A DNA stretch of 64,000 nt, from positions 88,908,001 through 88,972,000 of the forward strand of contig OZ296652.1 in the NCBI GenBank assembly GCA_965655095.1, written 5' to 3'. A program made the translations under genes and the position numbers. The stretch's first letter is position 1. Every line of letters starts with the position of its first letter. Shown piece after piece: positions 1-64,000 of this stretch. The notes beneath the pieces are model-generated. The model was not told where the DNA came from. It saw nothing but the letters and a program-made list of their open reading frames with translations, and did no database searches. The DNA is from Haplodiscus bocki (lineage: Eukaryota).

Positions 1-420
1 AAGTAGATTAGATAACGGCACAAGTAAAAACAATACATCGATCTCCTGTATATCCGTGTCCTAGGATGAACTGACTTGTGTGAGTGTCTCAGGTGTACAA
101 AAGTTCCGCGAGTTCTCTTACGAAAAAAAAGTGGAGGACCTAAACTACTCAAATACAAGAGCATATGTGAAATCTTGCCAGCTCTCCTCAAAATCGCTGC
201 TCCATCACAAGGTTGGAAAAAAATCATATCGCAAAAAAATACTGAGAAGGCACATTCGAGCAGGTTTGAAAAGCTCACTTTGCGAATCACTTCATCAGAG
301 ACACAGGCTGGGCCTTGCAAATTGCTTGACTATTTTACTTTCAAGATTTCGTGTCATCTACTGGAACCCCTAAAAACTTGAAAGGTTTCTACTAAAACTT
401 ATCAAGCCCGTAGGGTTCAA
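1..420 (-). mobile_element. Degenerate non-LTR retrotransposon (L2/CR1-like) ORF2 3' remnant
   Basis: Manual minus-strand translation of ~341-400 gives VET(fs)FKFLGVPVDDTKS*, matching the KFLGVxIDxxLxW motif after the LINE RT core. Positions 1-80 give HPRTRIYRRSM, resembling the RTxxYxxSF tail of CR1/L2 ORF2. Contains stops and frameshifts. Confidence 0.45.
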
Positions 421-719
421 TCACATTCGAAGGAAAGAATGCTGTTGCTAAGCTGGTGGTGTTGTCAAATATAGTATTGAACAGGTTTATCACCAATTTT
501 ATTTGTTTACTTTTCCTTAGTTTCCCCTCGTAACCCCAAATATTTACTCAATTGAACCACTTTTTTCAGCAAAATACACAAAAACAAGCATAGTTTGATG
601 GATAACATTAAAGGTTCGGAGAATTTTATAAAAATATGTTGGAAAACTTAGGCTGAAAAAGAAAAGTTATAGGTGGTATTATGCTTGTTCTTGTTGTTCT
701 ACACTATATGTGACATTAC

Positions 720-3700
720 TGAAAGCACAACCAATTGGACCATTTGAATCAGACATACAAAAACTGTGTTTTTGTATTGCTTTGTTTTTTAAAAATTTCA
801 TCCAAGCCCTCTCCCTGTACTTTCCACAACTTCCAAACTTTCGCAAAGTTGACTTCGCATACAGCCAAGAGTTCGTTTTGGAAAATTCTAAAATTTTTCA
901 AAAAAGCAACTGAACGCGAATTAAAGACTCGGGGCATCCAAGATGTTGTCCAGTGACTTTCTGCGGTGACTTTGACAATGGAGGTTTCCTCAAAACGTTA
1001 AAAAAATAAAATGGTTTTGCAGTCTATCAAAACGCCTTAAGATTGCGTCGTTTTTGTCGACAGCCAATGCCCGCTGGAGTTGTCATACAAATGAATGCGA
1101 ATCTCCACGCTTCTTGCAAAACTGCGTAAAGTGACCAAAATTTAGAGGCCTTGGCATGTTACTGAGACATCAGCGAACATGGTTTCTGTCCGTCGTGTCA
1201 CAGGCTTCCCAACTTGCACTTAACTAACTACGATTCTGTTAGTCCGAAAACAAAGTGCGCGTAAGCAAAAGGCCGATAGAGAGCCTGTCCGGCTATAGTT
1301 GGACATAACTAATGCTTTTTTACGAAATTGTGTCTAGGAACGCTGTAAATTGTTCGCATTGTCATGTTTGACGTGGATTTGCAATGGCAAGATTCTCAAA
1401 CCCAGTTGTAACGAGTGTTCGAACAAAGGTCTCAATCAAGAACAGCGACCTCAATAACTTCATTTTCACCAAACTTCCCAAAAAGTACGTCACCTACGTT
1501 GAACTCTCCTTTGGCATTGAAAACAATTAAACCATATGAATCAGACATACAAAGACTGTAATCTTGTATTGCTGTGTTTTTTTGTAAGTAATCCAAGCCT
1601 TCTTCCTGTACTTTTCCTAAGTTCTTAACTTTCCCAAATTTGACTTTGAATGCAGTCAAGAGATCCTTTTGGGGAATTCTATCGTTTCTCATAAATGCAA
1701 TTGGATGAGAATTAACGACCCGCGGCATTCACGATGTCCAGTCGCTTTCAGAGGCCGCGCTGACACTGGCGGGCTCCTAAGACGTTGAAAAAACGATTGT
1801 GCACTGTCTAATTGAGCCTTAAGTTTTCGTCATTTTTGTTGACAACCCATGCACGCTGCAGTTGTCAAACGAATGAACGCTAATCTCGACTTTTCTTGCA
1901 AAACTGCGTAATGTGACCAAAAGTTAGAGGCCTTGGCAAGCTACTGAGATATCAGTGAACTCGGTTTCTGTCTGTTCTGCCATAAGCTTCCCAGCTTGCA
2001 ATTACTGACTACAATTTTGTTAGTATCAAAACAAAGTCCGCGTAACCAAAAGGCTGATAAACAGCCTGCCTGGCTGTGGGCGAACATAACTTCTGTTTTT
2101 TGATGAAAATGTGTCTAGGAACGCTGTAAATTGTTCGCATTGTCATGTTTGACGTGGATTTGCAATGGCAAGATTCTCAAACCCAGTTGTAACGAAGGTT
2201 CGAGCAAAGGTCTCAATCAAGAACAGCGACCTCTTATCCTTCCTTTTCGCGAAAACTACGAAAACTCTCGTTACCTACTTTCATCTGTCCTGCGGCAATG
2301 AAAACAATTAAACGAATTTAATCAGACATACAACAATTGTGTTTTTTTGTTTAGCTTTGTTTTCTGTAAAAATTCCAAGCTGTCTTCCTGTACATTCCCT
2401 AAGTTCTTAACCTTCCCAAACTTGACTTTGAATACAGTCAGGAGATCCTTCTGGAGGTTTCTATCGTTTCTCAAAAATGCAACTGTACGCGATTTAACGA
2501 CCCGCGGCATTCAAGATCTCCAGTCGTTTTCAGCGGCGGCGTTGACACTGGACGGCTCATAAACGTTAAAAAAATACAACGGTTGTGCAGTGTATAGATG
2601 AGCTGTAAGCTTGCGTTATTTTGGTAGACAACCAATGCACGCTGCAGCTGCCAAAAGAAGGAACGCTAATCACGACTTTTCTTGCAAAAACGTGTAATGT
2701 GACCAAAACTTAGAGGCCTTGGCAAGTTACTGAGACATCAGTGAACATGGTCTTTGGCCGTTTCGTCACAAGCTTCCCAACTTGCAGTTACTCACCACGA
2801 TTTTGTTAGCTTCAAAACAAAATGCGCGTCAGCAAATGGCTGATAAATTCCTTTCCCGGCTGTGGGTGGATATATCTAATACTTTTTGAAAGTGTGTCTA
2901 GGAAAGCAGTAAAGCTTTCACACTATCATCATTGACGTGGATTTGCAATGGCAAGACTCTCTAACCCAATTGTAACGAGGGTTCAGACAAAGGTCTCATA
3001 AAAGAAAAGTGACCTCAATAACTTGATTTTGACCAAACTTCCCCAAAAAGATCGTCACCTACGTTGGTCTTTCCCGTAGCATTGGAAACAATTAAACCAA
3101 TTGAATCAGACATACAAAAACTCTGTTCTTGTATTGCTTTGTTTCTTTGTAATTAATCCAAGCCCCTTTCCTGTACTTTTCCCAACTTCCCAACTTTCGC
3201 AAAGTTGACTTAGAGTATAGCCCAGTTGTTTCGGAATTTTCTGTTGTTTCTCAAAAAACCAATTGACCGCGAATTAAAGACTTGGGGCATCCAACATATT
3301 GTCCAGTCGCTTTCAGCGGTTACCCTGACACTGCAGGCTTCCTCAAACTCTAAAATAACTAAAAATGGTTTTGCAGTCTATCAATAAGCCTTAAGATACC
3401 GTCGTTTCTGTAGACAGCCAATGCCCGCTGCAGCTGTCAAAAAAAAAATGCGAACTTCGACTCTTGTTGCAAAACTGCGTAATGTGTCCAAAACTTAGAG
3501 GCCTTGGCAAGCTACTGAGATATCAGTGAACTCGGTTTCTGTCTGTTCTGCCATAAGCTTCCCAGCTTGCAATTACTGACTACAATTTTGTTAGTATCAA
3601 AACAAAGTCCGCGTAACCAAAAGGCTGATAAACAGCCTGCCTGGCTGTGGGCGAACATAACTTCTGTTTTTTGATGAAAATGTGTCTAGGAACGCTGTAA

Positions 3701-6700
3701 ATTGTTCGCATTGTCATGTTTGACGTGGATTTGCAATGGCAAGATTCTCAAACCCAGTTGTAACGAAGGTTCGAGCAAAGGTCTCAATCAAGAACAGCGA
3801 CCTCTTATCCTTCCTTTTCGCGAAAACTACGAAAACTCTCGTTACCTACTTTCATCTGTCCTGCGGCAATGAAAACAATTAAACGAATTTAATCAGACAT
3901 ACAACAATTGTGTTTTTTTGTTTAGCTTTGTTTTCTGTAAAAATTCCAAGCTGTCTTCCTGTACATTCCCTAAGTTCTTAACCTTCCCAAACTTGACTTT
4001 GAATAAAGTCAGGAAATCCTTTTGGAGAATTCTATCGTTTCTCATAAATGCAACTGTACGCGATCTAACGACCCTTCGCATTCAAGATGTCCAGTCGTTT
4101 TCAGCGGCGGCGTTGACACTGGAGGGCTCATAAACGATAAAAAAGTTAGAACGGTTGTGCAGTGTATAAATGAGCTCTAAGCTTTCGTCTCTTTTGTAGA
4201 CAACCAATGCACGCTGCACTTGTTAAACGAAGGAACGCTAAAATGACTTTTCTCGCAAAAAAGTGTAATGTGACTAGAACTTAGAGGCCTTGGCAAATTA
4301 CTGAGACTTCAGTGAACATGGTCTTTGGCCGTCTTGTCACAGGCTTCCTAACTTTCAGTCACTGACCACGATTTTGTTAGCTTCAAAACAAAATGCGCGT
4401 AAGCAAATTGCTGATAAATTGCTGGCCCGGCTGTGGGTGCATATATCTAGTTTCTTTTGAAAGTGTGTCTAGGAAAGCAGTAAAATATTCACACTGTCAT
4501 GTTTGATGTGGATTTGCAATGGCACGTTTCTCAAACCCAATTGTAACGAGGGTTCCAAAAAAGGTCTCAATCAAGAAAAGCGACCTCACAAACTTGATTT
4601 TCACCAAACTTCCCCAAAAAGATCGTCACCTACGTTGATTTTTCCCGTGGCATTGAAAACAATTAAACCAATTGAATCAGACATAAAAAACTGTGTTCTT
4701 GTATTGCTTTCTTTCTTTGTAATTAATCCATGCCCGCTTCCTGTACTTTCCCCAATTTCCTAACTTTCGCAAAGTTGACTTCGAATTTAGACCAGAGTTC
4801 GTTCTGGACTTTTCTATTTTTTCTCAAAAAACCAATTGAACGCGAATTAAAGACTTGGGGCATCCAAGATGTTGTCCAGTCGCTTTCGGCGGTTACCCTG
4901 ACACTGCAAATTTCCTCAAAACGCTAAAAAAACTAAAATCGTTCTGCAGTCTACCAATAGGCCTTAAGATACTGTCGTTTCTGTAAACAGCGAATGCCCG
5001 CTGCAGCTGTCAAAAAAATGAATGCGAACCTCGACTCTTGTTGCAAAACTGCATAATGTGTCCAAACTTTAGCGGCCTTGGCAAGTTATTGAGACATCAG
5101 TGAACTCGGTTTCTGTCTGTCCTGTCCTATCCTTCCCAGCTAGCAGTTACTGACTTCGATTTTGTCAGTCTCAAAATAAAGTCCGCGTAACCAAAAGGCT
5201 GATGAACAGCCTGCCTGGCTGTGGGTGGACATAACTTACGTTTTTCGATGAAAATGTGTCTAGGAACGGAGTAAAAACTTCACACTGTCATGTTCAACGT
5301 GGAGGTGCTGTGGCAAGATTCCTAAACCTATTTGTAACGTGGAAATGAACAGAGGTCTCAAAGAAGAACAGCGACCTCCTTATCTTCAATTTCACCAAAC
5401 GTCCGAAAAGTACAGTCTCCTGCTTTGATCTGTCCTGTGGCAATGAAAGCAAAAAAACCAATTGAATCAAACATTCAACAACTATTTTTTTGTATTGCTT
5501 TGTGTTTTTTGAAAGTCCAAGCCCTCTTTCTCTACCCCTCCTAACTTCTTATTTTTCCCGAAATTGACTTCGAATACAGTCGAGAGCACGTTTTGGAATT
5601 TTCTTTTGTCTCCCAAATATGCAAGTGGACCCGAATTACCGACCTGCGAAATTCAAGTTGTTGTCCAGTCACATTCGATGGCGGCGCCGACTCTGAAGGT
5701 TTTCTCAGAACGCTAGAAGTTTTAAAATGGATTTGCAGTCTCTCAAAGCCTTAAGATTCCGAAGTTTTTGTAGACAGCCAATGCACACTGCAGTTGTCAA
5801 GCGAATGAATGCGAGTCTCGACTGTTCTTGAAAAATTACGTAATGTGGACAGAACTTAGAGGCCTTGGCATGTTAGTCAGACCTCGGCGAACACAGTCTT
5901 TGTCCGTCATATCATAAACAACCCAAATTGCAATTACTGACTACGTTTTTGTTAGTCTCAAAACAAAGTGCACGCAAACAAAATGCTGATAAACCGCCTG
6001 AACGACTGCCCATGGACATAACTATAGCTTTTCGAAAAACGTGTAACTAGGAACGCAGTAAATGACTCGCACTGTCATGTTTGACGTGGATTTGCAAAGT
6101 CAAAATTCTCAAACCCAGTTGTAATGAAGATTTTATTAAAGGTCTCACTCAAGAACAGCGACATCCATTTCTTCATTTTCACCAAACGTCTGAAAAATTT
6201 CGTCACCTTTTTTGATTTGTCTTATGGCAATGAAAACAGTTAAGCCAATTGAACTCGACATACAACAACTTTGTTTTTTTTTTGCTTTGTTTTTTTTGTA
6301 AACAGTCCAAGCCCCTTCTGTATTTATTTAACTTCTCAATTTTCCCAAACTTGACTTCGGATACGGTGAAGAGCTCGTTTGGGAATTTTCTATTGTTTCT
6401 CAAAGATGCAACCGGACACGAACCAACGATAGACGACATTCAAGATGTTGTCCACTCTCCTTCGACGGCGGCGCTGGCACTGCAGTGTTCTTCAGAAAGC
6501 TAAAAGCTTTAAAATGGTTCTGCAGTCTCTCACTATGCCCTCAGATTTCTCCGTTTTTGTAGACTGCCAATGCACGCTGCAGTTGTCAAACCAATGTTTG
6601 CGAGTCTCGACTGTTCTCGCAAAACTGCGTAATGTGACCAAGTTTTAGAGGCCTTGGCAAGTTAGGGAGACATCAGCGAACGCGGACTTCGTCCATCTTG

Positions 6701-9700
6701 TCACAAGGTTCCCAACTTGCAACTATTGACAACATTTTTGTTAGCTTCAAAACAAAATGCGCGTAAGCAAAAGGCTGATGAATCGCTCAACCGGCTGTGG
6801 GTGGTCTTAGCTGAGGTTTTTTGTTGAAAGAGTGTCTGGGAACGCAGTAATTATCTCACACTGTTTTGTTTGATGTAGAATTCCCAAGCCAAGATTCTCA
6901 AACCTAGTTGCAACGAGGGTTTGAACAAAGCTCTCCATCTTGAACAGTGACCTCCATACCTCCATTTTCACCAAACGTCCAAATATTCTCATCGCCTAGT
7001 TCATCTGTCCTCTGTCAATGAACACAATTGAACCAGTTGAATCAAACATACAACAAAATTGTTCTTTTTCAATTCCATTGCTTTTTATAAAAAATTCCAA
7101 GCCCCCTTCCTTCACTTTCCTTGAAATCTCAATTTTCCCAAACATGTTTTCGAATATAGTCGAGTTCGTTTTGGAATTGAATAATGTTTCTCAAAGATGG
7201 CACTGGACGGGAACCAACGAACAGAGACCTTCAAGATGTTGTCCAGTCTTAAGGGACGGCGGCGACGACACTGAAGTGTTCCTTGGAAGGCTGAAATCCT
7301 TAAAAAGGATTTGCAGTCTGTCAAAAAGCCTTAAGATTTCGTAGTTTTTGTACACAGCCAATAAACCCTGCAGTTTTCAAACGAACGAAAGAGAATCTCG
7401 GTTCTTCCTGCAAAAACACGTAATATGGCCAAACTTGGAGACGTTGGCAGGTTAATGAGACATTAGCGAATTCGGTCTTTGCCCGTCCTGTCACTTGTCA
7501 GAAGTTTCCGAACTTGCAAAGTTTGACAACATTTTTCTTAGTTTGCGCGAGAAAAATACTGCTGAACCGGCTGACCGGCTGTGGGTGGACACAACTAATG
7601 GTTTTCGATGAAAATTTGCCTTGGAACGCTGCTAAAAGTTCGCATTGTCATGTTTGACGTAGATTTGCCAAGTCAAGATTCTCAAACTTATTTGTAATGA
7701 AGATTTGAACAAAGGTCTCTTCCAAGAACAACGATATCCGTATCTTCATTTTCACCAATCGTCCTAAAAATCTCATTGCCTACTCTCATATGTCCTGTGG
7801 CAAGGCAAACTACTAAGCAAGATGAATCAGACATACAACAAATTTTTCATTTTTGAATTCCTTTGTTTTTTTTGTAAATAATCCAAGCCTTCTTCTTTCA
7901 CTTTCCTTGAGTTCTCAATTTTCCCGAACTTGATTTCGAACACAATAAGGAGCTCGTTTTGGAACTTTCTATTGTTTCTCAAAATTGCAACTGAACGCGA
8001 ATTATCAACCCGCGAAATTCAAGATTTTCGTCCGGTCTGCTTCGACAGCAACGCCGACGCTGAAGGATTCCGCAAAACGCTCAAAAATTTTGAATGGTTT
8101 TGCAGTCTGTCAATAGGTTTTAAGATTTCTTCGTTTTTGTAGACAACCAATGCACGTTGGAGTTCTCAAACGAAGGAAATGGAATCTCGACTGTTGCTGC
8201 AAAACTACGTAATGCGACCAAATATTAGATGCCTTTGCAAACTAATGAAACATCAGTCAACTCGGTCTTTTTCCATCCTGTCACAAGCTTCCAAAACTGC
8301 CAATTTTCACTACAACTTTGTTTGTCTCAAAACAACGTGCGGCTAAGCAAAGTGCTGTTGAATTACCTGACCAGCTGTGAGTGGACATATATAATGATTT
8401 TTGATGAAAGTTTGTCTTGGAACAAAGTCAATCTTTCACATTGTCATATTTGACGTGGAAATGCAATGGCAAGTTTCTCAAACCTAGTTGCAACGAGGCT
8501 TTGAACAAAGGTCTCAATCATGAACAGGGACCTCCCTATCTTCATTTTCACCAAGCGTCCAAAAAATCTCGTCGCTTACTTTGGTCTGTCCTATGTCAAT
8601 GAAAAGAATTTTACCATTTGAGTCGAACATACATCAACTGTGTTTTTGTATATTGTTTTGTTTTTTTTTGTAAATTTTTCAAGCTTTCTTCCTGTATTTT
8701 CCCCAACTTCTTAACATTCCCAAACTTGACTTCGAATACAGTCAAGAGCACGTTTTGGAACATTCTATTGATTCTGAAAGATAGAACTGGACGTGAACTA
8801 ACGACCCACGACATTGAAGAAATTCAGTCGCTTCCGATGGCGCCGTTGACACCGGAGGGTTCCCTAAAATGCTAGGAGAGAAGTAAATCAATTTGCAGCC
8901 TCTCAGTAAGCCCAAACATTTCGTTGGTTTCAAGAACAGCCAATGAACGCTGCAGTAGTCAAATGAATGAATGCGAATCTCGACCCCTCATGCAAAACTG
9001 CGTAATGTGACCAAACTCTAGAGGCCTTGTCAAGTTACCGAAACATCAGCGAACACGGTCTTCGTGCGTCCCTTCACTAGCTTCCCAACTTGTCAATACT
9101 GACTACAAATCTGTAAGATTCAAAACAAAGTGCCCGAAAGCAGAAGGCTGATAAACTGCCTACCCGACTGTGGACGGAAATAAATAATGTTTACTGATAA
9201 ATTTGTGTAGAGGAACGCAGTAAAGATTTCACGCTGTCATGCTTGAAGTGGAAATGCACAGCCAAGCTTCTCAAACGTAATTGTAACGACGAGTTGAACA
9301 AAATTTTCAACGAAGAACAGCGACCTCTATATCATTATTTTAACCAAAAGTCCAAAAAATGTCGTCACCTACTTTGATCTGTCCCCCTGGCAATGAAAAA
9401 ATATACACTAACTGAATCGAACATACCATAGTGATTTTTCATATTGCTTTCTTTTTTTAAAGATTGCCTTCTTCCCGTGGTTTCCCTAACTTCCAATTTT
9501 TTCCAAACCTGACTTCGAATACCCACGAGAACTCGTTTTGTTATTTTCTATTGATTCTCAAAAATACAAGTATTGACCCACGACATTCATGATGTTGTCC
9601 AGTTGCTTTCGATGGCAGTCCCGAGACTGGAGTGTTCTTCAAAACGCTAAGAAATTTTAAACAGTTTTGCAAACTCTCACTCAGACTTAAGGTTTCTTCC

Positions 9701-11631
9701 TCTTTGTAGACAGCCAACGCACGCTGCAGTTGTCAAACGATTGAAACGGAATCTCGGCACTTCTTGCAAAACCAAGTAGTGTGACCAAAATTTGGAGGCC
9801 TTGGTAGGCTGAAGAGACATCAGCGAACTCGGTCTCTGTCCGTCCTTTCACAAACTTCCCAATTTGCAATTTTTGACTACACTTTTTCTAGTCTCAAAAA
9901 AAAGTGCGCCGGAGGAAAATGCCGCTGAACCATCTAACCTGCTGTGGGTGGACACAACGAATGTTTTCCGATGAAACTTTGTCTTGGAACGCAGTCGAAA
10001 TTTCACACTGTCATGTTCGACGTGGAAATGCAGTGGCAAGTTTCTCACACCTAGTTGCAACGAGGTTTTGAACAAAGGTCTCAATCATGAACAGCGACCT
10101 CCTTATCTTCATTTCCACCAAACATCCAAAAAATCTCGTCACTTACTTTGGTCCGTCCTACGTTAGAGAAAAGAATTGAACAATTTGAATCAAACATGCA
10201 TCAACTGTGTTTATGTTTTTTGCATTGTTTTTTTTTAAATATTCCGAGCCTTCTTCCTGTGCTTTTCCTAACTTCTTAACGTTCCCAAACGTGACTTCGA
10301 ATACAGTCAAGGCCTCGTTTTGAAACAATCTATTGATTCTCAAAAAGACAGCTGGACGTGAATTATCGACATTCAAGAAGTCGAGCCGCTTTCGATGGCA
10401 GCGCCGACACCGGAGGTGTCCTCAAAACGCTAAAAAAGTGTAAATCATTTCCCAGCCTCTCAATAAGCCCAAACATTTCGTTGGTTTCAAGAACAGTCAA
10501 TGAACGCTGCAGTAGTCAAATGAATGAATGCGAATCTCGACCCCTCATGCAAAACTGCGTAATGTGACCAGACTCTAGATGCCTTGGCAAGTTAGCGAGA
10601 CATCAGCGAACACGGTCTTTTTCCGACTTTTCATTAGCTTCTCAACTTGCAATTACTGTCTACAATTTTTTTAACCTCAAAACAAATTGCCGTAAGCAGG
10701 AGGCTGATAGTTTGCCTACCCGGCTGTGGACGGAAATAAATAACGTTTTTTGATAGAAATGTGTCGAGGAACGAACGTATTAAATTTTTCACTCTGTCAT
10801 GTTTGACGTGGAAAAGTACTGCTAAATATCCCAAACATAATTCTAACGAGGAGTGGAACAAAATTCTCAATCAAGAACAGTGACCTCTATGTCATCATTT
10901 TCACCAAACGTCCAAAAAATCTTTCACATATTTTGATCTGTCCCATGGCAATGAAAGCAATTACACTAAATGAATCAAATATACAACAGTGATTTTCTCT
11001 TGCTTTGTTTTTGTAAACACTCCAAGCCCTACCGCTGTACTTTCCTTAACTTCTATATGTTTCCAAATCTGACTTCCAATACAGACAAGAGCTCGTTTTG
11101 TTAATTTCTATTGATTCTAACAAAAAACAACCGGACTTGAAGTACTGACTCACGACATTGATGATGTTGTTCACTGGATACCGATGGCGTTGCCGACACT
11201 GGAGGATTTCACAAAACCTTCAAAAGTTTTTAATGGTTTAGCAGTCTCTCGAAAAGCCTGAAGTGTTAATCGTTTTTTTAGAGAGCCAATGCAAGCTGCA
11301 GTTGTCAAACGAATGAATGGGAATCCGACTTTTCCTGCAAAACTGCGTAACGTGACCAAATTTTAGAGGCCTGGACAAGTTACTGAGACATCAGCAAGCT
11401 TTTTCACTTTCCGCCCTGTCACAAGCCTCCCAACTTTCAAATACTCACCACCATTTTGTTAGCTTCAAAACAAAGTACGCGTGAAGAAAAGGTTGACAAA
11501 CCGCCTGCCCGGCTGTTGATGACTATTGAATAATTTTTTCGGTGAAAATATTTCTGAGAAAGCAGTCAATTTTTCACACTGTCATGTTTCATGTGGAATT
11601 GCAAATGCAAAAATATCAAACCTAGCGGTAA
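720..11631. repeat. Macrosatellite block 1: ~14 head-to-tail units of ~786 bp (short, SET-core-deleted monomer)
   Basis: Anchor GAATCAGACATACAA or variants at ~746, 1538, 2320, 3103, 3890, 4673, 5463, 6251, 7039, 7823, 8620, 9414, 10187, 10972 (spacing ~773-797). Recurrent homologous short ORFs in the track (MPRVxNSR..., 749/1432/2322/3893/6203/8611). Confidence 0.97.
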
Positions 11632-11704
11632 CTAGAGACCGGTCAATGGGGGCTCTAGGATTTGCGATAGTGTCGGCGAAAAGCGGGCAGCCCCACCCGC
11701 CGAC
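11632..11704 (-). other. Candidate element terminus: CTAG end plus GC-rich hairpins
   Basis: The satellite stops at ...CCTAGCGGTAA (11631), then CTAG at 11632-11635; the minus strand reads ...GGTCTCTAG|T. Inverted repeats CTAGAG/CTCTAG (11632-37/11653-58), GTCGGCG/CGCCGAC (11672-78/11698-704) and GCGGG/CCCGC (11683-87/11696-700). Confidence 0.5.
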
Positions 11705-14700
11705 GGTCGGTCAGTGTGGTTCTATTGGAGTGCCCTCATTTCCAGTAATGGACGACAACAACTACACTACGACAGTTGAACGGTCCTCATGTCTTGCAGA
11801 GAACCCTTACAGACGATCAACTAAATAGAACCTCTCTGTTTTTTAGCCCCCAACTTAAACCTAACGTCTTAGTTTTTACAGGAACTCTGTAGAATATTTG
11901 TGATTTCTTTTCTTATACGAAAACTGACGATGGAAAAAAATAAAGAACAAATTTGAAAGCAAAGAACAGCAACTTCTACAGCTGGAACTGTTATGTGGCT
12001 ATTGGTTTTCTAAAATGTATCACGAAACGATAATCAGGTAGAAGATCATCACAGTGGTGTGACACCATCAGCAACGTTGCGATAAAAATGTTGACATCGA
12101 AGTCGGAAACAAAAATCGAGCAAAACAAACCATGACTTCAAAACCCAAACAATCTTACATCTACATTACATAAAAACGCCAGGAAGATTACACTAACAAC
12201 AAAACATCATCATCTCGACATAGTTGCAATATGAAGGGTGGACAGAAAATTTACATGTTTGAAGTCGTTTTGCAGTCGTCATCGCACATCTGGTTCTTCT
12301 TCATCTGTTGAATCTCGAAAGCTTGTGACGTTTCTGGATTTTAATTTCGAAAAAGCTATAATTTTTTATGTTGGATGTTTCAAATTTGAAGGTTTCGAAA
12401 TGTTACTGAACAACTGTTGTCCCGAAAACTTTCAGCTTTAGTAAGACCTTTGCATCAGGAACCACCAAATTTATGTTTTTTCGAGAATTTTTTCGGGATA
12501 AGGATACACCAGCAATTTCAATGCAAAAAAATGCAATAGGTTTCATTCAAAGGCGATCTACGTTCAATTTATGTGAAATATTAGAAATTCTCTGTTTTCG
12601 AGAAAGTAAATAAATTTATCTGGAATGTCAAGAATATATAGAACCAAACTCGAGAATTGCTTGACTCAAAGCCATTTAGGGTTTCCGGTTTTCTTGTTGA
12701 CACGGTGGGCTCCTTTTTGATCTTCTGTTTCTCTCCGTGAATGAATAATTGGGTTGATTTACTAGAAATAGAGAAGGAACCAACAAGAAAAATTCGAGCA
12801 ATTCATTCGTGAATGAAGTAAAACTTTTCAAAAAGTTCCTCCAGTTCTGACTTAGTGCAAAGCCGGTCATCCAAAAAGCGATAAATTCCGAGTTCCAAAG
12901 GCAAGTAGACCAGCATGGGAACGTAATGCATTTCCTACTTTGACTTTCGCAGGGGTTCAAGGCTATATCTATCCATTTGGGTCGCTGTAAGTGTTCATCA
13001 AAGCCATTTTTGTTAGCAGCTTTGAATAGCCAGACGCCCAAGTCAAAAACTTACAGCTTCCTGATTGGAAGATGCAGGCCTCCAACTCACCTAACAAAGA
13101 TGTGTTTGGCATAACCAAACCATCTTGTTGTTTCAAAAACATCCGCGGACCGATGGTGTTCCTTAAAATTTCAGTGGAGAAGAAAAAGATATCAAGTACC
13201 TCAGAAAGCCTGTTTCCTCAAATCAGTGCCGAATGGACCCTCGAAAACACTGTTAAAATTCCTTGAAAGAAACGTAATGCATTCAAAATGTTTTCCAGCT
13301 AAAACATACACATTATGTTTTCGGCCCTAGTACTCTCCATCATCAGCTGTTAACTACGAACGGTATTCAAATAAAGTTTACTTATGTACGATTTTCTTTT
13401 TGCTTGCGTAATGCTGTGTTGGTTGATTACAAAATTAAGCAGCTGAATTGTACTTTGTTTTTGACGTATTTCTCAAATAACAACAGATTGATGAATGTGT
13501 GTAATAGTAGTTGCGGTGTCAGTTAATTCATTACTCTTTGTGCGTTCTCATTTTTTCCAATACAGCCTCATTTGAAATTCAATCGTCGAATCATGCAACA
13601 TAGTTTGGTTATCTTTTTACCTATACCCTGAAAAGAACATATTAGCCTTGCAGTCTTATGCGGTTTCAGACGATAATCTGTTGAACGACGTTTTGGCTGA
13701 ACCTTCACTAATTATTTTTAAGCCCTTTTGAGAAGTGTATAATTTTGTTGTTTTTCCTGAAGCGGTTTATTTCAGATTTTTTTTCAGATTTTCACAGTAA
13801 GAAGTAAGGGAAACTATTTGTACTAACAAGATTTTTTTGTGCTAAATGGAAAAACGTGATAAAATACAAGTATCCGAAACATTCAATTGAAATTCGTTGA
13901 GTATTTGTCGAATGAATTGAGTAGTTTCACTTTGAAGTGTAATCCATTGACGAGTAGTCTATTGTTTTCATTTTGTTTACTATAAACTTTTCGGTATTGG
14001 TATTTTGAAGCAAGACGAGAGTTAAATTACATCCGTTATTGAAATTCAAACGCTGCTTTGATGATTTTGTTGGTGTTAGGCTTCTAATGCCATTATTCGC
14101 ACGAAGCAAAAAATCGTGATTGTTGAAAACTGTCAAAAAGTTAGCACGTATCTTTTATAACTGACCGAAGTTTTTGCCGGAAGTATTTGAACGAAAATTG
14201 TCAACGGTTTATGATAACGGTGGCACTTTTTTGTAGAAAGAAGGAATCTCGTTATAAGCAATCAAAATTTGTTTTTTGGGAAAAATGTTTGAAGCAATTG
14301 CAACTTCTCGGATCGATATATCTGTCGTAAATTGGGTAATGCAAACAAAGATGCCAAAAAATCATTTCCGGCGATAATAAAACGAAAAGTTTGTGTTTAG
14401 TTAGATTGGGGGGTTTGTGCAATCGGTCCTATGCGCAGGTCCAAGCTTCTGACATATAGGTGAAAACTAGTATGATGCCTAATGGAATTGTGAGAACGTA
14501 GTTGAAAGATCAGGTTGATAAACGACGTTTCTTTTATTGACGGCGAATTAGAGGCAACAATTCTCTCTCCATGTGACGAAAAACATCGGTAAGTGATGGA
14601 GGCGGAACCAGCGTAAAAGTTCCAGTGACAGTATAGCCTTCGGCACTTCTTGTATAGGAAAGCTATAAATGATTTTGACATCAAAATTGAAAAATTTTAC

Positions 14701-15124
14701 TCTGTTCGGAATTGTTTGTTTCTCTCTTTCTATGCGCCCGAACTTTTCATGTGTTTATTGTAATCTTGACTTGAACGCTGGCTTCTCTTTTCACCACGAA
14801 AAGTTGGGTAAAGTGGGTGTTTTACTGTTTGGTAAAAAAAGCAGTTAAGCTCAATTTTTGCAGAAAAGAAGAGATAGTAGTGCTCAGAGTTATAGGGAAC
14901 GATTTTCCTGGCTCCCTTAGTTGCGGTGGTTGCAATTAATAAGGCTGATGGAAAAGCTCAATGAAGACATAGATTATCTTCAGACAAAAGTAGCAGCATT
15001 ATATTTTGAAGAAATTACAGAATAATTATGGTTTTTAGTGAGCAGAAGCACGTAAACTACAGATTGTCAGCCCAAAGGCAGCCAATTTGTTTTCAGCAAA
15101 CTGGAGTTTGAAGTTTTTTGAAAA

Positions 15125-16315
15125 GAGAACAAAATCATTTGTTCCGCTCATTCGATTCGTTGTTTTGGGGCTTGAGTCGGGTATTTGCAGCGTCCACACA
15201 CAAGTTGCCTTTGGGTAGACACGAAACGACGTGCATAATCTTAGCCTCCGAGATGCTATCATCCGACTACTTGGCAGCACGGCACCATCCTACAATTCAA
15301 AATCCTTCATTTTCAATTCGAATGGCAGTGAAACGGCGAATCCCATTGTCAACATCATGGGACTCCATGGACAGGATGTCAAATGTTTCGGCCATCACTG
15401 TAGTTCTCAGTGGTACGCTCGTGTATTTCACAATGGGCACTTCAAGCCTGTCCAGTTCGAATTCAAGGCAAAGGAGGTCTGTGGTGAGACATTTTGCGCG
15501 GTTGGAGGCTGATATGCAACCACAGAGATTGTTTTTATTGCCAGCACCCTAACACAGACAGCCATTACACACGTTAATTAGGTACGTTGCCCCACCTGTT
15601 TGAAAATTTTTCGTCTTAAAGTTGAGGTAGGAGTAGTCTTCGTTTTGAGTGATGGTTTTAAGGAGGTAAATCAATGGGAGGAGAATGCATCTTGTGGGTA
15701 ATTAGAGGCTGATTCGTTGATATAAGTGCCGTGTTAGTTTCGTTTATGAATCCTCGCAGACGAAGACTGTACAAATATTTTGTGCCTGGATTCATATGTG
15801 GAAAGTATTGCAACACCATTTTTGTCTGGCCAACTTTGTCTGTGAATACAGCGACGCATTGCTGCTCCCCGTCGACACCAAGAAGAACGAATCGGTTGAA
15901 TGTCGAAGCCTTCGACATTTTATTTGGGTTGTTGCCACGTGTGAAAAAAAAATACAACACGAGTTCTTTTTCTTTCCTAGGGCCTATAACAGCAGCGAAG
16001 CCTACTGTGTTACAACATCATATGTTTCTTTATCTGGTTCATGTTTTCACACTCACCTTTGTAATGAAGAAAAGTTGCTGGCAATTTAATGCATTCCATT
16101 GTAATCTCGCGGAAATTTCTGCAACAACGATTTGCATACCTTTCATCAACTATTGTGGAAGCCGTAGTAATGCAAATTGATGATTTGAAGACTGGCATTT
16201 TCGACAAAGTAAATATCTCCTGGTTTGACTGGGGAAAACTAAAATTTTCCTAACAGAATATCAGGTCAATTCATTCCATTGGCACTTCAATTACGTGTTC
16301 GGAAACAGTTGCCAT
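15125..16315 (-). pseudogene. Duplicated copy of the unknown accessory gene
   Basis: Copy of 18990-20180 at -3865, carrying the same stop codons. Confidence 0.5.
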
Positions 16316-16491
16316 TTGCTTTTAAACTATTGGAGGAGTGATTGAGCATGAAAAACGTTTTACTGCTTGTTACAAATAATGAAGAAAAAAATGTTGTTTT
16401 TTTAAACGCATTGAGAGAAAGGTCAGTTGATGCTATTGTTAAACGCAACAATGTTTAATTAATGGTAACTGTTGCAATGAAGTTTTGATTT

Positions 16492-18511
16492 TCATTCCAG
16501 CAATATAACTAAGTTCTGTGGTGTTGATTCATCTGAGCTGGATATAGTGGTATTCCAATGACACTTTAAACTCAAGAGGAGCTCATCAATGACTGTACAT
16601 GAAGGGTTTAAAGCTGCGCATATCAGGCCCCATGGTCGTTGTGGATCGATTTCTTGGCTGTTTTTATCATCGAGGTTGTTTACTTTTTGAAGCTCATTTC
16701 TTATGTTCATGCAGGTCCCGGCTGTGAAAGAGCCAGTTTTCGGAGACAGAAGACAGTATATAGTTGCACAAGAGTCATTAAGTAAAGATTGTCTGTACAT
16801 TGATTGAACATGTTGCGAGATTGGGTTGGATAGAATATTACTGCCTGACATGCCACGTGATACTTTTTTAACAAATATGAAATTGAAAGAGTGCCACTGA
16901 TTGCTGCGAGAACATAGTTTGTGGATTGTTGCCAAGGTGAGTGACTTAAGTCCAATGAAAATCAAGTTTTTGAGTTTTTTTGACGCGGCTAATGAGAACT
17001 AAGAGTTGATTGCGTTCCCAGAGTTTGAACATTTTTTTCTCCGATGGATCAGTTGAAGCAATTTGTGTCGCGAAAAATGGAACGTCGTCATCGATGCATT
17101 TGTTGATTGTGGAGGCATAGAAGGATAATAAATGATCGTGGATGCGCCGAACGGTAAATTTTTCCGAAAAAATGTGTGGTAAGCCTTCAGATTTCCTGAC
17201 AGTAACCAATGTCCGAACTTCAGCAGTGTAATCTCTAGTTTCGTCAATTTTCAGGGATGGCAGCTCTCGCACGCAAGCTGGAGCAACAAGGACTTTGATA
17301 CCATCAAAGTCATTATTGGGAATTGATTTTATCACCCACAATTGACCTTGAGTTACTTGTTTGTCCTGCATGTTCCTGGTAAATTGCATTGGTGGGCCCT
17401 CATAAACGAAAAGATTATCAGGTCCTGAACATTTTTTGTTGAGGAAGATTTTAGACCGTTTTCCGCCGTTGCCTTCCATGAGTTTTGACCAGATTTCGTC
17501 CAATCAACAGAAAGTGGCATTCGCTAGGTTCTGTTCCTCGATGTGTCGACAGTGATCTTCGATCAATATCTTTTGGGCTTTTCTTGTCAGAACTACTTTC
17601 AAAAAGGGTGCATCATTAGGCATTGTGGACCAAGTTTTGACAAAATTGCATTCGGATGACAGAATTGCTGTGACTTTTTCTGCATTTGCTTCTGTTATAT
17701 GTTGTAAGTCTAAAAGTTCCAGGAATCTGTTCCCCTGTGAATCATTCATGCGTACGTAATCTTGTAAGTAAAACAAGTGAAGTTTGTGAAGAGCAGTGGT
17801 GGGATCCAAACAAGAGCCCTACTTGGAGTTCTGAGTTGTTTTGGGTCGCTGTTATCCAACATTAAAAGACCTCCCATTGGGGAGTTAATAATGTTAACAA
17901 AATGTAAGGTTTGACCTAGTACTGACCATTGCGTGAGATTCAACATTACCAACTCGTCGATGACTAGGACGTCTAAAAATTGATGAACACCAGTTTCATT
18001 GGATCACGGTACGGTTGCTGGACAGTGGATTCAACTTGCCCGGAATGTTGGAAACAACAGCCCTTGGTATCAAACAATGCAGATGTACTCCTCCAAACTG
18101 TGCAACTTTTTCTCCTGCTAACCTTGTAACAATGCATTTTAATCCATGTGACATGGCGTAGCAAAGTGCAATCAATGTGAAAGTTGATTTGCCATTTCCT
18201 CGTTTTCCGAGGACGAAATGATGCGAAAATATTGTTTCTGTGCCAGAATGATACGTCTCTACTGCAGCAATGAAAGAATCGAGGACGGTACATTGTTTGT
18301 CGTAACTCGATTGAGACTGGCTGTTCACTTTTGTGAGAGTCGTTTGAAAAAATACAAGTGATGAGGTTGAAGCTTTAGCTAAAGCGAAGTCACTTGGACA
18401 TTTTTCAATCTTTTTGCTCGACACAAGTCCTTTCACGGTGTTGGAACGACAGACAAGGACAAACTGGTTAGTTTTCTCATTAGTAGTTTGTTGAATCGCT
18501 GACAAAAGCAC
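16492..18511 (-). pseudogene. Duplicated 3' part of RepHel (PIF1 helicase plus GIY-YIG-like tail), 5'-truncated
   Basis: ORFs 17996-18511, 17746-17952, 17504-17809, 16946-17503 and 16492-16965 match those at 21861-20357. Confidence 0.85.
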
Positions 18512-18989
18512 TTCTTGTATAGGAAAGCTATAAATGATTTTGACATCAAAATTGAAAAATTTTACTCTGTTCGGAATTGTTTGTTTCTCTCTTTCTATGC
18601 GCCCGAACTTTTCATGTGTTTATTGTAATCTTGACTTGAACGCTGGCTTCTCTTTTCACCACGAAAAGTTGGGTAAAGTGGGTGTTTTACTGTTTGGTAA
18701 AAAAAGCAGTTAAGCTCAATTTTTGCAGAAAAGAAGAGATAGTAGTGCTCAGAGTTATAGGGAACGATTTTCCTGGCTCCCTTAGTTGCGGTGGTTGCAA
18801 TTAATAAGGCTGATGGAAAAGCTCAATGAAGACATAGATTATCTTCAGACAAAAGTAGCAGCATTATATTTTGAAGAAATTACAGAATAATTATGGTTTT
18901 TAGTGAGCAGAAGCACGTAAACTACAGATTGTCAGCCCAAAGGCAGCCAATTTGTTTTCAGCAAACTGGAGTTTGAAGTTTTTTGAAAA

Positions 18990-20180
18990 GAGAACAAAAT
19001 CATTTGTTCCGCTCATTCGATTCGTTGTTTTGGGGCTTGAGTCGGGTATTTGCAGCGTCCACACACAAGTTGCCTTTGGGTAGACACGAAACGACGTGCA
19101 TAATCTTAGCCTCCGAGATGCTATCATCCGACTACTTGGCAGCACGGCACCATCCTACAATTCAAAATCCTTCATTTTCAATTCGAATGGCAGTGAAACG
19201 GCGAATCCCATTGTCAACATCATGGGACTCCATGGACAGGATGTCAAATGTTTCGGCCATCACTGTAGTTCTCAGTGGTACGTTCGTGTATTTCACAATG
19301 GGCACTTCAAGCCTGTCCAGTTCGAATTCAAGGCAAAGGAGGTCTGTGGTGAGACATTTTGCGCGGTTGGAGGCTGATATGCAACCACAGAGATTGTTTT
19401 TATTGCCAGCACCCTAACACAGACAGCCATTACACACGTTAATTAGGTACGTTGCCCCACCTGTTTGAAAATTTTTCGTCTTAAAGTTGAGGTAGGAGTA
19501 GTCTTCGTTTTGAGTGATGGTTTTAAGGAGGTAAATCAATGGGAGGAGAATGCATCTTGTGGGTAATTAGAGGCTGATTCGTTGATATAAGTGCCGTGTT
19601 AGTTTCGTTTATGAATCCTCGCAGACGAAGACTGTACAAATATTTTGTGCCTGGATTCATATGTGGAAAGTATTGCAACACCATTTTTGTCTGGCCAACT
19701 TTGTCTGTGAATACAGCGACGCATTGCTGCTCCCCGTCGACACCAAGAAGAACGAATCGGTTGAATGTCGAAGCCTTCGACATTTTATTTGGGTTGTTGC
19801 CACGTGTGAAAAAAAAATACAACACGAGTTCTTTTTCTTTCCTAGGGCCTATAACAGCAGCGAAGCCTACTGTGTTACAACATCATATGTTTCTTTATCT
19901 GGTTCATGTTTTCACACTCACCTTTGTAATGAAGAAAAGTTGCTGGCAATTTAATGCATTCCATTGTAATCTCGCGGAAATTTCTGCAACAACGATTTGC
20001 ATACCTTTCATCAACTATTGTGGAAGCCGTAGTAATGCAAATTGATGATTTGAAGACTGGCATTTTCGACAAAGTAAATATCTCCTGGTTTGACTGGGGA
20101 AAACTAAAATTTTCCTAACAGAATATCAGGTCAATTCATTCCATTGGCACTTCAATTACGTGTTCGGAAACAGTTGCCAT
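18990..20180 (-). pseudogene. Accessory gene of unknown function (~390 codons, Cys cluster) downstream of RepHel
   Basis: ATG at 20178-20180 (MATVSEHVIEVPME*...). ORF pieces 19875-20072 and 19523-19825 continue by manual translation into INVCNGCLC*GAGNKNNLCGCIS and ENEGF*IVGWCR. Protein-like reading broken by scattered stops. Confidence 0.5.
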
Positions 20181-20479
20181 TTGCTTTTAAACTATTGGAG
20201 GAGTGATTGAGCATGAAAAACGTTTTACTGCTTGTTACAAATAATGAAGAAAAAAATGTTGTTTTTTTAAACGCATTGAGAGAAAGGTCAGTTGATGCTA
20301 TTGTTAAACGCAACAATGTTTAATTAATGGTAACTGTTGCAATGAAGTTTTGATTTTCATTCCAGCAATATAACTAAGTTCTGTGGTGTTGATTCATCTG
20401 AGCTGGATATAGTGGTATTCCAATGACACTTTAAACTCAAGAGGAGCTCATCAATGACTGTACATGAAGGGTTTAAAGC

Positions 20480-20640
20480 TGCGCATATCAGGCCCCATGG
20501 TCGTTGTGGATCGATTTCTTGGCTGTTTTTATCATCGAGGTTGTTTACTTTTTGAAGCTCATTTCTTATGTTCATGCAGGTCCCGGCTGTGAAAGAGCCA
20601 GTTTTCGGAGACAGAAGACAGTATATAGTTGCACAAGAGT
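20480..20640 (-). pseudogene. GIY-YIG (SLX1-like) nuclease-like segment at the RepHel C-terminus
   Basis: IYCLLSPKTGSFTAGTCMNIRNELQKVNN...QRPWGLIC aligns by eye to the SLX1-type pattern vYlL.s.....YiG.T.n..rRl.qHN......RPW.lv. The catalytic Y, R and H positions appear eroded. Confidence 0.55.
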
Positions 20641-20810
20641 CATTAAGTAAAGATTGTCTGTACATTGATTGAACATGTTGCGAGATTGGGTTGGATAGAA
20701 TATTACTGCCTGACATGCCACGTGATACTTTTTTAACAAATATGAAATTGAAAGAGTGCCACTGATTGCTGCGAGAACATAGTTTGTGGATTGTTGCCAA
20801 GGTGAGTGAC

Positions 20811-22160
20811 TTAAGTCCAATGAAAATCAAGTTTTTGAGTTTTTTTGACGCGGCTAATGAGAACTAAGAGTTGATTGCGTTCCCAGAGTTTGAACATTTT
20901 TTTCTCCGATGGATCAGTTGAAGCAATTTGTGTCGCGAAAAATGGAACGTCGTCATCGATGCATTTGTTGATTGTGGAGGCATAGAAGGATAATAAATGA
21001 TCGTGGATGCGCCGAACGGTAAATTTTTCCGAAAAAATGTGTGGTAAGCCTTCAGATTTCCTGACAGTAACCAATGTCCGAACTTCAGCAGTGTAATCTC
21101 TAGTTTCGTCAATTTTCAGGGATGGCAGCTCTCGCACGCAAGCTGGAGCAACAAGGACTTTGATACCATCAAAGTCATTATTGGGAATTGATTTTATCAC
21201 CCACAATTGACCTTGAGTTACTTGTTTGTCCTGCATGTTCCTGGTAAATTGCATTGGTGGGCCCTCATAAACGAAAAGATTATCAGGTCCTGAACATTTT
21301 TTGTTGAGGAAGATTTTAGACCGTTTTCCGCCGTTGCCTTCCATGAGTTTTGACCAGATTTCGTCCAATCAACAGAAAGTGGCATTCGCTAGGTTCTGTT
21401 CCTCGATGTGTCGACAGTGATCTTCGATCAATATCTTTTGGGCTTTTCTTGTCAGAACTACTTTCAAAAAGGGTGCATCATTAGGCATTGTGGACCAAGT
21501 TTTGACAAAATTGCATTCGGATGACAGAATTGCTGTGACTTTTTCTGCATTTGCTTCTGTTATATGTTGTAAGTCTAAAAGTTCCAGGAATCTGTTCCCC
21601 TGTGAATCATTCATGCGTACGTAATCTTGTAAGTAAAACAAGTGAAGTTTGTGAAGAGCAGTGGTGGGATCCAAACAAGAGCCCTACTTGGAGTTCTGAG
21701 TTGTTTTGGGTCGCTGTTATCCAACATTAAAAGACCTCCCATTGGGGAGTTAATAATGTTAACAAAATGTAAGGTTTGACCTAGTACTGACCATTGCGTG
21801 AGATTCAACATTACCAACTCGTCGATGACTAGGACGTCTAAAAATTGATGAACACCAGTTTCATTGGATCACGGTACGGTTGCTGGACAGTGGATTCAAC
21901 TTGCCCGGAATGTTGGAAACAACAGCCCTTGGTATCAAACAATGCAGATGTACTCCTCCAAACTGTGCAACTTTTTCTCCTGCTAACCTTGTAACAATGC
22001 ATTTTAATCCATGTGACATGGCGTAGCAAAGTGCAATCAATGTGAAAGTTGATTTGCCATTTCCTCGTTTTCCGAGGACGAAATGATGCGAAAATATTGT
22101 TTCTGTGCCAGAATGATACGTCTCTACTGCAGCAATGAAAGAATCGAGGACGGTACATTG
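20811..22160 (-). pseudogene. PIF1-like SF1B helicase domain
   Basis: Walker A LGKRGNGKSTF; motif Ia/Ib VTRLAGEKVAQFGGVHLH; Walker B DVLVIDELVML (~21810-21840); PMGG...DPKQL; LQDYVRM; LFVYEGPPMQFTRN; FYASTINKC (TIHKSQG-like); QLLVLISRVK (YVALSR-like). Confidence 0.92.
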
Positions 22161-23429
22161 TTTGTCGTAACTCGATTGAGACTGGCTGTTCACTTTTGTG
22201 AGAGTCGTTTGAAAAAATACAAGTGATGAGGTTGAAGCTTTAGCTAAAGCGAAGTCACTTGGACATTTTTCAATCTTTTTGCTCGACACAAGTCCTTTCA
22301 CGGTGTTGGAACGACAGACAAGGACAAACTGGTTAGTTTTCTCATTAGCAGTTTGTTGAATCGCTGACAAAAGCACTTGGAGTGGTTCAGTTTTCAGAAT
22401 GTCACCTTTCTGGAAGTAATCAAGCATAATGGTGTTGCACTGAACAACTTTTTTATCAAATAGTCGGGTGGAATCTGGTAAAACTTGCACTTGTTATAGA
22501 ATATAAATTCTTGTCACTTCTACAACATTCTGCTCAGGCGACAAGTCACGTTGCCAAAGTCCTACTTTCTGGAAACTTTAGAAAAGATTCTCCGATTCGA
22601 ACCAGTCAATTTCTGTGTCAAAATATCCCATGGATATAAGAAGGTGTATCAGGAAATTTGTGGGATTGGACGGACATGTTTAGGTAAAAAGGACAACAAC
22701 ATTACTGCGCATGTCGGAACTTGATGATACAAGTGACTCCAGATCAATTTTTTTGAGATAATTCTGTAGAGAAACAGCTGTGGGTTGATTTATCTGGTTT
22801 AAGGTTTCAACGAAATGTGGCCAGCATTTTTTTCTGATAACAACAAGCTTTTTGAAACCTTCAATAAATGTAAGTTTTTATTGAGTAAATAACTGATACA
22901 ATTTATAGTTCGCTCCCTCGGGGATGCTCTGCCTTTCGAACAATCAAAAATGCAGACTTGGATTTCAAACAAACAAAAGTTCTGGTGGCCTAGCGCTATG
23001 GGCAGTCGCATTGTCCACGGGAATACTGCTTTGCAGTCTAAATTCTATTTTTTTTCTTTTGAGTGATTGTGAACTGACGCCATTGAGGCAAGTCTCTGCG
23101 CAGAGTAACAATGGGGGAATGAAAAGCAACAGACTATTCGCCTCTAATTCGTTTTAACTGCATATGTTTGACTCCAGACCTGCTTTACTTTTCACTAGTA
23201 TTGGTGCAGACACTCGCAAATGACGATTTAGCAAAGGCTAAATCGAACAGGTGCCAATAACACTCAGTAATGCGTTTGTGCTTTGCTTGGCAAGTTTGTT
23301 TCCGGTCTCGTGCTGTTTCTTTTTGCAAACGTTGCTTGACGCCTTCAATTTTTTAATTCTGAATATCACCAACCGATACGGACAATTGGTTGTTTTCTCT
23401 ACCAGCTGAAATCAAAACCCTTGCTTTTT

Positions 23430-24240
23430 CCTCAGCACCAGCAGCAGATTTCGCAATATAGCGATCCTACAGGTACTTGTCGCAAATCAGCAAATTTTCT
23501 TGAGAGCCGGTCAAAACAAACAGATGTGGATTCATGACGGTCACGTTTTCATTTTTGGCATGGGTTAAACCACTTTCCCGCTTGTGATTTCTCGGTAACT
23601 GTAAGTGTATCATGAAATCCCTCTTTTTTGCCAACCCACTTTTGTCCAGTATTTGGAAAGCTTCGAGTGAATGGTTCACTTCGATTTCTGAAAGATAGTA
23701 GATCATGCTCGGCGGGTAAACTGGGAATCAACGCTCCTGTGATATCGGTAGTTCGTTGGAGCACAAAGGTAGTATTTTTTATAGCTTTTTTGTAACAATA
23801 GAATGCATCAGCTTTGTCTGTGTGCAAGCCAATCCGACGAAACTTTTGGAATTCGAAATTAAATCGTAATAGTGGTTTCTGGGCTACAATACGGTCTTCG
23901 AAAGTACCCGTGTCTTTGTTTTCGTCTGTCCATAAAAGGCAATGAATGTGCGGTAAGTTGCCTTGCGTAGTCTGGAATTCATTTCGCCACCATATCTGCT
24001 GGGTTTTCCCTAGAAGTTTTTCGCTCGATTTCTCAATGTAAGTCATCACAACGGAAGAAACTGGCTCCCACATTCGGACGAAGAAACCCATAAAACTTTG
24101 AACTACAGCTTTGTAAATTTTTTACTCTCCTGTGAGTACCTCTGTTCGATGGCTTCAAAAAGTGTCTGCAATCCAGAATGTTTGGACATGTTACACGTCA
24201 TTGTCAGAAATTAATCGGGACTTTTCTCTAAACATGCGGC
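23430..24240 (-). pseudogene. HUH Rep (rolling-circle initiator) domain
   Basis: Motif 1 SPD*FLTMTCN (~24190-24222); motif 2 WWRNEFQTTQGNLPHIHCLLWT (ORF 23549-24091); motif 3 DRYIAKSAAG (YxxKY-like, ~23440-23466). Confidence 0.92.
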
Positions 24241-27200
24241 AGCTACTTCCTGGACTCGTTTGGAACAGTCTAGGCCACCCCATTTGATGGAAGTGCTCGG
24301 GAGCTGCAAAGCATCATCGTCATTGATCCTCGAAGCCCCGTTTAAACACAATATAGTTGCTGTCTGATTTGTTCAGTTTGTTCAACTGTTGGTTCAATTT
24401 GATGTCGAACGCGCAACTCGAATAATTGATGTTGCTGGATGTCTGTAAGCTTCCATTAGGAATTAGAGTCCAAAGGTGGTCTGAATTGAAGCAAAAGCTA
24501 GCTGTTGGTTAAGGGTGTTAGGTTGAAGCAAAAACGAAGATTGTGCTCCGACAGATGCTCCATCGGATTCTTGTTTCCAAAAAACGTTTGGGAAGAGAAT
24601 GGCTTCGGTGTACAGCAGAGGGACTGACTTGTGACGCATTCGAGCGACAATGCTTTTTAAAAAATTTTCGAGAATTTTTTGTCTAAATGGCACTTTGGTT
24701 CGTTGCAAAGTGTTAAAATAATTGTTGAGTAACACTTGCGTTGGAAATCGAAATCGTCCAGTAGATGTAGATGTATTGTGTGGAGTAAAATCATTGACTT
24801 CAGCCCCTGCGTTTGTTGGCATTGTGTGTGTGCTAGTTGTTGCTTCTAGAAACATTGTCAAGAAATCAGTAGGATTGAAAAGTAATTGTGATTGTTTGTC
24901 TTGGCAAAGGCCATTGTTTAGGTATGTTTTCTCCAGACACGAGTGTTCCTCTGAAGCACTGCTTGCAAAGCTGTTGTCAGTCGGATGGCATTCCTCAGAC
25001 GGTGTGAGATTCTTTTCAGGGCGTCGGAGTTCGGAACTTGCGATCGGTTGTTGGTGACTGTTTCAGATCAACTGAAAATGCTTCAAACATATGGCTGTGG
25101 AACACCCAGGTGTTGCGCAAACCAACTTTCCCGTTACCACATTTCAGTTCAGCTCAAATCAATGTATCAGATGCTTTATTTTGTATTAGCTATGAATTGT
25201 GTTGTTGACAGTAAAACCAATTTTCTCCAACCATGCTTTCTAGAAAGCTTGCAGTTTTTTCTTTGGCATCTTTATCTGTAACGCTTTCATAGAAAGCCAA
25301 TTCCCATGACCCTATTGTCAAGAAATTGTAAACTTTAACAAAAGTAATTGAAGTGAAAGAGTTTTGGTTTGTGAAAGAATCAAACCATGCTGGAAGGTTG
25401 CCCCAGTGTTGGCAATAGAAGTCTCTTTTCTAAAAATCTCTGCTGAGACACTTCAACTTGAATTCAGATCCATCATAAAACATTTCATTTGGATGTAAGT
25501 CACAGTCTATTTCGGAGGATGATGGCGGCAGAACGAAAACTATTTTTTGCGGGTAACGTCCTCTTGTTTTTCTTGAAGGGTATTGAATGACCGGGTCTCA
25601 ACGTGAAAAGTCGGAAAACCAGGAGTTTGCAAAAACTTTTCCATCAGTTTAGCCGTGAACGACGTGTAGTTTTCCGTTCGCTTCATCTCATTAATTAAGT
25701 GATAGAAGATAGTTTTCGCTTTATTTCTTTTGTGCATGCTGGATGACAACATAATAGTTCGCAGGGCCTCCCCACATGAGAAACCTCAGCGTTTTTTGAT
25801 TGAATGATTTTTGCTCGAAACCTGGGTGAAAATCTAGCCAAGCCTTGCAAAACGGTGGATCCATGATCTGAGATTTTGAACCGTCGATTTGGTTTGCAGC
25901 TATGTTCACAATGCTCTGCATCTGGTTGAGCGTACAGACGCAAAATAAACTCATCTGTGCAACCGGTTGTGCCGCTGTTGAGGGAGATTTCCATTTGAAA
26001 AGAGTCATACAACGAGACAGTGATTGGACTTTCCTCTGCGCAGGAAATTGCTTTTTTTGGACATTAGAAAATAGGTATTGAAAGGGTAATCCACAAAGTT
26101 ATCGTCAATGACATGACTATCCAAATAATACTGAATCAACTCATATTTATCTGTACGACCGTGCGCTATGACTGATTCTGATAACCCATCTAACTCAGTG
26201 CTCTTGTTCAAAAATGTAGGAAAGTGTGAAGTGCTGGTGCTATTTCCATCATAACTGCCCCAATCCTCTATCAAAAGAAGGGAATATGAATTGAACTTCG
26301 GTTTGCAGTTCTAACCACATGTAACTGTTGTTTCGTTATTCCAATTCTTTCAGGTCTGTTTCAAGAAACGCTGTTGAGAACAAGATTACGCGGTGGATCA
26401 ACATACTGAAAAAAGTCTTCTCTGTGGTGTGAGCAAGTCATTCACACCAGGGCTCCTTTACACAAAATTCTAACCAATGGTCTTTTGTGGAATTTACCGA
26501 GGAGAAGGAAAGCCTCAGGAAATTGCAATAATGCTACGGAAATGGGAATTGAAATTTTTGCAGTGTTTGAAATTGGGGTCTATCGTCGGAAGGATGCTAA
26601 CAAAACTCACTGAATTGCCCCTCTCTACAAAATCCTTGCGACTCGATGGACATATAACGTCTGGAAAGGAGCTGGCGTTGGAATTTTGCTGAAAGCTACA
26701 GCTTTGAAGATTTTCAATGGTCTCGTCTCCTCTATGTCTAGCCAATCGACTGTTCTATCAGCGACAAGAAAATTTTGTTTATCGCACAAGGTCCTTAAAA
26801 GTGTCGGTAAAAAAGTCCCAAGACTTATAGTAAAGCTCACTTATAGGTAAAGGCAGAAATACAACCAGTTTAGCGACGATATCCGTATCTATTTTGGACT
26901 TTGTCCTATATGAACAAAAAATGCTAGGCCACGAGTACTTCAAGCGAATGTGATTGTCAGTGAGATATTGGAAACAGTTGTGACAAAGTTGCTGGTCACA
27001 AGTGCTTTTCAATGATTGCGCAGTTTGTCTTGTTTTGAAACGTTTGGCAGACTTTGAGTGACACTTAACTTTGAGGTCGTATTTTCGTGGAGGTCCCCAA
27101 ACATTTTTTGCATGTTAGGCCCTCGTTCGTAACATTTTCCGGATGAAAAGGTTCAGACTGGATCGGAGTAAGATGTTCTTTCAATTTTCCGGTAAATCCT

Positions 27201-27400
27201 TCTTTAAGAACGAAGTGTCTGACATCGCTGGTAGTTCCTGTTTTTCTGCTGCTTGGATGGCTGCAGAAGTATGCGGTTTCTCCAGGAAGCATTGTGGAGA
27301 GGCTCTAATTTTATATTCGGCTGTAGAATTTACGAGGAAAAATCTCACAATTTGCTAGTGGGAGGTATCTTGAAAAAGAAAGACCTGAGGACGTTGTTCG

Positions 27401-27928
27401 TCAAACGCCGACGAAAACCAAATCCACTCGCCCAATATGTTGGAGTACACTGAAACATCCAGTTTTGAGATGTGACAAAATGTTGCAATTTCTACAGATC
27501 CCCCATAAGATTTTGTCTCTCATTCTAGTGGCTAACAGGTAGTCTGAGGCAGTTTCTGCAGCGTTACCATCAACCTTCACTAAAACAGCAGGTTCGTAGT
27601 TGAGAGAAAATATGTTGTCACAAATTGATTGTCGGAATTGTAAGAAATTTCGTTCTGTAGCACTGACGAGTCGGGAAAAGCGGTGAAAGAGGCAATCTCC
27701 GTCGCCGGATACATTTTGAGGTGTTCCAGGTTTTACAGTATTGAAGGATGATGAAGGAGGATGAACACTTAAAGGGAAACCCCGACCTTCTATTCCCAAA
27801 GCAGAAGCTGCAGTCTGCAAGACGTTCGTTGAAGCGGGTATGATGGGTGTTGTATCCTGGTCACCTCGTTGAAGAACCAGTAGCTCATCAATCAGTGGCG
27901 GATCGGACTCTCTTACATTTGATGGCAA
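27401..27928 (-). pseudogene. OTU-like cysteine protease domain
   Basis: NVSGDGDCLFHRFSRLV...FRQSICD...YL...MR...WG matches the OTU pattern GDGNCLFRA...R...WG. The 3' part is frameshifted. Confidence 0.85.
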
Positions 27929-30199
27929 GTTATCAAAACAAATGAGAGAGTCGCATTCTCATCTTAGTAAGTTTCTATACCTACTTTCGTTAGTTTCTCG
28001 TATGTTTTTTTTTCAATTTTCAGTTCGACAATGTAAGTTTTCAGCCAATTGCTGTTTTTGAAGGCATCACGATTTTCAAGCAAATAAAATTCATGACGTG
28101 ATTATGCTACTTTGGTTTCAAGTTCTGAAAATAATTATATTAGGATTAAAATGTGAAGGAACTTCAAATTTTAGCGTATTGGCTTAGGAAGTTAAACGAC
28201 TGAAAAGTTTTTTCTCAGTATTATCATTTTGTTTTTTTAATTTTCGTAAAAAACTTACTTTTGTTGTGCTATCAAATGAAACAATACTTTTTCTCAACGT
28301 TTTTCACTCTTGGCAGTATCATCATTAATATGCATCACATCATGGGAAAAAACATTAAATTCTCTTGGAGTTATGTTACTACTGCTGCAACTACTATTTA
28401 TGACAGAATTACCATTAGTGTCTCGCTTCAGAAATTTCTAGACTATAAATATTTGCAATTGTAGGCTGTTTTATAACTTTCACTTTTCCTATGGTTGTTG
28501 TTTTTATATGAGAAAAAAAACATTCTGGACATTCTCCCGTTGAAAGAGATAGAAAGTGGATTTTTTCCTACCTTTCTATATTTGCTGTAACATTCTCACC
28601 AATTTTGTGAATTTTCCAAGAAAAATTGCAACATGATTGTTTTTCTTGTGTTTTTATCTGATACTTATTTAAAAAAATGATTTAAAGTTACCTGGTGCAT
28701 TCAACTAGTTTTTTAAGAAACTACCTTATTCAAATGTAATCAATTTATCTGACTGTTGAGCATTTGTCGTAATTGCTCTGTGGTTACTGTCATTGACGAA
28801 TGTTGGAAGACAAAGCGAACAACATTGTTCCAAAACGAAGTGATATTCACTGTGCTGGGTTTGAGCGAATTAATAGAGCTATTTTAATCTTGTTTAAAGG
28901 TTCTGTTTTCGTTTTTGTCACTACAGTGTGGTGAAAGAAAAACAATATTTCGAAACCTAAAAACTCTTGAACAGCAAAAATAAATACAAGAAATTTACGT
29001 ATGCCCAATAATGACAACAACAAAAAGGTACACTTAGACGTGAATAAATTATCTATATTTGCATCATTTCTGGCTGGCTCAACTTTGTATACAGTGAAAA
29101 TTTTGTTATCTACTGAGCTTAGTTTTCGTTCACCTACTGCACGTTTTTGTCTCTTTCTGAGGTGGATCATCGTTGTCAAATAAGTTCTCTGAAGTAATGG
29201 TGATGCGTGGTCGTCAATGAAGTTGTCCTTAAACGATTGAAAATAAAAAAACGCTGCCGATGGAGAGAACTGTGGCTATCCTTGTTTAACTAACATCTTG
29301 GCTTAAGGCTATATCAGTGTGGAAGTTGCATTGACTTGCAGTGTCTCTGACCATTCGGCCGCGACAACTTTTATTTCGTTGAACTTTTCGCTGAAAAGTC
29401 AAAATATGGTCTAAAATTTTCCAACTGAATTTTACCAGGGAAATTAATAGAACTCAATTTTGATTTCTTTTGGATGATTTCTTTTTTTGCGCCATCATAT
29501 AAAAGCATGTCACTCTGTAAAATAATGTTGTTAGATTTTTTTCTAACTTTCTTTCCGCCAGATATTTAGAATATAGGGAAGATACTGCAAGCTCCAGAAA
29601 TGCGCAGTAACTGAGTATATTTTTAAATTGGACTATTTCTCAGTAATAGTTCCTTCTTATAGTCCTTGGAAAATAGCATAAACACCACTGCTGATCATGA
29701 AATCCTGGAAGATTTTGCCTTTGCAAAATTTGGATATTGAATCTGAACTGTGGTTAAGGTTATCTGTTGGAGAAAAAAAGAGAATGTAATTATTGAGTAT
29801 GCAATGAGCAAAATAATATTCAACAACTAGTTGGCTGATAACTATGTTAAAAACGAGGAAAAAACTTTGGTCAGCAAATTATCGATAGTTTTATTTATAA
29901 ATTCAACAAGAAAAAAATAAGCTGATGGCCACAGATGGACATCACCTTAATTAAAGGTTTCAGTTTTATAGACTGAGCAGAAGGAACGAATAGTTGTCCC
30001 AGTTTTCCTTTTAGCAACTGGTTGACCATCGGGACTGCAGAACAATTTTTGCCGGGAAGCAGAACAAAGACCAGGCAACACTTGCCGATTGAGCGACAAT
30101 AGTTGTAGAGATCTCAACAAAGTTGTCAAAAGGTAAGGATTAAAATCGGCAGAATTGTTGAAAAATTGTTGAGTCTAGACGTGTTGAAGCCGATGGTTT

Positions 30200-30550
30200 T
30201 TACATTTTTTGATTTTGATTTTTCAAGTTTGAATTACAAAAACAGGAACCATTGAAACGGTTTCTATGGCAATTAATTTCGGTTGGTGGCCTACTGTGTA
30301 AATTTATTTCACAATTTTGTATTTTGGCTGCGCATGCCGCAGGTGTTCTCGGTGCAGGATTTTTTCTTCGGTGAAAAGAAAAGTCATTTCCCCCCAGGAT
30401 TAGCATGAACACATCAAAGTCTTGATGAAAGATATGATTCTCAAGGTCAATGGCTTTCCATCCACCTCTGCTACTAATGGTGACTGGGTATACAAAAATA
30501 GAGTGTGGAACTGTTTGCAGGTGGCTGTCGCCAAAGAATAGAAATTTCAT
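30200..30550 (-). pseudogene. SGNH/GDSL hydrolase-like small ORF
   Basis: MKFLFFGDSHL (block I GDS), SRGGWKA (block II G), DVFMLILGGNDF (block III GxND). The C-terminus appears frameshifted. Confidence 0.75.
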
Positions 30551-31638
30551 AATTTTAAGAGAAACTGAAAAAAAGGAACATTACTTTTCTTGTATCGCTT
30601 TTATTGAAATCTTGATGGATTCATCAGCACGTCGATGAAGCTACTATAGAAGCTGTAAAAGAAAGAGGTACTGCGAGTGCCAATCGACGCCTAATTTAGA
30701 AGAGTGTATTTTTTTAACAACTAGAGCTGTGCAACAAGCCCTGGCATTGATTAGTCTTGCACCATTGAATTACCGACCCTAAAAAACTTTAGGTGAAGGC
30801 AAAGGGGCGAAAAAATATTGACGGTCAATGTAAAAAGGAAAGTGCATTCAATTTCATTGTTGTGAATTTTTTCGAGTTAAGAAAGAGCTAGTTTGCCCTG
30901 TAATACTGTGGAAATTAAGGTGACTTTTTTCTAGAAAAACCTGCGAGTTAGTTTTTCCTATCGTTGGCGCTTTATTTGGTGTCATAACCGACGGTGCAAA
31001 CCTGAAGTCGAACCTGGAAGTATCTTGTTATTCTTGAAACTTTTCTGCTTTTGAATTTTTGATTTTTTCATCAGGTCTTTTGAATACAATTGAAATCTTG
31101 ATTTTTTCTGCGAGATTTTCCTGTTGAATTGGGAACCTGTTAATAGAAGAAAACGGGTATGTACAAAATAATTTTGTAATGCGAAATTTTATCATTCAAA
31201 ACAGCAGAAGAAACAAAATTAAAAAGCGTGCAAACACACTGCAAAAACAAGGTTTGGAACCTGTCAAAAAACAGGAACCCCTACATGCGGAAACACAGTG
31301 TCAAGCAGCCACAGACCTATCAAGATAACAAAGAAAACCGGCCACCTGAAATTAAGAAACCAGAACACACACTTTGGTTTAGTAGCCGAAACTAAAAAAA
31401 CAGAAGCTGAATGAGTAATAGGTTGACCACATACGTTTATTGGCTGAAAATGGAAAAATTGGCGAATGAAACCATCAACCTTGAAAGGAAAAAAACTTGA
31501 TGGCGAAATAAATGAAAGCGGAATTAGGAGAATAAGCCGAGAAACCCACACTAAGGAATAATCGCAGTCACTCTCACACGCATACACACTCTCACAAACA
31601 GACATAAACGAAACACACAAAGAGACAGACAAAACAGG

Positions 31639-31676
31639 CACACACACACACACACGCACACACACACACACACACA
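31639..31676. repeat. (CA)n microsatellite
   Basis: About 19 CA units with one CG interruption, within a CA/GA-rich stretch. Confidence 0.95.
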
Positions 31677-33261
31677 AAAGAGAGAAGATGAGAGAGATAG
31701 AACAAATTCTCAGCAGGATCAAATTCAAACGCAGCAGACATTCACTTCTGAAGGAGCGAGAAGTACGTCAAACAAATCACGCACACACAGCTCCGATGAA
31801 TCACTTCAAAATCAAAAATGCTGCAAAAAAACATAGTCAGAGTTGACAATGAATATCTAAGTACCAAAAAAGATTAGATCAGGCGGAATCATAGCGAATA
31901 AAAACCCTGCTAACAAAGCGATTTTTCCTGACACAAAACAACACCGGCTTGATTGTGCCTTGATGGCCGTTTTAAAAAGTGAGAATGTTTTCATCAATTT
32001 CAACCACAAATATTTATTTTGAAGTAAAGGCTTGTAAATTAGGAACTTTTTAACATCACAAACGTGAACTCCAGCAAAAAGACAAAGCTGAAAAAACGAC
32101 GATGAAGAAAGCAGCATTTTAAGGGCTAGAGCGTGTGGTCATCGGTATTTGAAGGACGCAAAGTCTCGAGTGTATCTTTTAAATTTGAAAAAACCGAGGC
32201 TATTCATTTGCTGACCTGCAGCCCAACTTGTGTTACCTGCTGTGATCAACAAGAGTTTTCTAGTTTGTGTCCTCGGGTGTTTCTGAACTGCGTTTTTGTC
32301 AAACATTGAGGCTTTTTAATTGCATTTTTGAAGTCATGTGGTTGAAGCAGATGGTTCCTTAGGCTAGCACTACTAATTTTTCGGAGAGTTTCAATTTTTT
32401 CCAGATTGTTTTTTTGTAGTTAACATTCCGAAAACAGCAGTTTCATGTTCAGCTTAACAAAATTAACACAGACTGATTCTCTTTTGCCCTATTAAAAAAA
32501 CAACGAAATAACATAAATCACGCAAACAATGTTTTCAAAACTTCGGTCAACTCTAATGATTATTACTTGTAACAAAGACAAAACAAGACACTTTTTTGCT
32601 CGAAAACTAACTCAAACCCCACAACATATCCCGGTTCGGTTTTTGGACTGGTTTTTTTTCTTGTCAACAGATTGTGGGGGAGCTTCACAACAATGACCAC
32701 CGGTACAAAACTTCGGCCAAATTATACAATGAAAAGTTAATGCTTGATAAAACTTTTTCAATATACCGACAATTTTAAAAACGCTTGAAGACTTGCCAAG
32801 TCGATTTGCTGGGAGGAAAATTGGCCAAGGTTTGCCCACTGTGAAGCTTATTTGAAAAAAATGAGCAGGAAGGGCAAAGATTTGAACCCAGAAATCGGAA
32901 AATTGACAAAATTATCAATTTCTCACTGAGTTTCTGCTCAAAAGACATCAAACACCTCAAAAGACGCGTATTTAAGTGCTGAACAGATCTGTACTCCCAT
33001 AAGGAAGCGCTCCATGCAACCCCGAGGAAGTTACAGGCTGTGAAAGTCAAATATCTGAAAAAGGGCCAAAATTTGGGTCGGAAATTAAGTTTTTGGTCAG
33101 CAAAGACCCAAAAGTTCTGAAAACTGCAGGAAAAAATTCTTATATCGTCGATTTCAGGCCGCATGCAAAATTTAGGGCGAATCGTAATGCTAGGCATCGA
33201 GATCTTCAGAAATAGAGCCAAAATCGCCTAGTACTTTTAAGACAAATGAATGCAAGTCTCG

Positions 33262-36200
33262 ACTGATGTTGTAAAACTACGTGATGTGACCAACACTCAG
33301 AGGCCAAAGCAAATTTCTGAGACGTCAGCTAAGTCGCTCATTGTCCGTCCTGTCACAAGCTCCCCAACATACAATTACTGACTACGACTTAGTTAGTGTC
33401 TCAAAACAAAGTGCGCGTGAGCAAAAGGCTGATAAACCGCCTGACTGGCTGTGAATGGACATAGCTAAGGTCTTTTGATGAAAATTAGTCTCGGAACGCA
33501 GTAAATATTTCACACTATCGTGCTTGACATTGAATTGCAATAGCAAGATTCTCAAACCTAGTTGCAACGAGGATTTGAACAAAGGTTTCATTCATGAATA
33601 GCGACCCCCATATCTTCAATTTCCCCAAACATCCAAAAAAACTCGTCACCTAATTTGATCTTTTCTATGTCAAAGAAAAAAATTAAACCTTTTGAACCAT
33701 ACATGCATCGATTGTGTTTTTGTATATGGCTTTGTTTTTTTTGTAAATAATCCAAGCCTTCTTCCTGTGTTTTCACAACTTCCTATTTTTCGCAAAGTTG
33801 ACTTCGAATACAGCCAACAGCTCGTTTTGGTTCAATCTATTGATTCGGAAAAACGCAACTGGACAAAAATCAACGACCCAAGACATTCAAGATGTTTTCC
33901 AGCCGCTATCGACGGCGGCGCCGACACTGGATTTATCCTCAAAACGCTCAAAAATTTTAATTGTTTTTGCAGTCTCTGATGGAGCCTCAAGATTTCGTCG
34001 TTTTTTGTAGACAGCCAATGCAGGCTGCAGTTGTCAAACGAATGAATGCGAATCTTGGCACTTCTGGCAAAACAATGTAAGTGACTAAAACTTAGAGGCC
34101 TTGGCAAGTTAAATACACATCAATGAACACGGTCTTTGTCCGTCTTGTCAAAAACTTCCGAATGTTGCATTTACTGTCTTTTGCTTTTAGGCGTCGAAAC
34201 AGAGTGCGTGTAATTAAAAAATTGAAAAACCACTTACGCGTCTGTAGGTGGTCATATCGAATATTTTTGATGAAAGCATGTCTAGGAACGCAAAACGTAA
34301 ATTACAATGGCTTGTTTTACAAGGAAGCACAAAAGAAAGAACTTCAACCTTGGTCGTAAAGAGGATTGGAACAAAGAGTCTCAATCAAGAGCAGCGACAT
34401 CCCTATCTTCATTTTCGCGAAACTTCCGAGAAAAGTCTCCACCTATTTTGAACTGTCTTATGGAATTAAACACAACCAAACCAACTGAGTAATACACCCT
34501 TAATAATAATGTCAATGTTGTCTTTGTGTTTGCTGCCAAAGTTGTTTGGCCTTTTTAGCGCCCTTAAGGATGCCTAAAATGGCAATGGCTCATTTAGCGG
34601 GCATCGATGACAACTAGGTTGTCCTTTTTTTGAGGGAGATTCATGCAGCACATTTGCTGGCCGATGTTTCAGGCTAAAAACTGTCCTTTACAGCGTTCAA
34701 GTTAACGTCCGTAGTAATCAATGACAACTATTTCTTTTTATTTTGCTTCATTTGCATTAAAAACTTCCAAGCGCTGTTCCTGTAACTTCCCTAACTTCTA
34801 AACTTTCCGAAACTTGACTTCGAAAGTTGACAAGGGCTCGGTTTGGGATAGTTTGTTGTTTCTCAAAGTTGCAACTGAGCGCGAATTAAGGACCATTGGA
34901 ATTCAAAATGTTTTTCAGTCCCTTTCGACGGCAACGCTTACACTGGAGGTTTCCTAAAGACGCTATAAAGTTCAAAATGTTTTTGCAGTCTCTCAATAAG
35001 CCTTAAGATTTCGTCGTTTTTTTAGACAGCCCAGGCACGCTGCAGTTGTCAAACGAATGAATAGGAATCTCGATTCTTCTTGCAAATCTACTCATTGTGA
35101 CCAAACCGTAGATGCGTTGGTAAGTTTTTGAGATATCTGCGAACACAGTCTTTGTCCGTCCTGTCGCAATTTCCCAACTTGAAATTACCGCACCGTGGCT
35201 TTGTCAGCGTCGAAACAGAATGCGAGTAACCAAGAGGTTGATTAACTGGCTGCCCGGTCGTAGGGGCTGAAACTTTTGTTTTTTGATAAAAGTGTATGTA
35301 GGAAAGCAATCAATATTTCACACTGTTATGTTTGACGTGAAATTCGAAAAGCAAGATTCTCAAACCCAGTTGTGACGAGGATTTGCAAAAAGTCTCCACC
35401 AACAACAGCGACCTCCAAACCAATTTTTTTTCACCAAACTGTCAAAAAAAATCGTCACCTCCTTTGATCTGTGCTATGGCAATGAAAACAATTAACCCAA
35501 AGGAACCAAACATGTAACAACTGTGTTTGTTTGAAGTGCTTTGTATTCCTGTAAAACAACCAATCCCTCTTCCTGTACTTACACAAAGTTCGAAACTTTC
35601 TTAAACTTGACGTCGACAACAGTCAAGAGCTCGTTTTGGAACGTTCTCTGTTTTCTCAAAAATGCAACTGGAAGCGAATTAAAGACCCGCGACATTCTAG
35701 ATATTGTCCAATCGCTTTTGACGTCAGCGCTAACACTGGAGGTTTCCCAAGAGCGCTAAAAACGTTCTAAAGATTTTGCAGTCTCTCAATTAGCCCTAAT
35801 TTTTGTCGTTTCTAGGTACCGTCAAAGCACGCTGCAGTTGTTGAACGAATGAAGGTTAATCTCGATTCTTCTGGCGAATGTACTCAATGTGATTAAAAGT
35901 GATCAAACGAAAGATGCATTGGTAAGTTACTCAGATATCTGTGAGCACGGCCTTTGTCCGATCTGTCGAAAGCTTCCCAACTTGAAGTTACTGAACCGTG
36001 GTTTTGTTAGCATCGAGACAGAGTGCCAATAACCAAAAAACTGATTAACCGGCTTTACGGTTGTAGGAGGCTAAATCTAATGTTTTTTGATGAAAGTGTG
36101 AGTTGGGAAGCAGCAAATAATTCACACTGTCATGTTTGACGTGAAATTGGAAAAGCAAGATGCTCAAACCTAGTTGTAACGAGGATTTGAACAAAGGTGT

Positions 36201-39200
36201 CAACCAGGAACAGCGACCTCCAAATCAATTTTTTACCAAACCGCGAAAAAATAACATCAACTACTTTAACCTGTGCTTGCAGTTACTGCACCGTGATTTT
36301 GTTGGCGTCGAAGCGGAGTGCGTGTAACCAAAAAGCTGATTAACTGACTGCCCGGTTGTGGGGGGCTGCACCCAGTTGTGGGTGCTCTAACTAATGTTTT
36401 TGATGAAAGTCTCTGGAGGAAAGCAGTAAATATTTGACACTGTATTATTTGACATGAAATTGGAAAAGCAATATTCTCAGACCTAGTTGTAATGATTATT
36501 TGAACAAAGGCCTCAATCAAGAACAGCGACCTTCATATAATTTTTTTCACTGGGAATCCCAAGAATTTCGTCACCACATTTCATCTGTCCTATGGCAAAA
36601 AAAAATTAACCCAATTGAATCAGACATACAACAACCGCGTTTGTTTTCATTGCTCTGTTTGTTTTTGGTTCATAATCGAAGCCCTTTACCTTTAATTTCT
36701 CCAACATCCTAACTTTCCCAAACCTGACTTGAAAAACACTCAAGACCTCGTTTTTGAAACTCTATTGTTTTCAAAATGCAACTGGACGCAAACCAACGAC
36801 CAGAAACTTTCAAGATGTTGTCCAGTGTTTCTGGACGGCAGCGACGACACTGAAATGTTCCCTGAAATGCCTAAAACTTTAAACTGGCTTTGCAGTCAGT
36901 CAAAAAGCCTTAAGTTTTGGTCATTTTTATAGAAAGCCAATGCAAGCTGCAGTTGTCAAAAGAGTGACTGCGAATCTCGACTCTTTCTGTAAAACTATGC
37001 AATGTGACCGAAACTTAGATGCCGTAATAGTTACTGAGACTTCAACCAACACGGTCTATGTCAGTCCTGTAACAAATTTCCCCACCTGAAATTAATGATT
37101 ACGAAATTGTTAGCTTCAAAACAAAGTGCATGGATTGAAAAGACTGATTGAGTGCCTGCCCAGTTGTAGGTGCCTATATCTATTGTTTTTTGATGAAACT
37201 GTGTCTAGGAACGCGGTAAGAAAGTCACACGGTCTTGTTTGACGTGAAGATGGAAGGGCAGGCTTCTACACCTAGTTGTAACGAGGATTTAAATAAAGGT
37301 GTCACTCAAGAAAAGCGAATTCCGTATCTTTCTTTCCACTGAAGTCCCAAAATTTTCCTCCCCAACTTTGATCTGTCCTATGGCAATAAAAACAATTAAC
37401 TCAGCTGAATCAGGCATCCAGCAACTGTGTTTCGTTATAAAGATTTGTTTTTTTGTACTTAATCCAAGCCCTCTTCCTGTACATTCCCAACATCCTAATT
37501 TTCAAAAACTTGACTTCGAATACACTCAAGAGCTCCTTTATAAAACTTTTTTGTTTCTCAAAAACGCAACCGGACGTAAACCAATGACCCGCGAAATCCA
37601 AGATGCTGTCCAGCTGCTTTCGACGGCGCCGCTGACACTGGAGTTATCTTCAAAACGCTCAAATTTTTTTTTTGATTTTGTGGTCTCGAATGAGCTTCAA
37701 GGTTTCGCCTTTTTTTGTAGACTGCCATTGTAGGCTGCAGTTATCAAACGAATGAATGCGAATCTTGGCTTTTCTTGCAAAACCATGTAAGTGAATAAGT
37801 ATCAGAAGCCTTAGCAAGTTGCAGACACATCAGTGAACATTGTCTTTGTCCGCCCTGTCAAAAACTTCCCAATTTCGCATTTACTGTCCTTTATTTTAGG
37901 GCGTCAAAACAGACTGCGTGTAAGCAAAAGAATGGTAAACCGCCAGCCTGAATGTAGGTGGACATACCGAAACGTTTTTTGATGAAATTATGTTTAGCAA
38001 CTGATGTTGTAAAACAACGTAATGTGATCAACAATCAGAGGCCATAGCAGGTGTCTGAGACGTCAGCTAAGTCGGTCATTGTCTGTCCTGTCACAAGCTC
38101 CCCAACATACAATTACTGACTACGACTTAGTTAGCGTCTCAAAACAAAGTGCGCTTGAGCAAAAGGCTGATAAATCGCCTGACTGGCTGTGGATGGACAT
38201 AACTAATGTCTTTTGATGAAAATTAGTCTCGGAACGCAGTAAATATTTCACACTATCGTGCTTGACATGGAATTGCAGTAGCAAGATTCTCAAACCTAAT
38301 TGCAACGGGGATTTGAACAAAGGGCTCAATCATGAACAGCGACCCGCATATCTTCAATTTCCCCAAACATCCAAAAAACGTCGTCACCTTATTTGATCTT
38401 TTCTATGTCAAAGAAAAAAATTAAACCTTTTGAACCATACATGCATCGATTGTGTTTTTGTATATGGCTTTTTTTTGTAAATAATCCAAGCCTTCTTCCT
38501 GTGTTTTCACAACTTCCTATTTTTCGCAAAGTTGACTTCGAATACAGCCAACAGCTCGTTTTGGTTCAATCTATTGATTCGGAAAAACGCAACTGGACAA
38601 AAATCAACGACCCAAGACATTCAAGATGTTTTCCAGCCGCTATCGACGGCGGCGCCGACACTGGATTTATCCTCAAAACGCTCAAAAATTTTAATTGTTT
38701 TTGCAGTCTCTGATGGAGCCTCAAGATTTCGTCGTTTTTTGTAGACAGCCAATGCAGGCTGCAGTTGTCAAACGAATGAATGCGAATCTTGGCACTTCTG
38801 GCAAAACAATGTAAGTGACTAAAACTTAGAGGCCTTGGCAAGTTAAATACACATCAATGAACACGGTCTTTGTCCGTCTTGTCAAAAACTTCCGAATGTT
38901 GCATTTACTGTCTTTTGCTTTTAGGCGTCGAAACAGAGTGCGTGTAGTTAAAAAATTGAAAAACCACTTACGCGTCTGTAGGTGGTCATACCGAATATTT
39001 TTGATGAAAGCATGTCTAGGAACGCAAAACGTAAATTACAATGGCTTGTTTTACAAGGAAGCACAAAAGAAAGAACTTCAACCTTGGTCGTAAAGAGGAT
39101 TGGAACAAAGAGTCTCAATCAAGAGCAGCGACATCCCTATCTTCATTTTCGCGAAACTTCCGAGAAAAGTCTCCACCTATTTTGAACTGTCTTATGGAAT

Positions 39201-40060
39201 TAAACACAACCAAACCAACTGAGTAATACACCCTTAATAATAATGTCAATGTTGTCTTTGTGTTTGCTGCCAAAGTTGTTTGGCCTTTTTAGCGCCCTTA
39301 AGGATGCCTAAAATGGCAATGGCTCATTTAGCGGGCATCGATGACAACTAGGTTGTCCTTTTTTTGAGGGAGATTCATGCAGCACATTTGCTGGCCGATG
39401 TTTCAGGCTAAAAACTGTCCTTTACAGCGTTCAAGTTAACGTCCGTAGTAATCAATGACAACTATTTCTTTTTATTTTGCTTCATTTGCATTAAAAACTT
39501 CCAAGCGCTGTTCCTGTAACTTCCCTAACTTCTAAACTTTCCGAAACTTGACTTCGAAAGTTGACAAGGGCTCGGTTTGGGATAGTTTGTTGTTTCTCAA
39601 AGTTGCAACTGAGCGCGAATTAAGGACCATTGGAATTCAAAATGTTTTTCAGTCCCTTTCGACGGCAACGCTTACACTGGAGGTTTCCTAAAGACGCTAT
39701 AAAGTTCAAAATGTTTTTGCAGTCTCTCAATAAGCCTTAAGATTTCGTCGTTTTTTTAGACAGCCCAGGCACGCTGCAGTTGTCAAACGAATGAATAGGA
39801 ATCCCGATTCTTCTTGCAAATCTACTCATTGTGACCAAACCGTAGATGCGTTGGTAAGTTTTTGAGATATCTGCGAACACAGTCTTTGTCCGTCCTGTCG
39901 CAATTTACCAACTTGAAATTACCGCACCGTGGCTTTGTCAGCGTCGAAACAGAATGCGAGTAACCAAGAGGTTGATTAACTGGCTGCCCGGTCGTAGGGG
40001 CTGAAACTTTTGTTTTTTGATAAAAGTGTATGTAGGAAAGCAATCAATATTTCACACTTA
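33262..40060. repeat. Recent segmental duplication in the array: ~33262-35330 repeated at ~38000-40060
   Basis: Near-identical ORF pairs offset by 4734-4738 (33382/38120, 33798/38532, 34307/39041, 35088/39822). Confidence 0.9.
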
Positions 40061-43000
40061 TGTTTGACGTGAAATTGGAGAAGCAAGTTTCTCAAACCTA
40101 GTTGTGACGAGGATTTGAACAAAACTCTCAACCAAGAACAGCGACCTCCCAATCATTTTTGAACTAAACTGCCAAAAAATCTCGTCACCTACTTTGATCT
40201 GTGATATGCAAGTTAGATTGCTTTGTCTTTCTGTAAAAAAACAAGCCCCTTTTTTTACTTACCTTAAGTTCAAAACTTTTCCAAACGTGACTTCGAAAAC
40301 AGTCAAGAGCTCGTTTTGGAACTTTCTCTGTTTTCTCAAAAAAGCAACTGGAAGCGAATTAACGACCCGCGACTTTCTTGATAATGTCCCATCGCTTTCG
40401 ACGCGAGCGCTAACACTGGAGGTTTCCCGAGAACGTTAAAAACGTTCTAAAGCTTCTGTAGTCTCTCAATCAGCCCTAAGTTTCGTCGCTTTTAGGAGCT
40501 ATCAATGCACGTTACAGTTGTCAAACGAATGAAGTTGAATCTCGATTCTTTTTGCGAATCTAGTCGATGTGACCAAACCACACATGCGTTGGTAAGTTTT
40601 TGAGATATCTGCGAACACAGCCTTTGTCCGTCCTGTCACAAGCTTCCCAACCTGAAATTACTGCACCGTGGCTTTGTTAGCTTCGAAACAGAATGCGAGT
40701 AACCAAGAGGTTGATTAACTGGCTGCCCGGTCGTAGGGGCTGAAACTTTTGTTTTTTGATAAAAGTGTATGTAGGAAAGCAATCAATATTTCACACTGTT
40801 ATGTTTGACGTGAAAGTCGAAAAGCAAGATTCTCAAACCCAGTTGTGACGAGGATTTGCAAAAAGTCTCCACCAACAACAGCGACCTCCAAACCATTTTT
40901 TCCACCAAACAGTCAAGAAAACTCGTCACCTACTTTGATCTGTGCTGTGGCAAAGAAAACAATTAACCCAAATGAACCAAACATGTAACAACTGTGTTTT
41001 TTTAAGTGCTTTGTCTTCCTGTAAAACAACCAAGCCCTCTTCTTGTACTTACCCAAAGTTCAAAACTCTCCCAAACATGACTTCGAAAACAGTCAATAGC
41101 TCGTTTTGGAACATTCTCTTTTCTCTCAAAAACGCAACTGGATGCGAAATAACGACCCGCGACGTTCAAGATGTTGTCCATTCGCTTTCGACGGCGGCAG
41201 TGACACTGGAGGGTTCCTCAAAACGCTAAGAAGTTTGAAATACTTTGGCAGTCTCTCAATAAAACTTAGGTTTCCGTCGTTTTTGTAGACAACCAATGCA
41301 CGCTGGAGTTGTCAAACGAATAAATGCGAATCCCGACTCTTCTTGTAAAACTACGTGGGCTGATCACAAATTAGAATATTTGGCACGTTACTGGGACCTC
41401 ATCGAACACGGTCTTTGTCTGTCCTGTCGCAAGCTTCCCAGCTTGCATTTAATGACTACGTTTTTGTTAGCTTCAAAACAAAGTGCGCGTAAGCAAAAGG
41501 CTAAAAAACTGCATGCCCGGCTGTGCGTGGACATGTTTTTTGATGAAAACGTGTCTCGGAATGCAAAAAGTAAGTCACACTGTAAAAAGTAAGCAAGACT
41601 AACAAACTTGGTTGTGAGGCTGACTTGAACGAAGGTCTCAATTGAGAGCATCGACATCGATATTTTCGTTTTCATCCTACTTTCAAAATATTTTTGTCAC
41701 CTACTTTGATCAGTCTTGTTGCAATTAATACAATTTAACCAATCAAATCAATCATCCTGAGGATCATTGTTTTTGTCTTTGCTGCGATTGTCGTGTGGCT
41801 TATCTGCCGCCCTTGAGGTTGCTCACAGGTGCAAGCAAACCTTTCGCGGGTATCGATAACGATTACGTCATCATCCCTTGGCATGGTCCTAACGTTTGCA
41901 GGAAGAGTCTTGCAGCGCGTTCCATAGCTGGTGTTTCCGACTAAGAGTTATCAATTATAGCGTTCGAGGAAACGTTCGTGGTAACCAACCACAACTCTTT
42001 TTTTATAATGCTGTGTTTTAATGGGAAAACTTCAGGGCCTCTTCTTGTTTTTTCCCTAACTTCTAAAATTTTCCAAACCTGACTTCCAATAGAGACGAGA
42101 CCTTGTTTTGGAATGTTCTATTGTTTCACAAAAACGCAACCGCACGCGAAACAGCGACTTATGACATTCAAGATGTTGTCCAATGGTTTTCGACGCCAAC
42201 TGTGACACTGGGGTATGCCTAAAAACGTTTAAATGGTCAAAATGCTTTTGCAGTCCATCAAAAACCCAAAATTTTGTCGTTTCTGTAGACAGCCAATGCA
42301 CGCTGCAATTATCGAAGGAAGGAATTCAACTCCCGATTCTTCTTGCGAATGTATTTAATGTAACAAAAAACTGAGGCGCTGGCACGTTTTTGAGACATCT
42401 GCGAACATGGTTTTCGTCCGTCTTGTCAAAAGCTTCCTAACTTTTCTTTTACTGTCTGCTATTTTTGAGGCTTCAAAACAGAGTTTGTGTAACCAAAAAA
42501 CTGATGAACCCCTCGTCCAGCTGTAGTTAGACACCACTAGTCTTTTCCGATGGAAGTGTGTATAGGAACGCAGAAAAATAACCACACTGTCTTGTGTCGC
42601 ATGGAATTGCAGAAGCAAAGTTTTCAAACCATCTTGTGACGATAATTTGAAGGAAGGTTTCATTCAAGAACAGCGACATCCATATTTTTTTTCACCATAC
42701 ATCAAATATATCTCGCTACCTATTTTGATCTGTCGTATGGAAAGGAAAACTTTTAATCCAAATGCTAGAGACACCATTAAAAATGTTGTCTTCGTGATTG
42801 CTGCAATTGTCTTGTGGCTTATGTACCGCCCTTAGAGATACTTATGATGGCAAGTACATCTTTTGCGGGCGTCAAAAACGACTAAGTTTTCATCCCCTTG
42901 CATGGCCTTATCCTTTGGAGGAAGACTCATGCAGCACGTTTCTTAGCTGGTGTTTCCGACGAAGAGCTATCAAATATTTTGTTCGAGGATACGTTCTTGG

Positions 43001-46000
43001 CAACCAAACACAACTGTGTTTTTTTAAACTGCTTTGTTTCGATGCAAAAATTCAAGGGTCTCATCCTGTACTTTCGCTACCTTCTAAATTTTCCTAAGCT
43101 TGATTCCCAATAGAGACAAGACCTTGTTTTGGAATGTTTGATTGTTTCACAAAAACGCAACTGGCCACGAGCCAACGACCTTTGACATTCAAGTTGTTTT
43201 CTAATCGCTGTGGACACCAACGGGCTCACAGGAGTTTCCTAGAATTCCTAAAAAAGGTTAAAATGGTTTTGCAACTTCTCAAAAAGGCCTAAGATTTCGT
43301 CGTTTTTATAGACAACCAATCCACGCTGGAGTTGTTGAACGACTGAATGCGAATCTGGACTCTCCTTGCGAATCTACATAAAGTGACCAAAAGTAATATG
43401 CGTTGGCAAGTTACTGAGACATCTGCGGTCTTCGTTTCTCTCAAGCCTCCCATCCTGCAATTACTGAACCCGACTTTGTTAGCATCAGAACAGAATGCGC
43501 GGAACCAAAAAGCAGATAAGCAGCCCGTTCGGGTGTTGCTGGACATAACTAATGTTTTTTGATGAAAGTGTGTCCAGGAACGCAAAAAATGTCACAATGT
43601 CGAATTTGACATGGAATTGCGAAGGCAATGTTCTTGAAATTAGATGTAAGGAAGATTTGAACGAACCTCTCAAACACAAACAGCGTTATCCATTTCTTCG
43701 ATTCCACCTTACGTCCGAGAAAAACTCGTCACTTACTTTAATCTGTCTTGTGGCAATGAAAGCAAATTATCCGATTGAATGAGATACGCTTATGACTGTT
43801 GTCTTTCTTTTCGCTACAGTTCTCGTGTGGCCTTTGTTCTACCCTTGAAGATACTTTCGAATGCAAGGACACCTTTTACGGGCATCGATTTTGACTACGT
43901 TTTGATCTTTTTGGAGGAAGATTCATGCAGCAAGTTTCCTTGCCATTGTTTCCGTCTAAGAGTTGTCATTCAGGTCCTTGGTAATCAACCATTTCTGTGT
44001 TGTTTGTTTTGTCATGTTTTTTTGTAGCTAATCCAAGCCTTGTTCCTGTCTTTTTCCTAATATCTCAAACCTGATTTGGAATACAGTCAAGAGCTTGTTT
44101 CGGAGTGTTCTATCAGTTTTCTAATATGCAACTGGGCGCGAACTAACAACCCGCGACATTCGAAAAAGTCTCCAGTAGATTTCGACGCCTGCGCTGACAC
44201 TGGGGCATTCTCAAAAACGCTGAAAACGTTAAAATGCTTTCGCTCAATTATCCCTTATATTTCGTCGTTTTTATAGGCAGCCAATGCATGCTGCATTTCT
44301 CGAACGATTGAATGCAATTATCGACTCTTCTTGCAAAACTACGTTTTGTGACAAGAACTCGGAGATCTTGGCAAGTTACTGAGACCCCAGCGAACACGGT
44401 CGTCGTCCATCCTGTCACAAGTTTTCTAACTTGCAGCTACCGACCACAGTTTCGTGATGTTCAAAACAGAGTGCTCGTAACCAAAAGTCTGATAAACTCC
44501 TCTCTTCAGTGGGTAGACATAACCTATATTTTTTGATGAAATTGTGTCTTGAAACGCAGTAAGGACCTCGTACTGTCAGGTATGACAAGGGATTGCAAAG
44601 GCCAGCATCTCAAACCGAGTTGTGACGAGGATTTGAACAAAAGTCTCAATCAAGAGCAGCGACATGGATATCCTAATTTTCAGTATATGTCCACTCAAAT
44701 CTCGTCACGTAGTTTGATCTGTCTGCAATGAAAACAACTAAACCAAATGCATCAGACACCCTTTTCAATGTTGGCAATGTTGTTTTTGTGTTTGCTGCGA
44801 TTGTTGAGTGGCTTTTTAACAGACCGTTAAGGATCATTACAGTGGCAGGGACAATTTTTACAAGCATCAATAACGACTAGTTTGTCATATACTGGCAAGG
44901 CCCTATCGTTTGGAAGGATATTCATGCAGAACGTTTTCCTGCCGGCGTTTTCTACTGGAAGCTATCATTTATGGCTTTCGAGGTAACGTCCGAGAAAATC
45001 AACAACAACTGCGTTTGTCATTTTGCTTTGTTTCCATGCAAACCTTCCTAGCCCTTTTCCTGTAATTTCCCCAACTTCTTAACTTTTGCAAACTTGACTT
45101 CGATTATAGACAAGAACTGGTTATGTAAAACTCTTTTGTTTGTCAAAAATGCAACTGGTTGCGATTGAACGACCGGTAACACTCAACATGTTGAACGGTC
45201 GCTTCCGATGGCGACGCTGACATTTGAGGGTTCCTCAAAACGCTAAAAATCCAAAATGATTTTTCAGTCTCTCAATAAGACTTATGATTTCGTCGTTTTT
45301 GTAAACAACCAATGCACGCTCAAGTTGTCAAAGGAATGAGAGAATTTCGACTTTTCTTTGAAAACTACGTAAGGAGACCAAAACATAGAGCCCTTGGCAA
45401 GTTACTGAGACATCAGGGAACGCTGTCGTTGAGCCTCTTGTCACTAGCTTCCCAACTTGACCTTACTTACTACGATTTTGTTAGGATCACAACCAAGTGC
45501 TCGTTATCAAAAGTCCGGTTAATTGCCTCTCCCCATTGGGTCCACATAACCTATGTTTTTTGATGAAAGTGTGTCTTGGAGCGCAGTAAAAAATTCACAA
45601 CGTCGTGTTTCACGTGAAATTGCAAAGGCAGGGTTTTCAAACTTAGTTGTAACGAGGATTTGAGCAAACGTCTCAGTCAAGAGCAGCGTTTTTCATACCT
45701 TCAGTTCTACCAAAAGTCCAAGAGAAATTCGTCATTTCTTGTGTTCTGTCTTAAGGGGATGAAAATAATTAAACCAAAAAAAACAGACACCTTTATCAAT
45801 GTTGCGATTGTAGTTTGGCTGATGTACCGCCCTTAAGAATGCTTACGATGGCGATGACATCTTTGACGGGCAGTGATAACGACTAAAATGTCACACCTTG
45901 GCGTGGCCCCATCGTTTGCAGGAAGATTCATGCAGCACATTTCCTTTCCGGTGTTTCCAACAGAAAACTGTCAATTACAGGTTCGAAGTAACGTCCATGG

Positions 46001-48603
46001 TAATCAACTACAACTTGGTCTTTTTAGGGGCATTGTTTTTTCGAACAATCGAAGCCTTCTTCTTTTGATTTCCCTAACTTCTAAGTTTTCCCAAATTTGA
46101 CTTCGAAGACAGTCAAGAGGTTGTTTTGCAATGTTCTGTTGTTTCTCAAGAACGCAACTAGACCCGCGATATTCAAGATGTTTTCTAGTCATTTTTGACG
46201 GTGGCGCTGACATTGGAGGGTTGCTCAAATCGCTAAAATGTGAGTATGATTTTGCAGCCTCTCAATAAGCCTTAAGATTTCTTCCTTTTTAAATACAGCC
46301 AATGCACGCTCTAATTGTCAATTGATTGAATGCGAATCACGACCATTCTTGAGAATTTAAGTAAAGTGACCAAAACATACATGCGTTTGCAAGTTACTAA
46401 TGCATCTGGGAACACGGCTTTCCTCCATCTTGTCATAAGCCTCCTAACTTTGCATTTATTTTCCGCTATTTTTCAAGCGTCAAAACAGAGTGCCTGTAAC
46501 CAAAAGGCTGGTTAACTGCCTACCCGGTTGTAGGTGGACAAAGTCAGTGGTTTTTGACGAAAGCGTGTCCGGGAATGCAAAACATAAGTCAAATTGGAGT
46601 GTTTTACATGGTTTTTTGAAGGCAAGTGTCTCAAACCTGGTTAGCTGGAGGGGATGGGAACAAAAGGTCTCAATCAACAGCAGCAATTTCCATATCTTCC
46701 TTTTCACCAAATTTCCAAAAAATCTCGTCATCTACTTTGATCTCTCCTATTGAATTGAAAACAATTAAACCAACTGAATCAGACATACAACAACTGTGTT
46801 TTTTTATAACGCTTAGTTTTTATATAAATAATCAAAGTTCTCTTCCAGTAATTTCCCTAACTTCTAGATTTTCTCAAACTTGACTCCGAATATAAACAAC
46901 AACTCGTTCTGGAATGTTCTACTGGTTCTCAAAAGTGTAGTTGGCTATGAACAAACGAACCGCGAACTTCGAGATGTTGTCCAGTTGCTTTTGATGGCGG
47001 CGGTGTCTTTGGAGTGTTCCTCCAAACGCAAAAAGTTTGAAATACCTTGGCAAGCTCTGAATTGGACTTAGGTTTTCGTCGTTACTGTAGACAGCTAATG
47101 CCGGCTGCAGTTGTCAAACGAAAGAATGAGAATCTCGGCTCTTCATGCGAAACTACATAACGTGACCCAAAGTTAGAGGATTGGCAAGTTAATGAGATCT
47201 CATCGAACACAGTCTTTGACTCTCCTGTCAGAAGCTTCCCCACTTGCAATTACTGACTACGGTTTTGTTATCTTCAAGACAAAAGGCGCGTAACCAAAGG
47301 CTGATAAACTGCCTGCTTGGCTGTGCGTGGACATAACTATTGATTTTTAAAGAAAGTGTGTCTAGGCATGCAAAAGGTAAGTCACACTGTCAATTTTGAC
47401 GTGGAATTTCAAAGGCAAGACTCCCTAGTTTAGTCACGATTATTTGAACCAAAGTCTTAATCAAGAACAGCGACATCGGTACCTTCAATTTAATCAAAAG
47501 CCCAAGGTAATCTCGTCACCTACTTTGTTCTCACTTATGGCAAAGTGGACAATTGAACCAAATGAATCAGACACCCTCAAGAAATTTGTCTTTGTGTTTC
47601 CAGCGATTGTCGTAAGGCTTCTGTACGGCCCTCATGGACGCTTACAAGAGCAAGGACACTTTTTACGGGCATCGTTTACGACTAATTCGTCATCCCATGG
47701 CATGGCCCTGTCGTTTGGGAGGAGATTCATGCAAAATGTTCCCTTGCCGGTGTATCCGACTAAAAACCGCTTTTTATGGCGTTCATCGTAACATCCTTGG
47801 TGACCAATTACGATTGTGTTTTTCTATTTTGCCTTGTTTGTAAGTAAAACATTGAAGCCTTGTCACTGTACTTTCCCTAATTTCTATTTTTTCTTCAAGT
47901 TTGTCTTCGAACACAGTCAAGAGCTCGTTTTGTAATGTTCTGCTGGTTCTCAAAAATGCAACTGGGTGCGAAAGATTGACCCACAATATTCAAGTTGTTG
48001 TCCAGTTCAAGCTTCTTCAATGTCCGAATAAGCCCCAAGTTTTCGTCGTTTTGTAGACAGCCAATGCACACTGTAGTCGTCGAACAAATGATAACAAATC
48101 TCGACTCCTCTCGCAACCCTAGGTAAAATTGACCAAAAATATGAGGCGTTGGCAAGTTACTGAGACATCTTCAAATATTGTCGCTGTCCATCTTGTCACA
48201 AAGTTTCCACTTTGCAATTAGTAACCGCGACGTTTTCGGCGTCAAAACAGAGTGCGTGTAACCAAAACGCTGATGAACCACCGGTCCAGCTGTAGGTGGA
48301 CACAACTTTTGTTTCTTGTTGGAAGTGTGTATAGGCACAGTGAAAATTAGTCACACTGTCATGTCTCACATGGAATTGCAAAGGCAAGATTCTCAAACCT
48401 ATTTATGGTGATTGTTTGAACGAAACTCTCAATCAAGAACAGCGACATCGGTATTTTCTTCCTCACGATACGTCCAAGAAAATCTTGTCACCTGCTAGGA
48501 TCTGTGTTATCGCAAGGAGAACAATTGAACAAAACGAAAAAAACACCCCCATGAATGTTATCTTTGTGTTTCCTGTGCTTGTCGCGTGGTTTATGCACTG
48601 CCT

Positions 48604-51410
48604 TCCGAGAACAGACAAGAGCTCGAGTTGGAAAGATTTGTTGTTTCCCAAAATTGCAACTGGATACGAATTAACGACCGTTGACATTCAATATGTTGCT
48701 CAGCAGCTTTCGGCGGTAAAGCTGACAATGGAGGCTTCCTAAAAGTGCTAAAAAAAGTTGAAATAGTTTTGAAGTCTCTCAACAAGCCTTAGGATTTCGT
48801 CGTTTATTATGAACAGTAAGTGCACGCGTCAGTTGGTGAACGAATGAACGCAAATCTCGACCCTTGTCGCAACTCTACAAAAAATGACCAAACGTTAGAG
48901 GCGTCGGCAAGTTAGTGAGACATCTGCAAACATGGTCTTTGTCCATCCTGTCACAAACTTCCCACGTTGCAATTACTGACCGCGACTTTTTTTGGCGCCA
49001 AAACAGAGTCCGCGTAATCAAAAGGCTGATAAACTGCCTGCTGTAGATGGACAAAACTAATGTTTTCTGATGGATAGAAATATAGGAAAGCAAAAAAAAA
49101 AGAATCAAAGGCTTATGTTTTACAAGGATATGCGAAGCCAAGGTTCTCAAATCTACTTGTGACGATTATTTGAACGAAAGTCCTAATAAAGATCAGCAAC
49201 AAGGGTACTTCCATTTTCACCGAACGTCCAAAAAATCTCGTCACCTACTTTAATCTGACTTTTGGCAAAGAAGACAATTGAACCCAACGAATCAGACACC
49301 CTCATAAAGGTTGTCTGTGTGTTTGCAGCGACTGTCGTAAGGCTTTTGTACCGCCCTCGCGGAAGCTTACGATGGCAATGACCCCTTTTACGTGCATATA
49401 TAACTAATAAATCGTCTTCCCCTAGCACGGCCCTATCGTTTGAAGGAACATTCAAAACAGACAAAACGTTTCCTTGGCGGTGTTTTGGACTCAGCGTTGT
49501 CATGTATAGCGTTCGAAGTAATGCCCTTGGTAAACAATTGTAGCTGTGTTTTCTTATTTTGCTTTGTTTTTATGTAAATAATCCAAACCCTGTTCCTGTA
49601 CTTTCGCCAACATGCAAATTTTCTAACATGACTTCGTATACAGTCAAGAGCTCGTTGATGATCTTTCTATCGATGCTCAAAAATGCAACTGCGCGCGAAC
49701 TAACAACCCGCGACATTCAAGATAGTATCCTGTTGCTGTCGACGCCGGCGCTGACACTGGGGCTTTCAAAAAAATGGCATAAAAGGTTAAATGGTTTTGA
49801 AGTCTCTGAAAAATCCCGAAGTTTTCGTCCTTTTTACAAACAGTCAATGGATGCGGAAAATATCGAACGAAAGAATGCAAATCTCATAACTCTTGCAAAT
49901 CTACGTAATGTGGCCAAAATTTAGAGGCGTTGGCAAGTTATTGAGACATCTAAAAACATGGTCTTTGTCCATATTGTCACAAACTTCCCACTTTGCAATT
50001 ACTGACCACGACTTTTTCATGTCAAAAAACAGTACGTGTATTCATGAGGCTGCGGAACCAACTGCCCGGCTGCAGGTTGACATAACTATTGCCTTCTCAT
50101 GGGAGTGTGAATAGAAACGCAAAATATTATTCACACCGTCATGTTTCACATCCAATTGCAAAGGCAAGTTTCTCAAACCTTTTTCCTATTTGTGGCGATG
50201 ACTTGAACGAAAACCTCAATCAGGAACATTGACGTCGGTACCTTCATTTTCAACATATGTCCAGGAAAATTTCGTCAACTACTTTGATCTGTCTTATGGC
50301 AAGGAATGCAAATGCACCGAACGAATCAGACACTCTTGAATAAAGTTTCTGTGTTTGCTGCGGTTTTCGCGTGGCTGATGTACCGCCCTTGAGGATGCTT
50401 ACGATGTCAAGAATGCGTTTTACGGGCATTGATAACAACAACGTCGTTTGCCCCTTGGCGTGGTCTTATCTTTAGGAGGAAGACTCATGCAGATCAGATC
50501 GTTTCCTTGCCGGTGTTTTTTTAATAAAATCTGTCTTTTGTAGCGTTCGAGGTAACGTGTTTGATAACCAACCACAAATGTGTTTCTTCTGTTTCGTTTT
50601 ATTTTATGTAAAAAATGAAAGCCCTGTTGCGGTACTTTCCCTAAATTCTAATTTTTCTCAAATTTGACTCCGAGAACAGACAAGAGCTCGTGTTGGAAAG
50701 ATTTGTTGTTTCCCAAAATTGCAACTGGATACGAATTAACGACCGTTGACATTCAATATGTTGCTCAGCAGCTTTCGGCGGTAAAGCTGACAATGGAGGC
50801 TTCCTAAAAGTGCTAAAAAAAGTTGAAATAGTTTTGAAGTCTCTCAACAAGCCTTAGGATTTCGTCGTTTATTATGAACAGTAAGTGCACGCGTCAGTTG
50901 GTGAACGAATGGACGCAAATCTCGACCCTTGTCGCAACTCTACAAAAAATGACAAAAAGTTAGAGGCGTTGGCAAGTTAGTGAGACATCTGCGAACATGG
51001 TCTTTGTCCATCCTGTCACAAATTTCCCACGTTGCAATTACTGACCGCGACTTTTTTTGGCGCCAAAACAGAGTCCGCGTAATCAAAAGGCTGATAAACT
51101 GCCTGCTGTAGATGGACAAAACTAATGTTTTCTGATGGATAGATATACAGGAAAGCAAAAAAAAAAGAATCAAAGGCTCATGTTTTACAAGGAAATGCGA
51201 AGCCAAGGTTCTCAAATCTACTTGTCACGAATATTTGAATGAAAGTCCTAATAAAGAACAGCAACAAGGGTACATTAATTTTCACCGAACGTCCAAAAAA
51301 TCTCGTCACCTACTTTAATCTGACTTTTGGCAAAGAAAACAATTGAACCCAACGAATCAAACACCCTCATAAAGGTTGTCTTTGTGTTTGCAGCGTTTGT
51401 GGTAAGGCTT
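48604..51410. repeat. Recent duplication in the array: ~48604-49345 repeated at ~50669-51410
   Basis: Near-identical ORF pairs offset by 2065 (48875/50940; ends 48785/50850). Confidence 0.88.
49183..49503 (-). pseudogene. SET-domain C-terminal half in one long monomer
   Basis: ORF reads DDLLVIYARKRGHCHRKLPRGRYKSLTTVAANT...IVFFAKSQIKVGDEIFWTFGE, corresponding to SET IDA...RFINH..PN...ifA.rdI..GEEl..dYG. Confidence 0.8.
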
Positions 51411-51700
51411 TTATACCGCCCTCGTGGATGCTTACAAGGGCAAGGACACTGTTTACGAGCATCGTTTACGACTAAGTTGTCGTACCCTGGCATGGCCCTG
51501 TCGTTTGAATGGAGATTCATGCAGAACACTCCCTTGCCCGTGTATTCGACTAAAGGTTGTCATTTATAGCGTTCGAAGTAACTTTTTTGCTAAGCCACCA
51601 CAACTGTTTTTCCGTATTTTGCCTAGTATTAACATAATTAATCCAAGGCCTGTTCGTGTACTATCCCTAACTTCTAAAAGTTCTCAAACTTGAATTCAAA
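51275..51700 (-). pseudogene. Full-length decayed SET domain in one long monomer
   Basis: Manual translation LEVRDSTRTGLGLI...(fs)TVVVA*QKSYFERYK*QPLVEYTGKGVFCMNL runs into ORF 51275-51529 ...NLVVNDARKQCPCPCKHPRGRYKSL...AANT...IVFFAKSQIKVGDEIFWTFGEN. Confidence 0.8.
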
Positions 51701-53289
51701 TACAGTCAAGAGCTCGTTCTGGAGTGTTCTATTGATTCTCAAAAATGCAACTGGATGCAAACCAAAGATCCTCGACATTCAAAATGTTGTCCAAGTGCTT
51801 TCAACGCCGGCGCTGACACTGGAGGGTTCCTAATAACGCAAAGAATGTTAAACTTCTCTGGCAATTTCTCAATAGGCCTTAAGATATTGTAGCTTTTTTA
51901 CACAACCAATGCACACTGCGGTTGTCGATCGAAGAAATAAGAATACCGACTCTTCTTGGATATCTAAGTACCGTGACCAAATGTTAAATGCGTTGGCAAC
52001 TTAGTGAGACATCTGCAAACACGGTCTTTGTCCGCCCTGTCACAAACTTCCCATCCTGCTGTATACGAGCGCGATTTTGTTAGCGTCAAAACAAAGTGAG
52101 AGTAACCGGAACGCTTATAAACCGCCTGCTCGGCTGTAGGTGGACATAACTATGGCTTTGTGATAAAATTGTGTATAGGAATGCCAAAAAATAGTATTGG
52201 AATTAGGAGGCAAGGTTCCCAAAACTATTTGTGGCAAGGATTTATACCAGGGTCTCAAACAATCATGAGCAGCGACATCCAAAACTTCTTTTTCATCACG
52301 TCCAAAAATATCTTGTCACCTACGTTGATCGTTGTTATCCGATGAAAACAATCAAACCAAGTGAGTGAGACACTCTCTTGAAGGTTGTATTTGTGTTTTC
52401 TGAGATCATCGTGTGGCCTACGTACCCCTTTATGGACGTCTAAGATGGCAAGGATACCTTTTACGGGCATCGATAACAAATAGATCGTCCGCCCCTAGCA
52501 TGGTCCAATCAATTGGAGGAAGATTCATGCAGCACGGTGCCCTGCCGGCGTTCCCGATAAAAAGGCGTTATTTAAAGCGTTCGAGGTAATAGCTGTTGTA
52601 ATCAACCACAACTGTTTTTTTAATCCTCTGTCTTTTTATCAGTAATCCACACCTTTGCTTGTGCTTTCCCTAACTTCTAATTTTGTCCAAACTTGACCTC
52701 GAAAACACTCAAGAGCTCCTTTTGGAATGTTCTACTGTTTCTCAAAATTGCAACTGGCCGCAGACCAACAACCCGCGACTTTCATGATGTTGTCTGGTCG
52801 CTTTCGACGCCAGTGCTAAAACTGGAGGATTCCGAAAAACGCTAAAATTGTTAAATTGCTTTTGCAGTCTCTCAATGAGCTCTAAATTTTCGCTGTTTTT
52901 ATAGACAGCCAATTCACACTGCAGTTGCCGAGCGAATAAATGTAAGAAAATCTCGACTCTCCTTGCAAATTTATGTAATGTGCCCAACATTTACAGGCGT
53001 TGGCAAGTTACTGAGACAGTTGGGAACACCGTTTGCGTCAGGTTTGTTACGAGCTTCTAATCTCACAGTTAGTAAACACAGTTTTTTAGCGTGAAAACAG
53101 AATGCGTGTAATCAAAAGGCTGATAAAACCACACTGTTAGCTGTAAGAGGACATGACAAACATTTTGTGACCAAAGTGTGTCCAGGAACGCAAAAACTGT
53201 GTCTCAACGTCTTGTTTCACATGGAATTGCAAAGGCAAGACTGCAAACCTAGTTGTGACGAGGATTTGAGGAAAGGAGTTAACCAAGAA

Positions 53290-53760
53290 CATCGACAACC
53301 ATACTTTCTTTTTCACCATACGTCCAAAACTATCGCAACACCTACTGTGATCGTTCTAATGGCAATGAAAACAATTAAACCATATGATTCAGACAACCTC
53401 TTGAAGGTTGTCTGTGAGTTTGCTGCGATCATCTTGTGGCGTATGGTGAGCGCTTATGGATGTTTACGATGGGAAGGATAGCTTTAACGGGCATCGATAA
53501 CAACTAGGATGCCATCCCTTAGCATGGTCCTATCGTCGGGGGAAGATCCATGCAGCACGTTGCCTTGCCGTTATTTCCGAGCCGGAGCTGTCTTTCACAG
53601 CGTTCGAGGTAACTTCCGTGGTAACCAGCCACAACTGTCTTTTTTATAGTCCTTTTTTTCGGTAAATAATCCTAGCTCTCTTCCTTTACCTCACCCAACT
53701 TCTAACTTTTGCCAAACTTGACTTCCAAAACAGTAAAGAGCTCGTTTTGGAATGTTCTAT
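53290..53760 (-). pseudogene. Full-length decayed SET domain in one long monomer
   Basis: Manual translation: SQVWQKLEVG*GKGRELGLFTEK(fs)RTIKKTVVAGYHGSYLERCERQL...ILVVIDAR*SYPSHRKHP...IAANSQ...YGLIVFIAIRTITVG(fs)...WTYGE. Confidence 0.8.
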
Positions 53761-56700
53761 TGTTTCTCAAAATGCAAGTGGCTGCAGATGAACGACCCCG
53801 GACATTCAGCATGTTCTCCATTCGCCTTCGACTCCAGCGCCAACACTGGAGGTTTCCCAGGAACGTTCAAAAACTTCAAAAGCTTTTGTAGTCTCTCAAT
53901 AAGCCCTAAGTGTTTTCGTTTCTATGGACCGTCAATGCACGCTGCAGTTGTCGAACGTTTGGCGAATCTCGATTTTTCTTGCGAATCGACGTAATATGTC
54001 GAGAACTTAGATGTATTGGCGAGTTGGTGAGAAATCTGCTAACACAGTCTTTGCCCGTCCTGTCATAATTCTCCCTTCCTGCAGTTATTGACCGCCATAT
54101 TGTTAGCGTCAAAACAGAGTGCGTAACCAAAAGGTTGATGAAGCACCTGCCTGGCTGTAGGTGGACATAACGAATGTTTTTTGATGGAAGTGTGGATAAA
54201 ACGCAAAAAAAATCAGTAACACTGTCCTGTTTCACATGGAAATGCAAAGGCCAGACTGCAAAACATTGTTGTGACGAGGATTTGAACAGAGGTCTCAGTC
54301 AAGAACAGCAACAACCATACCTTCTTTTTCACCATACGTCCAAAAATATATCATCACCTACTTTGATCGTTCCTTTGGCAATTAAAACATTTAAACCAAA
54401 CGAAGCACACATCTTCATGACTGTTGTTTTTGTGTTTGCTGCGGTCAGTGCGTGGCTTATGTTGCGCCCTTATTGATGTTCACGATGGCAAGGACATCGT
54501 TTATGAGCATCGATGACGACTAAGTTGTCATCCACTAACATGGTCCTATCGTTTGGAGAAAGATTCATGCAGCACGTTGCCTTGTTTGTGTTTCCGAGCC
54601 AGAGCAGTCTTTTATAGCGTTCGAGTTAACGTTCCTGGTAATCAACAACAACTGTATTTTTAGGGTGTTTTTGTTTTTTTTTGTGCACAATCCAAGCCCT
54701 TTTTGAGCTTTCCCTAACTTCTAATTTTTCCCAAGCGTAACCTGCAAAACAGTCAAGAGCTCGTTTTGGATGGTTCTTCTGTTTCTCAGAAGGGTAACTG
54801 GCCGCGGACAAACAACCGACGACAACCAAAATGTTGTTCAGTCGCTTCCGGTGCAAAAGCTAACACTGGAGGATTCCTAAAAACGCTAACTTTTTTTAAA
54901 CGGTTCTGCAATCTCTCGACAAGCTAAAAGGTTTCGTCGTTTTTATGGACCACCTATGCACGCTGTAGTTGTCGAACGAATGAATGCAAACCTCGGCTTC
55001 TTTTGCAAATCTACGTAATAAGCATTCGCAAGTTTTTGAGACATCTGACAACACGGTTTTTGTCCCTCCTGTCAAAAACCAACCATCTTGCATTTATTGA
55101 CCGCGATTTTTTTAACGTCAAAACAGCATGCTTTTAACCAAAAGGTGATATTTCACCTGCCCTGCTGTAGGTGGACATAACGAAAGATTTTTGATAAACT
55201 TGTGGATAGGATTGCCAAAAATTAGTTGCTCTTTCATCTGTCAGATGGAATTGCAAAGACAAGATTATCAATACTTGTTGTGCTGATGATTTGAACAAAA
55301 ATCTCAATCAAGAACGGCGATATTTGGTACCTTCAATTCCACTATACGTCCAAGAAAATCTCGTCACCTACTTTGAACTCTCTTATGGCAAGGAGGACAA
55401 TTGAACCAAATGAATCAAACGCCCTCATAAAATTGTTTTTGTATTTGCTGCGATTGTCTTTTGGCTTGTGTACCGCCCTTATGGATGCTCAGAATAGCGA
55501 GGAGATCTTTTACCGGCGTCGGTAACAAAAAAGTCGTCATCACCTGGCATGGCTCTGTTCTTTGGACAAAGATTCATGCAGCACGTTTCTCTTTGCCAGT
55601 TTTTCCGACTGGGAGTTGTCTTTTACAACGTTCGAGGTAATGTCTCTGGTAGTCAACTGAATTTTTGTTTTCGATTCTGCTCTGTTTTTATGTAAAAATT
55701 CCTGCACTTTCCCTAACTTCTCAACTCTCCCCAACCTGATTTCGGAATCAGTCAAGCGCTGATTTTGAAAAGTTCTGTCCTGAAAAGGGCGACTGACCGC
55801 GGACCAGCGACAGACCACATTCAAAATGTTGTCCAGTCACTTTCGACGCCCGCAGTAACAGTGGAGGTTTCCTAAAAATGCTAAAATAGTTAAATGCTTT
55901 TTCAGTCTCTTAACAAGTCCTAAAATTTCGTCGCCTTCAAGGACCGCCAATGCTTTTTGCAGTTGTCGAACGAATGAATGCGAATCTCCATTCTTCTTGC
56001 GAGTCTACGTAATGTGACTAAAACTTACAGGCGTTGGCAAGTTAGTGAGAAAACTGGGAACACGGTCTTTGTCCGTCCTATCACAAGCTTCCCATCCTGC
56101 AGTTATTGACTCCATTTTCAATAGCGTCAAAGCAGAATGCGCGTAACCAAAAGTTTCTTGGGACGCTTGCCAGGCTGAAGGAGAAAATACCTAATCGTTT
56201 CCGATTAATGTTTGTTTAATAACACATAAAACTGTACACATGGTCAAGGTTGACACGGAAATGCAAATGCAGAAATCACAAACTCAGTTGTGACGAGGGT
56301 TTGAAAAAAGTCTCAACCATGAACAGCGACATCAATATCTTTAACTCCACCATACGTCCAAAAAATCTCGTCACCCTTTTTGATATATCTTATGGCGATG
56401 AAAACAATTGATACAAATGAATCAAACACCCTTATGAATGTTGTTTTGGTAATAGCTACAATTGTCGTGTGGCCTATGTAACACGCTCAAGGATGCATAC
56501 GATAGCAATGACACCTTTCACGGGCATCGGTAACCTTTATGGGAGTCATGCAACACATTTTTTGCCAGTGTTCTTGACTAAAATCTGATATTCACAGGTT
56601 CGAGGGAGCGTCCGTGGTAATCAGCTACAAGTGTGGTTTTTTAGTGCTTTGTTTTTGTGAAGAATCCAAGCGCTCTTCCTGTACTTCCCCTAACTTCTAA

Positions 56701-58379
56701 ATTTTCCCAAACTTGACATCCAAAATAGTCAAGAGCTCGTTCGGACAATTCTGTTTATTCTCAGAACTGCAACTGGCTGCAAACCAACGTTCGGTGACAT
56801 TCAAATACGCGTGAGCAAAAAGCTGATAAACTGCCTGCCCGGCTGTTGGCGGAAATAACTAAGGTTTTTCGATGAAAGTGTCCAAGATTGCGAAAACGAG
56901 GTCACTCCGTCATGTTTGACAAGGAATTTTGTAAGAAAAATGTCTATAAATGCCCAACGGTTTAAGCGTTCACGAAGTCTACGGCAATTGAGGAGCGGAA
57001 TAGAGGTTTTTCAAAACATGATGGCACATTCACTTACCAATGCGGATCTGAGATGTGAAATCTGGTTTTTAGGAACACTAAACCATTTCCAAAACGGCAG
57101 TGAAAATGTTTCAATATTTTTTGAGGGCATGAGTGGCTGAAATTTCGAAGACCAATTTCATGAAAAAACCAGATATTTTTTTCGTAAGTAGAAGCTACTA
57201 AATGTACGAGTGAAAGCTCCCCAAACCATATAAAACTCTATAAATACATAGATAGATCAATAGGAGCAGGTACAATTCTCAGCCAGAAAAGCTTGTTTCG
57301 CGAAAACGAACTGAACCATGAGGAAGTGCTTTGGAAGTCATCAAACTGTTTCATGAAAACCGGTATCAGCTCTTCCACTTCCGCCAACAGGGCACTGTAC
57401 GCGTAGCTGGGTGTCCATGGCGCCCCCAGGCACTAAATAACAATGGTTGACTGCTACTCATATGGTTTTATTCCTAATGCAGTCGTGTTACAGTTGTACA
57501 AAGGAATGGTCAACAAAAAGCTTGCAACTTTCATTAGTGCGAGTGAAACTGACTGATCCCTTCCGGCTACTGGTCTAGTAGTCTGTAATTCCAAGTGTTC
57601 GTTGCTTCCACACGGACAACGGTTAATGCTAGTCAACAAGTGACCTACACTGCCAGGTTGTTCCCCTCTGGAGTCTTCTTTCCCTTTTAGCCGAACAAAA
57701 ACAATGTGAGTACAGTTCTTTTTGGTCTTCCTCAGGAAATCAAATTATCCTTTGTCTCCCATAAACAAAACCTAATCTTTTGGGCTATCAGAATTCTCAG
57801 ATACCTGAAAAACGATAACCAAATTGGTCGCATTCCGGCAACATGTTGATTTGGATCATCGAAGCAACCCAGGACGAAAATTAAAACCTTCAGCGAAAAC
57901 TGCAATAGAAAATTATTGGGTGCAGAGTTCTCATTTCCTTCTTCAACAAATCCGTATTGGGGATGAGTGAGCCACTCCAGTGAACCCAATGGACAACAGC
58001 TACAACCAAATACCTCACGAAAAATTGTTTCTGACTTTGTTGTACGCTGGGAGATCCTCTCTTAAGCGTGCCATCTTTGATGGGATCGTCGGTCACTTCA
58101 ACAACGGTAAGGTTAAAAAAACACTTGTGGAATCATGGACAAAATGTTTCAATAACAGCAGATAATCAACAAAAAGCGAGCAAAGTTCCTCACTTTGTGT
58201 CATAAATTGAACTTGTATGTAGTTTCTGGCGCATACACTACGAAAAAAAAACAAGAAAACGAAATCTATTCGACGAAAAGGTGGGATTTAAGAAGGAGGT
58301 TATTGGATGTGGACGCAACGGCCGCCAGCATTCGGACTTGGATTCTTTAATTTTCTTCCATTTTTCTGGTTCTGCTGAC

Positions 58380-59950
58380 TTTAAATGAAACATCAAGAAA
58401 GGCTATTTTTTTATTAAAAAGAATGTAACTTTCATCAAAACCTTTTTTTTGATAATTTGAAAGCATCTGTTTTTAAACAGCTTGTCAATTTATCTAAGGT
58501 AGAATCTAAAATTCTATAAAAATTCAAAAATCTCAAACACCCATGAATCACTGAAACAAAATTTTTTAATAATAGGAGGCAATGGTTTCCAATATATATA
58601 ACTAGGTGAGTTGCTTAATGATGTTTTGACTGAAAAGCGAGAATCATATTGAATATACTTTTAAAAAGGAACAGGAAGATTTCAAGTGTGACTCCTTTTA
58701 ACATTCAAGTGACTTTATTGATATTCTGCTCTCTTTCTTCCTGTTAAATGACAATGATTTCATTCTTTTTTATCATCTCTTGTGTATCATCTAGTTTGAA
58801 GTTTTCTCCACTAAACCAACTTTTTTTTCCTGTATAATTTTTGTTTTCTGCTCTGTCAACCATTTCAAAATCTATGTTAGTTTCGTTCAAAAAAATGTAT
58901 ACTTTACTTTCTAGTTCTTGCAAGCCTTTCTTTAACAGTCATCTCCGAAAAAAAGATGGCATCCTGAAGGAAGATTTTGCTCTAAGTCCTATTTCGAATA
59001 AGAAATGAATAGGACTGGTTTGTGATGATTTAAATTTCCAGTAATTCAAACTTTTTGCTCCATTTCGTTTTCACATTCAGTGTGACGATAAGCTCTAAAA
59101 TATATTGGAATTTTCCGAAACCATTTTTTATGTTCAAACGTTTTCTCTGCAGGAAATTTCATAATACCGGGCTCAGTTTTTGACAATTTCTGCCATGCTT
59201 CAATTAAGTTTTTACTGATGTGAATGTGTTCATGCAAATTCTACGTTAAACTTTGGTGTTAGAATGTTTTTCATCATTTTGAAAAAATACATGTATTTTT
59301 TTGATTGAAACTTATTGATTTTGATATAAACCTAAAACCAATTCTCTTCTTACATTTTTCAATATGCTTTTCATACTCAAACTCGAAGCCACCTTTCTTA
59401 CTATCCTCATGGTAATCGTTTGCGTAGCAAATGTGGCTTTCCAGGCCACCCTCATGTCTGTCCATTAGATTGTTCTCATGGTAGATTTGTTCTTGTTTTT
59501 TGATACAAACAATTGAGTGAAAATTTTTTCTTCGTTCAGTTCAAATACATAATTGTTTAGGTTGTTCAGCTCTTCTAGTTTTTCGAAATAGTGCACTTTT
59601 GGTCCATTGAGGAGATCATTTCCATCAGTTTTGATTTCCTGAGGATTTTTTGCAGGGTCGTTTATTATATAAGGAGTAACTCCTGGAGGATGTAGAAAAG
59701 CTAGGATGATATAATTTCCACACAACTTTGTTTTTGATATTCACTATTGATTGTTTTTCTATTGGTGAGTTTTTGAATGACACTCTTTTTTCTATTTTAT
59801 TTTTCACGGAAAACACTCGTTAGGGTATTTACTCACTGAATCTCCAACTTGATCCTCTAATTTGTAAATTTTCGACTTTTGATCTTTTTTCTGCCCCTAC
59901 ATCGAGGTTTGTAACTTCTTTTTCAAATTTAATATACTTATATGGAAGAT
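58380..59950 (-). pseudogene. Degraded Polinton/Maverick-type DNA polymerase B, N-terminal and exonuclease region with an Endo VII-like motif
   Basis: In order: SIVNIKNK / CGNYIILAFLHP...EKLEELNNLNNYVFEL (cf. IINxKN.D.KCF.W.ILA.LHP...KFE..N.I.INVF); MKFP...KIPIYFRAYRHTEC (cf. PF.IYADFE); NHCHLTGRKR at ~58730-58760 (cf. DHCHLTGKYRG); GCLRFLNFYRILDSTLDKL at ~58485-58545 (cf. LRFIDSFRFM.SSLDKL). Confidence 0.75.
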
Positions 59951-60339
59951 TACCATACATCTCTTGTTGTTTTTTTATCTTCCTCAGATAAGGCAGAAAA
60001 AAAGACAGCGAAATTGAAATGCTTCCTCTCCATTATTTCAAAATATGTTTTAGAAACATTTTTCAGAAATTCATTAAAATTATGTGTGTTAGGTTATGTG
60101 TCTTCGGTTTTTTCAACGATTCAGACTTTTAAATTTATCAACTGAGGTTCGCCTGAATTTAGTTTTGTTTTGAATTCTGACTAAAATGATGAAGCCAAAA
60201 AATTTTTATTTTTTTTAATGACTTTTTTTCAGTTAGACATTATCATGTGTTGTATTTCATAAAGCAATCCAAAAATAACAAAGTTTCAAAATCTGGTGTT
60301 GTTAATGTTTTATTGTTTGTGAACTAGTTTTTTAGCTAA

Positions 60340-62330
60340 GTTTTATCTTTGGTGTGCCCTTTGCGCTCGTTTGTCTAGGACAAGGTTTTTGATACTTTTT
60401 TCTTGTCTAACTGAATTTTCACATTTTTCCCTTTTTTTCCTCAGAATTTTCCCTCCAAATAAATTACAATTCATTTTGCTGTTACATTCCTGAACTTGTT
60501 CAGTGTTTAAATAATATCCAGTATTTAGATGGTCTTCATATTCAGTTGTAATGTGTTTCATTTTACATATCTCACATTTTGTCTTTTTCTTGTGTAATTG
60601 GTAAATGTGTAATTGGTAAATGATGGAATTTTTTGTGGTAACCACTTTTTTTGAAGTAATTCAACAAGACCTACATTGCTTAGTACTATCCGATTGTTTT
60701 ATCATTCCTCGTGTTACAATCTTTTAGAAATGACAAAAAGGTTCAGATTTCTTTCTATTTAAAATTTGTTTTACTACATTGTGTTGATATTCCTATAATT
60801 TGCTCATTCAAAAAAATAACATAAATTATTAACCAAAAGTTTCAAAAATTACAGAAAACAATAAAACCCAGTACTTTTCTTTCTCACATCCTCCCTATGT
60901 TTGCTTCGTGAACAATCAGAATTACCGAGAAATTTTTTAATTATTATTCATGGTGGGCATAACTTTTGCAAGTATTATAACAAAAATCACTATTTGATTT
61001 ATAATATGAACTCTTTTCTAAACTTGATTTTTGTTCACTATCATAAAAAAATATGTAGATATTATACAAGGCTTTCTAATACATCGTCGTCTTTCAATAT
61101 CCTTAAAAACTCAAATGGAAACATACAGTTGAGATAAAAATTTCCACTAGTATGTTTTAGTAGATTTATTTTAATACTTTTTCTTTTATGTGTTTCACTT
61201 TTTTCGTCATCTTTGTTATAAAATTCAATTCCTTCACAAATCTTACAAAATAATTGTCGATATCTTCACATGTGTTTTCTTTTTAAGCAACTTCAAATAT
61301 AATTTTTCCAACTCACATCATTTGTACTTGAAAAAGGTTCTTTTCAAATTAATTTTTGTTGTTATGTTAGTGCAACGAATATTTCACTTAGTCAACACTT
61401 CTATATTTTTTAAACAATGTTTTTCGATGAAACATGAGTTTTTATTTTTTTATCAATATTTGTCTTACATATATCACAAGAACAATTATGAGGATCTGTA
61501 CAATAACATTCTGAGTAAATTTTGATTATTCTAGTATGATTTAATGAGTAGTCATGGTAACTTTCTTTATGAGTATATGTACCACGATATTTGCAAAAAC
61601 TCTGATTTTTTCAAAAATCTTTATTGAGATTTATGGTATGGTCTTTAAATGAAACGTGTTTTTTCGTATTTCTTGCAACTTCGTTACAAATTTTACAAAA
61701 AGATAATTTTTACATTCACATTATTCTTTCTGTTATAAAGTAATTGAGAATTTGGAAATCAAATAAGTTTGGATTAGGTTGCTTGAAATTATATTTAACT
61801 CTCAGTTCTCGTTTTTCATTTTCGATATAACAGTATGGTGTCATTTTTTCACTTAGAAGTTTCAATGGTTTTTTATGTGTTCTCGTTAGCTCATGTACCT
61901 CATTTAATTTTGTTATGAAGAATTTAGAAATCTCACTAAAGCGAAATTTATCAGGTTTCTTGTTGATATGATTATCACTGTCAAAAGTAGAATTAGTATG
62001 GTTTTCTAAATTGTTTTGCTTAATACAATTTTTACAACTAAGTTTGAGGTGACGTTCGTGACTTTTGCCTTCTGTGTTATGTAATGTTTTTCATTTGCTA
62101 CACTCTATTTTTGTACTTGTTTTCAGTTAATGTTTACTGGATTTTATATGTTTAAAAAAAGTTTGCTCTTTCATTTTCTCTTCCACAAACACAACAAAAA
62201 ATCATGCTCATCTTTACAAACTTTACTTGATTCAAAATCAATTTCTTCAAAAATTTTGTCGTTTCGTGTTCTTGTTAATGATATCTTTTTCAATAGAACT
62301 TCATTGTACCTTACAGGAAAGTCTCTAAAT
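60340..62330 (-). mobile_element. Very AT-rich decayed coding region with C2H2-like zinc-finger fragments, probably part of the same Polinton-like element
   Basis: KCEICKMKHITTEYEDHLN (ORF 60343-60645). Manual translation near 62130-62210 gives IFCCVCGRENES...KHIKSSKH. Lys/Asn-rich, on the same strand as the PolB remnant. Confidence 0.45.
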
Positions 62331-64000
62331 TAGAGTTTTTCGCAAACCAAAATTGTGCAGTCTCAAACGGCAGCTTCTGTATTTTTTACCTTTCGTTTCT
62401 CCTCTCCCCAATATCTTCATTTTCAAAAGCCTAATGTTAAATAACAACTCGATGCAATTACTGTTTAGCGTTAGGTGTAACGCGATAATGCTTCACTCAA
62501 ATTGCTAACAATTGTTTCCTGTGTAGGTCTGGGTGCACGGAAGGTCCGCGGGGAAGGAAATAAAAAGACATTCTGTGTTTTTATCGTCTCTTATAATTAG
62601 CTGCATTTGATATTTATGTCATAGAATATAGCATAATAACGGCTCCATAATACAACATATGCTATTTGCATATTGGTTTTTTGTAATGATATGTCCTTCA
62701 TGTTGGCTTGACACTTACTCTGTTTTTAGTTTGCTTAAAATTACATGAGAATTTGTACAGACCAATTGTTTTTCTTTCCGTTTCTTCAGAAAAACTTATC
62801 GAGCGAAAGAAATCAAAGGCTGAAATTTGTGTTTTCATTCGTACATTTTCTTCAGTTGTTTTGCGGAAGTGTATGCGAAACGTATTATATCCTCCGTTTC
62901 ATTTTTTCTGTTATTTTTCACTTGCCTTGTCTGCACGACTTGTCTAGTACGGACTTCTCATGGGGTACACGACCACTAGTGGTTGCTTGACGCTCCCAGT
63001 AGGCACGATGTTTGCTTCCCTGGTTGCATGAGCTGTATTTTAGCACAATCTACGCGTTACAAGACAAGTAGGAGAGGACTTGTTTTTCGGAGTAAAGTCT
63101 ACTGCAATCAAGTTCGGCAATATTGTTCATAAATATTTGGATCTGTTTCATGGGATTTCAGTCTCGGAGCTTTTTCTCTCGGGATGTCTGCCTCGGATGG
63201 GACCTTTTTATTACGCAGACTGGCATTGAAAATTAAAAATGCTATGCATTGTTATAAATTTATCGTACAAATTGCGAAAAAGGACTTAAAATTTTGCTAG
63301 GAATACGCTGGCGATAATTCCAAAAATGTGAACAGATGTTGCATTTTTCACATTGATTTAACTTTCGCTTCAAATGAACTTAATTCAACTCCTGATTTTT
63401 AGCAAAAGTATCACTGAATTTTAAATTTACTCGCGTCTACATGAAAGACTACTGAATATTTCCACCATTTTGAGCAATCATCAAATATTCTGGAAGGATT
63501 TCAAAAAGGGCCGGAAAATCACCGGAAAGTCGGACAACTTTTGCAATAGTAGTTACACAGATTTCAAACGAAGACCATTGTACAGTACTGTTTTAAAAGA
63601 AAGGAGCTCCTATGCAGAAATTGACCAACTTTAGACATCAATATCTCTGAAACTATTCGAAACGGTTAGTTTTGGTAGGAAGAAAAGTTTCTTAGATTTT
63701 TATTTAGTTTACAATCGTTTTTGTTTCAAAATTTTGTGACCAATACAGCAAAAATTAGAAATGGTCATTTTTGGACAATTTTAACAAAAATTCGTATATT
63801 TATAATATTTAAAGGCCTCAATAGAAATTTTTTAGAAACAATTTGTACGTAAATGTCCCCCTAAATATCTTGAAACCACTAATGTACTTCGTTTTCAAAA
63901 TTATTTCAAATTGCCCATAAAATTGCTGTTTTCGTACAATGAGTTTTGAAGTTACATGTTTCAAGATAGGTTTTACGATTTGTATTTTGAAAATTTGCGA

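What the first reader, a model, noticed from the sequence alone, without database searches (positions are those of the whole stretch)
720..41700. Short monomer = long monomer minus a shared ~230 bp deletion of the SET catalytic core, with a spatial gradient
Seen: long units read GAATCAGACA-CC[~230 bp]-ACAACTGTG (e.g. 53391-53631), while short units read GAATCAGACA-TACA-ACAACTGTG. The missing segment encodes YHG through IDA/CxCH/RYISH/ANT. All ~14 units in block 1 and most units at 33-41 kb are short; 41.7-56.9 kb is almost all long. Inference: the extra segment completes a protein domain, so long is ancestral and short is derived. One catalytically dead variant then expanded and took over one side of the array. 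This gives a rare way to polarise satellite evolution, and could reflect selection against dosage of an active methyltransferase (speculative).
Basis: partly seen in the sequence, partly recalled or inferred. Interest (0 to 1): 0.7.

Follow-up and report, generated by a model that had tools for sequence, protein, structure and literature searches.

The report
Old SET-gene-fragment repeat with deletion variant
This is a very old, decayed tandem repeat built from a roughly 1-kb piece of a SET-type methyltransferase gene. About half of its units carry one and the same 233-bp deletion of the enzyme's core, a neat but ordinary case of a deletion variant spreading through dead repeat DNA.

Summary
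**Observation: confirmed.**
- The window holds one tandem array in two blocks, 716-11632 and 33242-56938.
- Units are about 1025 bp (long) or about 786 bp (short) and only about 69% identical to each other.
- 21 junctions in the window, plus one stray copy on contig C1, show the same deletion of about 233 bp at the same alignment columns.
- 17 units keep the segment.
- One other short unit (48218-48971) has a different, independent deletion. One odd junction (40211/40215) is the edge of a 2.2-kb segmental duplication.

**Polarity (long ancestral): supported.**
- Long units are colinear with the SET exon of an intact-looking cupin-SET gene on contig C604.
- A solo long-type copy on C6 passes Pfam SET.
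- The extra segment has no separate copies in the genome.

**Single origin: likely, but short units are not a clean clade.** The unit at 46456 and its C1 copy are recombinants, and the 33-47 kb zone is mosaic.

**The selection idea is not supported.**
- Nearly all long units carry stops.
- Codon positions diverge equally (0.29/0.30/0.31).
- No unit holds a full open frame.

Verdict: a gene-fragment-derived macrosatellite, an inert relic and a known kind. This scan has already noted other gene-fragment satellites in this genome. A related, younger array family lies on C1 at 22.94-23.03 Mb.

The parts
716..11632 (+). Array block 1: 14 short (about 786 bp) units, all with the shared deletion junction. 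The first units show a local two-unit periodicity (units 2002 and 3573 are 94% identical).
   Evidence: nhmmer profile coordinates; alignment; identity matrix; left edge read
11633..33241 (.). Non-array DNA separating the two blocks. It contains a 3.87-kb tandem duplication (14643-18513 = 18508-22378, 99.95% identical) and one sub-threshold Helitron_like_N match (23549-24091, minus strand). The repeat phase does not continue across it (profile position 192 on the left, 894 on the right).
33242..41447 (+). Array block 2, short-dominated and mosaic part. It has 6 short-type junctions and one long unit present twice (34171-35182 and 38905-39916), because 33262-35482 was copied to 38000-40211 (97.3% identical). 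It also has truncated units at 35989-36276 and 37881-38000.
41449..56938 (+). Array block 2, long-dominated part. It holds 15 units of about 1025 bp that keep the segment, among them unit 48218 (with its own, different deletion) and the terminal unit 56103 (truncated at profile position 748), plus one recombinant short unit.
   Evidence: tree
49299..49534 (-). Example of the long-specific segment (profile positions about 331-561). On the minus strand it encodes the decayed SET core from YHG through IDA, CxCH, RYxSH and AANT.
   Evidence: It has no separate copies elsewhere in the genome.
49183..49503 (-). Best-preserved SET-tail open frame in the array (106 aa). It gives a Pfam SET match of 15.4 bits, below the 22.4-bit cut-off.
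46456..47250 (+). Isolated short unit inside the long domain. It is a recombinant: long-type (34165-like) on the left, short-type from about 40 bp before the junction (46787) onwards. Its closest relative is the stray copy on C1.
48218..48971 (+). A 755-bp unit with an independent 272-bp deletion (profile 388-659, junction at 48604). It is sister to long unit 49999 (87.5% identical).
   Evidence: The junction is bridged by contigs from two samples.
53930..54214 (-). Example of the part of the monomer homologous to the cupin (JmjC-like) exon 2 of the C604 gene (32% identity over 96 aa). It is present in both short and long units.
   Evidence: tblastn

Best explanation
The array is an ancient, non-coding macrosatellite.

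**What the unit is.** The roughly 1025-bp unit is a decayed fragment of a gene of a small cupin(JmjC-like)-SET family, read on the minus strand. It runs from the C-terminal part of the cupin exon, through the linker, to the end of the SET domain.

**What happened (inferred).**
- The fragment was amplified head to tail.
- Early in the array's history one unit lost about 233 bp covering most of the SET core, with at most 2-3 bases of microhomology at the junction.
- That variant spread by unequal crossing-over and local duplication. It now forms one contiguous domain, later split by about 21.6 kb of foreign DNA.
- The undeleted form persists in the other domain.
- Crossing-over or gene conversion between the two forms produced mosaic units near the border and moved the junction onto a long-type background at least once.
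- All units have since drifted neutrally to about 69% identity.
- Nothing indicates that the array makes a protein, or that the deletion mattered for fitness.

**Shown here:** the structure, the shared junction, the polarity, the mosaicism and the lack of coding constraint.

**Inferred only:** the spreading mechanism and the great age.
For: **Structure and junction**
- Identical junction columns in 21 window units and in the C1 copy.

**Polarity (long is ancestral)**
- tblastn of the intact C604 SET exon gives single HSPs that run across the left breakpoint in long units, for example residues 24-105 on 51529-51284.
- The C604 exon scores 42 bits against Pfam SET and aligns to EHMT1 over the NHS..PN and DYG motifs.
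- The solo long-type copy on C6 scores 26.6 bits, above the cut-off, with the match spanning the breakpoint position.
- At 6 of 8 scorable diagnostic sites C6 carries the long-type allele.
- The 236-bp segment exists nowhere else on its own.

**Phylogeny and recombination**
- 20 of 22 short units sit in one starred clade (97/95), with unit 48218 nested among long units.
- Mosaicism is shown by half-unit trees and diagnostic sites.

**No coding constraint**
- Stops in 15 of the 16 long units scored.
- Equal divergence at codon positions 1, 2 and 3.
- Uniform divergence of about 0.30 along the unit.

**Copy census and comparison**
- The array is confined to this locus, with only two stray copies found by DNA search, on C1 and C6.
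- A related gene family forms arrays of internally deleted units on C1, so the behaviour recurs.
Against: - Individual window units do not reach the Pfam SET cut-off (15-16 bits against 22.4). The SET identity of the window units therefore rests on their homology to C6 and C604 and on visible motifs.
- Short units are not monophyletic in the ML tree. AU tests on the half-unit alignments reject a single clade. Single origin rests on the junction identity plus the demonstrated recombination.
- C6 may be an early dispersed copy rather than a true outgroup.
- No RNA data were available, so transcription is untested.
- The junction at 46787 is not bridged by an independent contig.
Confidence: 0.85

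Rival explanations
1. The short form arose several times independently, at a deletion hotspot inside the unit.
For: - The ML tree needs 2-3 changes of the short/long label.
- AU tests on the half-unit alignments reject one clade.
- Other deletions do overlap the same region: unit 48218 here, and the exon-4 deletions in the C1 arrays.
Against: - All 22 junctions lie at the same columns and share the junction-specific T after GACA.
- The one clear outlier (46456 plus the C1 copy) carries short-type diagnostic alleles from about 40 bp left of the junction onwards and long-type alleles further left. That is the signature of recombination, not of a new deletion.
- The one demonstrably independent deletion (unit 48218) has different end points.
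Confidence: 0.06
2. Short is ancestral, and the long form arose by insertion of a 233-bp piece.
For: None beyond the bare length difference.
Against: - The segment completes a SET domain that is colinear with the intact C604 exon and with the C6 copy.
- It has no independent copies in the genome and no target-site duplication or terminal repeats.
Confidence: 0.01
3. The deletion variant spread because selection disfavoured many active SET methyltransferase copies, or because intact SET copies are toxic.
For: Deletions removing the NHS motif region recur in the related C1 arrays (exon-4 residues 59-86 are missing in the 1211-bp units) as well as here.
Against: - Long units show no coding constraint.
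- Almost all long units carry stops.
- The longest minus-strand ORF in the array is 113 aa.
- The monomer lacks exon 1 and any evident start.
- The spacing between the YHG and IDA motifs is 128 nt in C6 and in unit 53069, against 129 nt in C604. This hints that the frame was already broken at amplification.
- The SET region is about 40% of the unit, so overlapping deletions are expected by chance.
Confidence: 0.04
4. The array has a present-day non-coding role, such as a heterochromatin or centromere component or a source of small RNAs against the gene family.
For: - All units point one way.
- A 1.19-kb piece was inserted elsewhere with A-rich ends, which could mean a + strand transcript was once reverse-transcribed. 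This is weak.
Against: - 69% identity between units means no homogenisation of the kind functional satellites usually show.
- At 27-38% amino-acid identity to the nearest intact gene there is no nucleotide complementarity to target.
- No RNA run holds the sequence.
Confidence: 0.04

Closest known systems
Gene-containing macrosatellites, such as D4Z4 with the DUX4 retrogene (PMC12376486; DUX family arrays, PMC13558733)
   Same: Kilobase-sized units repeated head to tail, each unit derived from a protein-coding sequence.
   Different: - D4Z4 units are nearly identical and keep an intact, regulated ORF.
- Here units are 69% identical, hold only a gene fragment, are riddled with stops and show no coding constraint.
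Satellites seeded from parts of other sequences (rDNA spacers, transposon fragments), with subfamilies spread by unequal crossing-over and gene conversion (review PMC5615363)
   Same: - Origin from a fragment of a pre-existing functional sequence.
- A variant unit defined by an indel expands locally into its own domain.
- Exchange between variants occurs at the border.
   Different: - The seed is a cupin-SET gene fragment, so an intact paralogue can polarise the indel.
- The array is exceptionally diverged and low in copy number (about 40 units at one locus).
Arrays of internally deleted copies of the C604-like cupin-SET gene at C1:22.94-23.03 Mb in the same genome
   Same: - Same gene family.
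- Several unit types differ by internal deletions, including loss of SET exon residues 59-86.
- Unit types sit in separate domains.
   Different: - The C1 arrays are much younger (74-82% DNA identity to the C604 gene) and retain intron sequence and exon 1.
- The window's array is far more diverged (27-38% amino-acid identity to C604), and its units lack exon 1 and the exon 3/4 intron.
SET-zinc finger-tyrosine recombinase (Crypton-like) elements and recombinase-fragment satellites noted earlier by this scan in this genome
   Same: SET-domain sequences and gene-fragment satellites are common in this genome.
   Different: - Own-genome protein searches with the monomer's or C6's SET piece returned only the array, C6, C604 and one weak C7 hit.
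- The monomer also carries the cupin exon of the C604-type gene, not zinc fingers or a recombinase.

Membership tests
SET domain (Pfam PF00856) derived sequence | Profile match above the curated cut-off (22.4 bits) | tested here: inconclusive
   Window pieces score 15.4 and 16.2 bits, below the cut-off. The homologous solo copy on C6 scores 26.6 bits and the intact C604 exon 42 bits.
SET domain (Pfam PF00856) derived sequence | Conserved motif order: GxG..., YxG, IDA, (R)xxNHS..xN, GEE..xYG | tested here: met
   Aligned minus-strand translations of the long units show LVVIDAR, CxCH, GRYISH, AANT and VGDEIxWTYGE in order. C604 aligns to EHMT1 over the NHS..PN and DYG motifs.
Satellite / macrosatellite DNA | Many head-to-tail copies of one unit at a locus | tested here: met
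   About 40 units in one orientation over about 35 kb of array.
Satellite / macrosatellite DNA | Homogenised units (concerted evolution) | tested here: not met
   Median pairwise identity is 0.69. Only a few recent local duplications reach 85-99%.
Functional tandem gene array | Intact open reading frames under purifying selection | tested here: not met
   The longest minus-strand ORF is 113 aa. There are 1-7 stops in 128 SET-region codons in 15 of the 16 long units scored. Codon-position divergence is 0.287/0.298/0.306.
Insertion element (the extra 233 bp as a mobile insert) | Independent copies elsewhere, terminal repeats or target-site duplication | tested here: not met
   The only hits are inside the array itself. 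The junction has no duplication.
Transposon-derived satellite (SET-recombinase Crypton-like source) | Monomer colinear with the element's gene | tested here: inconclusive
   No such element was retrieved by own-genome searches with the SET pieces. The monomer is colinear with the cupin-SET gene on C604 instead. No direct comparison with a Crypton-like copy was made.

The most novel reading that the evidence does not exclude
The cupin(JmjC-like)-SET gene family may be a lineage-restricted, array-forming selfish gene or cargo of an unrecognised mobile element.
- Only 7 fragmentary relatives of its cupin exon were found among 1.84 billion representative proteins.
- It has repeatedly spawned tandem arrays, on C5 here and over about 90 kb on C1.
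- In these arrays, variants lacking the SET catalytic motif repeatedly take over whole domains.
- That would point to a real cost of intact SET copies, or to a replication mechanism that favours internally deleted units.
Probability: 0.08. Interest if true: 0.6.

Novelty: new member of a known kind. Interest (0 to 1): 0.3.

Why it matters
Because the repeat unit descends from a recognisable protein domain, an intact paralogue can serve as an outgroup. It tells which of two satellite variants is ancestral. This is rarely possible for ordinary satellites.

Here that approach works and gives a clean small example of the following sequence:
- one deletion;
- local spread of the variant;
- exchange between the variants at the border;
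- occasional ectopic insertion of array pieces elsewhere.

It adds a data point on how gene fragments turn into satellite DNA in a large animal genome. It does not reveal a new mechanism or a function.

Tried and rejected
- Tandem Repeats Finder found nothing because the period exceeds its 500-bp limit and units are only about 70% alike. I used BLAST, MAFFT and nhmmer instead.
- Pfam on ten minus-strand ORFs of the array gave only two sub-threshold SET hits.
- Pfam on ten ORFs of the 11.6-33.2 kb spacer gave one sub-threshold Helitron_like_N hit and no helicase. The 'Helitron RepHel' reading of that region is therefore not verified here.
- The representative-protein search with the C604 cupin exon returned only 7 short fragments. 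The one contig looked up was a 762-bp metagenome scaffold. The family's full architecture in other organisms stays unknown.
- The protein atlas only confirmed 'SET'.
- PDB search with C604 exon 1 gave nothing.
- I looked for a poly-A tail or target duplication at the C6 solo copy and saw none.
- I considered the 739-bp unit at 39919 as a secondary deletion and rejected that. Its junction coincides with the end of the 2.2-kb duplication.
- No RNA runs hold the sequence, so expression could not be tested.
Comparisons used individual copies and profile models only.
Full report
**What is there**

The window is G000:C5:88908001-88972000 of a 1.5-Gb genome in 6626 contigs. Earlier scan notes call it an animal, reportedly a coral. 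I did not verify this.

A long unit used as a BLAST query hits 43 head-to-tail pieces on the + strand, in two blocks, at only 66-74% identity. A profile HMM built from the long units places every piece in a common coordinate system of 1025 positions:
- Block 1 runs from about 716 to 11632.
- Block 2 runs from 33242 to 56938.

The array does not continue into the 20 kb to the left or the 10 kb to the right of the window. Whole-genome DNA search finds only two other pieces:
- 1.19 kb on C1 (115.087 Mb);
- a solo unit of about 970 bp on C6 (51.654 Mb).

**The observation**

Alignment of all units phased at a shared anchor shows that short units lack the same block of columns. The junction reads ...GAATCAGACAT|ACAACAACTG... 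in every case. Long units read ...GAATCAGACAC-CCTCA...(about 233 bp)...CAACC-ACAACTG.... In profile coordinates the left part ends at 325-331 and the right part resumes at 562-573.

Counts:
- 14 such junctions in block 1.
- 7 in block 2 (33704, 35512, 36626, 37419, 38442, 40983, 46787).
- The C1 copy has the identical junction.
- 17 units keep the segment.

Two 'short' units are something else:
- Unit 48218-48971 has a different deletion (profile 388-659). It is 87.5% identical to its long neighbour 49999.
- The junction at 40211/40215 is the end of a 2.2-kb segmental duplication (33262-35482 copied to 38000-40211, 97.3% identical).

- short: block 1 plus 33.2-41.4 kb;
- long: 41.4-56.9 kb.

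Short-read contigs from two samples of one study match 45.5-51.0 kb at 99% or more and bridge the 48604 junction. The 46787 junction is not bridged by a listed contig.

**What the unit is**

Read on the minus strand, long units show decayed SET motifs in the right order: LVVIDAR, CxCH, GRYISH, AANT, VGDEIxWTYGE. Single window pieces stay below the Pfam SET cut-off (15-16 bits).

Two relatives make the identification firm:
- The homologous ORF of the C6 solo copy scores 26.6 bits.
- A search of the genome with the C6 ORF led to an intact-looking gene on the small contig C604. Its last exon scores 42 bits against SET and aligns with EHMT1 over the NHS..PN and DYG motifs.

The C604 gene has four ORF pieces. 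The second has a cupin/JmjC-like look (LLKPG...PSGFAHAVLTL), with only a weak cupin-fold Pfam hit.

tblastn of these pieces against the window shows that every unit, short or long, contains a homologue of the exon-2 piece (29-54% identity). Long units also contain a homologue of exon 4 (27-32%). The monomer is therefore a gene fragment: the C-terminal part of the cupin exon, the linker, and the SET domain to its end. It lacks exon 1.

The cupin exon is rare. Only 7 short fragments match it among 1.84 billion representative proteins.

**Polarity**

- The exon-4 HSPs run uninterrupted across the left breakpoint in long units, for example residues 24-105 on 51529-51284, where the breakpoint lies at 51363/51364.
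- The Pfam SET match of C6 likewise spans the breakpoint position.
- The deletion removes the equivalent of C604 exon-4 residues about 1-79. That covers YHG, IDA, CxCH and the NHS motif, and leaves only the GEE..YG tail.
- The 236-bp segment has no separate copies in the genome and no duplication at its ends.
- At 8 short/long diagnostic sites that can be scored in C6, 6 carry the long allele.

Long is therefore ancestral and short is derived.

**One origin or several**

- On 728 shared columns, 20 of 22 short units fall in one starred clade (97/95), with long units 44437 and 45463 attached to it.
- Unit 46456 and the C1 copy instead group with long units 34165/38899 (97/93).
- An AU test does not reject a single short clade on the full data (p 0.167). 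It does for the parts left (p 0.039) and right (p 0.002) of the junction.
- The half-unit trees and 15 diagnostic columns explain this. Unit 46456 and C1 carry long-type alleles up to column 480 and short-type alleles from column 545 (about 40 bp before the junction) onwards.
- Units 35185, 39919, 40658, 44437 and 45463 are mosaics too.

I read this as one deletion event whose junction was later moved by crossing-over or gene conversion in the border zone. The alternative of recurrent identical deletions is not excluded formally, but the linked alleles speak against it.

**Age and constraint**

- Median pairwise identity is 0.69 overall: 0.71 among short units, 0.69 among long units and 0.685 between the two classes. 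The deletion is therefore almost as old as the array.
- Divergence is uniform along the unit, about 0.30.
- Ts/Tv is 0.91 and CpG observed/expected is about 0.95.
- In the SET frame, long units differ equally at codon positions 1, 2 and 3 (0.287, 0.298, 0.306).
- 15 of the 16 long units scored have 1-7 stops in 128 codons.
- No minus-strand ORF in the array exceeds 113 aa.
- The spacing between the YHG and IDA motifs is 128 nt in C6 and in unit 53069, against 129 nt in C604. This hints at a frameshift that predates amplification (weak).

There is thus no sign that long units were ever active genes inside the array, and no basis for the dosage-selection idea.

**Related loci**

- The C1 stray copy (1.5 units, short type, 80% identical to unit 46456) is an insertion into one copy of an old dispersed repeat. 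Paralogous copies elsewhere are 'empty' at that point, and an A-rich motif occurs at both ends. Pieces of the array have therefore been pasted elsewhere.
- Separately, C1:22.94-23.03 Mb holds about 90 kb of arrays made from internally deleted genomic copies of a C604-like gene (74-82% DNA identity, intron sequence retained).
  - These have at least three unit types (about 1211, 1184 and 924 bp) arranged in domains.
  - Two of these types lack exon-4 residues around 59-86.
  - Array formation with deletion variants is therefore a recurring habit of this gene family, and not only of this locus.

**Comparison with what is known**

- Gene-bearing macrosatellites such as D4Z4/DUX4 (PMC12376486, PMC13558733) share the architecture, but their units are homogeneous and coding.
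- The general picture is textbook (review PMC5615363): satellites seeded from fragments of other sequences, variants spread by unequal crossing-over, and homogenisation by gene conversion.
- A full-text search found no paper that combines 'macrosatellite' and 'SET domain'.
- This scan has already reported other gene-fragment satellites and SET-recombinase elements in the same genome. My own-genome searches did not connect the present monomer to those elements.

**Verdict**

- The polarity inference is right.
- The 'clean clade' expectation fails because of recombination.
- The selection speculation is unsupported.

This is a new example of a known kind, with modest interest.

Noticed in passing
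G000:C1:22939500-23030600 (loci L033, L034, L035): About 90 kb of tandem arrays built from internally deleted genomic copies of a C604-like cupin-SET gene (74-82% DNA identity). At least three unit types (about 1211, 1184 and 924 bp) sit in separate domains. Two of the types lack SET exon residues around 59-86.
   Followed up: partly
G000:C604:33332-35404 (L030:5332-7404): An intact-looking four-piece gene that joins a JmjC/cupin-like part to a SET domain. Its cupin exon has only 7 fragmentary relatives among 1.84 billion representative proteins. Upstream lies a tandem repeat with a period of about 188 bp (L030:2990-4400).
   Followed up: partly
L016:4647-5832 (G000:C1:115087647-115088832): A 1.19-kb short-type piece of the array is inserted into one copy of an old dispersed repeat. 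Paralogous repeat copies (L036-L038) are empty at that site. The A-rich motif GAAAAAAAGT occurs at both ends, which could be a target duplication or a poly-A remnant.
   Followed up: partly
L015:4642-5612 (G000:C6:51654642-51655612): A solo long-type unit of almost exactly one monomer length. Its ends fall where the gene fragment begins and ends. It keeps an 82-aa open SET piece that passes Pfam. No poly-A tail or target duplication was seen.
   Followed up: partly
window 14643-22378: A 3.87-kb segment is duplicated in tandem at 99.95% identity inside the spacer between the two array blocks. It is far younger than anything in the array.
   Followed up: no
window 11632/11633 and 33241/33242: The repeat phase does not continue across the 21.6-kb spacer (profile position 192 on the left, 894 on the right). 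The split of the array was therefore not a simple single insertion. Only a sub-threshold Helitron_like_N match supports a Helitron reading of the spacer (23549-24091, minus strand).
   Followed up: partly
window 716-56938: CpG observed/expected is about 0.95 in the array, against 0.80-0.83 in the spacer and the right flank. The array shows no sign of long-term germline CpG methylation decay, despite 30% divergence.
   Followed up: no
G000:C11:32.90-34.17 Mb and G000:C3:70460631-70468029: Further broken relatives of the cupin exon: four on C11 at about 60% identity, three of them with stops, and three copies spaced 3558 bp apart on C3 at 33% identity.
   Followed up: no

What the first reader, a model, noticed from the sequence alone, without database searches (positions are those of the whole stretch)
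41700..56932. Macrosatellite whose monomer is a SET-domain (lysine methyltransferase-like) gene
Seen: stitching minus-strand translations of several long units gives the approximate consensus ...IFEKQQNIPKRALDCxxSQVWEKLEVRESTGRGLGLF...IKNTVVVDYHGRYLERYKRQ...TGKxxCCMNLPxNDRTMLGDDDLVVIDARKxCxCHRKHPxGRYISHTTIAANTKTTFMRVSDSFGLIVFIAIRQIKVGDEIFWTYGE...VAVLD*. Pieces are visible in track ORFs 54626-54856, 46004-46228, 49183-49503, 51275-51529 and 1432-1728. Known: SET domains have, in this order and similar spacing, GxG (motif I), YxG (II), RFINH..PN (III) and GEELxxDY (IV). Inference: about 40 units (~35 kb of this window) are tandemly amplified, decayed copies of a methyltransferase-like gene, so a chromatin-modifier coding sequence has become satellite DNA. 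It may be a fossil of a gene or TE-cargo amplification, or a source of small RNAs against an intact paralogue. No copy I translated is intact.
Basis: partly seen in the sequence, partly recalled or inferred. Interest (0 to 1): 0.9.

Follow-up and report, generated by a model that had tools for sequence, protein, structure and literature searches.

The report
Dead satellite built from SET-gene fragment
About 42 head-to-tail copies of a roughly 1-kb piece of a histone-methyltransferase-like (SET-domain) gene fill 35 kb of this window, but every copy is broken and has decayed neutrally, so this is a fossil repeat of a known kind and not a working gene family.

Summary
The window carries two same-strand tandem arrays, A (731-11,632) and B (33,255-56,937), with about 42 units in all. 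Units are about 1,020 bp, or about 785 bp where one shared 235-bp deletion is present. Coding sense is the minus strand, and the longest ORF is 128 aa.

The SET reading also holds, but only through intermediates:
- Direct Pfam hits are marginal, and PDB profile searches found no SET protein.
- A profile of window fragments found two SET-bearing ORFs among 1.8 billion proteins (E 2.5e-5).
- hhalign against those ORFs gives 98.3% probability.

The monomer is not a whole gene. It is the 5'-truncated 3' part of a two-domain gene: the tail of an unnamed domain "X", a linker, the full SET domain, the natural stop, and about 100 nt.

Units are 69-74% alike in a star-like pattern. Diversity is equal at all three codon positions, and many units share the same stops. 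The sequence was therefore amplified and then decayed as dead DNA.

One- to 1.4-unit copies lie at unrelated loci of the same assembly. A homologous SET sequence forms its own 420-bp satellite in another assembly.

Earlier scan notes list many gene- or TE-fragment macrosatellites in this genome, but not this one.

Verdict: new member of a known kind, of moderate interest.

The parts
33255..56937 (-). Array B: about 27 units or partial units (15 long of about 1,020 bp, 8 short of about 785 bp, 1 other deletion variant at 48,097-48,848, plus partials). In coding sense it starts at unit position c733.
731..11632 (-). Array A: 13 full short units plus 2 partial units. All carry the same 235-bp internal deletion (unit positions about c340-574), which removes the SET core. 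The array starts at unit position c711.
41328..56805 (-). Block of long units that keep the whole SET-derived region. It is interrupted by one short unit (46,334-47,126) and one variant unit (48,097-48,848).
49186..49569 (-). Longest stop-free stretch, 128 aa. Its last ~96 aa (49,186-49,476) are the central and C-terminal part of the SET domain. The first part is in a shifted frame.
   Evidence: Pfam SET E 0.026, below the curated cut-off
51278..51559 (-). 94-aa stretch carrying the NH-motif region and the C-terminal G-D-E-I-F...Y-G motif in one frame.
56316..56486 (-). 57-aa C-terminal SET piece. It is the only window fragment above Pfam's SET gathering score (23.4 versus 22.4 bits).
44968..45078 (-). 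37-aa stretch joining the GxG motif and the V-V-D-(Y/F)-x-G motif in one frame. It is colinear with residues 49-81 of the SET ORF P0007.
47635..47823 (-). 63-aa stretch running from motif II to just before the NH motif in one frame. The next piece, 47,497-47,631, follows after a single stop.
6502..6792 (-). Best-matching example of the domain-X tail and linker that precede SET in every unit. It is homologous to the ORF upstream of P0007 in locus L001.
   Evidence: (tblastn E 1.6e-9; 40 HSPs across the two arrays)
11633..33254 (.). 21.6-kb non-satellite block between the arrays. It has one weak Helitron_like_N hit and a 3,871-bp tandem duplication (14,643-18,513 and 18,508-22,378; 99.95% identical).
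33262..40211 (-). Recent segmental duplication inside array B: 33,262-35,482 matches 38,000-40,211 at 97.3%.

Best explanation
This is a dead satellite. A fragment of about 1 kb from the 3' end of a gene encoding an unnamed N-terminal domain (X) followed by a C-terminal SET domain was copied head to tail in a burst. The fragment was already non-functional, or was never under selection after copying. Early in the burst a 235-bp deletion removed the SET core from one unit, and that short form was co-amplified; it makes up all of array A and a third of array B. All units then decayed neutrally to about 70% identity without homogenisation. Later events were small local re-duplications and the appearance of a 21.6-kb block of other DNA between the two arrays. 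The arrays encode no protein today. Steps shown here: tandem structure, SET and X homology, shared lesions, neutral decay, and dispersed short copies. Steps inferred: the copying mechanism. It could be unequal exchange, or a circle or rolling-circle intermediate with a preferred start point, which is hinted at by the clustered array starts.
For: Tandem arrays and unit classes.

SET homology:
- The profile search finds SET-bearing ORFs P0007 and P0008 at E 2.5e-5 among 1.84 billion proteins.
- Their Pfam SET E-values are 1e-9 and 3e-10.
- P0007's best PDB hits are KMT5A/SETD8 and EHMT2; P0008's are EHMT1/EHMT2.
- hhalign gives 98.3% probability, E 2e-14.
- The joint alignment is colinear.
- SET is the only Pfam family that recurs among the fragments, in 5 of 32.

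Domain X upstream of SET, in the same order as in L001.

The same TGA ends the SET frame in all 9 units checked.

Dead at or soon after amplification:
- Nucleotide diversity is equal at codon positions 1, 2 and 3 (0.30, 0.29, 0.315) and equal to the non-coding part, 0.31.
- The same in-frame stops are shared by 37-67% of units.
- All short units share the same deletion breakpoints.
- The unit lacks the first half of domain X.

Burst followed by decay: star-like pairwise identities of 0.69-0.74 with only a few recent duplicates.

Dispersal: copies of 1 unit and 1.4 units on two other contigs of the same assembly, with unrelated flanks.
Against: - Direct evidence for SET is thin. Only one fragment exceeds Pfam's cut-off, by 1 bit.
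- Profile searches of the PDB found no SET protein, and their only hit was an AIM2 HIN domain at E 0.046.
- The N-terminal GxG region rests on one 37-aa fragment and was not confirmed by a profile.
- AlphaFold models of the nearest relatives were unusable.
- The source gene has not been found intact anywhere. Even the L001 copy has X and SET in different frames.
- Stops shared by about half of the units could mark early sub-lineages and need not date from the founder.
- The amplification mechanism is not shown.
Confidence: 0.78

Rival explanations
1. The arrays are laid down by, or are cargo of, a mobile element. The X-SET module would belong to a transposable element, and the head-to-tail units would be produced by that element's own replication, for example rolling-circle copying from a fixed start, and not by ordinary unequal exchange.
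For: - Paralogues of domain X are antisense genes inside LTR-bounded retroelements at two loci, L006 and L008, and sit in the same position next to pol at a third, L005.
- Short copies lie at unrelated loci.
- Three independent array or copy starts fall within 23 nt of the 1,023-nt unit (c711, c730, c733), and a fourth is at c790. By my arithmetic that is roughly a 0.002 chance under uniform starts.
- A Helitron-like remnant lies between the two arrays.
- A homologous SET sequence also forms arrays in another assembly.
Against: - The flanks of the four loci share nothing.
- No pol, LTR or transposase lies next to the arrays in the window.
- No similarity was found between the unit and the ends of the intervening block.
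- Array starts do not share a TC start.
- The X genes inside LTR elements lack SET.
Confidence: 0.12
2. This is a decayed tandem gene family. Each unit was once a working small SET gene, and the cluster later died.
For: The natural stop codon is kept in every unit checked. Nearly the whole unit is coding-derived.
Against: - No third-position excess of diversity.
- Inactivating stops are shared by many units.
- Domain X is cut off at the 5' end of the unit.
- Only about 100 nt lie between one unit's stop and the next unit's coding-derived part.
- Half of the units carry the same deletion of the SET core.
Confidence: 0.05
3. The resemblance to SET is spurious, and the unit derives from something else or from no gene.
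For: Pfam hits are marginal. PDB profile searches give no SET hit and a weak HIN hit.
Against: - A whole-library E-value of 2.5e-5 to ORFs that are themselves clear SET members.
- hhalign probability of 98.3%.
- Colinear motifs over about 130 residues.
- The gene order X then SET is conserved with L001.
Confidence: 0.02

Closest known systems
Gene-carrying human macrosatellites (D4Z4/DUX4, RS447/USP17, TAF11-like, CT47; review PMC5687341)
   Same: Kilobase-scale head-to-tail units, tens of copies, each unit built around a protein-coding sequence.
   Different: Per the review, the RS447/USP17 ORF is functional and the D4Z4, TAF11-like and CT47 ORFs are intact or putatively coding. They also have high unit identity (my own knowledge). 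Here the unit holds only a gene fragment, every copy is broken, identity is about 70%, and there is no sign of selection.
Satellites derived from transposable-element coding or internal sequence (for example tandem repeats derived from maize centromeric retrotransposons, PMC3648361)
   Same: An internal piece of a longer repeated sequence becomes the monomer of a tandem array, and short and long versions coexist.
   Different: The transposable-element status of the X-SET source is unproven. Only paralogues of its first domain are seen inside LTR elements, and those are in another assembly.
KMT5A/SETD8-type SET domains
   Same: The SET domain sits at the very C-terminus with a stop a few residues after the last motif. 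KMT5A/SETD8 is the best solved-structure match of the nearest ORF relative, P0007.
   Different: The match is only about 27 bits. Most units have S where the cofactor-binding NH motif has N. No activity can be claimed.
SET domains associated with mobile elements (SETMAR; and, per unchecked scan notes s1-376376, s1-364275 and s1-359274, SET-transposase and SET-recombinase elements in this genome)
   Same: A chromatin-writer-like domain keeping company with repeats.
   Different: No transposase or recombinase is fused or adjacent here. The profile search did not retrieve such proteins.

Membership tests
SET domain (Pfam PF00856) | Match to the family model above the curated cut-off | tested here: inconclusive
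   One of 32 window fragments reaches 23.4 bits against a cut-off of 22.4. Four more score 14-16 bits. The database ORFs P0001 and P0002, which are copies of the repeat, score 25.4 and 24.8 bits.
SET domain (Pfam PF00856) | Homology to undoubted members by profile methods | tested here: met
   hmmsearch gives E 2.5e-5 to P0007 and P0008 among 1.84 billion proteins. Those ORFs have Pfam SET E-values of 1e-9 and 3e-10. hhalign gives 98.3% probability, E 2e-14.
SET domain (Pfam PF00856) | Four motifs (GxG; YxG; NH-containing motif; ELxxDY-like motif) in order and in compatible frames | tested here: met
   The motifs are colinear with P0007 and P0008 in alignment A7. Adjacent motif pairs are joined in one frame in single units: 44,968-45,078, 47,635-47,823 and 51,278-51,559. 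No unit keeps all four motifs in one open frame.
SET domain (Pfam PF00856) | SET fold (pseudoknot) and catalytic competence | tested here: inconclusive
   The AlphaFold model of P0007 with alignment A7 had pLDDT 31, so no fold search was possible. All window copies are broken, so activity is excluded for them.
Satellite / macrosatellite DNA | Long head-to-tail arrays of one unit | tested here: met
   About 42 units in two arrays of 10.9 kb and 23.7 kb.
Satellite / macrosatellite DNA | High similarity between units maintained by homogenisation | tested here: not met
   Pairwise identity is 0.69-0.74 in a star-like pattern. Only three small recent duplications are present.
Tandem gene family | Intact ORFs or a trace of purifying selection between units | tested here: not met
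   The longest ORF is 128 aa. Diversity is equal at the three codon positions. Stops are shared between units.
Helitron-type rolling-circle element (non-autonomous, gene-fragment carrying) | Conserved element ends (5' TC, 3' hairpin plus CTRR) at unit or array boundaries | tested here: not met
   Array starts differ in sequence and do not share a TC start. The unit shows no similarity to the ends of the neighbouring Helitron-like block. No 3' hairpin or CTRR end was looked for.
Accessory gene of an LTR retroelement | The gene lies between the two LTRs of an element that has pol | tested here: inconclusive
   Met for SET-less paralogues of domain X in L006 and L008, which are bounded by LTR pairs of 100% and 98% identity. 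In L005 the X gene sits beside pol, but no LTR pair was found. Not met for any X-SET copy: the window, L001, L002, L004 and L007 show no LTR or pol around the copy.

The most novel reading that the evidence does not exclude
X-SET would be the cargo of an undescribed mobile element, a chromatin-writer-like module related to antisense accessory genes of LTR retroelements. Its own copying mechanism would start at a fixed point just after the SET stop codon and lay down head-to-tail runs of variable length. That would explain why it has seeded satellites independently in at least two genomes.
Probability: 0.12. Interest if true: 0.7.

Novelty: new member of a known kind. Interest (0 to 1): 0.36.

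Why it matters
Taken alone, this is one more case of coding sequence recycled into satellite DNA, and it has no present coding function.

Three side results give it some value:
- The source is a two-domain gene family, an unnamed domain plus SET, that matches no named protein in the searches made.
- Relatives of the unnamed domain are conserved antisense genes inside LTR retroelements.
- The same SET sequence has turned into tandem arrays in two different assemblies, with array starts that cluster at one place in the unit.

If the clustering holds genome-wide, these arrays could help show how kilobase-unit satellites are born. Earlier scan notes suggest that such satellites are unusually frequent in this genome.

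Tried and rejected
- TRF found nothing because the period exceeds 500.
- MAFFT cannot order non-overlapping fragments. Alignment A2 stacked the N- and C-terminal pieces on each other and was discarded. I used A3 (middle plus C-terminal) and A6 (N-terminal) separately.
- PDB profile searches with A1, A3 and A6 gave no SET hit. The AIM2 HIN hit (E 0.046-0.29) is judged to be chance: HIN matched one fragment in Pfam at E 0.24, and the SET evidence is far stronger.
- The search for homologous proteins with a 106-aa ORF returned nothing, which is uninformative given its length window. Queries with P0007 and P0012 returned only unnamed ENA proteins.
- AlphaFold on domain X (pLDDT 40.6) and on P0007 (pLDDT 31.4) was unusable, so no fold searches were run.
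- My idea that CpG decay produced the recurrent stops is rejected. CpG observed/expected is 0.93-0.96 in the arrays.
- My idea that the 21.6-kb block is a clean insertion into one array is not supported. Array B ends at unit position c1022 and array A starts at c711.
- The flanks of the four loci share no sequence.
- Rfam and tRNA scans of the window were empty.
- Pfam found nothing in the outer flanks.
- Domain X has no Pfam, PHROGs or PDB match. Its H-x-E ... H pattern reminded me of JmjC/cupin dioxygenases, but that is only a recollection and was not tested.
- The lookup of earlier findings by sequence was blank.
Full report
**1. What is there**

The window has about 40% G+C and no N. TRF reports nothing relevant because the repeat period exceeds its 500-bp limit. 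The repeat finder and nhmmer show two tandem arrays in the same orientation. With a profile built from 16 long units, the units can be laid out exactly.

- Array A spans 731-11,632. It holds 13 full units of 771-790 bp plus a partial unit at each end.
- Array B spans 33,255-56,937. It holds 15 long units of 0.96-1.02 kb, 8 short units, one unit with a different internal deletion (48,097-48,848), and partial units.

Every short unit, in both arrays, lacks the same 235 bp (unit positions about c340-574). The short form therefore arose once and was co-amplified.

**2. No unit is intact**

The longest ORF in the arrays is 128 aa. I made that alignment before any link to mobile elements appeared. 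I do not reproduce it here and I did not repair it.

**3. Is it SET?**

Direct evidence is weak.
- Among 32 stop-free fragments, SET is the only Pfam family that recurs (5 fragments), but only one fragment passes the curated cut-off, at 23.4 against 22.4 bits.
- Profiles of the fragments find no SET protein in the PDB. Their only hit is an AIM2 HIN domain at E 0.046-0.29.

Indirect evidence is strong.
- The profile of alignment A3 (middle and C-terminal parts, 32 fragments) was searched against 1.84 billion representative proteins. It gave ten hits.
- Six of the ten are ORF calls on copies of this same repeat (P0001, P0002, P0003, P0005, P0009, P0010). Two are repetitive proteins (P0004, P0006): an immunoglobulin-repeat protein and one with an FGGY_N hit, each matched only over about 20 profile positions in many short stretches.
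- The remaining two, P0007 and P0008 (both E 2.5e-5), are clear SET proteins by Pfam, at 1e-9 and 3e-10.
- Their best matches among solved structures are KMT5A/SETD8, EHMT1/2 and EZH2.
- Profile-profile comparison of A3 with an alignment of P0007, P0008 and P0011 gives 98.3% probability, E 2e-14.
- In a joint alignment the window fragments are colinear with these ORFs from the GxG motif to the last motif.

Frames are compatible with one ancestral ORF.
- Fragment 44,968-45,078 joins the GxG motif and the following V-V-D-x-x-G motif in one frame and aligns with P0007 residues 49-81.
- Fragment 47,635-47,823 joins motif II to the region before the NH motif.
- Fragment 51,278-51,559 joins the NH-motif region to the last motif.

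Most units have S at the N of the NH motif. A dispersed copy (P0002) and one unit keep N. The N-terminal region alone could not be confirmed by a profile.

**4. The unit is more than SET and less than a gene**

The stretch upstream of SET in each unit, read in another frame, is homologous to the ORF that lies directly upstream of P0007 in its contig (L001:9297-10004).
- tblastn of that ORF against the raw window gives 40 HSPs across both arrays, the best at E 1.6e-9 (first seen).
- The order, domain X and then SET, is the same in both places.
- The unit begins inside domain X and lacks its first half.
- The SET frame ends with the same TGA in all nine units checked. About 100 nt follow before the next unit's X remnant.

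Each unit is thus the 5'-truncated 3' end of an X-SET gene. Domain X has no Pfam, PHROGs or PDB match, and its AlphaFold model was unusable.

**5. How the units evolved**

- Pairwise identities are 0.69-0.74 within and between unit classes, in a star-like pattern.
- The exceptions are a 2.2-kb re-duplication in array B (97%), a two-unit re-duplication in array A (88-96%), and three similar short units in array B (86-90%).
- Nucleotide diversity among 15 non-redundant long units is the same at codon positions 1, 2 and 3 of the SET region (0.30, 0.29, 0.315) and matches the unit-wide mean of 0.31, non-coding tail included.
- The same in-frame stop is shared by 37-67% of units at ten codon positions.
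- CpG is not depleted, at 0.93-0.96 observed/expected.

The simplest reading is one burst of amplification of an already dead fragment, followed by long neutral decay without homogenisation.

**6. Copies elsewhere**

The ENA assembly ERZ26859043 contains this window's sequence: the 200 bases at each end of the reverse complement of L003 match the window exactly, near 55,205 and 57,358. Two other contigs of that assembly carry this repeat.
- L002 carries one unit (9384-10351).
- L004 carries 1.4 short units (9427-10603).

The flanks of arrays A and B, L002 and L004 share no sequence. In coding sense the four copies start at unit positions c711, c733, c790 and c730. All lie within 25-105 nt after the SET stop, while their ends are scattered (c599, c1022, c773, c145). 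By my arithmetic, three starts within 23 nt of a 1,023-nt cycle has a chance of about 0.002. This is a small sample, and I treat it as a lead.

**7. Relatives in other assemblies**

All ENA samples named here are unnamed organisms with similar G+C.
- In ERZ25074608, locus L007 holds a P0007-like SET sequence that is itself tandemly repeated. It has about 17 units of about 420 bp (7,667-14,764) that contain little more than the SET domain, next to units of about 1.6 kb that hold the X tail plus SET.
- Those 420-bp units are young (diversity about 0.03), show no codon-phase effect, and nearly all break frame at the same place in the middle of SET, so they are also dead. In that script a majority vector served only to index codon phase and was neither printed nor saved.
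- Unit boundaries differ from those in the window, and protein identity between the two families is about 33-36%. The two amplifications look independent.
- P0008 comes from a third sample.

**8. Domain X and retroelements**

SET-less paralogues of X (P0012-P0015, 37-44% identical to each other) lie in three loci of ERZ25074608 between an RT-RNaseH-integrase gene set and a further large ORF, on the opposite strand. In L006 and L008 the whole set is bounded by direct repeats of 100% and 98% identity, spaced 12.9 and 12.5 kb apart, which are LTRs. X is thus a conserved antisense gene of a group of LTR retroelements. No X-SET copy has been seen inside such an element. Whether the source of the satellite was an element's cargo or a host gene remains open.

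**9. Surroundings in the window**

Between the arrays lies 21.6 kb of other DNA. It has one weak Helitron_like_N hit (19 bits, below the cut-off), faint P-loop hints, and a 3.87-kb tandem duplication. An earlier scan note calls this a Helitron-like RepHel with a GIY-YIG domain. I could confirm only the weak Helitron hit. Array B ends at c1022 and array A starts at c711, so the block is not a clean insertion into a continuous array. The outer flanks hold nothing recognisable. There are no Rfam families or tRNAs.

**10. Comparison and verdict**

Macrosatellites whose unit carries a gene are known (D4Z4/DUX4, RS447/USP17, TAF11-like, CT47; PMC5687341). Satellites derived from internal parts of mobile elements are also known (PMC3648361). 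This array is the same kind of thing, with a new source sequence and a fully decayed state.

Earlier notes of this scan, which are unchecked, list many macrosatellites made of gene or transposable-element fragments in this genome. That makes this one less exceptional and points to a genome-wide tendency.

The parts worth following up are the undescribed X-SET family, its link to retroelement accessory genes, the recurrence of SET-derived arrays in two assemblies, and the clustered array starts.

Noticed in passing
L007:1-14764 (ENA ERZ25074608): In another assembly a homologous SET sequence forms its own satellite. It has about 17 units of about 420 bp (7,667-14,764; diversity about 0.03, nearly all broken at the same mid-SET frame change), next to units of about 1.6 kb that carry the X tail plus SET.
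   Followed up: partly
L006:3904-17137, L008:5694-18705, L005:5201-16855: Paralogues of domain X (P0015, P0014, P0013) are antisense genes lying between pol (RT-RNaseH-integrase) and a large 3' ORF of LTR retroelements. LTR pairs of 100% and 98% identity bound the elements in L006 and L008.
   Followed up: partly
P0012-P0015 (alignment A4): Domain X has a conserved G-H-V-E-E-G-G-D-D-S block and, about 75 residues later, a C-C-H-S-V-L block. The pattern is reminiscent of the H-x-E...H metal site of JmjC/cupin dioxygenases. No database match was found and the AlphaFold model was poor, so this is untested.
   Followed up: partly
window 11633-33254: Non-satellite block between the arrays with one weak Helitron_like_N hit (23,549-24,091) and a 3,871-bp tandem duplication at 99.95% identity (14,643-18,513 and 18,508-22,378).
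   Followed up: partly
window 11632, 56937; L004:9427; L002:9384: Four independent arrays or copies start at unit positions c711, c733, c730 and c790, just after the SET stop codon, while their ends are scattered.
   Followed up: partly
P0001, P0003 (ENA ERZ26859043) versus window 56487-56489 and 6145-6147: The database 'proteins' on this contig read TGA as W, so they are gene-calling artefacts running through real stops. The look-up flags P0001 as 'translates_to_query: no'.
   Followed up: yes
L007:17899-20351: An rve integrase and a faint Pox_A32-type ATPase hit lie next to the SET array in the other assembly. This may be a Maverick/Polinton-like element.
   Followed up: no
window 58000-64000 and 31639-31676: The right flank is AT-rich (G+C 27-33%) with no recognisable genes. 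A (CA)19 microsatellite sits in the inter-array block.
   Followed up: no
window arrays, profile A3: A weak profile match to the AIM2 HIN domain (PDB 4jbm, E 0.046), with one Pfam HIN hit at E 0.24. It is judged to be chance.
   Followed up: yes
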